The position numbers were made by a program, and so were the translations under genes. The notes below the pieces were generated by a model. The model made no database searches and was not told where the DNA came from. It was given only the letters and a program-made list of their open reading frames with translations. Positions 1 through 64,000 of a DNA stretch of 64,000 bases are shown here, one piece after another; position 1 is the stretch's first letter; each line of letters begins with the position of its first letter. This DNA comes from Amoebophrya sp. A120 (Eukaryota; Protista; Dinoflagellata), in contig CAJINV010000007.1 of NCBI GenBank assembly GCA_905178155.1, forward strand, positions 3,862,265 through 3,926,264, in the 5' to 3' direction.

Positions 1-3000
1 GAGCAAGTTATAAGAGTCCAGGTAAGCTTCGAGACCGTCCGGCAGCAGGCGCAGCAAAAGGGGGTCGACGTGCCCAGGCAGCTGAAGGACCTGGGGTACA
101 ACCGCTTCGAGGACTTTATCCTGAGTTGCGAGCAGTTCACCTGGACCTGCGACCCGATGGCGCTGGCGGAGCTCGGGCCCGGGATGGTGCTGTACTTCGA
201 TTTTCTGAAGTATCTGATGTCCCTGGCCGCTTTTTTTTTCGTATGTTACCTCCCCGCGATGTTTGCCGTGGTCAAGGGGCAGGACGACCGAGAATTGGAG
301 TTGAAATCCTGGGTGGTATCCCCTGTAAAATCCTCTTCGCCTGCTCGCCCAGCTGTTCGACGTAGTTGTTCCAGTGGTCTTTAATACCACGACTCGTGGT
401 AAAGATAGGAAACCTAGTACTTGTGTGCGTGTCGTGTTCAAGACCTGGTCCTGGTGGTGCATTTCCATTTATTACGCTCATAGGCAACATGTGTATCATC
501 CTCGTCGTGTGGAGGGTCTTGTCTTTCTCACCACATGCTTAAGTACACATGTGGTTCGGCTTATGGCACAGCCGAGGGAGGAGGAGGTCAAGAAGAGGAC
601 TCTTTTACATTGCATACCAGATTGATTCCTTGACAGTGCCTGCCAGTGTGAATCCCCAGGGCGCGGGAGCCGTATTTACGTGGCTAATAAACAACAGCCC
701 CGCGGTGGTTCCGTCTTACTACTTCGCCATTGGCAACACAGGCAAGGGCGTGCTGAACGACAACTGGGTGATTGTTTTGTACTTGGTTTCTCTCTTCTTC
801 GGGGCCATCTCGGTCGGACCCTACTCCGTCCGCCAAGAGAGAATCGACCAGGAGTTATGCAGTTCTCAAACGTTACATTCTCAACTGTTACACGAATTTG
901 TGATGCAAAAACAGCAAAAGTGAAATGGGGAAGATTGCGCCTCTTGCAGTACAGGTTTGGCACAGATTTAGATACTGTTTAGCCCTTTGGAAATTTGTCA
1001 TGCGAAGCAGCTTGATGGTGTAGATGATGATGAGCGTTTTGCATGGCAAATTATGTAACAGCTGAGAATGTAACGCTTGAGAACGCCATAGGAGTGCGAC
1101 CTCGCCTCGGTGTACCCCAACGACTATGGTTTGTTCATCCGGAATCTGCCGCGGGACGAGTGCGAAGAGAGCAAAATCAAGGAATATTTTGAGCAGAACG
1201 CGCTACCGGGCGATCGCAACAACCGCTGCGAGGTCGTCAAGGTCATCATTGCCTGGGACAGTACGAACCACAAAATTCGAAGCCACTGAACCGTCCACCT
1301 AGAGGTCAGAGGAGCATCAAAACGCATGACAGCTACTTGATTTCGGCGAAGATTCGAACTTCAATATTTGTCATGCTGGTAGTTGACGTAGTGAAGGAAG
1401 AGGAATATGCAAAAGCCGTTTGTTTTTTATATCATGCATCGGCCGCATGAAGAATTTGATTTTCCATCTACCTGTGCGGTAAAACGAATTTTTCTCTGGA
1501 CACAAATCACCATGTTCAAGCAGTACAGCGACAAGCAAGCCCAGCTGGGTAAGCAGTACTTTACCTTGTTGCAAAAAGGCGCGGAAAAGGACGACCCCAA
1601 AGTGCTCGAGGTAAAAACGCAGTTTGAAGAGGTTACTAAGGAGCTAAAATCGCTGAAAGCCGGACAGAATCTGCAGGGATCCGGGTGCGCGATCGTGGTG
1701 TTGAAGCACCAGAAGGACCACCGGGCGGCGCTGGACAAGTGGGAGAGGTCCATATGGCTGAAGATGGTGCACGGGCTGAGTGAGTCGTTTCCGGTGTGTG
1801 CCTGTTTGGAGGGGTTTGTGGCCTATATGATGGGCACCCCCTTGTACAAAAACTCCGCCGGGGAGGGGCACCTGTTGAAGGTGACGCGGGCTCCGAACCC
1901 GTCGGACGTAAATTGGCAGGACCTGGGACGAGGTAACTGCGAGTCCTTGCTCCAGCGGTGGCAGCTGTATTCCGTGATGGGGGTATAGTCTTTCGCTTTT
2001 CATCTTTTGTAAGTACACAGTGTCCCGTGACATGCTGAAGTCAAGAAAAAGACAGCAGTGTATCTTCACGAATGGAAACTTATATTTATACATAGAAGCA
2101 TATAGCATATGCATATTCCTCACAACCTCCACAGGTTATGATTGGCGTCTGTTTCGTTTGCACGTGGTTGCTTTCTGAATGGGCGGACGATGAGGAGGGC
2201 AACATGTGGGTGAACATGACAACGGCACTGACCGTGGCCGCGCTGAACGGAATTTTGCTTTTCGCGTCCCGGTATTTGACGCAATTTGAGTACCACGAAA
2301 CCAAAACCTCTGAAGACGGGTCGACAACGAAGAAGATGACGGTGGTACCCTGTGGAAAAGCATCGCAGTATCTGTACGTGTACCTAACTCGAAGTATGTA
2401 ACTGTGTGTACGTATACTACACTGTGTGTAGCTGTACGTATACTAGCAGGATTACATGACTACAGACCCAGTTGTTTCTTACCGAGGTCTGCATGCTGAG
2501 CTTCATTTTCATTTTGATCCTTTAATTGATATTAAGATTGACATTTTTCATGCCACCTGTACATCGAAAAATGGGAATGCGATGCTTGTTTTGCAATCCA
2601 TACCTGGCCATGGTGATCAACACGGCCATCATTCAGTTTATTGTGTACCGCGACGACGAGCACTGGTTCCGAGACGGGGGGCTGGTCACACAGATGATGT
2701 TCATGGTGCTCACGCACGCGGTGATCATGCCCTGGTTTGGGATGATCGACATAGGCTTCAAGATGAAACAGTACGCTGCGAACAGAATCGACTGGGAAAA
2801 GACCAAGCTTCCGCAAGAAAAAATCAACGGCATGTACACCCCGTCGGAGCTGGATTTACCGCGCCGCTACGCCATTTCGCTGAAGATTTTCCTGACCGCG
2901 CTCCTCTGCCTGCCGCTTTTCCCCTGGGCCATGCCGTTTTGCGTCCTGGGCCTGATGCTGCAGTACGCGGTGGACAAATACATGCTGGTCACGAAATTTG

Positions 3001-5276
3001 CCCGGCCGGCGTTCACGAAGAACCCGGAAAACGCGTTCGATGCGCTGTCTTTGCTGCACGGCACCATGTCGCTCTTTGCGCCGCTCACCTTCTTCCTCTT
3101 CCTCCGACCGGCCTGCACCGACGACGTGAAGGGTTTTCTCACCGGTTTGTTATTCCCGGTCATGTTCGCATCCTTCGCGACGTACCTCCTCCCACTTCCC
3201 GTGTGGCGGACCTTCACCCGGACTTTCTGCTGCGTCATCGGTGGGTGCGACAAGGCGTTCTACGGGAAGGACATCGAGGACACGACGCACGATATGGACT
3301 ACTACACGGCGCAGATGATGTGGGGCAAGGGAATGAAGTACCACAAGTCTCACCCTTTGTACGCGGCGTTACCCGACAAGGTGAACCCGGAGAACATCCC
3401 CCGGCCGGGATCATCCCAAGCCGCGCAGCAAGGGGCACAGGTTGGAGCAGGCGGTCAGCAGACGGTGGTGGTGCCAACCTCTACCGTGCAGATGTTCCAG
3501 CAGAATCAGCAGGCGATTGAAGTTATGAATCGCAAGCGTTCTAATATCCTCGCACTAGACCACGAGGACGAAATTGCACATTTTTTTTTGGAAGGAGACC
3601 TCCTCGTCGAAATTGTCATATTACAGTTGCAGATTCATTGTTATGTCACTGTCAGCAACAGTAGACGAGCAAGCAGATGCAGCAGATCCATCATGCCAGA
3701 CTGCAATTGAATTCATTGTTGTATGAGTCAGAGTCGTGCGCCGATAGTGCTTTTGTGGTGCATAGAGGTGAACTTGGCGAATGTCTTGATCAGCTACGAC
3801 CAGGTGAATCGGGCGGGCGCCGCGAACGCGGTTGTGATCCCGGCGTCGGATGTGCAAGTGTCCAACAATTACGGTGGCGGAAACGCGAACACTGTGCAAA
3901 CCTCTGGTGTGGTGGTGCAGCAGAGCTCCCAGCACTTCACGGTGGACCCTTATGGGGGAGGGAGGCAACAAGGTTCCTACGGAGGCGGGTCAGCCTATGG
4001 GTACGGCGGTTACGGTGGGGGCAATTACGTGATGAACTTTGGCGCCGCGCGAATGAATTACCAACCAGCCCCGGGGCAAATTGTTATTCCCGCGGCCCCT
4101 GCCACGGTGGACCCACGACAATCGGCTGGTATGATGGTGCAACAGCCCACTGTCGTCCAGCCCAATATCTACGGTGGTCAGCAGGCGCAACAGGTACAAA
4201 CCTTTCCTCCTCAACAAGTAAATCAAAACTATAATCAAAGCGGCCGCGGCGGTAGATCCTCATCTGGCGGGGGGTCTATTGTGCAAAATGTGTACAACTT
4301 CGGCCAAAGTGCCTACAACGCGTACAACAGGAAACGCAACAACGCGTATGACAGGACGCGTAACATTAGCATCCGGCCACCTCGTACTTCGAAAAAACTT
4401 CAAAAAGACTTCAAAGATGAGTTCAGTGCGAGTTCAATACGAACGCCGACAAAATCCTAAATTTATCATAAAGTCATTTGACCTGTTGCAAAATCGAAGA
4501 GAGCCAGCGTCTCTGTCGAAAGTCGGCTGACTTTGCGTAAAGTTTGCAATAACTCAAATGACTTTTTGCGGAATTTGCACCAAAAAAGTCAATTGACTTT
4601 GTGCTAATTTCACGAAAAGTCAAATGCCTTTTCCTGAATTCGGCTCATTTCACAGACAGGCAGCAAAAGTTTGAAGAATGTGCCCAATTTTTTTGCAGAA
4701 GTCAGTTGACTTTTTTGGAAATTAGCATAAAGTCAATTGACTTTTTTTGATGCAAATGCCGCGCAAAGTCATTTGACCTTGCCTGGAAGTTGTCAAAAGT
4801 CAAGTGACCTGTGCCCTTTTTGAAGTCAACGGATTTGGGCAAATTATTGAACTCGGACTGAACTCGGACTGAACTCGTAATGAACTCGCTTTTGAACTCG
4901 TGCTCCGGTCTTTTTGAAAACTCTAAAAGTGCGAGGTGGTCCCGTGCTAAGTAACAACAATCAACAACACAACTACCACAACAACTCTTCTTCCCAGCAG
5001 ACCTATAATTCTTCCTCCTACCAAAACCAATACCAAAATCAAAATCAGCCACAGTACCAGTCCAACCACCAAGCGCAGTACCAGCCGGGCGGCGGGCAAT
5101 ACATCGCCGCGGCGGCGCCCGTGGTCGTCGCAGCGAGCCAAGTGCAGTACCAGAATCCCGGGGCGGGAGGCGGTTACCAGCAGCCACAGCAGTATGGGGG
5201 ACCAGGGTACGGGGGCGGTGGGAATAACCAACCCGTGATAATATCTGCAGCGGATGTACAGGTCGTGAGGCAGTAG
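1..5276 (+). CDS. OSCA/TMEM63 (CSC1)-like multi-TM channel, 5'-truncated, multi-exon, with Gly/Gln/Tyr-rich tail
   Basis: Spliced frames give GPGMVLYFDFLKYL, YPNDYGLFIRNLP, VTRAPNPSDVNWQDL, FEYHET, DLPRRYA, QYAVDKY, typical of OSCA/TMEM63. Introns about 316-620, 855-1094, ~1261-1506 (uncertain), 1983-2134, 2345-2606, 3523-3768, 4360-4950. Confidence 0.8.
317..616. mobile_element. Fossil introner inside canonical GT-AG intron 316-620
   Basis: Left end TATCCCCTGTAAAA versus reverse complement of right end TATGCAATGTAAAA. Element (300) + 5 equals intron length 305. Confidence 0.55.
856..1090. mobile_element. Introner, ~50-bp TIR, TSD GGAGT
   Basis: GTTCTCAAACGTTACATTCTCAACTGTTACA pairs with TGTAACAGCTGAGAATGTAACGCTTGAGAAC. 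GGAGT at 851-855 and 1091-1095. Removal gives DQECDLASVYPND. Confidence 0.9.
2346..2602. mobile_element. Decayed introner (family A-like)
   Basis: TACCCTGTGGAAAAGCATCGCA ... TGCGATGCTTGTTTTGCAATCCATA. Flanks GGTGG/CCTGG. Removal gives KKMTVAMVINT. Confidence 0.7.
3524..3764. mobile_element. Decayed introner
   Basis: TATG...CATA ends, flanks GAAGT/GAGGT, frame restored (QAIEVNLANV). TIR is weak. Confidence 0.5.
4366..4950. mobile_element. 585-bp MITE-like intron with TTAGC termini and 6-bp TSD GTAACA
   Basis: TTAGCATCCGGCCACCTCGTACTT / AAGTGCGAGGTGGTCCCGTGCTAA. Internal AAAGTCAATTGACTTT palindromes and TGAACTCG repeats. Removal restores TRNNNQ. Confidence 0.85.
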
Positions 5277-6148
5277 TGAATTGCTGACGAGATTTCATCT
5301 CTGGAGACTGAACCCGTGGTGATTTTTTGTATACTCATATTTGTCAAAGTCAATCTCTTTGGTTCGAGCTGCTAGCTCGCGGCGTTTTTTTTCAATACTG
5401 ACACGACGTTGCCACGAGAGTCATAAAGTGCTCCGGTTCTGCTCTCTGTGTGCCCTGAGTTTTGATTTGGTTTTTTTACTTCAACTTTGACACCAAATAT
5501 CTGCACTGCAAAGGCCCTGCGCATGATGATGAGATGATGTTCTTGTAGGACGACGTGTCACAACGCAGATGAATGGAATTGTGTGCACTTCTTCGAGGAG
5601 GTGGGCAACTTTATAAATTCCCACACCTAGTGGTCGTAAAAAATACCAAACCGCTTTTCGGAGCTTGCTTCAGCAGGAGACTGCATACACTATACTGTTG
5701 ACGGCGAGAGTTCATCAAAGTCGAATAAAAGTAAATCTTTCTCTTTGCTGGTGCCTCATTTTAGATGCTGTGAACGTCCGAATAAGTAGAAATTACATGT
5801 TTGATTTCGTAAGAGTTGAGAGAGAGCTGCATGCTAAGCAAGCGGAGCGCGATTCGTCCGTAGTTTGGGAGATTTACATTTTCTGATTTCGTGGTTGCGT
5901 GCTAGACAAGTGGTTGATGAGTGTTCACGAGGAGAGCTTTGACTTCCAGTGAGTGGTGCGAGTGTGAGTGAAATTGCGATTGCCAACGTCGTAGCTCCAC
6001 CGTAAGAACAAAATGCGACATGTCAATTCGTGAATGGTATTTGAATTTATATGATATTTCTGTCCATCATCGTGTTATTTTCATCGAGGAGGACGATCGT
6101 CTTGAATCTGTAAGAATTTCCACCGATGTCCGTTGCCAAAAAAAAAAC

Positions 6149-9100
6149 ATGGCAGATCAAGATTTATTCATGATTCCCTTCCAGCAGGTCCTTCGGCTTA
6201 CCAAAGCTGGCTTCGCTAGTATCGTTTTCGTTGCGACTACGACGATGAAGACGCTACATACATATATACTTGATGCTTTGATAATGTCCCGAGAGCGACG
6301 AGATCGTCGTAGTTGCCGCAAAAATGATGAAAGCACAGGCAAGCTAGCATACTAGCGCGACATCAAGATGGACCGCGTCCCATCCATCAAGGTCGTTCAC
6401 GACCGCCTGCACCCGGCGTTGTCCCGGACCCAGACCTTCTTCGGCTCCCTTTTTGGGCGCAAAGCGGCGCAGGATCGAAAGGATGCAGAAGCGGACAACG
6501 ACGAGGCTGAAGACCACGAGGAGGGCGAGCACAGCAAGGACGGCAATGGTAAGGGGAAAAAGAAAAAGAACGGCAAGAATGGAAAAAAGTCCTCAAAATC
6601 GACGAAATCCAAGGAGAAGTCCGACACCCACGAGGACGGGACGCCGGGGGACCTGAACCTGGACGACGATGAGCCGGAGGAAACGGAGGAGGAAAAAAAG
6701 CGGCGGAAGCGGCGGGAGCGGGCCGAGCAAAAGGCACGGGAGCTGGACGCGAGCAAGAGTCCGGAGGAAAAAGCGCTGGACGAAGAGTTCCGGAAGATGG
6801 TGAACTTGAAAAAGAAAATCAAGAAGGAAATCAAACAGCTCGGGACCGACCCGGGCAAGCCGCCAGACGTGGAGGACTTCTACAAAACCTATCCGCTGAA
6901 AATTAACCATCCCCATCCAGTTTGTCATGCAAAACATACACAAAGTCCTCTGTTTGTCATGCACAAAGTGGTTGGGAATGGTCAATTTTCACGGAATAAA
7001 ACCGCAGACTTTTTGCATAAAAGGCTCTTCAAGGAGGATGAGATAGACGCGCTGGAATTGGCAAACGTGGAGGTGCCCGCGACCCCGGAGGAAACGGAAG
7101 ACCAAAAGAAGGAGAGATTGAAGAAAAAAAAATTGAAGAAAATGAAGCAGTCACAGTGTATTGCTCGTTTCGTTCTTGTATTTTGATAGCTGGGTTATTT
7201 CGGTTTTGCTTTTGCGTTGCTGTAATGCTGTGCTTGGGTTTATTCTTTTTTGTTCGATGATGATGATGATGTTTGTGAAAACGTTTTCACTGCGCATGTA
7301 GTTCATTTTCATTCTGAGCAGCTGTATTACACATGGAGTTTTGATAAGTGATGTTGTCCTATGGATTTTATTCAATTTACCCCACAACCACCCTAGCCGG
7401 AGACTACCCCCCGGCCTCCGAGCGGTTGAAGTACCGGCACAAGGTCCTGCAGCCACTGTCCATGCAGATGAAGCGGTACATTTACAAGGACTTCAAGCTC
7501 GAAAACCGGTATGACGACGAGATTTTCGTGGATGATAATTTGGACGACGAGAAGGTGAAGATCATGTTGGACCTTGGGTTCCAGTACGACGATCTGTACG
7601 ACGAGGAGACCGGCGACCCCGTGGAATACACGAAACGGGAATATCCAGGAAAAAACACCCATCCCCATCCATTTTTTGCATGACAAACAAAGGAATTTAT
7701 ACATGTTTTGCATGACAAATTGGATGGGGATGGGTGTTTTTTCCTGGATAGGGAACTGCGGGACATGGTCGCGCGGAGAAATTTATGCTGTGCAAAAGTA
7801 TCGTACTCGTACTAATTGCAAATATGCATGACAAATCTTCCTCCAAAGGTAAAACAGCATTACAACTGCGCCTTTTCTTCTTGCGAAAATTTGTAATGCA
7901 ACCTATACTACTACGTTACTTTTGCAATGCACAAAATTTCGAGCTGCAATTCCGCCTCGGGGAGTCGCCGACGCGCAAGTGGCGGCAGGACGCCCGGTTC
8001 CTCGGCGGAGAGCGGGGGTTGCTGGCGAAGCAGTTAAAGTCCCCGGGCATGATGCTCACGGACGAGGACATCGACAGGGAGGACGAAGTAAAACTACTTT
8101 GCCATAATTTACTTATTAACATCGACAATGAGTTGACGTTTTGACGTGCGGCTGCACCAATGCGCACGCGTGTGAAATTGTCATGCGCGAAAATTAATCA
8201 TCGATCGGGAGCACATAATACATCTGAAATCTTCAAAATCTTCTCAAAAAGGAAATGGACGAGCGCTACTCTGATGGATACGCCATGTGGGTTGAGCAAC
8301 AGCAGTGGAACTTGTACTACGAGACGCTCGCAGACGAGCTGGAACAAAATATGCATTGCAAAAGTTCTTGAAGCATCCATCGTACTAAAAGTACCAACTT
8401 TTGCATCTGAAATTGTATCCATCTCGAAAGGCATCAAGATGGAATCTGTGATGCTCGTGTAGATAGCAACCTACAAGAACTTGTTGTACTAGTTTTGTGA
8501 TGCAATATCGCGACTTAGTGCGGTAGAATTAGTGCGAGTACGAACATTGACGATACTTTTGCATTGGATAGAGAAGCTCCAGAAGCAGATGGCGAAGTAC
8601 GACGCGACGCACGGTGGGATCGGAAAGCAAGCGCTGATCGGCCGCCGGTTGAAGCACTCTTTGTCCCCCAGAAGCCGACAGAAGTTGAAACACGCGCTGC
8701 AGTCTCACGACCCGGACTCGTTCCCGCTGCCGTTGAATCTCCGAGACGAGGAGATCAAGCAAAAACGAAAGGAGATGAAGGAGGCTGGCGTGCGGCACAA
8801 CGTCCGCGCGCCCCCGCCACCCCCGCTGCCGAAGCGCGAATGGTTCGAGAGAATCGGGGTCGAAGAGGGAGTGCGCACCCCGCAGTCGGACGGGGATATT
8901 TCGAACGCGGAGAGGGAGATCAGAGAGCAGCTGAATCTATCCAAGGAAAAAACATTGTAGGTGTAACTTTCTTGGAGGATTAGCATGACAAATATGTCTC
9001 GCATGACAGCAAAAACCTGTCATGCGCAGATAGTACGGGAAACGCCCTTGAATGGACCCTACTATGCAGGCTCAGCATGACAGGCGCAATCAATTTGGAT

Positions 9101-12100
9101 GCTGCGCATCACAAATTTTTTACGCTAACAACGTTTTTTTCTTGGATAGAATCAGGAGCTGGAAGACTACTTGCTTGCCAACGCCGATGCCTACGACGAC
9201 TTCGACAGCCCCATGGCGCAGAAGGTCAAGGGCTTCGGGTACTTGTCTTCGTCGGGCAGTTATGAAATGCAAAAATGTCTGGGTCTGGAAACTTGTGATG
9301 CTAAAAATGCATGATGAAAACACTTTCGAATGCAGTCCGGCATGACAACTTCCCAAAACGCTTTCTCATAGGCAATCCGCATGAGAAACTGCGTTTTTGC
9401 ATGACAAACGAGGCTGCGACTTTTGCTGGTTATGCGATACAGATTTTCTAGGTATGGTAAGCTAGCATTACAAGTTCCAACCTTCCAGACCCAGACATTT
9501 TTACAATCCATAGCAGTCAATCCGGCGGTGGGCAGGACGGCACGGAAGTCGGTTTAGGGGGTAGCTCGAAGACGATCAAGAAAAAGAAATCCATCTTTTC
9601 CTCCATCGACCTGCCCGGCGCGAGCATCGCGCGGGGGGTCGCCTCCGTGTTCGGGCAGCAAGAGGAGAAGGAGCTGAAGGGCATAGACCTAGTGCAGGCG
9701 GGGCGGACCAGCTTCAACATGGCGGCGTACACCGGGGCGGACGGAGGCAGAGCGGGTTTGAAGTACGCGTTTACGAACACGGAGAAGCGGAACGCGCGAG
9801 AGCGGGACCAAATGTTGGACGAGCGAGACGAGTTGTTAGAAAAGCGGGAGTATGCATTGCAAAAGTACTTATCGTACTCGTGTAAGTGCATTAGAAATTT
9901 TGTCCTCAGCGTTAGAAATTTGCAATGCGGATTTACCTTTAAGAAAAAGATTTGTCGTGACTGCAATCACTACGAGTACGAAACCTTTGCACAGCATAAG
10001 GAGGACAAGGCCGACGAGCTGGATGAGGAAAGAAAACTCCTCGACGCGCAGTTGGCAGAGATGAGCTCGCCGTCGATTCTGCAGCAAAGCCAGCCGAAGG
10101 AGGGCGAGCACAAGTCGCCGCCGCGGGAGACAAAGGGGGACAGTTTTTACAGTTCATCGCGAAGTAGAAACAGCTTTTCGAATCCGTACGATTTTTCCGC
10201 AACCGCAGCGAGGGGGAGGAAGCTTCGGTCCCAGATGCGAGCGAGGTTTCACCAGAAAAACCACGAAAACTTCTATGTGGATGGCGAGCATAGCGCGGTG
10301 GTGCCAGAGGAAGGGATGGACGAGGAAAACCAAACAGCAGAAAAAGGAAAAGCAACTACAACAGCATTCTCATTCAGTACCGAAGGAGAAGCAACAGAAC
10401 ATCAAGAAGTTGAGGAACCATTCCCCGACTACTACTTCTTTCCCCCAACGACCCCGACGAGCACCAGCAGCACCCTTTTTTTCGAAGGCGAGCACAGCAT
10501 GCGCGCTCCGCCGCCCCCTCCCGAGGACCCACCGGTGCCGATCGCGTTGTACTTCCCCGATCCGGACTTTGAGCAAAATGACGAAGATGACGACCAGAAT
10601 GCAGAGGACCAGGAGGCCGCGATCCGGGAAGCCATGATGGTGAGTCAAGCGCAGGTTTCCGGCGAGGAAAACGAAAATAACGAAACCGACGAGCCAAGTG
10701 GCAGTAGAAGCAAGGACCACTTGATGGACTCCAGCCTAAAGAAAACCATGTCCGGCGGGCTGGAAGTGATAGAAGAGGGGGAGGGGGAGGAGGGAATGGA
10801 CTTGAACAGGGAGGGAAGTAAGGAATCCGTGCAAGAAAGTAGGCAGTCCGGAGATGTTTATGATAACGCTGACGGTGCTGGTAGAGGAGCAGAAGTAAAT
10901 GGGCAACTACAAGTCATCGATCCCGCTGCTGATCCGCTACAGAAATCGCAGGATGATTCCCTGGTTCTGTATGACACGATGGTCGACGGTAGACTGGTGA
11001 TGGCGGGGGAAGAAAACGTGGACATGACGGGCATCCCGAACCGCGACCGGGAGGACTACGAGCGGCCGAAGAGCCGCGAGCGAGACGAAAATTCCGACCT
11101 CCCCTCCTCCTCCGCGAGCTCGGGGGGCTCGGTGATTCACCTGAAGTGGGTCGCGCCGCCAAACGAAAATCCCGACGCCAGCTACCGGCTACCCCGACCG
11201 CCACTGGCCTTGGGCGTGGACTTGGACGGCGCGATTGCGAACATCAAACAGACCAAGGAACTCCACGCGGCGGCGTTGGAGAAGAAGCAAAAATTCGGGG
11301 AGCAGATGGTGAAAAAGCACGCGCCCAACGCGAAGAAGTACCTGCAATACGGGGCGGAGGTGGAGCAGATTTTGCGAAGGTCCAAGCACAGCGTCGAAGA
11401 GTACCAGCGGAAGCAGTACAAGCGGAAACTGCAGCGAGATCCGCCCCAGAAGACCAACGTGCGGGACCCGGCGTCTTGGGTGAAAGTGTTCCACTTCGAC
11501 ACCATGACGACGAGCTACTGGCGCTTATCAAATGCAAAAGCATCGTACTCGTACTAATCGCAGACACGCATGACAAATCTGATTCCAAAGGTAAATCAGC
11601 ATGACAAATTCCCTTTTACGTTCTGAGGATGAAATTTGTCATGCGATTTATAGATACTAGTGCGATACTTTTGCAATGCATAGCGCTACGAAGCATACAA
11701 CTTCGTCCTGCACGCATTGGACGCGACAAAGGACGTGATCCCGGTGACAAAACGGAACTTCGAGGTTTTCCAGCGAAAATTCGAAGAAGGAACGCTGCGG
11801 CAACAGGCAGAGGAGGTACTTACTTACTTTCATTTGTTTTTTTCTTTTGTCATGATAGCGTGTTTCCTTTGTGAACACAGAACAAGCAATAGCTCAAGTA
11901 ACAAATCTTCTGTGCAATGAAGCTTTGGTGTCCCTACCTACCAACATCCCTTTGTGCCCACCGCAACGTCAAAACACACGACGCGAATAATAAACTTCCA
12001 GGAGCGCAAGCGCCTAGAAGAGGAGGCTAAAGCGTTGGAGAGGAGCAAAAAACGTGTGAACCCCTTCGGCAAACGCATTTCTTTCGAGGACGAGGACGCC

Positions 12101-15100
12101 GGTGACATCGTGATTGACCAAGGCAGCGATGACACGGACGACGATGCGGAGGACTACGATCCCTACAGCTTCTTCGAGGGCAAACACGAGGCCGTAATCC
12201 CCCCGTCCGATCCCCCTATCGTTCCAAGAATCCCGGCCGCAACGGACACGCCTTCCGCATCCTCCGCCTTTTCCGCCGGGACCCGGCAGTCCTCCGGAGC
12301 TGCGGCAGGGCCTTCCTTCCTCCCGGGGCAAAGACCGGAATCGCCGCCCAATCTCCCCGGACAGTCCTCGTCGTCACGCGCGATTCCGGGCCTGGGAGCG
12401 GGAACCATGAAAAAGGATGGCTCGGTGGCCAAAATGTTTGGCGCCGCGCAGAAGCGGGCGAGCGATGAATTGCAAGCTGGGGTTGGAGACGAGAGGGATT
12501 CCACCGGGATTTTGAAGCGCAACATCTCGCAAACTTCGAGTGCCATGCTATCCAATTCGGGATCCGGAACGAGTGGCACGAACACCAACACGCAGCCGTC
12601 CTTCGGAAAGCTGCCCTCGATCCTCCGCAGAACCAAGACGATCAAATCCGCCCTGCACCACGGCCGGGAAAAGCGCTACCCCGGCGACAACCCCAACACG
12701 GAGGCACTGTGGGGCGACACAAATGTCCGATACGGGGGCAGTTACAGTCCGGACAAGAACAGGAAATTGTTCGTCAAAGACAGTCACGGTTCGGCGAAGA
12801 AGGAGCAGAGGCAGCGCGACAAGGACGAGCAGACCACCGCCTGGGGCGGAAAAGCCCACGTGGCGGAGAAAAGGCAGCGCTTTGATTACAAGGCGAAGAT
12901 GAAGTGCGCACTGATGAAAATCAAACTTCTTCGCGGGATGGGCAACGCGAAGAATCTCGAGAGAGAGCAGCAAGAGCACCAGGCGAAGCTGATGGTGTTG
13001 CCGAAGGCGTTGGTGGACGAGAAATTTCTGGATGAGACAAAAGCGATTTCCGAGATGAAAACGCTGCAGCACCGACGGGAGTTGACCAATGTCATGCGCG
13101 AGGAGATCTACGCGAAGACGAAGCCCTACTTCAAATCGAGGGGAAAAAGGCGGAACAGCTTCCACGTACTAGACCCGTTCACCGGGTTACCTCTTATTGA
13201 CACGGACGGGGAGAGGGATTCCAATTACACCGATTCCGACGAGGAAGTAGACGTCGCCAGCCCGGACATCACCGCTAAAGAACGGAGGGTCAGGCGCAGT
13301 CCGAAGAAACCGGCAATCGTCCTCGGAAATATGAAGCCGGGAAGTGCAGGTAGTGCTGGTCAACCCCCAGGCCCATCACCCACGGACAGCAACGAGCAAA
13401 CCGTTTTTGACTCCGAAGACGAGGAACCAGCGCACCGGAGACTGTTGACATTTCAACAGTTGAGGGGAACGGCGATGTACTACACGCAGATGCGGAAAAC
13501 CGAAGAGTTCGAAGCAGAAAATGTGGATCAGAAAGTCATGAAAAGAAGGGAAGCCAAAGACGGAGTCAAACTCGCGAGTTCCAAAGTCATCGTGCCGGGA
13601 ACCGACAGCGCCAGTGAAGACGAGGTGGAGAGGAAAAGGAGAGTGATGAGGTACTACTTGAAGGCCACCTCTATGTGTTTTTTGGTTGTTTCAGACAATG
13701 TCATTTGATTTACGTGTAAAACAAAAACTTGTGATGTTGCGGTTGTAGAGCTGCCCTGCATTCATAACGATTTTTCAGACATCTCGTGCGAAAAAATATG
13801 CGCAAATTTCTGTCAGCCGCAAGGCCCGGAAGAAGAAATCCCAGATCGTTTCCATGGAGAAGAAAATGGAGGAGCGGCGACTGCAGACCTCCGACCACCT
13901 GTACGAGACGATGTGCGGTTTCGTCGAAATCAGCGGCGAAACCCGGGAGCGAATGCTGAAGCAACTGCTGGGGCACAGGGAAGTCCTTCCCGGGGAGCAG
14001 AATTTCTGCCAAGCGAGCTGCTGCTACATCAGCTACCGGTTTTTTTCCATGCTCGAAGTGATCTCGTCCTTTGAAGTCAGTGCGCGCATGACGGAGGAGC
14101 GCTACATGGATTTGTTCTTCGGGGAAAATTCGGCCGACAAAAAGTTCCAAATCGGTTCCGTCGCGATCACGAGAAGAATCCACGAGATTCTGGATCTAGC
14201 GGATGTGGACCCCCCGAAACCCCCGCCGATCAACAGTCTGGCTCTGGTCGACCAGTCCAACACGGATGTCGGGACCAGGTTGGCACCCTTCAAAAACTTC
14301 GCAACGACGGAGGAAAGGATTGTGGCGGACGAGTGGGGGAACTTGAAACTAGAGGTCGTCCCCCACACACAGTCGGATGACTTCAAATTGACGAAGTTGA
14401 TGGTGAAGGACGATCTGATATGCGTTGCAAAAGTATCGTACTAGTAGGAATAGCATGACAAATTTTTCCAGGAAGAAAAATAGGATTTGTAATGCTGATT
14501 CACCTATTAAGATAGGAGATTTGTCATGCACCATCACAGCAATTACTACGAGTGCGATACTTTTGCAATGCATATCTGAAAACTTTGTCCAGTCAGCAGC
14601 ACTACTGCTACGTGCAGCCGGGGTCGGAGCAGGGGAAGTTGGATTTCTTGTTGTCCTTGGTGCAAAAATCGCGGGACATTTGGGGCAAAGCGCGGAAGAA
14701 GTTCGAGCCCGAGCTGAAGCAGTTCATCAATCACCAAGTCCCGAAAATACGGGTCGACTTGGACCAGCCGATAGTGGCGGATGTGTTTGAGAAAGTCCGC
14801 GACGAGATCGAGCGCACGGTCCAGCAGGACCGGTTGATCGACCTGGAAAGACTGGAGATGGAAAGAGAATTCCACAAAATGCGGGTCGCGAGACGAAAGA
14901 AACAGGAGGAGGACCGGCGGGAGGAAAGGAGAAGACGAAGGGAAGAGAAAAATCTCTCGAAAGAGCAGAAGTCCCTTCTCGAAGCGTCGCGACAGAGCAG
15001 CAACCCCTACAGTAACTACGACAAGTCGCAAAAATTGGACAACGGAGTGATCGGCGGTGCCGGCTGGCAGCAAAGAATTACCCTGTGCAAAAGTATCGTG

Positions 15101-18100
15101 CTGGTATTGCAATCATGCGTGACAAATCTTTTCCTCAAGGTAAATCAGCATTACAAATTTTATTTCTTATGCTGAGGAAATTTGTGATGCATTTATACGA
15201 GTGCGATACTTTTGCACTGCATAAGAATGTCGGATTTACAAAAGGAAAGGGACAACGAGGATGAGAACACGTCTTTGATGCACACGCTGAACACGACCGG
15301 GTTTCACCCAAATCTCGGCGATCCGAGAAGGAAAGAGCTGGTTTTGTCAGATAAAACGCTGGAAGAGTTGGAAGAGGACTACAAGGAGCAGTACGAAGAC
15401 CTGTCCCCCGCGAATAGGCGGCAGAGGCAGTTCGTCATCGAGCAGACGAAACAAAGAAGATTTATGGTCGGGATCTTCTACCAGAACTCCTTCTTCCAGC
15501 CCGGGCACCAGATTTCCTACTTTTTGCAATACCAGCACGGCGACGGAGATAAAGGGCTGAAGGTGGTGATCGACCGGAACCGCGCGGCAGATTTCGTCAC
15601 CATGTACTTGGAGATTGCCTATGCATTGCAAAAGTATCGTACTCGTATGAATTATGCGAGTCTAGCATTACAGAGCTGCTTTCTTACCTGAATCTGCATG
15701 ACCAATTTCATTTTTCTTCTAGGAAAAATTTGTGATGCAATTCGTACTAGTACGATACTTTTGCATTGCATATTGCCAACGCAAAGGCAAAACTCGAGTA
15801 CTTCAGCAACTACGAAGAGACTTTAACGAAGATGCTGCGCGACGGCGGAAACCGAATTGTCACCTCTGCGAACACGGTGTTCGACCGAATCCTACGGCAG
15901 CTCAACCTCGCGAAGCAGTTGCTCCAAGCGTCCGAGTTACTCGGGATTCCGGACCCGGAGCAGGAAGTGCGAAGGTTGCGGAGAGAGCGAGAGGAACGGC
16001 GAATAGAGGAAGACGAATATCATATCCTGTGTAAAAACTACGTCTTCACCGTGCAGATTTGTTTCCACAGGATCTATCAGGAACACTTGTAACGCACGTC
16101 CCCATGAGGGGGACTTCTGAGTTCCGACTAGTGTATTGAAATTTTGAAACTTGAGGATTTGTATTGCAGATTTCCCATCGTGATTCTAGATAAGGCCAAG
16201 GCACCTTTTTACTCAGGATATAGCAGGAGGCGCGGAGATTAGCCGGTCCGGGCGAGGACACGCCATTCGACGAGGATGAAGGAGAAGAGGAAGAAGATTC
16301 GGAAGAGGTACTTTATTGATTCAACGGAAACTGATCCTGGACTCGTCGCTAGCGCGGTACTAGTAGAACACTCCATCAAGAAATACGCATTGCACTCCTA
16401 AAGCGCAGAGCTTTTCTTTGACAGTTTGTGACACCATCGTGCATAACTTTCTTCAGGATGGTATCAAGCGAGTATATGCATTTTGGTATTTTTCACGTTT
16501 GTGGCACCGTCGTGAGTAATGTTACGCACCATGATGCTGCGCTCGAGGGGTGTTTGGTACCGTTTAAGCGAGATCATCTGTAACACGCTGGTGCATGGTC
16601 CAATCAAGCTGCGTACTATGAGATCGGCGATAAAGAAACAAGCGAAAAATTTTACACTTACCAGTGCTGCTGCTGGTAGGTTCATCTCCATAAAATCGCA
16701 CGTAACGAGCTCTCCTCTTTAGTAGATCAACCCTCCGCAAGAAGGATGTTGCCCGACTCGTCTGCGCTCAAATCAGTTGGCCTTCAACTGAAAAGCTAGC
16801 ATGCGCAACGCTTACCACGACGTCTGTCAGGATAAACAACTGATGAACATCTGCTCAGTTGCTCATACCATCGCGCAAAAGATCATCCACGACGTTGTTC
16901 TTAGTCTATTTTTATGCAGCTGCAGTGCCGTGCTGCATAACTTTGTACACGATGGTATCATGGTATTTACATTTCGCAGCAATCTCGCCAGGCAGTGCCG
17001 TCGGTACTAGCAGCTAGAACTCGAAGCAAATTATTTAACGTGTAGGTGCTGCTTTTTATGCAAAAGACCGTCCCGACCTGAACTACCTAAACGTTCATTT
17101 ATTACAGGAGGAAGGGCAGTCCACGGACCTGGACAGCACGGATCCAGAGGACCTGGACGAGGAGGAAGAGCCGGAGGATTTCGACCTTTCCGTGCTCCTC
17201 CCCCCCATTCACCCGCCGAGGGAATTGAACGAGAAGAACCTGCGGAGGGAAGACCTGGAGCGGAAGCTTTCCCCCGAGAAACCTCGCCCGTATCCTGAGT
17301 AAAAACGTGCCCACACCAGAGTCAGGATGGGGATTTTGCAACACAAACCTAGGCGCATGACAAGTTGCACTCTGCAGTGTAGTGCAGGTTAGCAAGTGCA
17401 GCCGCGTCACAGATTCATCTGCTCATCCTGTTCACAGCATCACAAATTTCAAAACACGACTGGAAATGGGTCTCATGGGGATGCGCATTGCAAGTCTTCC
17501 TGTCTTTGCAAATCTGCATTACAACTCTGGCGTGGGTACGTTTTTACTCAGGATAGCCCGAAAATGATCGCCAACCCGGACACCGGCAAGGAAATATTGG
17601 CCGCGCCGAGGGGGATGAAGAAGCGCATGCAGAAAGCCTTGATAGTTGAGTCGGTCTCCGGGTTCCGGGCGCAAGACAAGGCAGCCAACACCGTTCCCGA
17701 CCTGTTGGACTCGCCGGAAGTGTTAAGCAGTCGGGGGCCGAAGTCCAGTATTGATTACGATGAGGACGATATCATGAGAAAAAAGCGTTACAGTTGTTAC
17801 ACATTTGTACTAGGGAGTTCAGCATCACAAACCTGTCTTACATGTTGACAGAGAAAGTTTGCAATGCATATGCAGAGACCATAAGGGAAAACACGTATGA
17901 ACCAACGCTCCTATGCATATCCGGCATGACAGAACTTGTCTGTATTGCATCTTCGCCTGCAAGACAGTGTGTAACTGTAACAGTTTTTTCCTGGCATAGA
18001 CGAGCTGGAGTTCCCGATCATTGAGGACACCGTGGACCTGCCGATCCCGGTCTCCAAAGTGATGATAAAGAAGCAAAAGAGGCTGGAGAGGGAGGAGCAA

Positions 18101-19630
18101 GGGCGGATCAAGCGGGAGGAGGAGGAATTATTGAACCGGAAGAAGGGCAAGAAGGGCATGAAAAAGGACCTGGCGAAGATGATTGGTACGGGACAAGTGT
18201 CCCACATCTCGCAGCAGGAGAGTCAGATGACGGGGGGGAAAATGAGCAACATGAAGGATAGCCGGCAGAGCGGGTTGGAGGAAGAGGATGAGGAGGACGT
18301 AGACGACGTGGGCGATTTGGATTTCTCGAAAATGCGGGTCGGCGTGAAGAAAAACTTGAAGGAGATGAATACCACGGCTAAATCCTCGAACGTGGTGCCG
18401 TTCCGCAAAGACCCTCTAGAAGAGGCCGAGGATGATCCCTACGGCGAGGAGGAGGAGTTCGCGTCTCTGTTCAGCGAAAACGACCGCCCGGAAGAGGGGT
18501 TGGACCACATTGAGGAGGCCGCGGAATCCAGCTCGTGTCCGTCGGACTACGAGGGGAATCGGCAGGAGCTGGACTACGAAGCGACCATCGGGGACGAAAC
18601 GAAAACGTTAGTCGCACAGGAGGCCTTGCGGGACCAAAAGAACGGCGCGCCGATCCTCGCACAGGACATCCAGGCGCTCCTCTATCCAGGAAAAAACACC
18701 CATCCCCATCCAATTTGTCATGCAAAACATGCATAAAATCCACTGTTTGTCATGTAGAAAATGAATGGGGATGCTGGGTGTTTTTTCCTGGATATCCTCC
18801 AGCTCGCGAAGATGCGACAGCGGACGAGCTTACTTCTGGACGTGAACATGAAAAAGCTGCGCGTCCCGTCCGCCGCCCGGCAACTGGCGATTTTCGAACA
18901 CTGGAACCCGCACTTGGACCCGAATCCACGGAGTCTGTTGGGCTTGCTCTCCATGCACTTCTTCGCGCCCCCGAAGTTCTACCAAACCGAACACGAAGCG
19001 AGATACGCAGTAGAGGCAACCAGGCTGCAGGCTTTGGAGGTGGCAAAGACCACTTCTACTACCGAGTTGGAAATGTTAAACTACAAAACGCAGCTCGCTG
19101 TAAATCCTCTACCAGAACAACTTTCTGCATTCGCCGAGAAGCAGCAGAAACTGCTGGAAGACCGGGAAAAAAGCTTGAAACTGCCACCGATAGGAGGAGT
19201 AGCCTCTGTAGCGAACAAGAACAAACCTGTAGGCGGTGGAAGTAAGACGGTGGTCCCGCCCATTCCAACGCATTCCATCCTATCGAACAGTGGGTCGTCG
19301 CTTTCTGCGGTGGTGCGGGTGGAAGATGACAAAGGGTTGGCGATGCAAGACTCCACCAAAGTTCCGGAGGAGGAGAAGATGCTGCGAAACTGCAATCGTT
19401 ACCTCTACGACGTCTCCAAGTCCCAAGACCCATTCGCCACAGTTTTCGCCGACACGCTGGAAGACCTATCCTGTAAGCTGATGCGCTTCGAGCACCGCCA
19501 CGTCGGGTTCGAAATGGTGGCGCACGCCTTCCCCGGCAATTTTGACTTTGCCAGCGGCTCGCGGACGGACCAAGCGGACATGCTCTGCCTGCTGGCGCTC
19601 TGCAAAATGGCCTCCACTTTTGGCGATTGA
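6149..19630 (+). CDS. Very large multi-exon protein of unknown function (K/E-rich, coiled-coil-like)
   Basis: ORF fragments join in frame after removing 15 introners plus GT/GC-AG introns (6188-6355, 8088-8251, 11816-12001, 13664-13823, 16308-17107; ~7158-7395 unresolved). No family motif recognised; could be more than one gene. Confidence 0.65.
6890..6998. mobile_element. Introner family B (109 bp), TSD AAACC
   Basis: TATCCGCTGAAAATTAACCATCCCCA ... TGGGAATGGTCAATTTTCACGGAATA. Diverged relative of 7642/18683/41969. Confidence 0.85.
7642..7750. mobile_element. Introner family B (109 bp), TSD GGGAA
   Basis: Perfect 30-bp TIR TATCCAGGAAAAAACACCCATCCCCATCCA. Removal gives KRELRDM. Confidence 0.95.
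7784..7933. mobile_element. Introner family A, TSD AAATT
   Basis: TATGCTGTGCAAAAGTATCGTA ... TACGTTACTTTTGCAATGCACA. Removal gives RRNFELQF. Confidence 0.9.
8350..8570. mobile_element. Decayed introner family A
   Basis: TATGCATTGCAAAAGT ... ACTTTTGCATTGGATA. Flanks CAAAA/GAGAA; frame restored. Confidence 0.75.
8938..9148. mobile_element. Introner, TSD GAATC
   Basis: TATCCAAGGAAAAAACATTGT ... ACAACGTTTTTTTCTTGGATA. Removal gives LNQELED. Confidence 0.9.
9261..9512. mobile_element. Introner family C, TSD GCAGT
   Basis: TATGAAATGCAAAAATGTCTGGGTCTGGAA ... TTCCAGACCCAGACATTTTTACAATCCATA. Confidence 0.92.
9851..9998. mobile_element. Introner family A (in frame, stop-free)
   Basis: TATGCATTGCAAAAGT ... 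ACCTTTGCACAGCATA. Flanks GGGAG/AGGAG. Confidence 0.85.
11526..11682. mobile_element. Introner family A, TSD GCGCT
   Basis: TATCAAATGCAAAAGCATCGTACT ... AGTGCGATACTTTTGCAATGCATA. Removal gives YWRYEAYNF. Confidence 0.92.
14419..14574. mobile_element. Introner family A, TSD TCTGA
   Basis: TATGCGTTGCAAAAGTATCGTACT ... AGTGCGATACTTTTGCAATGCATA. Removal gives DDLKTL. Confidence 0.92.
15079..15223. mobile_element. Introner family A, TSD AGAAT
   Basis: TACCCTGTGCAAAAGTATCG ... CGATACTTTTGCACTGCATA. Removal gives QQRMSD. Confidence 0.9.
15620..15772. mobile_element. Introner with family A TIR, TSD TTGCC
   Basis: TATGCATTGCAAAAGTATCGTACT ... AGTACGATACTTTTGCATTGCATA. Removal gives EIANAK. Confidence 0.92.
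16023..16220. mobile_element. Introner family D
   Basis: TATCCTGTGTAAAAA ... TTTTTACTCAGGATA. Flanks TATCA/TAGCA. Confidence 0.85.
17291..17555. mobile_element. Introner family D, TSD GCCCG
   Basis: 32-bp TIR TATCCTGAGTAAAAACGTGCCCACACCAGAGT with 2 mismatches. Confidence 0.93.
17770..17998. mobile_element. Introner, TSD GACGA
   Basis: TATCATGAGAAAAAAGCGTTACAGTT ... AACTGTAACAGTTTTTTCCTGGCATA. Removal gives DEDELEFP. Confidence 0.88.
18683..18794. mobile_element. Introner family B, TSD TCCTC
   Basis: TATCCAGGAAAAAACACCCA TIR. Removal gives QALLQLAK. Confidence 0.95.
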
Positions 19631-20929
19631 GCGCAGGTCGTTTGGTGTAGGAGTTCGTTGCACTTGCGCGACTCCTTCTCTTGTCTATTCGTAGCCCTAT
19701 TTTCGATAATTGAAGCACGGTTTAGTATAGTACAACGTCAACAAATAAAACCGAAAACGTTACAAGTTGAATTTCCTGCAATTGCCTTCATGAATTTGTT
19801 TTTATAGTACCTTGAATGTCAGACTTGAAAAATCTGTGCCGCACCTTCTACGAGCCTCGTTAGGATGGGTGATCGGCAACTTCTACAATACGAAATGTAC
19901 TGAAAACTTGACTGTCACGAGCACCGCCGAAATGTCACTTTATGCTTTGGCTTTTTGTATCTAGCTTCTTCGAGAATTCATTTTTGTAAAATCATGTCCT
20001 CAAAATTTTTTGTCAACTTCAACCTGTCAACACTACTGTTGACCCTCACCAAACTGTATCTTCAAGTTGACTGCAACTTACTTCAAATTGGTGCTCGAAG
20101 CTTTGGCGCTTTCGAAATGCGACGTACTGTATGATGCATAATTTGAACAGGATCGTACTTGACGACACACAAAAAAGAACAAGATGCAAAAGAACTTTTA
20201 TCCGTCTTCGGGATAGGCGTTTTGCTTTTTGCGAAGCAAGCCGGTCGGCTGCAAGAAACTCGTTTACTGGGGTTCTTCATTTCGTACGTTGATATTATGA
20301 ATGTAGCTGGTCCACCGTGTCCCTGAACAAACACGCTCCCGCGCCACATAAACAGTGCCTCTATTATTTTCTTCGAACTACAACCAAGAAGAAAAACAAA
20401 AACAGAAAAACTGCACTGGTGGTCGATGTCAGCTTCACGATTTAGCAGCAGTGCTGCGCCGCCACCAGCAAGGAGCCACGTTTTTTTTTTTTCGTTTCTT
20501 TGCAATAAATAAAACCAAGTCTGGGTCGAAACCGAAATTTATTCATGTAAATACACATTGGGTGAAAACTAACAGCACAACATGACTATTCAGACAGTGC
20601 TGGTACACTTAATCAGCGGTCTGAAGTTGAAGGAGAAGGTGTAACCATGGTAGCGCAGAATGAGCACAGAAAGACCATCTGACGGTGATCATTTTGGTTC
20701 TCTGCAGCTAGCCCTGCCAGGACCGAACCTAAATCCGTCTGAAAATCTTATCCACTACGGCCGCGTCTTCAAGGGACAATGACAATTGTGTGACTGTATG
20801 CACCAGGAAAGAAGACGGAGTACTGAAAAATTTCCCACCGGTTGCAGCCACGATTTTCCTTGATTCCTTCCAGTTGCACTTTCAGCACGACGACAGAAGA
20901 GTCCCAACCTTTTCTCCCGTCTGTCCGCG

Positions 20930-23894
20930 ATGGTCGACCTTTTCTCCCGTCTGACCGAAAAAGTCTCGAAACTCACCGAAAAGGGGCTTTCCCTCTTTCA
21001 AGACCAAGAAAATGCCGTGCTATCGCACAACAATCACGCTGCGGGGACCGCCACGGGTGGCCGACCGCTTCTTCGCCAAGTGTCCCGACGCTTGCTCTGC
21101 ATGGAATACCCAGGAACATCGCAGAAAGTTGCCTGCTACCTAGCGGACGCGCTGAACAGGCTGTACAGCATTTTTTGACGCAGCACGATGTTGTTGTGTA
21201 AGCTGTAAGTACTTACCTCTTTATCTTTTCTTCTGTCACTTTCTACCAAGGACAAGGAGCACTACGCGGCGCAAATTTAGATGCTGGTATCGCAGTTGGA
21301 CATCATGAGAGAATTATTTTTTCGTTCCCGGCGCGGGCGCATCTGGACATGAAAAAAAAACACATTTGAAAACGGCTAAAAATCCAGGTACGGTGCTTCC
21401 TATCTGATCGTGAACATGAGTGAGCGGCAGTACGACACGGGTATGTTCCTCGGCTGCGTCCATAACGTTTCCTACCGCGGGTTTCCCAGCCCGCCACTCC
21501 TAATCGCGCTGCAGGTGTGCCATTTTTTGGTCCAGTTTCTGCAAAAATCGGAGAAGATATCAAGCAAAAAAGTGTTAACGTTAACGGTTTTGTGGCATTG
21601 CAGTCATGCATGACAAATCTTCGCTATCATGCATGCTATGCAATACAAATTTGGGCATCATTTCTCGTGCATTCCTGCATGCCAAATTTCGTTAACGTTA
21701 ACACTTTTTTGTGTGATAGAAGAACGTCGTGGTAATTCACTGCTTCCGGGGCTACGCCCGCACCGCCCTATTCCTCGCGATGTTTGTCGCCTACTTCTCG
21801 AACCGGGAGGCAACGGAAATTCTGGAAAAAATGGCGGTCAGTCGCCTGTGTCCGTTTTTCTCCCTGGACACCCTGCTGCCTTCGCAAAGAAGGTATTTGG
21901 TGTACTGGAACACGGTCTTGGCAAAAATGCGGACGCGAGACGGAAACGGTGTCGTGGTGGGTGGTTTTCATAGTGCAGCAGGGAATAGCGATCAGACACA
22001 AAATGCGCGAAGTATACAAGAACACGAACAGCAGGAGCAGAGCAGCAAACCTCCACTGTTGATGAACCTGCAAAGCGAGAAGTTTTTGCAAAAAGTGACG
22101 TTGGTCTTCAAAACCAGAACTCAGGATGCGGAAAAAGCGACCAGAACCACCAGCGCTGCCAAATCCTTGCTTAGTGCAGTCGGCGCGGAAATCGGCCGTG
22201 CAACCGGGACTTCTAAAACATCGGTTTTAGGGACATCAACAACAACAAAGCCGAGTGTAGTTCTTTCCAAGTCGAGCACAACCAGCTGTAAGCCCATCGT
22301 CCCGCCCGGAGCTTATTGCTTAGAACTCTGGAGCCGGGGTGAGTGGGAGTTTCAACCGACCAGGCACATCGATCCGGTGGACTTGTTGCACAGTAACACC
22401 GGAAGTTGCAACAGCCCCAACTACGCAACACGCACAGGCTCGCAACGTTTTCCGTCGACGAAGCTTGCGTGTGCGGCAACTACGAACTCTTCTATTGCGG
22501 CAACATCACCATTACCAAGTTCATCTTGCACAACTCCCGCCCAGCAGAACCACACGCCCTCCTTACTGAAGAAATCGCACCTGTTGTCCCGGCCAGTGAG
22601 GTTGTTTCCAGCACTGAAAGTGGAGGAAACTACTACACTTGGAGGGGACGAGGTGGAAGCAGCAGCTGCAGCAGGGGTCTCGTTGTCGTCTTCCTCTTCT
22701 TCCATTTCTGTGACGAAAATTCACCTCGAGTTGACCTCGCCACAAGTATTATGCGGTGACGTGCTGATCAGGGTGTTGAGACAGACCACGGAGTCGGAGG
22801 CAAGAGCAGAAATATCAAATCCCGCGTCCGCAGCCCTGTCTCGTCCCCCGACTGGTGGTACTAGCGCTACCGTTAGTAGCAGCGCTGCACTCGCTCCCGC
22901 CAATCACGACGCTCCGACTAGTCCACCTTCCCGCGTCGTCACGAGTAGCAACTACGAACCAGATTACCGCGTCGCGTTGCACACCCTCTTTCTCAACAAT
23001 GACAATACGTCGAATAGTACTACCTCCAACGCGGGACAAGATGGTGCCCTTGACCACGCCAGTGCAACTAGTACTGGCTCTTCTTCCTCTGTCATCTTCA
23101 CCCTTCCAGCATCCGAGGTGGACCTTCACCCCCGGATCCTCACCGAGCAAGACAAACTCCTCGACCGCATTGAGATCAGTTCTTTCTCAAAAAGAAGCTC
23201 CGGTACTACTCGTGCTGGAGGCCATTACGATTACTACAACGAAGACCAGCACTCGTCCTGCGGGAGCTCGTCCTGGGCGTACGCGAACCTGAGCGAGGAC
23301 AGCGACGCCCATTTGGTGGAGGACCCGTTTGAACTGTGCAGTAGCCCGGACAGGCTGGAGATGAACGGGTCCGAGTTCGACGGGCTGGAAAATGATCTGG
23401 CCGAGGTCGATCACGAGTTCGGAACTGATCCAGTCGGCGCTCACGGCGGCTCCAAAGTAGACCTGCTGCACGATAGCGACCTGTTCGAATACAAAATTTT
23501 CAACAGTTGCACAGCAGAAGCAGGGGAGCTACAGGGTGCTTTAGGTTGTAGCACTAGTGCGAGCTTCGTGAACGAGCAGGTGAGTAGTGTACAGGAACTT
23601 GTAGTGGCTGCTGGTGCTGGAGATGAACGACAAGCCCAACGACATCAAGCAGAAGGTAAGAAGACGACACACGACTGCACCGCGACTTTCGCTTCTTTCT
23701 CGTTTTCAACGCCCGCCGCTGTGCCACCTCCACCCGTGGGAGGATCAATGCAGCAGACCAACGCGGATGCGTCCAGTGATCGCCCCTCCGGCTCCTCCGG
23801 GCCACCGGTGCAGCGGCAGGTATTCGTGCAGTCGGATGCGAGAAATCCGCCTAGGTTGCTGTTTTCCCCATCCGGGCCCGGGGGTTCCTCGTGA
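20930..23894 (+). CDS. PTEN/tensin-type phosphatase-domain protein with long Ser/Thr-rich C-terminus
   Basis: After removing intron 21163-21387 and introner 21558-21718: RLLCMEYP, YLIVNMSERQYD, NVVVIHCFRGYARTA, PSQRRYLVY. Confidence 0.8.
21558..21718. mobile_element. Introner family E, TSD GAAGA
   Basis: TATCAAGCAAAAAAGTGTTAACGTTAACG ... CGTTAACGTTAACACTTTTTTGTGTGATA. Confidence 0.92.
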
Positions 23895-24840
23895 AAGATG
23901 CGGAGAGCAGCGGTGCTGCTGGTCGTGGTGGTGGAGACTACTCTTTCATTTCAACCACGTCGTGCAACGAGCGCGCGGTAGCGCGCTGCGTGAGCAGTGG
24001 CAAAGTTCAGTTTTGGAATTTTGACGTCTGACGTCGTATAGATACATCATAGATACGTTTTTTTGAAAGTGTAAAAGTTGGAGTTGCCCCTCATGTACAG
24101 TGAAAGTTGTTTCAGTATGAAAATTTTGTTTGAAAGCTTACGCTTAGTCCACTGATTTTCGCAAAAAGTAACGTTTCGCTCCTTGACATTGACTGTTTTG
24201 TGAAAAGTAAAGAGAGTTATACCGCCCCGCAAGCGCATGCGCAGTTGCCCTTTGGAGCGGCAACTTCACTTTTGGCGCAGTTGCTTTCCTCGGTGTCGGA
24301 AAATGTGAATCCGCGTTTTCGTGTTGTTTACTCGACATTGTTCTTCTTCTGGTCTTTCTGTTTTGATGTATACATCGGTTTGTTTGTACTAGACAAGACT
24401 TTCATGAACTACTGGGACTATATCATCTTGAGGGATCACTGCGTTTTTCGTTCTTGAGCGAGGGACAGAGAATAAATGAAGCGGTAGCACTTTGCCACTC
24501 AGGATGCCACACTGCCAACCAAACCGCTTCTGGTATGCTTTAGTTTCATCTTTCCACGAAGTAGCGCGGAAAGCGAGAGACATCAACCACGCACGGATTC
24601 ATTTTCCACATTCGTGGTTCCGTGCTGCGCCATCCCAAACGTAACGAAAACGATTCCACGGCTCGGAAACGGCAAGGACACACGAAAAGGTCGTGGAGAA
24701 ATAAAGCACCGATATTTACTAAATAAGATGGTGGGCGTTTTTTCGTGGTGCTGGTGTTGTTAATGTTGCGAACGTAAAATTTTTTTTGAGAAATAACGTC
24801 TAGCTACGGGCCGATCGCCTGCTGCCTTTCCGCCAGCACG

Positions 24841-26384
24841 ATGGCGCAGCAAGTGCCGGAGCCTTCGTCCCCATCCGGTATGTGGACTCCGAAGGGATCC
24901 GGAAAAATGAGCCCGCCAGGTGGGGGCAGCAAGAGTCCACCACTCGGTGGGACATTCTCGCCGAGGAGCGACCGGAAACCGTTTATGAAGCCGACTTACA
25001 TCTACGACGACATTCGGGTGCCAGACGGCTACGCGCAGGGAAGCAACGAACACCCGCTGGAAACGTTCTGGACTTTATCACATGTGATGTGCAGAAGCAT
25101 CAAAATGTGACCACCTATCCAGCTGCTCCATCTGCAGATTGTTGCCATGCATGACAGGCGGATTGTTCTGCGTATTTCTTCTAGGTAGATGTTGTCTAGA
25201 TTGACGTAATCATTTTGTCACCTATGTATTCATCTCGCCATGCCCGTTGCATAGTACTGCCGTTGGATAGTACTGTACTGGCACTACCTAAGTCTTTGGC
25301 TGCTGGATGGTACTAAAACTCATTTAGCTTTTGTTCATAGCATACTGTTTTTGGTACGACCAGGGCGGTGCACGGAACAAGGCGAAGAAGAAGAAAAACA
25401 AGCGGGACCATAGTTTATCCCCGACTCTGCACGCGACGTCCTCGAGCGCCACCGCGGAAACAACAACGGGCAGCGAGAAACGCCTGTCCGCCGCGGAAAA
25501 GGAACAGCTAACGACCAAGGGCGAAGTCGAGTCGCCGGAGGATTCCGAAGAGTCCGTCCCGATTTCCCCAAAGACCTTGGGGGAGGAAAAGAACGACAAG
25601 GAGATGTTTTTGACGCAGTTGAAGGAGCTGTGCACCGTAGGAACCGTGGAGGAGTTCACGCGGTGTTTGGCGTACCTGAAAGGCCCGAACCAACTGCCGA
25701 AAAACAAAAACGTGTATTTGTTCCGGAAGGGGTTCATTCCCGCCTGGGAACACCACCCGGACGGGGGCTGCTGGATTATCCGAGTTGCCAAGGACTGGAC
25801 CGCGGTAGGATTTTTGTTTCTTCTCGTGACCCATTATATCAGTTCACCGCTCGCGTTTTTTTGGAAATTTTCATTGTTCCACATGAACATGCCGACGATG
25901 GATCACAAGTGCAAAAACTTTCGGTGAAATAATGTTGTGGTACACATGATGTACTACTTAGCATGATCCGCTAGAGACTAGCTGCAAATGCTTCCACTCG
26001 TCCTCTTCATCTCCTATATCACAACAACTACAGGTCGACGCGCTGAATAGCAAGAAGAAAAAGAACCCGAAGGTCGAGCCCAAGCTGCCCCCAGAACCCT
26101 CCAAGGTCGCGGAAAAAATGTGGATTCGGCTGCTGCTGTGCGCCATCGGGGAAGAGTGGAATTTGCCCGACGTCGTCGGAATCGTTCTGTCGACGCGCGG
26201 GGGCACGGACGCCCTGTCCGTGTGGAACAAAACGGCGGGTTTGAAGATGGTGGTCGGCGATCGACTGACGTACACCCTGGAACTCCCAGACACGACGCTG
26301 CTGCAGTACAAGGAACACAAAAAATCGCTCCAGGACTTGTCAACCTTTAGAAACGCGGAGGAGTTCGTATTTTTACCGCCGTGA
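24841..26384 (+). CDS. eIF4E-family cap-binding protein (3 exons)
   Basis: HPLETFWTFWYD, YLFRKGFIPAWE, GGCWII, WIRLLLCAIGE, LSVWN. Introns ~25075-25348 (non-canonical) and 25805-26033 (GT-AG). Confidence 0.9.
25076..25344. mobile_element. Highly decayed introner
   Basis: TATC...CATA ends. Removing the element plus 5 nt restores the conserved WTFWY motif. Flanks GACTT/CTGTT. Confidence 0.55.
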
Positions 26385-27160
26385 TTCTTGTAGGAACAAC
26401 CTAGGACAGCATCTGCGATTTTTCATGGTCGCAGGAGCGGGAGCCGGGTTTAAATTAGTAGAATATAATAAAATTCAAAATTGTGAAAAAAATATTTTTG
26501 ATTGATGCTGTTGCTGTCTAACTATCTATGGCACACCAGACGAATTCGAGTGCGAGTCTTGTGACAAAGATAATGACGCAAGCCGTTTTTACACGGACTG
26601 AACTTCTCCGGACGCGACGGACCAACCTCCGTCTTTGGCGATACTATCCAAAACACAGTTTTTCAATCCAGAATTCCATATGAAATTAGCACATCACCCG
26701 TTTTAGTCAACCCATCAGAGGTGTCAGCTCATTCATTGACAAAGAAAAAGAGAAACGCAAAAACTGCCACGAGGCAATTTCACTTCATCTGGATCTGTTC
26801 CCACCGTCGAAGAATTTGAACCGCGATCGCCTCTCTCCGTTCTTTTGTTGTTGCCTGTTCCTTTTTTTGCAACAGCCGCATGAAGAAGAAGTAAGCTGCA
26901 AAATTTTTTCAATCATGTAAGCCTAAGCATGGTACTCGTGGTGATCAGTATCGACGCAGCTAGAGATCACAAATTTCTATTATTGAGGTAAAGGCAAAAA
27001 CCTTATCCTTCGATAGGACGATTAGGACGAATTCCGTGAATATTGGTTTTCCGTTTATGGGAATATTTCTTGCGGTAAACGTTTCCGTGAATAGTTTGAA
27101 GCTGCCCTTTGATATTGCAATATTTTCGGTCTAATTTTTTGTCTCCCAGCAAATGGCACC

Positions 27161-28456
27161 ATGCCGAAGCTCCAAGGCGTACTAAAAAAGGCTGCGAAGA
27201 AAAACGCGCAGGAAAAAAGCTCGAGCAATTCGCAGGAAAAAAGCGTGAAAAAGCGGGAGCAGCGGGGGGCCTCGACAGGGAAAAGCAACTCCAACAAGCG
27301 AATTAAGCCTGCTACAAAGATCGCGATCGCGAGGAAGGAAATCGCGCAGCCGAAAGCCAAAGTGGCGAAGAATCCTCGCCTGCCAGCTAACAAGGCAACG
27401 AAAGCAGCTGCAACGGCATCGCTCAAGAAGAAAGCCAGTAAAAGGACCACGACGAGCGGATCATCACCGTCTCTGAAGACAAAAAAATCAAAGATGGCGA
27501 GCAGCAAAGATGAAGCGCGACCTGCCTCTTCAAGCACGGCCGCCGGTGACCGGCGAGCGCAAGCAGACCCGCCTTCTTCGTCTAGCGCCAATGCAGGAAC
27601 GAAGCAGCCCCTGCTTGGTGCAAAAATGATTCCAGAAACCGCAAGCGCGAAAAGAATTTTGCTTCTCACTGGGTCTCCCGGGGTCGGGAAATCCACGATG
27701 CTCCAAAACGTGGGTGCTGCACTCTCCACAAAGGGCTTCCAAGTTTTCGGCTTCTACTCTGCGGAAATGCGAGACGGTTCCGGCGGTCGGAATGGTTTCG
27801 AAATGATCTCCTTGACCAACCGTCGGAAGAAATGCTGCCTAGCAGACGTCGGCAGCGGGACCGCGACCGCTCCATTTGAAACTGGAAACTCTGCCGCGGC
27901 AGCTGCCAGTGCTTCTACTACTTCGGACCGAAAAATGTTTCCGAGAGTTGGGAAATACCGAGTCCATTTGCAAGAGTTCGAGGATTTCGCGATGGAATGC
28001 TTTGAGGAATTTTGGAACACTAAGGTCGTCAGAAGTGGTAAAAACAAGGGAACAAAATCTATTTCCAGTGGTGAGAAGGCGATTTTTCTTCTGGACGAAA
28101 TTGGCAAGATGGAATCCTTCTCAGACAAGTTTAACGAGCAAGTGCAGAAGCTCCTCTCTGCTGACAACGTGCTGCTCCTCGCGACCGTGAGCCAGAAGGG
28201 AACTGGGATTATGGAACAAACGAGAAGCTGTCCGGGTGCGCACCTGCACGTCTTGTCCAGAGAGAAGAGGGAACTCACAGCGCCGGTTTGCCAAAGCGCA
28301 ATCGTCGAGCACTTTGTGAATCTCGTAGGTGGTGGGGGTGGCGATAATTATAGTAGTTTTGCCGCCCTCGGAATGGACGTTGACGAGGAGCAAGCTAAAA
28401 AAGAACCTGCTGCTGCAGCAGGCCGCACGAAACGCTGGGGGAAAAAGGCAACATAG
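27161..28456 (+). CDS. NTPCR: NTPCR/THEP1-like nucleoside triphosphatase, intronless, with basic N-terminal extension
   Basis: LLTGSPGVGKST, GFYSAEMR, RNGF, RVGKYRV, LLDEIGKME, LLATV. Confidence 0.88.
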   Translation: MPKLQGVLKKAAKKNAQEKSSSNSQEKSVKKREQRGASTGKSNSNKRIKPATKIAIARKEIAQPKAKVAKNPRLPANKATKAAATASLKKKASKRTTTSGSSPSLKTKKSKMASSKDEARPASSSTAAGDRRAQADPPSSSSANAGTKQPLLGAKMIPETASAKRILLLTGSPGVGKSTMLQNVGAALSTKGFQVFGFYSAEMRDGSGGRNGFEMISLTNRRKKCCLADVGSGTATAPFETGNSAAAAASASTTSDRKMFPRVGKYRVHLQEFEDFAMECFEEFWNTKVVRSGKNKGTKSISSGEKAIFLLDEIGKMESFSDKFNEQVQKLLSADNVLLLATVSQKGTGIMEQTRSCPGAHLHVLSREKRELTAPVCQSAIVEHFVNLVGGGGGDNYSSFAALGMDVDEEQAKKEPAAAAGRTKRWGKKAT

Positions 28457-29384
28457 CGCAAGAAAGCATGAACCCCGATCAGATTTGAATACTCGCTCTC
28501 TCAAAATAAACAAGTTCATCACGACGAGTTACAGCTCCGAGCAGAGGCAAATATTAGAGAAGATCAGCATACAAATGCGATGGCGCTGAACCGGCGCGGC
28601 GGTAGAATAGTTCTACTTACAAGAAGAAGTCGCGTTCTTTTGTCAGGTTTTTTCCGACTGCGCGGGTGTTGATCGTGATCGTTTTTTCACACCAAAAAAT
28701 CCAGTTTTGATGTGTTGCTCTTTTCGTCAAGATCATGATCGAGATCATCATCGTCATAGTAAATAGAATATCCAGCGACCGCCTCCGCCCGTTTGGTCGA
28801 TCGTGGTTCTACAATTTTTTCTTTCTCGATTCCCACGCGGCGGCGAAAAATTGCAAATAAATTCGTGGTAGTTGTTCTTTTGAAACCTTCTTCGAAACAA
28901 AATTCGTGAAGATGATGATCGCACAGAAGTGTTTTCCTTTTCATTCATTGTGGTTAGCGATAAAAAAAAAATCGTGGCTCTTGTTCGTTGGACAACACTT
29001 CGTAAACTACTAGCTAGTAGCATTTTTCCAGCTATTAAGCGTGCGGATTTGAATGCTAATTCGAATTGTTCTTCCCGTGGTCGTGGATGCGTCCGCTGAG
29101 TAGAACTTCTGGATTTCTACTTTCGAAAATTCAATATCGATTTGCGTCAGGTGTGTCGTAGTAATGACTTCTTTCAAACGACAAACAAACGTAGTTTTAC
29201 CTTTTAATTCCATTCCGTCCGATAGATAGATAGCGCGAACGCTAGACAGAACCTCTATACAGGCATAACTCGTGTTTTAGTGTTTTGTTCCTGAAAAAGC
29301 AACCTAGCAGTTTCGACCATAAAAAGAGACCGTTTTGGCGAAACATCAACATCATTTCACGTCTGTTTATTGAGAAGCATCAAA

Positions 29385-31781
29385 ATGACACCAGGACCAA
29401 CAACTACAAGGAATGGTGGACTCGCGCTCGCCGCTAGTACAACCCCAGCATTGTTCTATTGGTTTCTTACAATTAGCAGTTTGACCGCCCCGCCTTCAGT
29501 AGTCCACGCCGCTCCGCATCTGGGCAGCAGCAGTAGCAGTTCCTCGTCTCCCCGTTTCATCGAGGCCGTGGTGATTGACGCAAATGAAGAAGAGGCTCAC
29601 GCCGCTGAAAATGAAACACGGACCAGTGGCACTCATAGCCGACGGAGGAGGTCGTCGAGCAGCGCCCGTCGCAGCTCGATCGGATCGAAGGCGTCTTCGG
29701 GGTCCTCTGGATCTACTGGCACTGCCTCCACCTCGACAGCATCATCCTCCTCGTCCAGCGTTTTCAGTACAACTCGGCTCTTGTTCCGCCGCCCAAGCAG
29801 CGTCTTTTCTGGAATGGTGTCCGCAGTTACCTCTAGCGGTTGCGGTTCCCATCTCGTAGTTCGGAAGCACGGGTCGGCTCGGAAAAGCAGTAAGAGCAGT
29901 TGTACTAGTAGCGATGAAGGCAGTGAAAGTCGTGAGCACCAGCCTGGTAGTGCAGCTTCGTCAAGCGCTGATCATGGTGCCACCAGTGCTGCTGGAATAT
30001 TAGGGATGGCCAGAAATCATAATACGGTGGATGATCATCAGCATGGCGATCATTCGCCAGCTCCTTCGACGAGAGCAGCTTCATTGTCCAGCATGATGAG
30101 TCTGTCCGAATTTGAAGAAGCAGAATTACAAGAAGTAGATCAAGACGTCCACGTAGAGATGGAACAAGAGTCTGATGTTGATGGTGATCATCAACACGCC
30201 GCCCCAATGGAGCTGGGAAACGTCGAAGGTATTTCTTCGACGGAAATATCATGCCCATGCGCCGGATCTTCTACTTCAGCCCCACCGTGTGTCGGTCAGT
30301 CAAGTACTGGCGCTTTCAATTATTCTTGGATGTTGAGGAAAAACACATCCGGTGCGACGAACAAGATGAAGCAGCCGGATGCCCGTACATTGGTCCGACA
30401 GGAATTTGACGAGTGCGCAGGCGTCGAAGAAGTTTTCGAGAAGAGGGCCAATCAGGATTACTACCTGGAGTTTCTAGCTCTGAAGAGGCTGCTATACAAG
30501 TACCGGCTGAACGGCCGAAAAATTTGGAGCGACGAGCTTGCATATTTGACCAGGCCGACAATATCCAACTGTCGCGAAAAGAAGTCCTATAAATCGTATT
30601 CTACTGCTACGCCAAAAATAAAGCCTAAGCCGCGACGTGGTCGGGTTTGGAAAAACTACAAGCAAGAGTCTTTCCAGCGTTGCTTTTGATGTATGCAGAT
30701 AGAACTCAGTTCGCAACGTTGCAAAATTAGCACCATGTGACACTCAGGATCAACACGAACACACTAGGCGAAGTATCTTGTTGAGCTACGTATAGATATG
30801 TCTTTTCGCCTGCATAGTCGCTTTCGATGAACTTTGAGGATCACTTTCAAGATTTCGACATTTGGACGACCTCGCGCCACTCCGGCGAGTTTGGAGAGTC
30901 AAAGGAAGCGATCAAAATCAAATCGGGCCTCAGCGCGGCACAGAGTCCCCGCAAAAATCCGGCGGTTGTCAGGGACAAGGCGTTTGCGAAAGCAGTGTCG
31001 GGGGATTGGTTCCTGAAGCTGACTCCGGAGCAGAAAGAGCAGGTGTTGGAGTTTCTCAAAACGAAGTGGCAACCAGCGCGGTTTGTTTCTCAAAAGAGCC
31101 TGGCGCAAACCTACGTGGCGGGCGTGGAGAGTAATTTTTTATCCAACAGACGGAACGCATAAGTGTCGTGTATTTCTCCAACATCGCGATGTAAGTAAGT
31201 AAGTAGGTACGAAGATGATAAGAAGATCGGGACTGTGCCTCACGCTGCACCCGTCTCAAATGATTTTGATCACAGGACGGTAGATCGATTCTGATTCATG
31301 AAGCGAGCCAGGAATAATCACAAGAACGCAACACATCTGCTACAGCATGTTGTGTCAAGTAGATGAATTTCGATAATTTGTCTTCGTACAAACGCATGCG
31401 CGATTGTGAAATTAGTAGCTAGAAGTTCTTGTGTCAACATATTGCAGCTTTTGCGTTCTTGCATAGTTGAAGGTGAAACCGAAAATGTTCCTGCACAAAT
31501 CTGGTGACCTGTCGGGCAAGATCGCGGAGTTCCAACCTCCCGCACCGATGCCGTGTCTGTTCCGGGAATTGTACACTAAAGTGAAAAAGGCGAACGTGTA
31601 CTACCAGGACGCGCTGTTTTTCCAAGCCCGGAGGATCTACCGGCACCCGCAGGCCAGGATCCGGCAGCACCCGCGAAGACTGAAATTCTGCGAAATTGTA
31701 AACCTCGTGAAAGAAGAAATGGAGGCCATTCTGAAGCTTGGGAGCAAAATCCAGGAAAAAGCGCTGAACCGGATAGGATAG
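29385..31781 (+). CDS. Hypothetical multi-exon protein with N-terminal hydrophobic segment and Ser-rich region
   Basis: ORFs 29370-30689, 30827-31162 and 31467-31781 have coding-like GC3 blocks. Junctions only partly resolved. Confidence 0.5.
30692..30816. mobile_element. Introner-like insert with 13-bp imperfect flanking duplication
   Basis: TATGCAG...CTGCATA flanked by GTTGCTTTTGATG / GTCGCTTTCGATG. Confidence 0.6.
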
Positions 31782-33834
31782 CGGAAATGCGTTTTTTTTA
31801 AAGCTTCGTTTGTCCTCTACTTCAGCTTCACGACTGGCACTTCCACTTCCGGTCGTGCGAATACTTGTCACGAGCGCGGCTCTTTGGCAAGTTCCTACAT
31901 GCATGTGCAACGGCAGCGAGCTTATGATTATGTTGTTTTTCATGAAATAGAAATAATTTTGTTTGCAGATTTTCAGTATATCTGAACTGCAACTGTAGAT
32001 ATCGACGAGCGGAAGTGAGGGTTAGTTCGTCGCGCTGAAGAGAACCGACAGACACGAAGCGTCTACTTTTTCCTCATCGATAGCCGAGTGCGGAGCTGAA
32101 TGGGGCAGACGCGAAATGGATTGAACCACCACCGTGGAACCAGAACAGGTTCCTTTTTGGACTCTTTTGAGGAACAAATCGGCTGCAAGAAGAAGTTATT
32201 ACGCTGTTGCTCTGCTCTTGTATCTGAAATGAACTGCTGCAAGATTTTAGAAGTATTAGACGAGTCGTCTTCGTCTCGATGTCACGACCGCCGTCATTGT
32301 AAGCAGGTATAACCGAAGGACGTCCGAGAGCAGATAGGTCCGGGGACTTTACATGTACCAGACAAAACAAACCTGCAGGTGGTCTCTTGTGCGGCACGCG
32401 GACAATCATCAATAGGAATACTTATTTAAATGCATTCGCAGATTTTTTCCGCCTAAAAAATAGAAAAATCAGAACACAGAACAAGAGCTTCACATAAGAA
32501 GTCGCGCCAGAAGAGCTCGATCTTGAGAAAGCTCAAAGCTGGCGTGAGGTCGACACGGGGCTACTAGTGCGAGCTGGTTTCAACAGGTCTCTGATGTTGT
32601 TAGATTAGATATCCATATCGTTTCAATAGAAAGAGAACTACACTATTTTTGCGTCGGAAAGTGCGCTGCTTGTCCTACACATTAATATACCAGCGGCACT
32701 TTACGTCGCTATCCTAATATGCTATCTATCGCTATATTATGGTTTCGTATAGAGGACGAAGAATTTATCTCTCGAGTAGTATCTATGTACTCATCTTCTT
32801 TTCTTGACTTTTTGCACATTCTGTATCCGTTGTATATGCTGACAAAGGAAAAAATGAAAAATGAGATCCCTTGAATTGTAACGTCTAACCAGTTGATAGC
32901 ACCTACCATGTGAGGCGAAGGAGAGGAACCTAGGAGCTGCTTGGTGATGATGTGATGTTCCCCGGCCTTTATTTTTTTACCAGGCACGCAAAATCAGAAC
33001 AATGATCCAGGCAGGTTCGGATTGAGAACGATGATCCAGGCAGGTTCGGATGTCTTCACCGGCAGGAACCTGAAGAGGACCAACTCTTTTGGCACACAAG
33101 AATCAACATCCCTCGTGCGAAAGTCATGGCGATGGAAAAATGTGAGTGTGCTGGCAAAATAGATACTAGTGCTGCGGTTATTACTTGCGCTTTTCTCCTT
33201 CTTCGTGCAGGACCGCCATTCCGGGTCCCTTGGTCTTGGTGCACAGAGCAGAATTGATTTCGCATGAAACGATGGAAGTTGATGATTGATCATCATCGAT
33301 CAGTCCGACTGAGTCGTGGAGTAGCTCCACCTTCGATTTCGTTTGCCGTCTCCTTTATGTCGATTTCACAAGCAGAAGATCAAGATCTCCGGTGCTTTTC
33401 AATATATCAAGAAGTTAGTCGTGGTGCAGCGAGCTCTCGATCACCCTCTAATGTATGATGAAGATGGTTCACCCTCATCTCACGTACACGTTGGAGATAG
33501 TTGCGCCGGCGTTCTGCCGATTCCAAGATCTTCTCGCGGTCGTAAACAAACCAAGCACTTCATTTTTGTTTATTGTGGTCGGTGTGCTGTCTCTGTCAAC
33601 ATCCCGAGCGTTCAAATTTTAAATCACCACCGTCAGGCTACACGTCCTTATCTCCTCGTATATTTATCGACTTCATCATTCCAAATTTTTGTTGCGTTTT
33701 GTTGTGGTCTACATCTAGTTCTAGTCTTGTCTATTACGTGGAGTATATGCCATCTAGTACGTAATTTTATTTTATACCATTGGCGTCCCTGGGGCCATCT
33801 ACGGTTGTGTTGTGAGGCCAGCACAACTTCTTGA

Positions 33835-36800
33835 ATGCTAGTACTCTCTTCTTCATCTTCCGAAAAGATCATGCGGCCGCACAGGAGCGGTTGGGCGACC
33901 ACTCACGCGTACCGCTTCCGCCCAAGCAGTAGGACGAGGACCAAGTCGCTCTCTCAGCACTTCGGAGGAGCAGGCTTATTTGTTGCGGTCCTTGGTGTTT
34001 GCGAGTTGCTACTTTTACTTTTTGCAAACGAGAACGTGTTCTTCACATTCACAAGTAAGTACTTTGCGCCTTCAGCCCCGACGTCGACAACCTCGTCCCT
34101 TCTCGGCGTCGGCTCATCTACTTTTTATTTGCCGTTGGGAGGTCAAGGTCTGAACATTTTCGCCCAGGCGGCTGCTCCTGCCGAAGGACGACCCGATAAT
34201 GCGGACGAGGATGATGAAAACCAAAACTACACTGCCAGCGCTGACAAAAAAGAAGAACGACCTCCCGGAGCGGCGGCCGCAACTGCAGCTCGTGCCACAG
34301 GAGGTGGTGGACCAGGAGTATCTACTTCTTGCCCGCCCCCCGCAGAAGAACAACTCCTGAAGCCCGGAGACTACGTCGAGATTCACGGTCTGACCGGAAC
34401 TAAACACGAGGTGTTGAACGGGAAAAAAGGCCTGATCATGTTCCCCGCTGAGCTTTTACTTGACACCGGCGACACCTTTCTGAAGAAGCTACTTCGTGAT
34501 CGGAAGCGTGAGGAGGTGGCGAGAGAAATACAGCAAACAGCTCAGACTCCGGAAAAATCGGGTTCTACCAGTTCGCGTGATCTTCTCCTCGGTGGTGCAG
34601 GTGCTCCAGCAGCATCAACATCATTTTCATCCTCTCTGCAACAACATCGGCCGTCCTTTCTACCAGAAGGGGTTTTTCCATCAACCTCTCTACCAGCCAC
34701 GGCTTCTGGTAGTTTCGAGCCGCGGAGCCGTCGTGGAGATGATGCGGAGAAAGACGAAAATACACCTTGTGCTGAATATCCTGTGTAAAAATGTATGACC
34801 GGGCAGTAGAAGTCTAGCGAGCCTGTGAGTCTAGGCTGAGGCTGGTCGGTCGGTATTTTATACAGACCCTAGCCCTTCGGCCATTGGTAGCCAGGACCTG
34901 AGAACGTTCCCCCAATTAAGAGACGGCAAGCCATTTCGCTTGTAAGATTCTATTTCCGTCTGTATCTCTATTATTCTCAGGTCCCAGGGAGTCACGCCCC
35001 TGCCATGGTAGTGAAGAGTATTATTGTCTGGCGAGACGGGGTTGAAATTAAACCCCGGCCAGACTTTATTTTCCGCCCCGGTGACCCGTTTCGGTCACTG
35101 ATTAGGGGCTTTATTTTATCTGGTGAGACAGGGTTGAGATTAAACCCTGGCCAGATGGTTATGTTGGTTTTGTCCGGTGAGACGGGGTTGAAATTAGACC
35201 CCGGCTGGACCTTTTATTGCGAGCCCTGACCCATTTCGGTCAGCGATTCTGGCTCCGCTTTTTCTGGTGAGACGGGGTTGGAATTATACCCCGGCCAGAC
35301 ATATTATTTTCCGCCCCGGTGACCCGTTTCGGTCACTGATTCCGGGCTTTGTTTTATCTGGTGAGACAGGGTTGAGATTAAACCCTGGCCAGATGTTTTA
35401 TTGAGATTGTCCGGTGAGACAGGGTTACGATGGAACCCTGGCCGGATGGTTTGACAGCTAGCCCTGACCCATTTCGGTCAGAGATTCTGGCTTTGCTTTG
35501 TCTGGTGAGGTGGGGTTGAAATTACACCCCGGCTGGACTTATGATTTTCCGCGGTCAATCTCAATGACCTTGGTTGTTTTTATCCTGACCTTTCTCGGCT
35601 GTTTGGCACTGGCGGTAAACGGGCTCCGAGCCCAATCCGTTACCCTTGCAGAGGGGGAGACTGGGATAAGAAAAGCCGGGGGCTTGTTGTATTCCGTTGG
35701 GGTTTTTGAGCTCCCATAGGGCTTTTTGTGTCTGGCCTTTGCCAATTTTACGTTGCGAGAAAGGTCACGGATAAAACGACCAAGGTCGGTGCTATTTAGC
35801 GTCTTTGGCGCCATTGCTTGCGCGCTGTTTTGAGGCTGCTGCGGATTTTCGTTATATCGCCTGCCTTGCAGGCTGAGGGAAACCTCCGGTCCCACATTAC
35901 GTAGCTCGCTGTGTTTTTTTTTTGGGCTTGGACTTATATTGCTTTCCCGCCTTCCAGGGCTCCGCGGCCTTTTCGATGGGGCATGTTGTCCCCCAAATTC
36001 ATCGCTGGGTCGCTTCGCTTCCTGCGGGTTCTTTGGGGTTGCTTCGGCGCGTGGCTCCTTCGGCGGTGGCGGGGTGCCCCATCGCGGGCGCTCATGCCCT
36101 TCCGGTGAAGACGGCTTCCCACTGGAAGCCTACGATCATCCAAAGGATGATCTATCTCTGGCTGATTCTGTATAAAATGTATGACCGGGCAGTAGAAGTC
36201 TAGCGAGCCTGTGAGTCTAGGCTGAGGCTGGTCGGTCGGTATTTTATACAGACCCTAGCCCTTCGGCCATTGGTAGCCAGGACCTGAGAACGTTCCCCCA
36301 ATTAAGAGACGGCAAGCCATTTCGCTTGTGAGATTTGCCCACCCACCCGCCCTGGTGATTTTCTGTTGTCAGAGCATAGGTCATGAGGCTTCGAGCCGCT
36401 TCGCTTTTCGCGGGGCTGGACAGAGGCCTACGACGTCTTCGCGTCGGTTGTGGCGGGGTGCCCCATCGCGGGCGCTCATGCCCTTCCGGTGAAGACGGCT
36501 TCCCACTGGAAGCCTACGATCATCCAAAGGATGATCTATCTCTGGCTGAATCTGTATAAAATGAACAGAACGACGACGTCCCCGCGGATCCATATATAAA
36601 GATGCGAACTCCTTCAACTTCTTCTTTGCAGCACAATTCAACAAGTTTTGGCTGTTGCGCATGACAAACTTAGGGTCGCATTGTGGTCGTGTTTGACTAG
36701 TAGGGCAGCCACACAGCATTGCGATCATGATCATCTTACTCGGATTCTACCAGCATTGCGTCACTAGATTCAAAAGCATATACAACTGGAAAACGTTTCT

Positions 36801-39224
36801 CCAGGTGCTGGGGTTGGCAAATGTTTTAGCTGCCGTTGTGTAAATATATATGTTATGACGAACAATTGTATTAAGATTAGGGTGAGCAGGCGTTTCTACA
36901 CAGGATAAGAGCGCCGGAAAATCATCTGCGTCACGACCCAGTTCGGCTCAGGTTCAGCGATGGGCAGTCACCACACTGCTGACGGCGGCGGAGTATTCCG
37001 CCGGACGGAAGGACGACGACTCCACTGCGCTGGACAGGGGAGCGTGGAAAAACCTCGCAGTCCGGGCTGACAACCTGAGGCTCTTACCGCAGGCGGATTT
37101 TTTTCCGGGCGGCGAACGCGACTCGGAGTCCGAGCCCGACGTTGGCGCCAGACGCGGAAGTAGTGGTAGAAGCAGCGGTCAACGTGGCAATAGTATTTCT
37201 GGCTCCCCCTCCTTCTCCGTTCTCGCCTCCTCGCAGTGGCGTCAGCTTGGCCCGCTGCTGTCCGAGGTCACAAGCGAACAGAAAACCACGAACAGTTTCG
37301 TGTTTAAGCGGCGCGGCCACTTGCACCAGACCTCGGACTACCTCACCGGGCAAAAGCGATCTGGCACACCGATGTGCGGGTTTGTGTTAGAGGACAAAAC
37401 GTCGCGGAGTGAGACACAGATCGTCCGGAAGGCGAAGATTTACTGGTTCCGCGAACAGAAGGTAAGTGAGGAAGACCTGGACATCAAGATCTTCGGAGAA
37501 ACCGGCAGCTCCACATTCGACATGAGCACCGGGAAGATCACGCGACACAGGTACCTCGCCGATAGTTGGCGGCAGAAAAAAGACTTACGGATGATCGAGG
37601 CCAAGAAAGTGCTTGCCCCCCTGGAGGAGATCCAGCGCGCGATCGCGAACGTGGGTCTGCTGAAGAAACAGGAAAAGGAGGACGGCGAGCGATTGAAGAA
37701 GGAAATGCATGCGTTGCGCATCGCGGAAATGGCAAACACCGACCAGGAGAAAGCGGCTGCCGTCGCCTTCGCAGCGGCCCTCCCGGGCGCGGGACAGGAG
37801 CTGAGCCGTTTTCTTCCAAGAAATCAGAAGGAAATCCTATTCAAGAAATTTGAAGACAAGGTCTTCCACGAGAGTAACTACGGCTTTAACGACTCCTACT
37901 ACCGATTTGTCAAACGGCACGGCCGGGTGCTATGGTGCGATGAAATTAAGTATGCCCCCAAGGACCTAAATTTTGTTTGCATCGTAAGGGAGCTGCTAAA
38001 CCATGCGGCCGAGCGAAAGATACATGTCGCACTCTCATGTATGAAACAGAGGCATATGTGCTTCAACAAGTCTGTCGAGAGTAACAAATGGCTTTTTGTG
38101 CTACCGCTGACGGTGCCTTGTAAGTTTGTTGTGCATCTTCACGGAACTTGTGGTCCACCACACGGACTTGCACGTCCTGTCTTGCATGACAGATTTGACG
38201 TTCTGGAGGATGTTGGGGCCGTACTTTTACATTCTATACGTCATGGTAGAAAAGCACGACTTCGACCGGGGCAAAATCCAGTACTACGAGTACATTTATG
38301 ACACTGCGGAATACGCGGACTTCGATATTGTCTCGTTCCAGGAAGAAGAAGACGGGGCGCCGTTTTATGCATCACAAAGAAATGTGTCTGGTTTTGGAAC
38401 GAAGGATGTCGTCACGCGAAGTCCTCTCGAGCACAAAAATATCAGTGCTGCATGAACGGCAGAACTTGCCAAGTGCCTGTCAGGAAACAGGTGGATTTCT
38501 CAGGCGGGATAGGCATGCGGAAGGCCTCGCAAGATCCGCGCTGCTTGTTCTGTGTGCATTATTCCAGAGCATGTGTGTGGTCCGTGAGATGCATGTACAA
38601 ATCTTGCGCTCTTCCAGACCCGGACACATTTGCACTGGATACGTTTCGCGTCAACATCAAACTTCTCCTCGGGCCGGCGACTGAGGTATTTGACTAACGC
38701 GTCGACGTCAGTCAACAAGAAATACTACAAATACTTGATGAATAAACTTGAGGAAAAAGTTCTTAGAGAAACAACTTGAGGAATAAACATACATCAAACT
38801 TTTCGTACGCGAAGAAAAACATGCCGGGAACAACGAGATGATAACTAATACGATACCGTCCTCCGTGCAGCTGGTGCTGGCTCTGGCAGGACGTGCACGA
38901 TCACGACCACATCGTTCACAAGCTTGACACGCTTCCGTTCCGCAATTTTTTTGAACGCGTAAAATAAAGAAAAAGTACTACTAACTACACTAGGTGTATC
39001 GTCGACCCTTTCCGTGGAGGAAAGACGACAAACCGGAAGGAAAAGATGTCCCTGCCTGGGTACCGTTTTCGGATCACCTGCCCGGGGAGACACAGCCCAG
39101 CGGACTGCGGCCCCCGAAATACGAAGAGCAAGAGGAGACGGTCCTGCTGGTGAAGGAACGCGAGCTGGTACGGAGTCCTACGGCACCCTTTCCGGCGGTA
39201 ATTCCTGCTATGCCACGCGGATGA
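33835..39224 (+). CDS. Hypothetical multi-exon protein interrupted by a 2.1-kb composite intron
   Basis: Frame of ORF 33835 continues at 36910 and into ORF 37300 when 34777-36907 plus 5 nt is removed. Motif halves PGDYVEIHGL..LNGKKG and RWAV..LAVRADNL lie on either side. Further introner at 38366-38641 and GT-AG intron 38686-38993. Confidence 0.65.
34788..36563 (+). mobile_element. Non-autonomous tyrosine-recombinase retroelement-like insertion with split direct repeats (A1-B1A2-B2)
   Basis: A1 34788-34943 equals A2 36174-36329. B1 36066-36179 equals B2 36450-36563 (1 mismatch). AAAATG occurs at both ends and at the B1/A2 junction. No RT or YR ORF. Confidence 0.8.
35027..35538 (+). repeat. 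Array of 7 hairpin units TCYGGTGAGACRGGGTT...CCCYGGCYRGA plus 4 TGACCCRTTTCGGTCA hairpins
   Basis: Units start at 35027, 35119, 35173, 35263, 35357, 35410 and 35501. Second hairpin at about 35082, 35227, 35320 and 35465. Confidence 0.9.
38366..38641. mobile_element. Introner family C, TSD CGTTT
   Basis: TATGC...AAATGTGTCTGGTTTTGGAA / TTCCAGACCCGGACACATTTGCACTGGATA. Removal gives GAPFRVNIK. Confidence 0.88.
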
Positions 39225-40399
39225 AATAAATCACATCGACTGCTTCGTCTGTTTGTCGTAACGACTTACACACATCTTACTAAGCGCACTTTTAATGCAT
39301 GTTTTGAAGATTGAGATTCTTTTGCATCCTTCACAATCAAGAGGTTGTATTTATGGACGAAGAACCACTCCTGACGTGCAGCATTCGATAGGGGTTATTT
39401 CAACGTGGATATCCGCGAAAGACATTTTGGATCGGGAATATTCCTTTCTTGCGGACCAGAAGGGACTTTGAAGAAGTGCATGCAGACTGATCGGAAATAA
39501 AGGCTTGCTCTCGTGCTTCTAAGAAAATATGTTACTTTGTGCATCTGCATTTTTGCGTCTCTTATTTCAAACAACTATCGGAGTCAGACACATGCATACC
39601 CGATGGAAAATAAAGTGAACTGAATTTGACGAAGTCCAACAATTTTGAAAATAGAAATGAAACCACCAGCTTTTGTTTTTTGTAAACGTTTAAGTTTTGG
39701 CTTTTGCCCTGCTGACTGATCTCCTGATACTGATAGCTCGTCACCCGCTCTAGTGCCTTTCTATTCGTCATTCGTTGGCGCCATCTGGGGACCACATGCA
39801 CCAAGAAGCAGCAGCAGAATTTTGTAGCTCGACTTTGGTGCAGCTGTGAAGATGATGTAAGTATGCACTAGACGGAGAACAAGCTGGGATCATGGAGGTT
39901 CTTTTTGAATAATCAGGAACGAGTTGATATGATGTGTCCACTAACGACTGAAATACCTGAGTCGCTCTTTGGCAGCACAGCGAATCATGTGTCGCTCGAC
40001 GAGAAGTGAATCATGCGCCCTCGCAAATGAACCTCATAGAACATCATACGAAAAGCAAAGCATCTGAGCTACATTTCCCCAGCCACTTCGGCTCGACAAG
40101 CTTGGAGTTCGAGTGTTTGTAGGAAGTCTACAACGCCGACGTGTTCTTGTTCGTTGACGAGCTACAACAATTTGCAATTCATTGCATTCCTTCCAATTGC
40201 TCGACGTACAATAAAATCCAGAAGCTGCATCTCTTCCTAGCGGTTGCATTTTATCCTGCTTGCATGCGTAGGTCGCATGCTCTCATCCTACTCACGTGTT
40301 TTTTCTGTACTTGTATAATACCATGCTCTCATCCTATTTATGCGTTTTGATTTCTGTATTTGGGGTATTTGCGGTCATCCGTTATCGCGTATTTAATCA

Positions 40400-43300
40400 A
40401 TGAACTTTTCTATGCCAACATCAAGATTCCAGATTGCTTTATTTGTTGCTATAGTCTTACAACATTGTGTGCAAAACACAAATGCTGGGGAACCACGGAC
40501 AAGAAGAAAGATGAAGATGTTTGATGCGGGCACGGGGTGCAGCTACAGCTGCATGCGTTTTGGTCTCGTCGGTTGCTCCTCCTCTGCCCCGGCGTTGCTC
40601 CGACGCCGCGGAAGGTCCATGCTATTGCGTCTGCGTGTGTTGCCTGCGTGCGTCTCGAGTGCGCTCGGACTTCTTTTGATACGTCTGCGTGTGCTGCCTG
40701 CGTTCGTGTCCAGTGTGCTCGGACTTCTTTTGCTGAGCGGCCTTTTGCGATCCACCGTTCTACTTGCCGCAGCAGAGACTACAGCTGTTGCAGGAAGTGC
40801 AACCACCTCCGCGGGAGAAATTGAAACTCAGGTACCGGTAGAGTGGCACTTGCGGAGCCTGAAGTGGTTAACGGGTCGTCGGGATGACGAGGGTGAGAGC
40901 AGCCCGCTCAACACGCGGCATTTATTGGACGATAGGACGAGCAAGTACACGACGTTTCCGGACTTCGATTTTTTGCTGCGCTGGTGCTGCTCTCGACGGG
41001 GTAGTTCTGCGGGAGAATCAGGTACTAAGACCGTTGTACCTGGCACGAGCAGTGAAACTTCTGCTTCCACCATTCTACCCGCCGAAGCTGGTCGTGCCCG
41101 ACCGCGAGTTCACCCAAAATTAAATGCGACCGAAGCGTTTGTCCGAGAGCGCAAGCAGATCCAACAGTTCCACCAGGAGTATTATCGGAACGTGTTCGCC
41201 GTCTCTTTGAAGACTTTCCGGGGGTGCACGGTGAATTACTTCGAGCAGTTGATTGCCGTTCTCGACGCCCTACTGGTGAAACTGAAGGCCCACCCGTGGG
41301 ACCCACAGCAGGAGCCCATCACCTTTCTGCTTCCCTCCACGCCCTACGGCTGGGGCGGCGCGATTTTGGCCTCGCCATCTAGGGTGCGATTTCAGACGTC
41401 TACAGCACTGCCGTTGTGTCTCGATGCCGCCGTTCCCGGGGGCTACGAAACGCTCGCGCATCAAGAAGAGCACAGCGACCGCGATAAGGAGTTTCAATTA
41501 CATCCGGGTGGTGCTGGACCTGCTGCTGGACAGTTTTCGCAGCACGGTCTAGTTCAGGATACAAGAGCCCCCACAGCGTCGAGATCATTCCGTAGTTTCG
41601 TGCCCGCTTCCCAAGTCTCCGCCGCCTTGGAGACCTCGCGCGGCCGGCCGCGCAAGATCACAGGGTCGGCCTTTGGACCGCGGGATTCAGATGAGCTGTG
41701 GAAAAAAGTCAAGGTCGAGGTGGTGGTGGACGACAAACTGGAAGAGCAAAAGCTCGAGCAAGATAATGGGTTGAACAACAACAGAGTAATAGAACAGCGC
41801 CAACGCACCACACATCAACTACAAGGGTTGATGTCTACGTCATCGTCGTCCGGCAGTGCTGGCGCTGCCCCCCGGAAAATCCTCGGCCTGGCCGTCGACC
41901 TGCAGGACTTCCGACGCGCGAACAACCGGCCGCTGCTTCCGCGCATCGAGGACCTGAAGGAACGGCTGTATCCAGGAAAAAACACCCGTCCCCATGCAAT
42001 TTGTCATGCAAAACATGCATAATTTCCTGTGTTTGTGATGCAGAAAATGGATGGGGAGCGGTGTTTTTTGCTGGATAGTCTGCACTTCTTCCACATCCCG
42101 GACCTGGCCCGCGAGACGCGAGGCTTCACGCAATGCTACCTGCCGCGGGTCTGTCCCGAGACCACGGCGACCCACCACCGCGTGCTGCTGCAGCAGACGA
42201 AGCCGATGGGAATCGTGGAAGCTGTAAAGGATAGCCCGCTGGTGGCGTCTCTGACGGAGTTTTTGAACGACGGAATTTTTACCTGGGGTAGAGGTCGTGC
42301 TGGAAACCAACATCCACCGGGCACGAGAAACAGTCCCTCTGTTCCTGTTGCGGTTGTTCCTGCGCATGACCTTTTGGATCATTTGCGCTTCCCGCGGCCA
42401 TCGACTTCCGCTTCCGTTGTGAAGAACGAAGCAGGACGAGATCAGGCCTCACGAGCAAGAGCCAGCAGATCATCATCTCGAGAACAAATGCTCACGAAGC
42501 TGGAGAACGCGGAGCTTTCCGCGCTAAATGCTATCTCCGCACGCTTTCAGCACCTGTCTGGTCACACGGCGGTGGCACACGGCTTGCTGGACTACCTGCC
42601 CTTAACCCAGATCGTGTTTGCAAAGAATGAACAACATGATGACGCAGCAAGCAGAGCAGAATCGGGAGGTCGAAGGAACGCGGACGAAGATAGCGCTTCT
42701 ACACGAGACCACGTCGACTGGCAGCGCAGTGAAAAAGATTTCCGCGATTGCACGGAATTCATGGCAAGCGACTTTTATGAAGTGCACATTCGGTACGAGA
42801 ACTGGCCGAAGTTTTTCGACGAGCTACTCGCGGTGAAGGCACGGGTGCTCTTGCAGCATGAGGAGATGATAAGCAGGAGAAGTAGAACTACTGCGGCGCA
42901 AGATGCAAGGAGCGCTCTTGCAGATGCTGGAACAGTAGACGCAATAAAGCTACATCAACTTGTACATGTACACTCGACGCCGAAAAAACGCGCAACCGTC
43001 GAAAATTGGTCCATCAAGTTTCTTGGCTGCGTGCCCAGCACGGATCTTCACGATGCTGAGTCCGCTGTGCAGTATTTGCTGCCACTGTCACTGGCCACAC
43101 TGTTGCGCCATCTGGTCCTCGTGCCGGGTGACCTCGAAGAGGATGTTTTCGGAGCAGCTTCTGGCGGCACTGGCACTGGGGAAGTAGGAGCATCATCAAA
43201 ACACATCGAAGTAGCACGACCTGCAGCTAGTAAGACTAGTACTGATCATCATGGTGAACAAGACAACAACAGCGACGTTGACAGGAACGTGCCCCTTTCG

Positions 43301-45470
43301 CTGGTCACCTTGCCTTCTATCGTGGAGCAGGCCGGACCTTTGCGGAACCCGAACGGAAGCAACCTTGCCATTTCGTCCTCCGGGGCCATGCATGCGGGTG
43401 GTGGGACCTTTCAGTCACACCACCAAAAAATCTTGTCCGCAAACCGGATGCGAACCAAGGCGATGGCGCAAGAGGAATTACGCAGGAAGGCTTCAATGCT
43501 TTCTCCTGCGACTGCAAGCGACGTTATTTCACCTTCTGAGAATTTGAATTCATCTACCTCAAGTGCAAGAAAAGGAGAACGGATGGATCTTCCCGGCGAC
43601 GAGGTGATATCTCCAGCTGGAGGTGGTGCAGTTCCTGCAAGTAGCACTAGTGGCGGCCCTTACGTTTCCATTGAGACCGCTCTCAATTCGTGCGCGTATT
43701 TGACGGCTCGGACGCAAGAGGAGAAAATCAAGGTTCTGACCGGAGAGGGAGACAAAGTTCATCGGGATCTACGGCAAAAGACCGACATCGTATCTGGCTT
43801 ACCCCGTATCGTCGCGAGACTGTTGGCTGCTGCAACGCAGACCTCCATGAACCAAATCCCTTTTCGCTGTCGAGGAGTGCTGTTGCCCGAAAGAACTGCA
43901 CAGTCACTTCGCGAAGATACCAATCCTGCTGTTGTTCCAAGTTTATTGCAAGACACTCGGCAGTCGCGAAGAAAGGTGAGCAAACCCCCGACCAACTCAT
44001 CCCTCCGGTTCTTCCAGGAGCAGGCGCGAGCGTGGCGAAACGAAAAGCGGACCAAGAAACTCAACATCGCCGTCTGCATCACAGGTCGCGCGCGCACGCT
44101 CGCGGCGCCGGAAGTGTTCAACTCGTTGCACCAGAATTTGACCAGTTTCGGGGAGGACCGCAACGCCAACGTGAAGGTGTTCTACGTCTTGGACCTGCAG
44201 GGGAAGGAGAAAAAAGACTTCGCGAGCGCGTTCAAACTACTCCCCCCGACCAGAATCCTTGTCACGGACGACAAGGAGCACTACCCAGCAGAATACGCGG
44301 AGGAGCCGGCCGTGTTGCAAAAGCGGCGGGAGCAACTGGCAGCCAAGAGCATCGTGTTGGACGATGAAGATGAAAGTGAAACACGCGGCGATCTGGAAAT
44401 AACTCGTACTGGTGCAGATTCCTCGAGCAAAAGCGACGTGAAAAGGAAGAAAACCAGAAGCAATGAAGATCTGTCGCAGATTCGCATCCAAACCATCCAC
44501 GCCGCGGACCCGCCGATCGAGGCCCGACACGTCTGCGACGCGCCGATCTCCTCCGCTTTTCAGAGCCAGAAGCTGAATCTGTGTATGGATTTGGTGCGAC
44601 AGTTCGAGGAAGCCGGGGGGCTGGATGAGGAAACCGAAACTACGGCTGGAGAAGTTTCTTCACCTCGCGACCCCCCGGCAGCTGTTGGAGACACGGCACC
44701 GTCGACGACCCATGGTACTAAATCCAGAACGGGCAACGTAATTATGCAGGACGGAAATTATAACGGAAAAGAGAAGCCCACAAGGTTCGACTGGCTTGTC
44801 CGCACCCGTCCGGACCTGCAATTTCTGTCCCCGATCGGTTCGCTCCGCAACTACGACCCGAATTTTGTGCACCTCGTGCAGCGCAACGTGACCACGAGCA
44901 AGGGCGACACGCAGGACCACTTTGCCCTGCTTCCGCGGAAATTTGCCGAGGCTTACATGGATTACGACGGGTGCACGGGCGTGTCCGCAACCCGGGTCCA
45001 GGAGTCCTGCGCGAAAACAGCCAGAACCACATGGACGGAGTCCGCCCGGGTGACCCACGAGTGTGCGCTCAACATTCGGCTGCGACGGAAGCAGGTGAAG
45101 GTGAAACCCCTAGGGCATGTGTACATCGTGGCCAGGTGCACAACTACGAGCAACACAACTGGAACTACCGGGGGAGATCTTCTTCATGCCGAAAATAATA
45201 CCATCGACGCCGAGGAAAGGGCTGCTGCAGGCGAATTGATAACCTGCTTCGACTATGCATTGCAAAAGTATCGTACTGGATAAATTGCAATACAAAATTG
45301 CGCAGCATTACAAATTGCATTTGTAATGCTGATTTGCCTTTAGAAAAAGATTTGTAATGCATACAAGCAATTAGTACGAGTACACTACTTTTGCACAGGA
45401 TATCGACTCGGAGACAAACCCGGGATCCACGAAAAATTCGATGGCGATTATCGAGGGAGGCAAGAGGTGA
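40400..45470 (+). CDS. Large putative secreted/membrane protein with C-terminal glycosyltransferase-like motifs
   Basis: ORFs 40400 and 42029 join across introner 41969. IAVCITGRART, FDWLVRTRPDL and DHFA resemble a protist/algal GT-like family. Hydrophobic N-terminus includes a 54-bp duplication (RLRVLPA). Start codon uncertain. Confidence 0.6.
41969..42077. mobile_element. Introner family B (109 bp)
   Basis: TATCCAGGAAAAAACACC ... GGTGTTTTTTGCTGGATA. Flanks GGCTG/GTCTG. Confidence 0.92.
45254..45402. mobile_element. Introner family A, TSD TCGAC
   Basis: TATGCATTGCAAAAGTA ... TACTTTTGCACAGGATA. Confidence 0.9.
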
Positions 45471-46796
45471 AGAAGCTTGGCGGCCTTTTTTCCTGATGCA
45501 ACCAGCAAGACAAAAATCTCTTCCTCCACCAGCTTGGGAGGTGTGCGCGACCGGCCTCGAAATGGTAGTGGCGGGCCACTTCTTGCTTATCCGGCGAGAG
45601 GACCCACGCTGGAGCTGAATGAAAAGGGTAGTAGAAGAAAGTGCCGTTACCGGGAATCAACGCCTCGAAAGACCCAGCGCCAGCGACATCGTGGACACGG
45701 ACACGACGACCCTGCTGCGCGAGTGAAACGATTGCGGTGGATTGCAGGCGAACGGGAACATGCGCCGCAGTGGAAACTGGTAGCGATGGCCAGAGCTCGA
45801 ATGATGTGAAGGACGCCCGATTTCTACATCAGAAGATGTTTACCGTTCTGCTCTGATGATCAGCACGAAATGCACCAAGCAAACGGAACACGACCGCAGA
45901 CGGACACTCCGCGCGGCTCCAGCAACTACTTTTCTAGGAGCAGACTCTGGATGACGTTCAAGATGTTGATGTTGATCTCCTTGCGATATATATCAAGTTC
46001 CGGCGTCCCTCATCTTGATGAGTCTGGAGCCGCTCAGAGGATTTCCGTCACAGCGTGTTGCGCACCATCTCAATCTCTTGGTCATGTTGTGGGCGAGTCG
46101 ATCATGAAAAGATGTCCATCACAGTGATCATTGTACTCCTGAAAAAACAAGAGAAAACAAGGAAGCAGAATACACTGACTTCCGGAAGTGGATCGCGCAA
46201 GCCACGGGGTGAAAAACCGAAGCAGTTGCCTCTCCTCTCAGAAGTAGAAGTCCAAGTCGACAGAAAACTACAAAAACTCCAGAGTGGTAAAGTAAATTTA
46301 AAGTAAGGCCGCCAAAGCACTAGCTCCGGTGAAAAAAACGCACTGGATTTTTGAAACAGGGCACCTGGCTACTTCACTGTAGTGTAGTTTTGTTTCGTCG
46401 TCGACGTCGTGAAATATTTCATACTACTTGTCCGGAGCAAGAATCACTCGATTACGTTTTTAGTGTTCCTCCCGTACTACACCTCTCCTCCTCTGAAACC
46501 TCATGCGACAAAAATCACATCAAAATGGTGAAAGACGAGGATCAATCGCAACCTCATCAGTTTCAATTCCTCTTCTTGTCGGTCCTAATGTTGTAAACTC
46601 CATAATACGCTTGTTTGTGTTTCTTGTGCGACAACTGTGATTGTTGACAAACACAGGCGACCGTGATGATCCATGTGCTGCAAAAAAATAAGACAGGAAG
46701 AACTGAAGACGAAGATCGTTGGACAACAAGAGAGCGAGTAGAGCTACAAATAATACGCACCGAAAAGAAATAAAAAAGAAAAACCGCAACGACAAG

Positions 46797-49024
46797 ATGT
46801 ACTCCGCTACGCCGACACGCAATCACCAAATTGAGGACGATGAGGTGCTCGTCAGCTGGGAGAGCAGCATCGGTTTGAAGCGAAATCCAGTAGAGACGAA
46901 AACCGGAAAGACAACCCTGATGCTCAGTACATCAATACGATTTTTAGTAGAAACTCTGTCGTGGTGCTTTGCTCGTCACTCATGCAGCTGTTGAATTTTC
47001 ATCATGCAGCACGTTCGGGACCGCACCAAGATTGTCTTCTCGTCCCTGTTTCCCGAAAGAGAGAATCTTTCCCTTTGCGCTGCAAGCAGAGATGTTGTGC
47101 AATGTTGGAATGAAAAATTTCAATTTGCAGTACCTTTTTAAGCACTTCTCGCTTCACAGGTCGCATGCCTGTTGATTGACCAAAATCAAAACACACATTT
47201 GTCCACAGAAAATCTTTTGGCGTCCCAGAGTCAGCAGGATGTACTGGATATGCTCGCCGCCCGAAACTTCCACCCCGGTCGCAGCTTCGACTTTTTCTAT
47301 CTCCCAATCGACTTCCGCTCCAGGTATAAAGAAGTATAGTTAAAGCGAAAGCGCGAATACTTAGCACAGGTTGACTCTGAACATGTGTGTCTGGTGTCTC
47401 GCCTTCTGTCATCGTGCGATATCACAGAATTTTTACGACAAACAGGTCCAACTACGGCTACTGCTTTGTGAACTTCGTTTCTCTGCTATCCACATCAAAA
47501 ACAGCTCAGTGTCCACCGACCCTTGCTGGTAGCGTGCTTTCTTACGTTACGCAAAAAGCTGTAAGACCTCTGTTTAGGATAAACGAAAAAGTGCACCACG
47601 TATCCATGCCATAAAAACGAAATTTGTATATTGCACTGCATGATGTTGCAGCCAACAAGACTCATCGGTGGACTTTTCAGAGTCGTTTTGTTTGTCCGCA
47701 ATAGCTTGCCGAGGCGAAGCGCTTCCACGCGGTCTTTCACCAAGTCAGCTTGCACCCGTCCGCGCCGCGGAAGTTGTCTGAAGTTGGCATCGCGCGAGTG
47801 CAGGGAAAGAAGAATAACATCGAACAATTTCGCAACTCGCCAATCAACGCCGTATTATTTCGATACTCTCAGCATGGTTTGTCTTGTCATGCAACACCTA
47901 AAAATCATGATGAAGCTGCTGAAACCTGTGCCTATCACGCAGTTGCAGTTCGTGTCCCTCTCTTCAGGCGGTATCAATCGGATTCGGAGTCTCTAGAACA
48001 GTATTTTTCAAACATCAAGTGTAGTAAAATATAAGGAACAAAAACCTATCAGATTCCGGCCGCCATTGCCCATTACCGTCCCCTAATTTTCGACACGCGC
48101 GGCGCGGTGCAGCCGTTCCCGGAGCCGGACCAGACCTTGCCGGCGCTGCAACTGCGGGAATCCCGGCGCACCGTGGGGCCGCGAAACAAGATGATGTCCT
48201 CTTCCATGACGGGGAGTGGTGGTGGTTTGTCAACGACCCCCATGTTAACCTGCTCCGCGAACACAACGACGTGTGGGACGAACAGTGATGCCGCGAGCGC
48301 CGCCAACAGTTTGAATTGCTTCAACGCCGCGGCTGGAGCGGGGCATGGCTTGGCGTTCGCTCCCATGCCACAGTCAGGTATGGTTTGAGATAGATTTTAG
48401 CATCATTGGTCTCATGCCTAGGTTGGGGTGCCAGGACGTCCAGGAGGTCTGCTGGTGGCCTCGAAAGTGCCGCTGCTCTTCTATTCTTTGAAGAACAAAT
48501 TGTTTTATAAAAGATAAAGATGTTAAACTAGCCATCGAAATCGAAAAACGAATTTACCTCAGATCAATCCACGAGTTGTGCAACCGGGGCGGCAGCGACG
48601 TCTTCTCCGCTGATGAGCAGCAGCAATACCACGAAGAAGTATGAGATGAGGAAAAAAATCGAATAGTTGTCGTTAACTTTTTTTTATTTTCTGATCCTGA
48701 TGGCTGTCATTGCATTATGTAGTCTCACAAGAACCCAAGCGGCTTATCACTTTTCGCAAATTTTTGACTGGAACGCGTCCGCTCCTGACTTGTCTTCTTT
48801 TTCCTCGGCATACTGTCATCAACGCCAACACGCCGAGCACATGCGGATCGAGTACCTACACGACTACGATGGACCCGGCCACCGTGGCTGCTGCCGCGCA
48901 GCACTACATTCCGGCTGGAACGACCAATGCGGCGTCGCAGCGGGGAGCGACATTTTTCGACGCGACAGGATCTACCTACTTTCCCAGCTTCTGGACCAAC
49001 CCTGCGCTGGCTGGTATTGTTTAG
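46797..49024 (+). CDS. Mei2-like RRM protein (RRM_2 domain), multi-exon, ends uncertain
   Basis: Spliced: KTTLMLKNL, SFDFFYLPIDF, NYGYCFVNF, ARVQGK..NIEQFRNS, YRPLIF. Introns 46927-47208, ~47324-47444, ~47486-47707, 47852-48052. Confidence 0.85.
47487..47703. mobile_element. Decayed introner
   Basis: TATCC...AATA ends. Removing element plus 5 nt gives NFVSLAEAKRF. Flanks TCTGC/GCTTG. Confidence 0.5.
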
Positions 49025-51223
49025 GTTGGATGAGATATTTTAGCAAAAACATGCGAGTGTCTGGCTCCCATCTTCTCTTTGCGCATGACTAGAAATAAAC
49101 CCACACCGAATACATCATGAAGCTTTGTTGTGCATGCGACAGACAGACTGAGTTTAGTTCTTGATTATGGTGGAGTCAAAAGAAACGCTGTCGTGTGCGC
49201 TCCTGTTTTTCGAGGTACACGTATGACATAATAATATCACAACAGCCACCTATCTGCACCCGGGATACTACTACGGAAACTATGCGGCGTTCGATATCTC
49301 AAAGGAAACGATCATCACCAAAAATTACACATAGATTCATTTGTAATGCGCTTGCAAGAATGTGCGACCGTTCAATTACGGAATGCAGTGCGCAGCTGTA
49401 GATAAAGTTAATAAAAGAGTATTTACCTCTTTGTACTTAATTACGTGGTGTGTTGATGATGGTGATTTTTCCCTTGATACCCAGAACACCCAGTGGAGCC
49501 GGCTGGTAGATTTTTGTCAATTTTTGTGGTAGGAGCGCGACATCAACACCATCGGGCCGACGTAGCATTCGCTTCATTCGGGGGGAAAGTACAGATATTG
49601 ATAATAATGGAAATAGATGCAGTCCAATCAATTTGAATTGATACAAAATTTCCGAGAAAAAAAAAGTTGATGCTAGACGTATACGAATGTGAAACTCAAA
49701 CTTCTTTGGCTTTGGAATACAGATTTTTTTTTGACGTAAATAGTGCTTAGAAATAAGCTGGGAGCTATATTGTTTGCAAGAACGCGGGTTAACGTTAACA
49801 CGATTACAGATTCCTGTGAAGCTGAAGATAATATTATTCTTTGCAACACCAGAAGCAAAGGACAATGAGTACTTGCATACTTAGATTTTTTTCTTGTTTT
49901 CTCTACATTATTGATGACTTGCAAAGACGATGCTGTGGTAGCTCTGTTTCCGTGAAAGCAAAGATGTGCTCTTTATGCTGAAGCTACGTAGTGATGCAGT
50001 GTTGATACTCACAACAGCCTGCTGGGGATACTAAACTACAAGGCGGTGATAAATTTATGAACATTATCGAAGGAAAATATTTTTGTAATTTGCAGCTTCG
50101 ATGGATCATGCACGTGACGATGTTTTGCCATTGCATGACATTGACATGGTCGATTTGGTTCCTGAGAGCGATATTATATTTGAAAGATAAGCTTTTATTT
50201 TAGTTTCGTACGTAAGCAAGCGGATGTCACTGTGACTCGCATACAAACTTGTTTTTTGAACAGAACCCGACATAAATATTTTGAACCGGTGTTACCTCTG
50301 AGGTGTATTTCTGGTATACCTTTGAACAGCAAAAAGATAAAAGTTTCAAATTTAGCCGAATTTGCCTCATTGAAAAGAATTTTTTTTACTCCCGTTTCGC
50401 AGTAGGAAAGTTTGCATGTGCTTTATCCAGCAAAATTTGAAATCGGAAAGGCGGATCCATCAGTTGCAACAATTTTGTCATCTTCGAGTTTCATCATGGG
50501 AAGCAAAAGCAAGAGCTTGCAATCGAACCTCCAAACGTTTCTAGTATTTTCTTCAAAAGAAAATGAAATAGTTCGAAAGAAACGCTATTGACACAACAAG
50601 CGTGCTTATTATTTCATCATATCAACACTACACGACCTGAAATTGTTGGTGGCAAGTGTGCCTGGCTCGAGCTTTTCACTACAACCGCAGTCACCGGCAC
50701 CACAGTAAAATTTCGCAGTCATTCTGTTCCCCCACGCCCGCAAACGCAGCGTCGTCTGCCACTGAAGAAGGAAAAAAAAGGCATTAGACAAGGTAAAAGA
50801 TCCTGCTCTTTCAAATCGCAGCTAGGTGGTGATGTCATCAAACCCAATTTTTTAGAAGCCAGCTTCCGATCTAACGAGTAACTTCGAGTTAGCACAATCC
50901 GTTCAAAATATGATTTTAGATGTGACAAGAATCTTTATTCCTGTTGATACATGATGTAGATGTAGAAGCGAAGTTGTAATTGTTTCTTTCCCACAGCATC
51001 GACCCATCTGATAATTCTGAACACAATCACAAACGACCTTAACCATCCCCTTCATACCCACATCAAGTACCACCTATTTGTTCTTTAGTTTTCATGACAG
51101 ACGTGTGGCACCACGATATAAGGCGTGACTCTCACTATGTCTGAGGCGTAAAATTTAGTGGTTTCTATCGAATACCGACGCCCCCTCCTAAACCCCAAGG
51201 TAAGAACTCCTTACTCTCACAAC

Positions 51224-52951
51224 ATGTCGACCCAGTACGGCGACCTTTTCGGGTCGCAGGCCGAAATGGCCAACTTTGCCTATGGGGAGCAGGGCGACCG
51301 AGAAATGATCCGACACGACCGCACCGGGAAGGTTGGTAGGCTGCTGAAAGACCGAGAGCGCATGGCGGCGGCAGCGGAAATCGCGAAGAGCGAAGTGGAA
51401 GCAGGCAAAATGAAGAGAAGAAAGCTGCAGATGGGAAGTACTAGATAGGATAATGAAAGTTTGTCGTATTCCTCATGTCGACCCTGCTTTTACTGGTGGT
51501 TGTGCCGATAGTACGTTGTAGGAGATAAACACATGATTGCAATAAATTTCAGCACGTCGCATCCATACTTTGAAAAATTTATTCATGTTGACATACTAGT
51601 GTTCCTTCTACCTGCTGTTTCGCGTCTGCGTTTCACGGCGTAGATGCTATACAAGAACTCTTCGGCATGATAGCAAAACATGAAAACATAAACAGCCGAG
51701 GGCGCTGCGTTTGACACTTCCGCGGCCGACGTTCTGGAGGAGGAATTTGCGAAGCAGACCGTCGGGCTGACAAGCAAGGAGGAGTTTCTCGAAAAGCGGA
51801 AGAACATCGACGAAATGATCGAGAAGGCGCAGAAGGCGAAAAACCAGGAAAAAGTGGAGAAGAAAATGATTGTGCAGAAGGTAAAGAAAGCCGCGCTCAG
51901 CTTTATCGACGACGAAGATGAGGAGGAGGAGGAGGACGACGAGTCAGAGGAGAATAGAATCACCAGCGGAAAGAACGTAAAGCCAGGAGCTGCTGGTGCG
52001 ACATCATCTTCATCTGCGGTAGCTTCTTCTTCTTCTTCTGCGAAAAAAGACAACAACTCGCCGCCCCCGTTTGAAGCCGCCGAAAGTTACGGCGGGTCCA
52101 GACCCGGCTACGTTTTCAAGCTCGGCGAACTGGGTTTGGGTTACTACGCGGATAGATTACCACCGGTTGGAGGAGGATCCTCGCCTGGAGGTAAAGATAC
52201 AGCTGGGGCGGCAACTTCGAAGGAGCAGACGTTTTGGCGCACGAAAAAGAACCCGACGGTGGACACTTCGTTCCTTCGGGACGAAGCGCGCGAGAAGAAC
52301 CTGGAGCAGCGAAAGAAGCAACTCGCGCTGGAGTACCAGCAGCAGCAGGAGAAGGTGAAGAGAGAACTGGTGGACATTGTGTACAGCTACTGGGACGGCA
52401 GCGGGCACCGGCGGTCACTCCAGATCGAGCAGGGTGCCACGATCGGGCAGTTTCTGAAGGTAGCAAGGCTCCAGCTGCTCGAAGACTTCGCCGCCCTACG
52501 CCACGTCGCGTCCGACGAGCTGCTGTATGTGAAGGAGGATCTGATCCTGCCCCACAAGGTCAGCTTCTACGAACTGATCCGCGACCAGGTCCGGGGGAAA
52601 TCGGGCCCGCTGTTCAGCTTCGACGCGACGGAGACAGTAACCGAGGCCGCCGACATTCGCGTGCAGCGCAACGACTCGCACGCGGGCAAAATCGTGCAGC
52701 GGGCCTGGTACGAGCAAAACAAGCACGTGTTTCCCCAGAAGCGGTGGGAAATCTACGACCCGCAGGTGTCGTACGGCACCTACTCGGTGAAGGGCAACGC
52801 CAACAAGTACAAGCGGCTCCACCAGGACTTGGTCGCGCCAAAGAGTTCCTCGGTGATCGGATCGGGGGCCGGCATTTTCTCGGGCGGGGGAACAGACTCT
52901 GCCGCGAACATGAATCCAAAAAGCAGCGACGCCGCCAGGATGACCAACTGA
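51224..52951 (+). CDS. XAP5: FAM50/XAP5 family nuclear protein (2 exons)
   Basis: QTVGL, KNPTVDTSFL, YSYWDGSGHRR, YVKEDLILPH, GKSGPLF, SHAGK, WYEQNKHVFP..RWEIYDP. Confidence 0.93.
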
Positions 52952-53574
52952 GAGGAAAAATATTCAAGTTGGAACTCTTCGTTGCTCTTCTTTGTTTTAT
53001 ATATACATCTTTTAGTCAAGTATACGACCGACACACCTCTTGTTCGAGTTATCGAAAAACAAAAAGGCTTGCTGACAGTGCCAGTGGCGCGGCAGCGGCT
53101 CGCATGCTAGCGTGAAAGTGTCGAGTGCCGGCCGCGACCTCAACCTCCCGACGTGGTCACCCGTGTTCCGTATCAACAAATGCCAATGCGAAAGAATCAG
53201 AGTGTAGCATTGTGGTCTTTGTCGGTAAGTCATTATGCAGCATATACTTACTTTGGTCTCACGGTGTGTCCGGCATACTTGTCGGCGGGTTTAAAAACCA
53301 CAGGAGAAATAAACCTCGGTCATCCAAAATGGAAAAACAAAAAGGGGACTGAAGATCCAGCTCTTTGTTGTGCTCTTCAACTTCCACCATAAGACGTGGT
53401 AAAAGAACCTGTTTCATCGTTTCCGTTTTGTTTTTGTTCTTTGCTTTTGCGTGCAGATGTTTGTAGTTTAAATGTGAGAAGTGTAAATGACTTTGCCGTC
53501 TTGTGTTTCTGTTTGCTGGTTTCTAACACACATTGTTAAATATCCTTTTTCAACATCGAGATCAATAACAGCCC

Positions 53575-56500
53575 TTGACCGAAGGCGATCTATCAGTACC
53601 GCGAGAAGAAAAGACAAGGATTGACGAGCTCGTCTATAGCATGTGGTTTCCCAAGAAAGACGGAAGCGGAGAAGAAAGCAGCAGCGGCCGGTGTTTCAGT
53701 AGCACTAGCACTGCTACGCCGCCTTTCGAGCTGGAGCGCACGAATAAGGTGCTGGTGCAGCTGCGCCAGCATCGGAATTTCGCACTCGATAAACAAAACG
53801 GCGCAAGGTCGACTAGCCAAAGTTGTAGGAGAACAAGGAGGTGGCCCGAGCTGCCCAACAACGATACTACGGGAACATTAACACCATCAAAAAAGGACGA
53901 GATCGAGCACACTATTAAGGCTCGCTGGTACGACAATCCTGGCAGCATTTGCGGTGCCGGAGGACCAAACCCAAGCGTGCGAAGCAGGAGCTGCTTATTC
54001 GGTCACGTCGAAGATCCTGCTGAGGAAACAAAAAAGACGAGGTCGATAACGATGTTGCGGGAATCGCAATCGGATGCGCAACATATCTCGTTCATCCGTT
54101 CATCTTGCGGTGGACAATGCGCTGATGATCCTTGTTTCGACTATGCCGCCAGCTGTGCGACCGACGAAGCCTCTATTACAGCAACGGGATCCCGCTCTTC
54201 CTGCTCGTCCTCGAGGTCCACTCGCGATAAAAGAACTTGTGGAGATGAAGCGCCAGCAGGAAAGAGGGCAGCTGCTGTACGACCACCAACTGAAAAGAGG
54301 AAAGAACATGACAGAACCGCTGGTGGAACAAGTTCACTCTCTGTGATGAATTCAAATATTGTGTCAGAATCAACTTCGAGACGCCTGAACACGGGTAGGT
54401 CCGCCACCTCGAGAAAACGAAAACGAAAAACCAAAACAATAGAGCCGGACGACTTTAGTAATACTTATAGCTGCGAAGAAGAGCACTGTGACTTTTCTAA
54501 AGGCTCTCCTGGTGCCGTTAGGCATTTTCGAAAAGAGATGGAGCCACCGCTTATGCAAAGTGGACACGCTGCTCCGTTGGCCGACCTCGTCAGTGGCAGG
54601 CCCCATAGTACCAGTGCGGCAAGAATTGCGTATCAGCCGTCGAAAAGGAAAACAGCAAAAGTAGCAATTTACAGTTTCCGGCTGCTCACCCCGATCTGTA
54701 ACTCAATCGCCATGTTTCTCATCCTTCTTCTTCGCATATTCTCATTTCTGCGAGACATTTTAGCACGACACTGTGGGTTTTTTGGAGGGTCTTCAACTGC
54801 TTCGACGTCGAAGGGAACGCTCCACCCTAGCGCCCTTGCGGCCATTGCTCCGAGTGGAGGTCGACTCAGAAGGACCACAGCTACTAGTACCCATGCACGA
54901 GGAAAAGCTGGCTGGAGCTGCTCTAGAAGTAGCGCTACTGCGTCGAAGAACGCAGAAAATGTTGACCTCCACACAACTACTTCGGTCCTGCCGGGCAAGA
55001 CGAGGATTAAAAATCAACATGCGAGCGCTATTAACAAGGCGCGTTCAGCACATAGGAACCGAAGCACTGCGGCAGGAGGGACATGTTGGATGAGGCCGCC
55101 TAGCAGCAAGAAGACTACATTGACTTCAAGAAAAACTACAAGAACCCACTGGCTGCTATCTTCAAGAGCGGCTTTCACGAAAACCCTTTTCTACCAGCTG
55201 CAGCTCCTTCCCCTCCTCACTTTCGCGTGGCACTACATCCCGGGCTCGAACGAGTCCAATATTTTTTACACCTTTCAAGAATTCTACACAGACGCGCAGT
55301 ACGGGCCGGACTTCGGGTACTACAGCAAAGGCAGAATCCTGCAGGGCGAGTTTTTCAACTCCTACACCACCTTCCCGATGGGCCTGTCCCCCATGTTCGG
55401 GAACCTGATCGCCGACCGGCTCTACGCGACCTGGCTCGCGATGGCCAAGCCACCAAAATTCGACATCTTCGAATTCGGTGGGGGCACGGGCGTCCTGGCC
55501 CGCGACATTCTGTTGCGGATCGAGGATCGCTACCCCATGATGGTACCCGCCACGAAGTACACCCTGGGGGAGCGCGCGGCGGGCCTCCGCCGGCAGCAGA
55601 AGAAGACCATCAAGGCCGCCAACCTGACCCACTCGGACCAGATGTTCCAGGTGCGGGAAGCGGACGCGCGGGAGGCCGCGCGGTTGAAGCAGCCGGGCGA
55701 CAAGTTCGTGGGCGCGGTGATCTCGAACGAGCTCCTGGACGAGTTTGACCCCGTGAAGCTGCGACTCATTTGGGAAACCGGCAAGCCGCCCAACCCCTCC
55801 GAGGTCCGCAGCTGCCGGACCTGGCGCGAGGTCTACGTCATGCACCGCGTGGACAAATCCCTTCTTTTGAATAGCAACTGGCAGCGGGAAGCGTCCGCGA
55901 TCGTGTGTGCCTACCTGGATGACCCCTGGATTGCGCGGCTGATCGCCAAACAGTTCGCGAACGAGCGGCGGTGCTACCCCTACGCGGTGTGCTGCGTGCC
56001 CTTATTGCTGGCGTTGAATAAGCTGCTGCACTATGACCACCTGTTTCTGGAACGGTTGGAGTACCGGAACGTGAACTTGCTGATGGAAGAATACGAAAAG
56101 GAGGTGGCATATGGAAGCGTCAGAATCGAAATCGTCAAAGTTGAAATAGTTTGTCATGCATAAAATGCAACCCACAAAGTGCCTGTCTTGCAGAGTAGGC
56201 AAGGGAGGCAGACCGTAAGCCTGTTGCGGGGTAGAAATAGAGCTGCTAAAGTAGCATGACAAAAGGCATACTCCTTACCCAAACCGCATTACAAACTGGA
56301 TTTCGGTTCTACCCAAATTTGTCATGCGCCACTTGAAAACTAGGCGCGAACTGGTATCCGTTTTATGCATGGTAAACTATTTCAACTTTGACGATTCCGA
56401 TCCTGACACTCCCACATGGCAGACCCGCGTGTCTTGGTCACGAAAGAGCAGTATCGAATGATCCGCCGGGCCCATTTGCACGATTACCAGGTGGAGGAGG

Positions 56501-59500
56501 GACTGCTCACCTCTGACAAAATTGCCACGGATCAGGTCGAATTAATTTTTGACATGAAGAATTTGCTCACTCCTTTGCCGCGCAAGGGGCGGGGTCCGAA
56601 GACAAGTATTATGATCTACGTCTTCTTGTTCACAACGCACCATCGAGAGGACCACGTACAAGATGCGCAAAAATTCTAGGATCGAGGCGCCGTGGTCGTG
56701 CAAGATCTTCTGCAAAAATGAATGCTTTGAACAATACGAAATATTACATCAAAACAGGTATCCATGCTTCTGACGGAAGAGCGGTGCGCCGAACTGACAG
56801 CGTTTTTCGCGCGCCACGCGCAGCGGTTCACCCGGGCCGCGGAGCGCCGCGACGCAATCGACGGTACCACTCCGCTGAACGACATTTCGTCCTCTTCGTT
56901 CCTTAAGTGGGTGGTCCGTCCCGGCGAGGAGCAGTTTGCGCAGGAAGCCAGCAAACTGTTGGACCAGGGCATCATGATCGCGATTGACTACGGTGCGGAT
57001 TTTGAGGCCCTGGCTTGGCTGCAGATATCAAATGTGAAAATGTCTGGGTCTGGAAGAATGCAAGATTTGTGATGCAGGTTTTCCATGACCCATGAGGTCT
57101 GGAATGCGAGACCCAGCATGACAGATTCTTTGAGATCTCTATCATGCCTCTCGTGCTTGGTCAAAAGCGGACAGCTTTTGGCACTCACGCAACACAGATT
57201 TTTGCATCATTTAGGTTTAGCATGACAAGTTCTAATCTTCCAGACCCAGACATTTTTGCAGTTGATAGCAGATCGTGAAGCCCAATTACGAGGGGATTCA
57301 CATCATGGATGCCCGGTACGGCTATCAAATGTAAAAATGTCTGGGTCTGGAAGAGTGTAGACTTGTCATGCAGATTTTCCATGACCCATGAGGTCTGGAA
57401 TGCGGGACTTAGCATGACAGACTCTGCGAGGCCTCTGCCATGCCTATTCTGCATGAGAAACTCCGTTCCAACTTGGTCAAAAGTGGACAGCTTTTGGCAC
57501 TCATGCAACACAGATTTTTGCATGCTTCAGATTTACCATGACAAGTTGCAATCTTCCAGACCCAGACATTTTTGCAATTCATAACGGCAATTTCTGCACC
57601 AACAAGGGTGAGCTGCAGTGTCCCGGCATGCACGACATCACAACAAACGTGGACTTCACCAATATATGAAAGTGCACAAGAACTCCCCTTCATCCGCATC
57701 CCCCTATATTTGTATCAATGCAAAATACCTAACTCACAGCAACAGCTTGCTCGTAAGGACTACTTGCAAGACAATGATAAATTCTGGAGCCTCATCAAAC
57801 AGTGCAGTACTACAATGCGCACGAAGATTTGTTGTCATCCGGAAGCCCCTTTCTGCTGTTGCTTGTGGTGATGCTGTAGCTGATGCGTTTTAAGCGCGCA
57901 CCTAGGGGGAGGTGTGCACACGGATACAATTTCGCCGAGGCTGCGAAGGAAAAAAACTTCGAGCTCGTGTCCTACGCGCCCATGATCGAGCTGGAACGGT
58001 TATCACACAGAAAAAACAAGCTAGTGTGTGTGTGTGGCATATTTGTATTGCTACTGATGCAAAAAGATACAGCACTAAAACTTCTATACGTATACTAGTA
58101 CAACACACAGGATCAAATCTGCGATGTTTATCTTGGGCCAGCCCATAGCAACAGGCTGCTTGAAGTATAAATATGCAAGACTCGTCCTGACAGATGATCT
58201 TTTCAACATCGTACTACTCCTGCGTAGTTGCAAAATCTCAACATCCTAGTTTTTTTCTCCGGGATGGCGTTCCTTTGGCTTCGGTGCGCACGAAGAGTCG
58301 CTCTTTCCGCATGTGATCGAGCAGGCCGGCGGAATCAGAAGCGCCGGCGTCTGGGGCTGGTACTCCACCAAAAACACCGAACCCTGGGCCAGCTTCAAGC
58401 TGCTGATCATGCAGAAGCAAGGTAGTGCGGTGCCGGCAGCTGGGAGTTCTACACTTGGTGGTCCAGGAACGACGAGACCAGCAGACGCGGAGCCCATGCT
58501 GAAAATGAACCCGTTTCATGGTACGTGTACGTCTCTAGTAGATCTTTCGAGGCCGCTCTTCGTCAAGAACTACACAAGTCGTGTTGATGGCTTGAGTGAT
58601 GATGATGGCACTTGTTCACGACGGCATCTCTAACCGTGCGGCACATGATAACGCTCACGACGAAAGCGGCTGCTAGTGCTAGAGTGAGACGCAAGGAGAT
58701 GAACATCATCAGCACCGTATCGAACAAAAAAGTGTTAACGTTACGGCTTCGGCGATTTTTAGAATAAATTTTTTTATTTTGCCGCTCAGTCGCTTTCTTT
58801 TCATGTTAAAATCAACACTTTTCATGATACTAGCTACCGCGGGGCGCTGTTGTAGCGTAATCAGTTTGAGCTAGCTAGTGCACAAAGTATTCCATTCCGC
58901 ACCCGAGTCCGGCGTAACCTCCGGAGGAAGACCATGGGCGCCGCGTCTCTGACTGTTTTGGCATGATATGGTGGTGATTCTGGCGACCTTTCGCCTTCAA
59001 GTCTGTCGCGCAAGGTCTGCGTCATGTGTCGGCATATGAGTCTACGCGACAATCCCCCGAAAGGTCCGCGCAACTCCCCACCATATCGCCCGCTTAGAAC
59101 TGTATAGATTCGCTGCGTTTCCAGTCATTGCGTTGTAGCTTTTGAGCCATCTCGCCAAGTTCTTCCCATGAGGCAGAAAAGCTGTCATTTCGAGGATGAG
59201 GAAAATTGGCAAAATTCGGGCACCAAATTGCCCAAATTCTGCAGTCACCCAGAAAACCGCTAACACTTTTTAGACAGGGCGCTATGATCGACCCAGCCTG
59301 CCAAAAGCAGGCTTTTTTGTATGAAAACGCCAAAAAATGACCGTTAACACTTTTTAGACGGGGCGCTATGGTCGATTTATCCTCCCCAGAGCCCGTGCTC
59401 CTTGGCCTGCAGGGTTCTGGACAAAGTAAGTCGATCATAGCATGCTGTCTAAAAAGTGTTAACGGTTTTTCTGGGTGACTGCGAAATTTGGCCTCAAATT

Positions 59501-61133
59501 GATGGCAAATCATGGATTTTTTCAGCGGAATTCCCTATGACCCCAAAAAACCGCTAACACTTTTTAGACAGCGCGCTATGGTCGATTCTGCCTCCCCAAA
59601 GCAGGCCCATCCCCAGTGTCGCTGGCGGCGACGGGGATGGTGGCAGCTCGAGATCATCTCTCAACCACATTGCTTGCAGTAGCTGCCGTCCACGAAGCGT
59701 CCCAAAACAGCTGAAAGGCAGGCTCCGCCGACGCCGAGCTGTTGTGGAGGCGCTGCGACCGGGTCCAGGAGCCGACGCGCAGGGGAAGGCTCCTCATGGA
59801 GCGGCCCCGGTAGGCGAAGTTCCGCGTCGTCAGACCTTGTGCACTAGCTAACTCAAACATAGTTAGCTACTTCAGAGGCCCGCAATAGCTAAAAGAGTGA
59901 GCGGGCCCCTTTATGTATTCAGATAACGCCGGCAGGGAACCAACAAAAAATTTTTAATGCAAAAAATCCAAAACCGTAACGGAAAACATCATCAGCACCG
60001 CCGCAAAGTTTTGTCGTTCCAAATTTAGGTATGGCTCAGTTTCCGCTCCTCCGTGCCCGAGACGAGATCGATAACTGTATGGAGGAGGTGAGTATCAATC
60101 GCAAGTAGAAATATGGCTGGGTCTTGAAGATTGCGAGAATTGACGTGCTAGTTGTCTGGCACGACCCTGAGCTCTGTATTTTTGCGTCGCTACGAAGAGC
60201 TCGTCTCGTCTGTCATGCAGAAACAGAGTTTCTGTTTCTCACACACGCGAAATACACATCAACACAGAGCCCGCGCGAAAGAATCTGTCAGGTTTCGCTG
60301 TGCATTGCAGGAGACTGGGCCCATTATTCAGTGACATGCACCATCATCCCAACTTTCGCTTTCCAGACCCAGACATATTTGCAGTGGATAACGATGCTTC
60401 CCTCCCTGGCCGGCGCCATCCTGCGGGAGTCGAAGCTGAAGCTGAATTCGGTGGAACCCTGGGCGACGGCGAGTATATTGGCGCGTGTGAATCCGGATCT
60501 TGTCTACGACCAGGAACTGGTAACTAATGTAATTCTTGCATAAAACTTTTATGAATATGAAGTCTTTTTTGAAGCATCTCAGACGATGATGTTCTTGACG
60601 ATCACGATGATGATGATAGTGATACATCGGGCACCAAGTTGTAGAAGTATTCGCTTATTCATTGCCGTTTTATGCTACAAGTACAACTAGTGGTAGTGTA
60701 TCAGGTTCAGCATAAACAAAAAATGCACCAGCTGCAAGGCAGTGAGTATGTAACTCCTACTTTGCTCGAACTTGTTGCACAACAGGAGCGGCAGCGGGCC
60801 ATCATGAACGAGTACCACCTGTCCATCTTGCTGCTCGATTATGCAACCCATTTGTCGCAAAACCAGTGCCCCATTCAGTGGGACGAAGCTTCCATTCGCG
60901 ACATTGCAGAGGCGCGGTTGCTGAAGCAAGTGTTCGGCGAGGAGGCCCTGGAGCGGGCACTGAAGTACTACGTACAGGTGAATAACATGACCGTCGTGAA
61001 ACCGTCCTACGTCTCCCAATTTACCCCGGTGGGCTGCATGCTGCGGAAGGGCCTCCTCGGGTATTGCGGGCATAATGAGGTACTGAACGAGGCCTATGTG
61101 GAGGACTTCGACTTGGGGCACATGCTGATGTGA
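53575..61133 (+). CDS. MidA/NDUFAF7-like SAM-dependent methyltransferase with long extensions, multi-exon
   Basis: YGPDFGYYS, YTTFP..SPMFG, EFGGGTGVLARDIL, SNELLD, IDYG, PGMHDITTNVDF. GT-AG introns 56536-56757, 58521-60028 and 60520-60785 plus six introners. True start and inclusion of the 60029-61133 exons are inferred. Confidence 0.75.
56110..56416. mobile_element. Introner with ~55-bp TIR, TSD TGGCA
   Basis: GTCAGAATCGAAATCGTCAAAGTTGAAATAGTTT / AAACTATTTCAACTTTGACGATTCCGATCCTGAC. Confidence 0.92.
57026..57267. mobile_element. Introner family C, TSD GCAGA
   Basis: TATCAAATGTGAAAATGTCTGGGTCTGGAAGA ... TCTTCCAGACCCAGACATTTTTGCAGTTGATA. Confidence 0.93.
57323..57583. mobile_element. Introner family C, TSD ACGGC
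   Basis: Same TIR and a closely related body to 57026-57267. Removal gives DARYGNFC. Confidence 0.93.
57665..57926. mobile_element. Decayed introner
   Basis: TATGAAAGTGCACA ... TGTGCACACGGATA. Flanks CAATA/CAATT. Removal gives VDFTNFAE. Confidence 0.75.
58001..58266. mobile_element. Decayed introner
   Basis: TATCACACAGAAAAAAC ... GTTTTTTTCTCCGGGATG. Flanks ACGGT/GCGTT. Removal gives LERSFGF. Confidence 0.6.
58718..59984. mobile_element. 1.27-kb intronic insertion with family E-like left TIR and 16-bp flanking direct repeat
   Basis: AACATCATCAGCACCG at 58702-58717 and 59985-60000. Starts TATCGAACAAAAAAGTGTTAACGTTACGG. Four internal CCGYTAACACTTTTTTAGAC..GCTATG.TCGA copies, one of them inverted. 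Confidence 0.75.
60093..60390. mobile_element. Decayed introner family C
   Basis: TATCAAT...AAATATGGCTGGGTCTTGAA / TTCCAGACCCAGACATATTTGCAGTGGATA. Flanks GTGAG/ACGAT. Confidence 0.75.
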
Positions 61134-64000
61134 TGGAGCGTTGTAGTGGTAGTAGGATTTCCGATACTTTTTGTTCGCGGTTGAGCTGGGCAACAAGTAC
61201 GTAGCGTGCAAAGACAATGAACGGGGGATGACGTTCTTACAGAGAACGAGCTTTCTTTTCTCTCTCTACAACTGTATCTCTGTCGGATAAGAATGAAAAT
61301 CCTGTGTAGTACAAGCTTCTTGGCATGCTGCTCTTTTGTACGATGGAGGTGCGATTGAAGCTGTATTTCTATCTTTTTCAACATCGGAGTGGCGCTTTGC
61401 TATTGCTTGTACTTTTCCAGGAGCTCTAAGCAATAGATAGTTGCGTTCTTTGTTCTTTGAGGATTGTCTCGACTCTTGTATTCAATGAATACTATACGTC
61501 TTCACCTTCAGATGAGTATGCGGATTATAAATATGTGCCCCGATTTCATCCGCCAGCACGAGCCCACTTTTTCCCGCATTTTTTTATACCATAAAGATAC
61601 AAACGAACTATCAGATGAGGCAAGTCGAAAGATGAAACGCTTTCCATGTACATTAACTTGGTGAATGCGCCGAACGAGCAGTATTGTAAAAAAATTCAAA
61701 GTACTTATTGTTTGTGCGTGTAATGATGTTTCTCGACTCTGCTGTGGCTTTTATTTAGCGTGATGTCGTCCATTTGGACACCAAACAAGTTCTTAATCGT
61801 GGGGAGAAGAGCATGAAATGAAAAGGGGATTTGGAAAAATCGCGGTCTAATCTTGCTTGAAATGTAACCCGTAGTAACGACCACGCAAAAGTGGTCCATT
61901 ATCCTCTCGAGATGAACAGTTCGCCAGCCATTGTTAAGGGGACGGAGCCTACCCCTGCCACTAGTGACGCACTGCATGAGCATGTGTTGTCGTTGTGTTC
62001 CGAACAAAATTAATAAGTAAAAACGCGAATTTATTTTTCTGGTCAAGCATCATCACCATCAACAGCATCGTTATTACCAGCCAGGAATATGGCTCGGGCT
62101 TCTCAAACGATAACAGTTTTTTACAAGATCGGCTGTAAAAATTCACGTATTTTTAAAGATGTTGTTGATGTTGGGTGCAACAGAAAAACGACCACCATCT
62201 TCTTCAAGGAAAGAATAAAGACCGAGGACAAGGCGACCACATAGGTTGTAACTCAATGATGATCTTCTATTAGCTGAGTCAATCTAATAAATGGAAGCTA
62301 TCCCGCCCTTGTAGGGAAGGGAGCCCATGTGCTCGGAGCACAAAAGTACTTGGTCTGTCTTTAGGACCCAGCAGATGCCAGGACCGACTGGCAACGCGCT
62401 CAGAGTGAGACAATGCATCCGCCTCAGCTACGCGAGGCCTGTGGAGCGTCTGGCCTAGTTTGGTCCGTGGAACGCTCGTCGCAGCCGGTCTAGCTCGCAG
62501 CTAGACCATTGCGCGCCACCTTCAGCGTCTAAAAACATTGCCCACGCCACTGCAGCCTCCCCCGTGGCATGTCCGTCGCATCCGATCGCCTGCGTGTGCA
62601 GCCCCGGAGCATACGGCAACGGGACGCCAATACAGGGCCACGCAGCGAGCGCGCAAAGATGTGCGAGGCACGAAGGTCCGCGACTGCCATGCGCCTCCCT
62701 GCCACCTAGCACCAGAAAGCCATGGGCCCGCGTCCGGAGGATTGGGCTGCGCCCCGGATGTTTCTCACTTAGGCGCGTGGACGCATGCAAGGCCCTCGCA
62801 GGGCTGGCGCCTGCGCCTTTCCCGTGCGTCCGCGTCTGCCCTCCGGTTGCTGCCGTAGAGGTTGCCCTGACATCGGGGGCCTGCTCGTAGTAGATCCCCC
62901 CCCTCCTCCTCTCTCTGTCTGTGAAGAGCTGGAGTAGTAGCATCCGCTAGAATGCAGGACGCAGGATGCACGATGAACGCGGCACAAGGCTCGTAGCCCG
63001 CCGCCGACATTGCAAGACCGTGGCAAAATCAATCAGCACGACGCTCGTAGCGAAGACGCATTGATGCGGCCATCAGGAGCATGGATATAGAGCCCGCCGG
63101 TGCGCTCTAAGTCGCCCCCCCCAGCAAAGGGAGGCCCAGGCACCTCCAGGATCCTTGTTCACCTCTTGCAACGTTCGCCCACATCACGAACGCAGAGGGT
63201 TCCTTCACACCCTTGCTCGCCCGTACTACGCTGGGTGGATCACTTTCCGGGAGACAGGATCAAATTTAGAGCACCACAAACCTCTCGCAGAGCCGCGTGG
63301 AGCGTGTGTGTATGTATAAATGGAAGCTATTCACTTTGTCAATGTGACGTCGAGATCGAGAACCTCCGTAACTGAAGTGAAGGTGGCAAAAAGAAAGCAG
63401 CGCTTCCTTGATTCTATTGCCTGCTCATAGAAAAAGCTCCCGCGGCAGAACCATAGATAGATATGATATATCAATTTCGAGCGATGCCTTTCATCCAAAA
63501 CCAAAACTGTAACAGTTCCATCTCCTCTCACCACCTCTTCCCAGGCCTCTGATATCTCAAACTTGGACTTGCTACGTAAGAAAGATAAAGCAAAAGTAAA
63601 ATAATAAAAGTAATGTTTGAAACCTATTTCCAGAACACCAAGCCATTCACTTACTCAAAGAAAGTTGTGCTTTGACTATTGTAATTGTTTATCAGTATTA
63701 CTTACATTCATCACTCAAATCGAACACACCTATCGGCGAAGGTGGTCGGCCGAGTCAAGATACTATATTCGAAATTGCTTAATCATGGAATAGTCTTTTC
63801 TCGACCTGAGATTTATGGTGTTTTTACCCTACTAGCCATTGATTCTGTTACTTTTTCCGCTCACAGTGCATACAGTGCGGGCGAAGACGCATAGTCGGTC
63901 AAACAAGAAATAGCACTTTATTTATTATTCTGGGTAGTTGAGTTGTTTTTTGCTCTTTCAGTGGCAGCTTTCAAGAATGGCAAGAGCACAAATAGCAACA

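Follow-up and report, generated by a model that had tools for sequence, protein, structure and literature searches.

One splice register for introns with terminal inverted repeats in Amoebophrya sp. A120

Introners of the window

The window, a stretch of 64,000 nucleotides of the Amoebophrya sp. A120 genome, carries at least thirty-six introns that are bounded by terminal inverted repeats (TIRs; TAT..AAAA / TTTT..ATA) and 5-bp target-site duplications (TSDs), one of them in a gene for eIF4E. A scan for TAT..ATA pairs returned 22 matches (21 elements and one mispairing), against one match in each of three dinucleotide shuffles. PWM scanning with pairing by hand gave 35 elements; the 36th (37931-38238) was added later and stands outside this set. 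The elements at 48640 and 49295 were paired after the RNA joints had been seen, their right ends having been detected earlier, and a pairing of 49222-49479 was dropped, the spliced contig showing 49295-49479.

Among the 35 elements the TSD is perfect in 19, matches at four of five positions in 5 and at three or fewer in 11. Of 142 coding-flanked copies, 103 have border direct repeats that agree exactly over five bases, and none has an exact repeat of 4, 6, 7 or 8 bases. Both orientations occur (55:41), the element at 14418 running opposite to that at 15620. Internally, the elements fall into several unrelated families that have only their ends in common, and the intron at 34776 (2136 nt) carries a 1.8-kb nested repeat insertion between near-perfect ends, its TSD matching at 0/5 positions. 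TIRs, a fixed-length TSD, short size and insertion in either orientation are features of MITEs; the available text of Farhat 2021 (PMC7789003) reports that no cognate transposase was found in A120.

The TIR introns of the window are already known A120 introners, and proteins recorded for Amoebophrya sp. A120, an eIF4E among them, are 100% identical to those encoded here. They show an inverted repeat of TAT, seven variable bases and an A-tract, a border repeat, and repeated families absent from mRNA; the published introners likewise have TAT, seven variable bases and at least three A, with direct repeats of 3-5 nt and a proposed hairpin (PMC7789003). Introners were all that 118 related loci shared with the window, these loci being compared as DNA sequence and their strands called by a method that was correct for 31 of the 35 window elements. 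The introns are listed below, where k is the count of left-copy TSD bases retained in mRNA, P0001-P0004 are proteins and "length sum" refers to a 6441-nt contig described in the next section.

316..620, +, TIR intron GT..AG, TSD 1/5; RNA joint, k 3-4
855..1094, +, TIR intron TT..AG, perfect TSD; RNA joint, slidable
1261..1506, +, old TIR intron GT..AA with terminal pairs 2 and 3 disrupted; RNA joint, k 3-4
2345..2606, +, old TIR intron GT..TG; RNA joint, k 2-5
3523..3768, +, TIR intron TT..GG (GT..AG at k=3 gives the same mRNA); RNA joint, k 3-5
6889..7002, +, TIR intron CT..AC, perfect TSD; public protein P0003 only
7641..7754, +, TIR intron AT..GA, perfect TSD; length sum, P0003
7783..7937, +, TIR intron TT..AT, perfect TSD; length sum, P0003
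8349..8574, +, TIR intron AT..GA, TSD 3/5; length sum, P0003, k 1-5
8937..9152, +, TIR intron CT..AT, perfect TSD; length sum
9260..9516, +, TIR intron TT..AG, perfect TSD; length sum
9850..10002, +, TIR intron GT..GA, TSD 4/5; contig piece from 10000, length sum, P0003, k 1-5
11525..11686, +, TIR intron TT..GC, perfect TSD; RNA joint, slidable
14418..14578, +, TIR intron AT..TG, orientation opposite to 15620; length sum
15078..15227, +, TIR intron TT..AA, perfect TSD; length sum
15619..15776, +, TIR intron CT..GC, perfect TSD; length sum
16022..16224, +, TIR intron AT..GC, TAG if right copy used; length sum, P0003 k 3-5, relative P0004 retains YQ
17290..17559, +, TIR intron GT..CC, perfect TSD; RNA joint, slidable
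17769..18002, +, TIR intron AT..CG, perfect TSD; RNA joint, slidable
18682..18798, +, TIR intron CT..CT, perfect TSD; RNA joint, slidable
21557..21722, +, predicted TIR intron AT..AG, perfect TSD; sequence only
25075..25348, +, old TIR intron TT..GT, eIF4E gene; public protein P0001, k 3-5, Pfam IF4E
34776..36911, +, 2136-nt TIR intron AT..AG, nested repeat insertion, TSD 0/5; public protein P0002, k=4 only
37930..38242, +, old TIR intron CT..TC, outside set of 35; P0002, k 0-4
38365..38645, +, TIR intron TT..TT, perfect TSD; P0002
41968..42081, +, predicted TIR intron GT..CT, TSD 4/5; sequence and open frame
45253..45406, +, predicted TIR intron CT..GA, perfect TSD; sequence only
47486..47707, +, old TIR intron CT..TT, non-slidable; RNA joint 47485>47708, k=4 only
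48639..48816, +, old TIR intron GT..GT, non-slidable; RNA joint 48638>48817, k=4 only
49294..49483, +, old TIR intron AT..CA, non-slidable, unused AG 1 base downstream; RNA joint 49293>49484 (two runs), k=4 only
56109..56420, +, TIR intron AT..GC of a divergent TIR family, perfect TSD; RNA joint, slidable
57025..57271, +, TIR intron AT..AG, perfect TSD; RNA joint, slidable
57322..57587, +, TIR intron CT..GG, perfect TSD; RNA joint, slidable
57664..57930, +, TIR intron AT..AT, TSD 4/5; RNA joint, k 0-4
58000..58270, +, TIR intron TT..GT, unused GT 1 base upstream; RNA joint, k 4-5
60092..60394, +, TIR intron GT..GA; RNA joint, k 2-4

The register in spliced contigs and proteins

The original prediction held that all TIR introns share one splice register, in which the mRNA takes bases 1-4 from the left TSD copy and base 5 from the right. 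RNA evidence was drawn from assembled contigs of two runs, X1 and X4, both marked 'RNA?'. These contigs lack GT-AG introns and leave silent stretches uncovered, and thus behave as mRNA. Among the matches listed, thirty contig-to-window joints were found. Of these, 18 belong to TIR elements and 11 to TIR-free GT-AG introns; the remaining one (9948>11654) was dropped as a repeat-to-repeat match with foreign letters in between.

At all 18 of the TIR joints listed, the length skipped equals that of the element plus five. A k of 4 fits all 18, including those at mismatched TSDs, whereas k=3 fits 14 and k=5 fits 11, and no other value fits all; under a uniform k of 0-5 the chance of this is 2.4e-5. 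The register can never be seen from copies with a perfect TSD (19/35), as their junctions are slidable, but three joints (47485>47708, 48638>48817 and 49293>49484) are non-slidable and each is exactly k=4. A contig of 6441 nt maps from an exon start at 7397 to 16308 with ten further elements gone, their summed length being as predicted. A cut after left-copy base 4 with resumption at right-copy base 5 is confirmed.

Public protein P0002 fits only k=4 at the 2136-nt intron; P0001-P0003 are gene models possibly built on X1/X4 transcript data, and so are not independent of the RNA joints. The codon arguments first made for the register (a TAG at 16023, loss of a Trp at 25076, and the peptides SLAE, TNF and VML) hold, most of them narrowing the cut to several positions only. 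Five stop-codon cases from related loci, ambiguous in frame, were set aside. Raw-read runs X7 and X8 gave 120 and 2 aligned reads, respectively, nearly all partial and on repeats; they contain no joints and are uninformative on the register.

End motifs, GT/AG and terminal pairing

The splice code of the TIR introns can be written N/TAY..AYA-N4/ (slashes as separators). All 35 window donors have T at +2 and A at +3, and their +4 base is T (32 donors) or C (3 donors), which resembles native donors; N-TAY, the U2-type context at +2..+4, is present in 35/35. Native non-TIR donors shown by RNA read GTAY in 10 of 11 (background 0.11, p=2.6e-9), with TAT or TAC at +2..+4; the TAT of the TIR therefore sits in the native donor register. 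Position +5 is C or G in TIR donors and mixed in native ones. The right TIR has a U-tract at -18..-15 and S-A-Y-A at -8..-5, with A at -7 invariant. All nine non-canonical joints in the fully listed set of 15 carry the TIR end motif, although part of the motif conservation of old copies comes from the detection method itself. Pair-breaking C is tolerated at +4 (3/35) and at -6 (3/35), and no TIR intron of the window has a G at +3 or -7, where it would keep a wobble pair. Changes at TIR position 2 number one at the 5' end against nine at the 3' end (191 copies from related loci and 35 window copies; p=0.021, a post hoc comparison at one of three positions). The branch-site motif YTRAY, uninformative here, occurs in the last 50 nt of 7/35 TIR introns and of 0/11 canonical ones.

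Read in the confirmed register, the GT donors predicted at 316, 2345, 9850, 17290, 41968 and 60092 and the AG acceptors predicted at 620, 1094, 9516, 21722, 36911 and 57271 are all present. Many copies had been noted to have neither: in related loci this is so for 84 of 122 perfect-TSD copies, two having both. All four bases are found at +1, -1 and -2. The register does not follow the nearest dinucleotide, since splicing bypasses a GT 1 nt upstream at 58001, an AG 1 nt downstream at 49295, and both a GC and an AG at 47487. The non-slidable introns (CT..TT, GT..GT and AT..CA) lack the GT/GC-AG termini of U2-type introns. In diverged copies no drift was detected to G at +1 (11 mismatched cases against 5, p=0.21) or to a 3' AG (1 vs 1 of 24). 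Related loci show a mild excess of AG at TSD positions 3-4 (14/122, p 0.02-0.08).

Pairing between the ends varies along the helix. In 213 young copies positions 8-16 pair in 88-99%, and pair 4 is paired in 44% and mismatched in 56%. At positions 4-10 of 11 old window copies, pairing with the own partner equals 3.27 against 3.12 for shuffled partners (p=0.37); in 36 old copies from related loci the difference is slight (4.72 vs 4.33, p=0.043). RNA-checked old copies of the window still splice in register despite the chance-level pairing of the 11-copy set, and the 1262 element has an RNA joint with terminal pairs 2-3 broken. Folding gave a terminal pair probability of at least 0.6 in 19 of 34 introns, and an in-register probability below 0.1 at all 16 positions in nine, five of which are RNA-shown. 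As the end motifs are self-complementary, a terminal helix of 3-4 bp can nearly always be drawn. The proposal that cut sites are measured from the TIR stem is thus supported in part: its single register, its offsets (1 nt 5' and 4 nt 3') and its independence from GT/AG stand. A role of the stem as ruler is putative; it would suit the folded terminal pairs, the two orientations and the slight pairing kept by old copies in related loci, and would be at odds with the TAT in native donor register, the mismatches at pair 4, the chance-level pairing of 11 old copies and the nine introns with no predicted in-register pairs.

Recognition of the intron ends

Non-canonical introns make up more than 60% of A120 introns, and their splice-site diversity has been called unprecedented, their borders and mechanism being left open (PMC7789003). 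U2, U4, U5, U6 and 83 of 89 spliceosomal proteins were found in A120, and the available text reports that U1 was not (Farhat 2021, PMC7789003). The explanation that we favour, at about an even chance of being right, is that an altered U2-type spliceosome reads TIR motifs at fixed offsets, probably with help from a hairpin that would bring the intron ends together. The cuts fall 1 nt ahead of the left TAT and 4 nt beyond the right ATA, so that one 5-bp target copy is restored. The left TIR would supply +2..+4 of the native GTAY donor, and a single 5'-site reader, either U6/U5 or a protein, would serve native and TIR donors alike, with G+1 relaxed for the latter. Less firmly, the right TIR may set the 3' cut at a fixed distance, possibly via a branch adenosine near the end. 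The 3' motif does not resemble the YAG at which native introns end, so a second mode of 3' recognition must be assumed.

A tentative alternative, which we consider possible at rather less than even chance, is an excision like that of euglenids, in which a nuclease and ligase, or a non-standard spliceosome, would read the TIR duplex as a structure and cut it so as to leave overhangs of 1 nt (5') and 4 nt (3'), probably with release of a circle. The constant offsets from the stem ends, the terminal and helix pairing given above, the occurrence of both orientations, the k=4 of the 2136-nt intron and the missing U1 all agree with it, as does the case of Euglena, where pairing is needed together with sequence at fixed offsets (PMC12501133). 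Against it speak the TAT in native GTAY register, the frequent mismatch at pair 4, the old copies spliced in register, and the tolerance of pair-breaking C where wobble-keeping G is absent. Held with the same reserve is the wider picture of a U1-less dinoflagellate with a second, dinucleotide-free code N/TAY..AYA-N4/, set by palindromic transposon ends and run by a stem-measuring, possibly non-spliceosomal machine.

Catalysis of excision by the introner RNA itself is improbable: the elements are structured and repeated and have internal hairpin motifs, but unrelated internal families are alike only at their ends, a 1.8-kb nested insertion is tolerated, and the window has no Rfam match at gathering thresholds and no group I/II catalytic core. 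Ordinary dinucleotide-guided splicing, sliding along the duplication to whichever GT/GC or AG lies nearest and making the register illusory, would suit the copies in which GT or AG falls at the register or close to it (for 3524, k=3 gives GT..AG and an unchanged mRNA) and the mild AG enrichment; it is contradicted by the non-slidable joints, the unused dinucleotides and the many copies with neither signal, and is very improbable indeed. Hardly more credible is that the joints come from DNA, as empty-site alleles or by excision, or from assembly artefacts. X1 and X4 are contigs and are marked only 'RNA?', none of the listed runs that contain the stretch being recorded as RNA, yet the same contigs lack GT-AG introns and leave intergenic and intronic stretches uncovered, X1-X4 contain 0.61-0.67 of the words against 0.91 in X5/X6, and alleles lacking the insertion would not combine the two diverged copies at a single constant position.

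The published account of A120 introners describes variable borders (PMC7789003), whereas those of the window follow a constant 4+1 split of a 5-bp duplication. End dinucleotides vary because they are bases of the target site, and the apparent border diversity thus reduces to one rule. No statement of a fixed register was found in the literature searched, and Figs 3, 4 and S19-S25 of Farhat 2021 and subscription papers may show it. In Table S4 of that paper the nine commonest non-canonical types of A120 all have T at +2, and those of A25 all start TT, with an inverted repeat starting TTA (PMC7789003); in A25, TA would then still occupy +2/+3 and the overhang would differ, though aligner placement could matter.

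Euglenid nonconventional introns are similar in their non-GT/AG ends, slidable repeats, paired motifs at fixed offsets and likely MITE origin, and their register was likewise resolved from non-slidable copies (PMC12501133, PMC11282704). Their code in Euglena, N3CDG..CH'GN5-6/R, has overhangs of 3 and 5-6 nt, a G-C motif and circle release (PMC12501133, PMC11282704). The window introns lack this motif and these offsets: theirs are 1 and 4 nt, with an A-U motif and a 5' motif equal to the native donor, and no downstream purine is needed (T or C in 20/35). Fritillaria borealis also has TIR/TSD-derived non-GT/AG introns in bulk, removed by a U2 spliceosome with altered 3'-site factors, but it keeps U1 and preferred AG-AN ends (PMC13326754), whereas A120 has all bases at +1, -1 and -2. 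Introners of Aureococcus, Symbiodinium and Polarella resemble DNA transposons, splice at a fixed position relative to the TSD, leave mRNA length unchanged and in some families occur in either orientation; they carry or recruit GY/GA and AG, which limits insertion sites (PMC9860276; bioRxiv 2020.10.14.339549), while most of the perfect-TSD copies in related loci have neither signal.

The elements were known before, and what is gained is a rule and a mechanistic handle. In Euglena, resolving slidable borders into a code has been the topic of a separate study. A single register would permit exact re-annotation of such introns in A120, and it points to where branch points or circle junctions would lie. 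If stem measuring were true, it would be an independent parallel to euglenid splicing, with MITEs inserting harmlessly, in either orientation, in almost any exonic 5-mer. As the TIR is palindromic, each orientation provides both signals, so that an insertion at practically any 5-mer of an exon leaves the protein unchanged, and the fixed register explains how introners spread in coding DNA at little cost.

Introners of the window and their target duplication

The window is gene-dense eukaryotic DNA in which all genes examined lie on the + strand. Pfam identified eIF4E, an NTPase, XAP5 and a SAM methyltransferase (12 pieces scanned), and public Amoebophrya sp. A120 proteins are 100% identical to two window exons. 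Scanning for TAT..ATA pairs with complementary ends returned 22 matches (21 elements and one mispairing) compared with one in each of three shuffles; a PWM scan with hand pairing raised the number of elements to 35, and a 36th was added later. They match the introners (transposon-derived introns with terminal inverted repeats, TIRs) of Farhat et al. 2021, whose available text (PMC7789003) describes an inverted repeat with a TAT start, seven variable bases and an A-tract, together with short direct repeats. All are ~110-310 nt in length except for the introner at 34777, which holds a nested insertion (34788-36563) that is either LTR-like or a rearranged repeat. Within it, the stretches 34788-34949 and 36174-36335 form a direct repeat of 162 nt (99%); it also contains a repeat of 120 nt and seven copies of 55 nt. 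A further insertion of ~1.27 kb (58702-60000) lies within canonical intron 58521-60028, and its two edges (58702-58717, 59985-60000) are exact direct repeats of 16 nt. The insertion starts with a TIR resembling that of the introner at 21558, with no matching right TIR evident. Approximately 117 partial raw RNA reads of run X7 are confined to the introner end 9463-9505 and have different flanks; they represent a related element in transcripts, apparently from another strain.

Searching with a single TIR pattern gave 119 loci in metagenomes, and 118 of them (387,583 bases) were read. These loci, known from DNA alone, have only introners in common with the window. A perfect 5-bp repeat flanks 213 of their 295 elements, whose ends were paired blind to the flanks. 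Among 142 coding-flanked copies, exact repeats of length 5 were present in 103, and of length 4, 6, 7 or 8 in none. The target site duplication (TSD) is 5 bp. The main introner family occurs in either orientation to the gene (55:41), as do the window copies, and therefore the splice signals likely reside in the palindromic TIR ends.

Splice register in transcripts

Contigs of runs X1 and X4 (putative RNA, labelled 'RNA?') were aligned to window positions 1-20000 and 47380-60480. The prediction, fixed alongside alignment of the second contig region, was a cut after base 4 of the left TSD copy and resumption at base 5 of the right copy (k=4, k being the number of left-copy bases kept in mRNA). 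At least 30 joints were found (those listed for 1-20000, all for 47380-60480): 18 at TIR elements, 11 at GT-AG introns and one discarded as an artefact. Canonical introns are omitted by the same contigs as carry the TIR joints, and silent stretches are uncovered. Skip length equals element length plus 5 in 18/18 listed TIR joints. Only k=4 is consistent with all 18 of these (probability under uniform k, 2.4e-5), while k=3 fits 14 and k=5 and k=2 fit 11 each; eight joints are uninformative on register because their repeats are perfect. Three joints are non-slidable:

47486-47707, + strand, non-slidable joint CT..TT, X4 only
48639-48816, + strand, non-slidable joint GT..GT, X4 only
49294-49483, + strand, non-slidable joint AT..CA, X1 and X4

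Two of these three elements were paired after the RNA was seen, their right ends having been detected earlier. In 47380-60480, fully listed, all nine non-GT-AG joints obey the k=4 rule, and a 6441-nt contig maps exactly from the exon start at 7397 to 16308 with ten more elements excised at predicted lengths. The original prediction of one fixed register for TIR introns, readable from transcripts over mismatched TSD copies, is confirmed by this transcript evidence. Its coding arguments at 16023 and 25076 (eIF4E) also agree with public gene models, which allow k 3-5 at both, and YQ at the 16023 junction is kept in a relative (P0004). The models fit k 0-4 at 37931 and k=4 only at 34777, where the host intron is still consistent with the register despite its nested insertion. 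Contigs also extend from the gene ending near 49500 to the XAP5 gene (49484-51437; X4 49484-50550, X1 50054-51437), which suggests long or overlapping UTRs, the contigs not resolving single transcripts.

Splicing is independent of end dinucleotides. A GT one base upstream at 58001, an AG one base downstream at 49295, and both GC and AG at 47487 are unused. Many copies had been said to possess neither GT nor AG in register, and this holds for 84/122 oriented perfect-repeat copies of the related loci, where 2/122 have both. G at TSD position 5 in these loci (26/122) shows no enrichment over the expected 29%; for AG at positions 3-4 the enrichment is mild (14/122, p 0.02-0.08). A strong strand-asymmetric base bias occurs at TSD position 5 alone in the 122 oriented copies, with A in 53 (p=9e-6) vs mirrored T in 27 (p=6e-4). 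This independently singles out that base, though codon phase could contribute; the preference may lie at intron +1, at exon +1 or in codon phase. Introners 316-620 (in register) and 3523-3768 (at the equivalent slid position) now read as canonical GT-AG, and some 'canonical' introns of the A120 genome are disguised introners.

Recognition of the introner ends

GTAY is present in 10/11 native donors shown by RNA (background 0.11), and therefore the TAT/TAC of the TIR coincides with native donor +2..+4. Among 35 window copies T+2 and A+3 are invariant and +4 changes only to C. When these are pooled with 191 copies of the loci, TIR position 2 has changed once at the 5' end and nine times at the 3' end (post hoc p=0.021). 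These donor and TIR patterns favour reading by sequence. Two observations count against a spliceosomal reading: the introner 3' motif is unlike native YAG ends, and in diverged copies no drift was found toward G+1 (11 vs 5, p=0.21) or toward 3' AG (1 vs 1 of 24). At their 3' ends, several of the 11 RNA-shown canonical introns are rich in A instead of pyrimidines, and YTRAY occurs in the last 50 nt of 0/11 of those in the window.

Alongside the observed 5-bp duplication, fixed register, dinucleotide independence and both orientations, a mechanism may be proposed in which insertion is of DNA-transposon type (the available literature knows no transposase for introners) and 5' recognition uses the register of native donors with a relaxed demand for G+1. 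Its reader would be a spliceosome with U2, U4, U5 and U6 and with U1 not detected, the composition given for A120 in the available text of Farhat 2021 (PMC7789003). More tentatively, the invariant A-7/A-5 may fix how far away the 3' cut falls, perhaps with a near-terminal branch. In some protists the spacing from branch to 3' site is fixed.

This spliceosomal reading, with donor-register 5' recognition and a set-distance 3' cut, has about an even chance of being correct. A stem-measured, euglenid-like excision route, as originally proposed, is a lesser possibility. Folding (20 C) predicts a terminal pair closed at probability >=0.6 in 19/34 introns, TIR positions 8-16 are paired in 88-99% of the young copies (n = 213), and own-partner pairing is slightly retained in 36 old copies of the loci (p=0.043). 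However, TAT/TAC lies in the native GTAY register, and the own-partner pairing of 11 old window copies, measured over positions 4-10, equals chance (3.27 vs 3.12, p=0.37). Moreover, just 44% of young copies form the pair that adjoins the three terminal A-U pairs; in 9/34 folded introns no in-register pairs are predicted, yet RNA shows five of these spliced, and terminal pairs 2-3 are absent in the introner at 1262. The data shift the odds without separating stem and sequence models, because the motifs are mutually complementary. Self-splicing, dinucleotides sliding within the repeat and artefactual joints are each less probable still. The original interpretation is partly supported: the cut has fixed offsets and GT/AG are not read, whereas old copies that pair at chance level, and are spliced in register where RNA covers them, count against the stem as ruler.

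Relation to published introners

The variable border range of Farhat 2021, in its available text, is the expected aligner output for a 5-bp repeat, and a sentence there on the commonest repeat position may partially anticipate the 4+1 split. In the available part of Table S4 (PMC7789003), T occupies +2 in each of the nine commonest A120 types, and TT opens each of nine A25 types; the A25 inverted repeat starts TTA (section 11). By sequence, A25 would thus have TA at +2/+3 like A120, but the 5' overhang would be absent. The register is not stated in the available text of PMC12130899, PMC9860276, PMC11282704, PMC11453091, PMC12005148 or bioRxiv 2020.10.14.339549, and no publication giving the N|TAY..AYA-N4| rule was found in the openly accessible literature. 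As far as the accessible texts describe them, the Euglena code N3CDG..CH'GN5-6|R is the closest working analogue (PMC12501133), the ends of diplonemid non-canonical introns likewise pair (PMC12621601), and in Fritillaria non-GT/AG introns can be handled by the U2 spliceosome (PMC13326754). Introner elements were already known. What appears to be new is a variant way of defining their splice sites, by a fixed register independent of dinucleotides, and it makes a question left open in print directly testable.

What the first reader, a model, noticed from the sequence alone, without database searches (positions are those of the whole stretch)
34777..36907. Retroelement integrated inside an introner TIR that mimics its own attachment site
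Seen: the insertion point is within the left TIR (TATCCTGTGTAAAAATG) of a family D introner, with relatives at 16023 and 17291. The element's B|A junction reads CTGTATAAAATG and the target reads CTGTGTAAAAATG. The host gene frame resumes after the right TIR. Inference: the recombinase may preferentially target this introner TIR, using a multi-copy spliced-out element as a safe harbour (a parasite of a parasite). The outer 17 bp of the TIR stay intact, so the 2.1-kb composite could still be removed.
Basis: partly seen in the sequence, partly recalled or inferred. Interest (0 to 1): 0.82.

Follow-up and report, generated by a model that had tools for sequence, protein, structure and literature searches.

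The report
Retroelement hidden inside a spliced intron
In a marine parasite, a 1.8-kb non-coding mobile element, likely a recombinase-type retroelement, sits in one end of a hairpin-ended intron, and the whole 2.1-kb block is missing to the base from likely-RNA sequences, but other copies lie outside such ends, so it likely landed there by chance rather than by aiming.

Summary
The anatomy is real. A 1,770-nt non-coding element with split direct repeats (A1...B1A2-spacer-B2, 6-nt core AAAATG at both ends and at the B|A junction) sits in the left 17-nt TIR of an Amoebophrya A120-type introner. The predicted splice is confirmed: contigs of two likely-RNA runs (one sample) join 34775 to 36912 in frame, and the deposited A120 protein reads across the same joint.

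The targeting idea fails its own test. In two DNA runs only this copy has the TIR before A, and 0 of 5 other readable left flanks is a TIR. About 8% of AAAATG sites in the window lie in TIRs anyway. Matching a short core is the known tyrosine-recombinase rule; likeness beyond the core within the TIR is not significant (423/3000).

What remains is a passive safe harbour and a natural experiment: a 2.1-kb intron with no target duplication, still cut 1 base before and 4 after its TAT...ATA arms. The scan noted that cut rule, introner-targeting LINEs and a spliced recombinase retrotransposon before, on other DNA of this genome (unchecked notes). No helper element was found; no whole genome was available.

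The parts
33835..34775 (+). host exon upstream of the composite intron
   Evidence: ORF; covered by X3/X4 contigs with 0 differences over 33800-34775; first 314 residues of P0001
34776..36911 (+). composite non-canonical intron, 2,136 nt, ends AT..AG, cut 1 nt before the left TIR and 4 nt after the right TIR
   Evidence: joint in X3 and X4 with no positional ambiguity; P0001
34777..34793 (+). left TIR of the introner (first 11 nt introner-only, last 6 nt shared with the element core)
34788..34949 (+). repeat A1, beginning with the AAAATG core; holds an inverted copy of the 12-nt junction sequence at 34855-34866
34950..36065 (+). non-coding interior, about 5 copies in the genome by contig depth
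   Evidence: no Pfam hit at cut-off in 5 overlapping ORFs; no Rfam hit at gathering score; depth 135 vs 27.5
35018..35552 (+). array of 7 imperfect hairpin repeats inside the interior
36066..36179 (+). repeat B1, ending in the AAAATG core
36160..36262 (+). B1|A2 junction (predicted attachment site); predicted long hairpin whose 12-bp base joins the end of B to an inverted copy inside A
   Evidence: z -4.78, 0 of 200 shuffles; window chosen after seeing the repeat
36174..36335 (+). repeat A2
36336..36449 (+). 114-nt spacer between A2 and B2
   Evidence: not covered by X1 contigs over 36336-36417, covered at low depth in X4
36450..36563 (+). repeat B2, right end of the element
   Evidence: the single-copy DNA contig starts at 36534, 30 nt inside the end
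36564..36907 (+). rest of the introner: 61 nt unlike the family, then family body and right TIR (36891-36907)
   Evidence: about 30 other X1 contigs match the core 36632-36671
36912..37929 (+). host exon downstream

Best explanation
A non-coding element with split direct repeats, likely a non-autonomous tyrosine-recombinase retroelement that likely needs only a short AAAATG-type core to insert, sits in the left arm of a likely old introner, likely by chance, and the whole 2,136-nt block is missing to the base from likely-RNA contigs of the host gene. Shown: the repeat layout, the core at both ends, about 5 near-identical copies by depth, the precise in-frame joint, and other copies with non-TIR left flanks. 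Inferred: a helper element supplies reverse transcriptase and recombinase; the B|A junction is rebuilt as the attachment site; recombination with a genomic core regenerates the core at both ends, which left a 17-nt arm that still pairs with the right arm; the host cuts 1 base before and 4 after the paired arms whatever lies between; this copy survived selection because it is spliced out.
For: Layout A1-B1-A2-B2 with 1 mismatch per pair, as described for Ngaro, PAT and VIPER (passages). Contig depths: interior 4.9 copies, A core 10.5 copies; the B contig depth 217.9 fits 5 elements with two B each (216 expected; 138 with one), while the A contig (162.6) lies between the models. Joint 34775-36912 in X3 and X4, absent from DNA run X1. 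P0001 crosses it. Neighbour intron 37930-38242 is cut with the same -1/+4 offsets and also has a decayed duplication, 2 of 5. Single-copy depth over the TIR in X1 and X2. 0 of 5 other readable left flanks is a TIR. 6 of 79 AAAATG sites outside the element lie in TIR ends, so at least one TIR hit among 6 copies has chance about 0.37. Core-matching integration is the published model for DIRS1 and Cryptons (passages). In the predicted fold of the whole intron the outer 11 bases of both arms pair.
Against: The site is the most attachment-like of 80 AAAATG sites in the window (score 18, next 14) and 9 of 3000 random 24-mers reach that score, though the excess comes from a 7-nt match lying mostly in the host exon. 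Not all copies' flanks were seen: a three-contig blend at 34789 cannot be resolved, and it shows an 11-nt stretch like another TIR family about 17-27 nt upstream. At least two of the five readable flanks belong to relatives about 90% identical, and four were read from likely-RNA contigs. No reverse transcriptase or recombinase was found in the element or in 20 long ORFs of the window. The RNA evidence is one sample, 'RNA' is the tool's guess, and the deposited gene model is not independent of RNA-seq. X1 contigs do not cover the spacer.
Confidence: 0.7

Rival explanations
1. The recombinase prefers introner arms, using them as a safe harbour.
For: One copy does sit at the TIR's A-run, and it is spliced out. 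The site ranks first of 80 for likeness to the attachment arm. A120 introner arms carry TAT-N7-AAA by rule (PMC7789003 section 11), so they supply many cores. Unchecked scan notes report LINEs that target introners in this genome.
Against: 0 of 5 other readable left flanks is a TIR; no second contig aligns through the TIR in X1 or X2. TIR-only likeness 423 of 3000. The strict form (all copies in TIRs) is excluded.
Confidence: 0.12
2. Not a retroelement: two Crypton-like DNA units, a long A-interior-B and a short A-spacer-B, lie in tandem because one inserted at the core regenerated by the other.
For: No reverse transcriptase seen. An X4 contig has a non-B flank, then A, then the first 2 spacer bases, which suggests a solo A-spacer unit (record 20). 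Cryptons recombine a terminal donor motif with a near-identical target.
Against: A B|A junction contig with the other B variant exists in X1, so the junction is not private to this copy. B depth fits two per interior. Solo A-spacer-B units are what repeat-repeat recombination gives, as for SIRE and Cafeteria solo AB.
Confidence: 0.1
3. The intron is a chimera (compatible with the best explanation): a deletion or replacement joined the left arm of one introner to the body of another and removed the matching target duplication.
For: Duplication 0 of 5. The 61 nt right of B2 do not continue the family's TIR extension and read as a short S/T-rich frame.
Against: The neighbour intron also has a decayed duplication (2 of 5), the body is only loosely like its family member, and both arms belong to one family, so plain age suffices. 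No orthologue was found to compare (1 hit among 7991 scored candidates, longer proteins only).
Confidence: 0.2
4. Assembly artefact: the composite or its repeats were mis-joined.
For: No laid contig spans the whole element; the spacer is uncovered in X1.
Against: Single-copy DNA contigs run from unique sequence into A1 (33800-34816) and from B2 into unique sequence (36534-38400) with 0 differences; the RNA joint brackets exactly this stretch.
Confidence: 0.03

Closest known systems
VIPER and its non-autonomous SIRE (Trypanosoma; PMC6681497, passages)
   Same: A1...B1-A2-B2 repeats of similar size (A 173, B 219 bp in T. cruzi); SIRE is A + short unique stretch + B, like the right 390 nt here
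   Different: VIPER copies encode Gag, YR and RT/RH; this element has a non-coding hairpin array; no sequence relationship was tested
Ngaro retrotransposons of Cafeteria burkhardae nested in virophages (PMC8547959, passages)
   Same: split direct repeats, solo AB units, nesting in another mobile element (4 of 20 sites in virophage TIRs)
   Different: there 82-91% of two types sit in the host element, a real preference; here none was found; those are about 6 kb and coding
TOC1 of Chlamydomonas (PAT group; structure recalled, not verified: searches gave listings only)
   Same: as recalled: non-autonomous, split repeats with a short unique stretch before the last repeat, internal tandem repeats
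   Different: larger; no link to introner arms known to me
Introner elements of Amoebophrya sp. A120 (PMC7789003 sections 10-11 and passages; PMC12130899 passages)
   Same: TAT-N7-AAA inverted ends, non-GT-AG removal, inside coding sequence
   Different: 2,136 nt against a mean of 240 nt for non-canonical introns; no direct repeat; carries a nested element; the sections read call the splice position variable, whereas both introns located here share one offset
Tx1 non-LTR elements targeting Tx1D transposons (PMC6719617, passage)
   Different: true targeting by an endonuclease; not shown here

Membership tests
Split-direct-repeat YR retroelements (Ngaro/PAT/VIPER) | A1-[interior]-B1-A2-B2 repeat order | tested here: met
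   a 114-nt spacer separates A2 and B2
Split-direct-repeat YR retroelements (Ngaro/PAT/VIPER) | short core shared by junction and target, present at both ends, no other duplication | tested here: met
   AAAATG at 34788, 36174, 36558; one right flank in X4 keeps only part of it
Split-direct-repeat YR retroelements (Ngaro/PAT/VIPER) | gag, RT/RH and YR genes (autonomous members) | tested here: not met
   so at most a non-autonomous derivative, and it cannot be assigned to Ngaro, PAT or VIPER
Split-direct-repeat YR retroelements (Ngaro/PAT/VIPER) | a helper with the same A and B repeats | not testable with these tools
   no genome held; X3/X4 contigs share 35975 onwards into or near B but differ upstream, a lead only
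Split-direct-repeat YR retroelements (Ngaro/PAT/VIPER) | dispersed copies | tested here: met
   about 5 near-identical copies plus relatives about 90% identical with other flanks
Amoebophrya A120 introner | 8-20 nt inverted repeat starting TAT, 7 nt, then AAA | tested here: met
   left arm fits fully, right arm has one change in the A-run; 15 of 17 match
Amoebophrya A120 introner | 3-5 nt direct repeat at the borders | tested here: not met
   0 of 5 in the register used by the window's other introners; it is filed as a decayed, introner-derived intron, not a textbook member
Amoebophrya A120 introner | repeated body | tested here: met
Amoebophrya A120 introner | removed from the transcript | tested here: met
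   (one likely-RNA sample; deposited model)
Elements that target another element (Tx1/Tx1D type) | most copies at one position of the host element | tested here: not met
   0 of 5 other readable flanks; single-copy depth over the TIR

The most novel reading that the evidence does not exclude
The element's B|A junction folds into a long hairpin whose 12-bp base rebuilds a double-stranded attachment site on single-stranded cDNA, so it integrates as a folded single strand; that site resembles introner arms enough to bias insertion towards them, where the host's fixed-offset removal hides kilobases of cargo.
Probability: 0.1. Interest if true: 0.72.

Novelty: new member of a known kind. Interest (0 to 1): 0.38.

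Why it matters
How Amoebophrya removes its non-GT-AG introns is unresolved (PMC7789003; U1 was not found). This locus is a clean natural test. With no target duplication the cut is unambiguous, and it falls at -1/+4 although the arms are 2.1 kb apart, the sequence next to the left arm was replaced, and a competing local partner for the left arm exists. That points to the outer 11-17 paired bases as the signal, and gives a ready minigene design. It also shows that introners shelter later insertions passively. The stronger claim, a recombinase aimed at introner ends, would have been more surprising but is not supported.

Tried and rejected
No whole genome was held, so flanks came only from two lays of public contigs. 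Metagenome scans: 0 matches for the A start, 1 match for a B motif whose flanks are unrelated, taken as chance; viral contigs 0. Raw-read RNA run X14 laid 0 reads: no test. No RNA holder on record was listed; X3-X6 are guessed RNA. Rfam: 2 hits, both far below gathering score, so no ribozyme. Pfam on 7 ORFs in or overlapping the element and 2 host ORFs: nothing at cut-off; 20 of the window's 43 long ORFs scanned, no RT or YR. Two X1 contigs loose at 34776 in the first lay looked like further TIR insertions; the second lay showed no contig but this copy's across the TIR, so they are read as other introners of the family. The spacer's lack of X1 cover is no evidence either way. By-sequence look-ups of scan notes found no look-alike; none near. 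The supplement of PMC7789003 (1 file, text only, figures not seen) has no DIRS, Ngaro, recombinase or VIPER; its Fig. S4 and S19-S25 may bear on this. Supplements of PMC12130899 were not opened. Literature searches (listings) showed no paper on a YR element in an Amoebophrya introner arm; subscription journals are mostly outside the library.
Full report
Setting. The window is full of TAT...ATA inverted-repeat inserts with 5-bp flanking duplications. The host protein's only hit is a 796-aa protein named by its source as from Amoebophrya sp. A120, 100% identical over the query (7991 candidates scored, longer proteins only). These inserts are the published introners of that strain (PMC7789003: passages, sections 10 and 11). 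No whole genome was held.

Observation. It holds. The left TIR (34777-34793) and right TIR (36891-36907) match at 15 of 17. Between them lies a 1,770-nt insert: A1 (34788-34949), a non-coding interior with 7 hairpin repeats, B1 (36066-36179), A2 (36174-36335), a 114-nt spacer and B2 (36450-36563). Each repeat pair differs at one base. A begins and B ends with AAAATG, so the core stands at both ends and at the B1|A2 junction. The remainder, 36625-36907, aligns to the introner at 17291 (z 16.6).

Is it spliced? Yes, as far as contigs show. In X3 and X4 (likely RNA, one sample) one contig each joins 34775 to 36912, skipping 2,136 nt with no ambiguity of position, and the same contigs skip 37930-38242. 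DNA run X1 runs from unique sequence into both ends of the element with 0 differences. The joint is in frame and P0001 reads straight across it; that model is not independent of RNA-seq. Both introns are cut 1 base before TAT and 4 after ATA, and both lack an intact duplication (0 and 2 of 5). I noted this offset before reading the scan's notes, several of which report the same rule elsewhere in this genome (unchecked). In the predicted fold of the whole intron the outer 11 bases of the arms pair; as duplexes the left arm binds the right arm at -18.2 kcal/mol and a local partner inside A1 at -10.5.

Copy number. With single-copy depth 27.5 in X1, the interior gives 4.9 copies and the A core 10.5. 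The B contig (217.9) fits five elements with two B each (216), not one (138); the A contig (162.6) falls between models. These are rough, since contig depth is a mean. Relatives with 4-6 differences in about 50 bases also exist. This copy has several private changes against the majority, so it is recent but not brand new.

Is the TIR targeted? Laid on 34750-34840, X1 (19 records) and X2 (14) show only this copy's depth over 34778-34785. Other left flanks: X1 has 2 contigs loose at 34787, 3 at 34789, and the B|A junction at 34788. Four flanks are printed singly from likely-RNA runs (at 34787, 34789, 36173, 36175) and none has TAT in TIR register. A fifth follows from the two-contig blend at 34787: where the blend differs from the known flank the letter must be the other contig's, and those letters fit the TIR at 1 of 5 adjacent positions (assuming the known flank is one of the two). 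So 0 of 5. The three-contig blend cannot be split. Both tables were cut (35 loose ends and 155 pieces not shown, 17 pieces), so flanks of some copies were not seen. Background: 6 of 79 AAAATG sites outside the element are in TIR ends, 14 inside introners; one TIR hit among 6 copies has chance about 0.37. Two right flanks in X4 show no TIR interior that I could recognise.

Is the mimicry more than a core? The site is the best of 80 in the window for likeness to the left arm of the junction, with 9 of 3000 random 24-mers as good; but the 11 TIR bases alone are matched by 423 of 3000. The excess is a 7-nt match, GCTGAAT, mostly in the host exon, and the score was devised after seeing the site. 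A short identical donor and target sequence is the published model for DIRS1 (PMC3266345, PMC7192593, passages) and was observed for Cryptons (bioRxiv 2022.05.23.493040, passages). So the resemblance is mostly what any such insertion shows.

Mechanism. Most likely (0.7): a helper-dependent tyrosine-recombinase retroelement rebuilds its B|A junction, recombines with a genomic AAAATG-type core, and here hit the A-run that ends introner arms. The core is regenerated on both sides, so the arm still pairs, the host still cuts at -1/+4, and the insertion survives. Layout, copies, joint and non-TIR flanks are shown; the helper, the enzyme, the intermediate and the role of pairing are inferred. Unchecked scan notes report coding YR retrotransposons in this genome; whether they share A and B is untested. 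One oddity: the junction folds into a long hairpin whose 12-bp base joins the end of B to an inverted copy 60 nt into A (z -4.78, 0 of 200 shuffles). DIRS-1 makes single-stranded cDNA, so a folded attachment site is conceivable, but the window was chosen after the fact and no covariation could be tested.

Comparison. It works like a non-autonomous Ngaro/PAT/VIPER element; the right 390 nt mirror SIRE (PMC6681497, passages). It cannot be assigned to a superfamily without coding sequence (PMC4157794, PMC3783388, passages). Nesting of Ngaros in another element is published, with real preference (PMC8547959), as is Tx1 in Tx1D (PMC6719617). Retroelement-related introners in A120 are published (PMC12130899, passages). 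The likeness to TOC1 is recalled, not checked.

Verdict. Observation confirmed; splicing prediction confirmed; targeting not supported. New member of a known kind, with some value as a natural test of the A120 intron code. Interest 0.38.

Noticed in passing
window 37930-38242: Second intron of the same gene, ends CT..TC, weak TIR, duplication 2 of 5, cut at the same -1/+4 offsets in X3 and X4.
   Followed up: yes
window 38366-38641: Third introner of the gene with a perfect 5-bp duplication; an X4 contig leaves at 38365 and continues beyond it, as in P0001.
   Followed up: partly
window 35975-36165: X3 and X4 contigs share this 3' part of the element but have a different sequence upstream of 35975: possibly the end of a helper or sister element.
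   Followed up: no
window 36175-36337: An X4 contig has a non-B flank, then A, then the start of the spacer: a likely solo A-spacer-B unit.
   Followed up: partly
window 34770-34776: The bases where the left target duplication should be match the end of repeat B (GCTGAAT) rather than the right flank; chance or templated replacement, unexplained.
   Followed up: partly
window 36564-36624: 61 nt right of B2 are unlike the family's TIR extension and read as a short S/T-rich frame; possible exon remnant or older insertion.
   Followed up: partly
window 34789 (blend): The blend of three relatives' left flanks contains an 11-nt stretch like the TIR at 38641, 17-27 nt upstream of the junction; cannot be resolved into single flanks.
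   Followed up: no
window 35552-35597 and 35756-35801: 46-nt inverted repeat (76%) inside the element's interior.
   Followed up: no
window 58831-59891: About 1-kb element with 58-nt inverted ends and internal 55-65 nt direct and inverted repeats, unlike the TAT...ATA introners.
   Followed up: no
window 9261-9512, 57026-57267, 57323-57583: An introner family whose arms end in AAAATG at positions 12-17: ready-made, unoccupied cores for this element.
   Followed up: yes
window 25328-25924, 27113-28453, 51692-52948, 53569-56160: Pfam hits: eIF4E, NTPase_1, XAP5, Methyltransf_28.
   Followed up: no
window 34357-34440 and 37030-37090: The host protein has what looks like a small beta-barrel motif split by a long low-complexity linker that contains the intron (motif recalled; Pfam gave no hit).
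   Followed up: no
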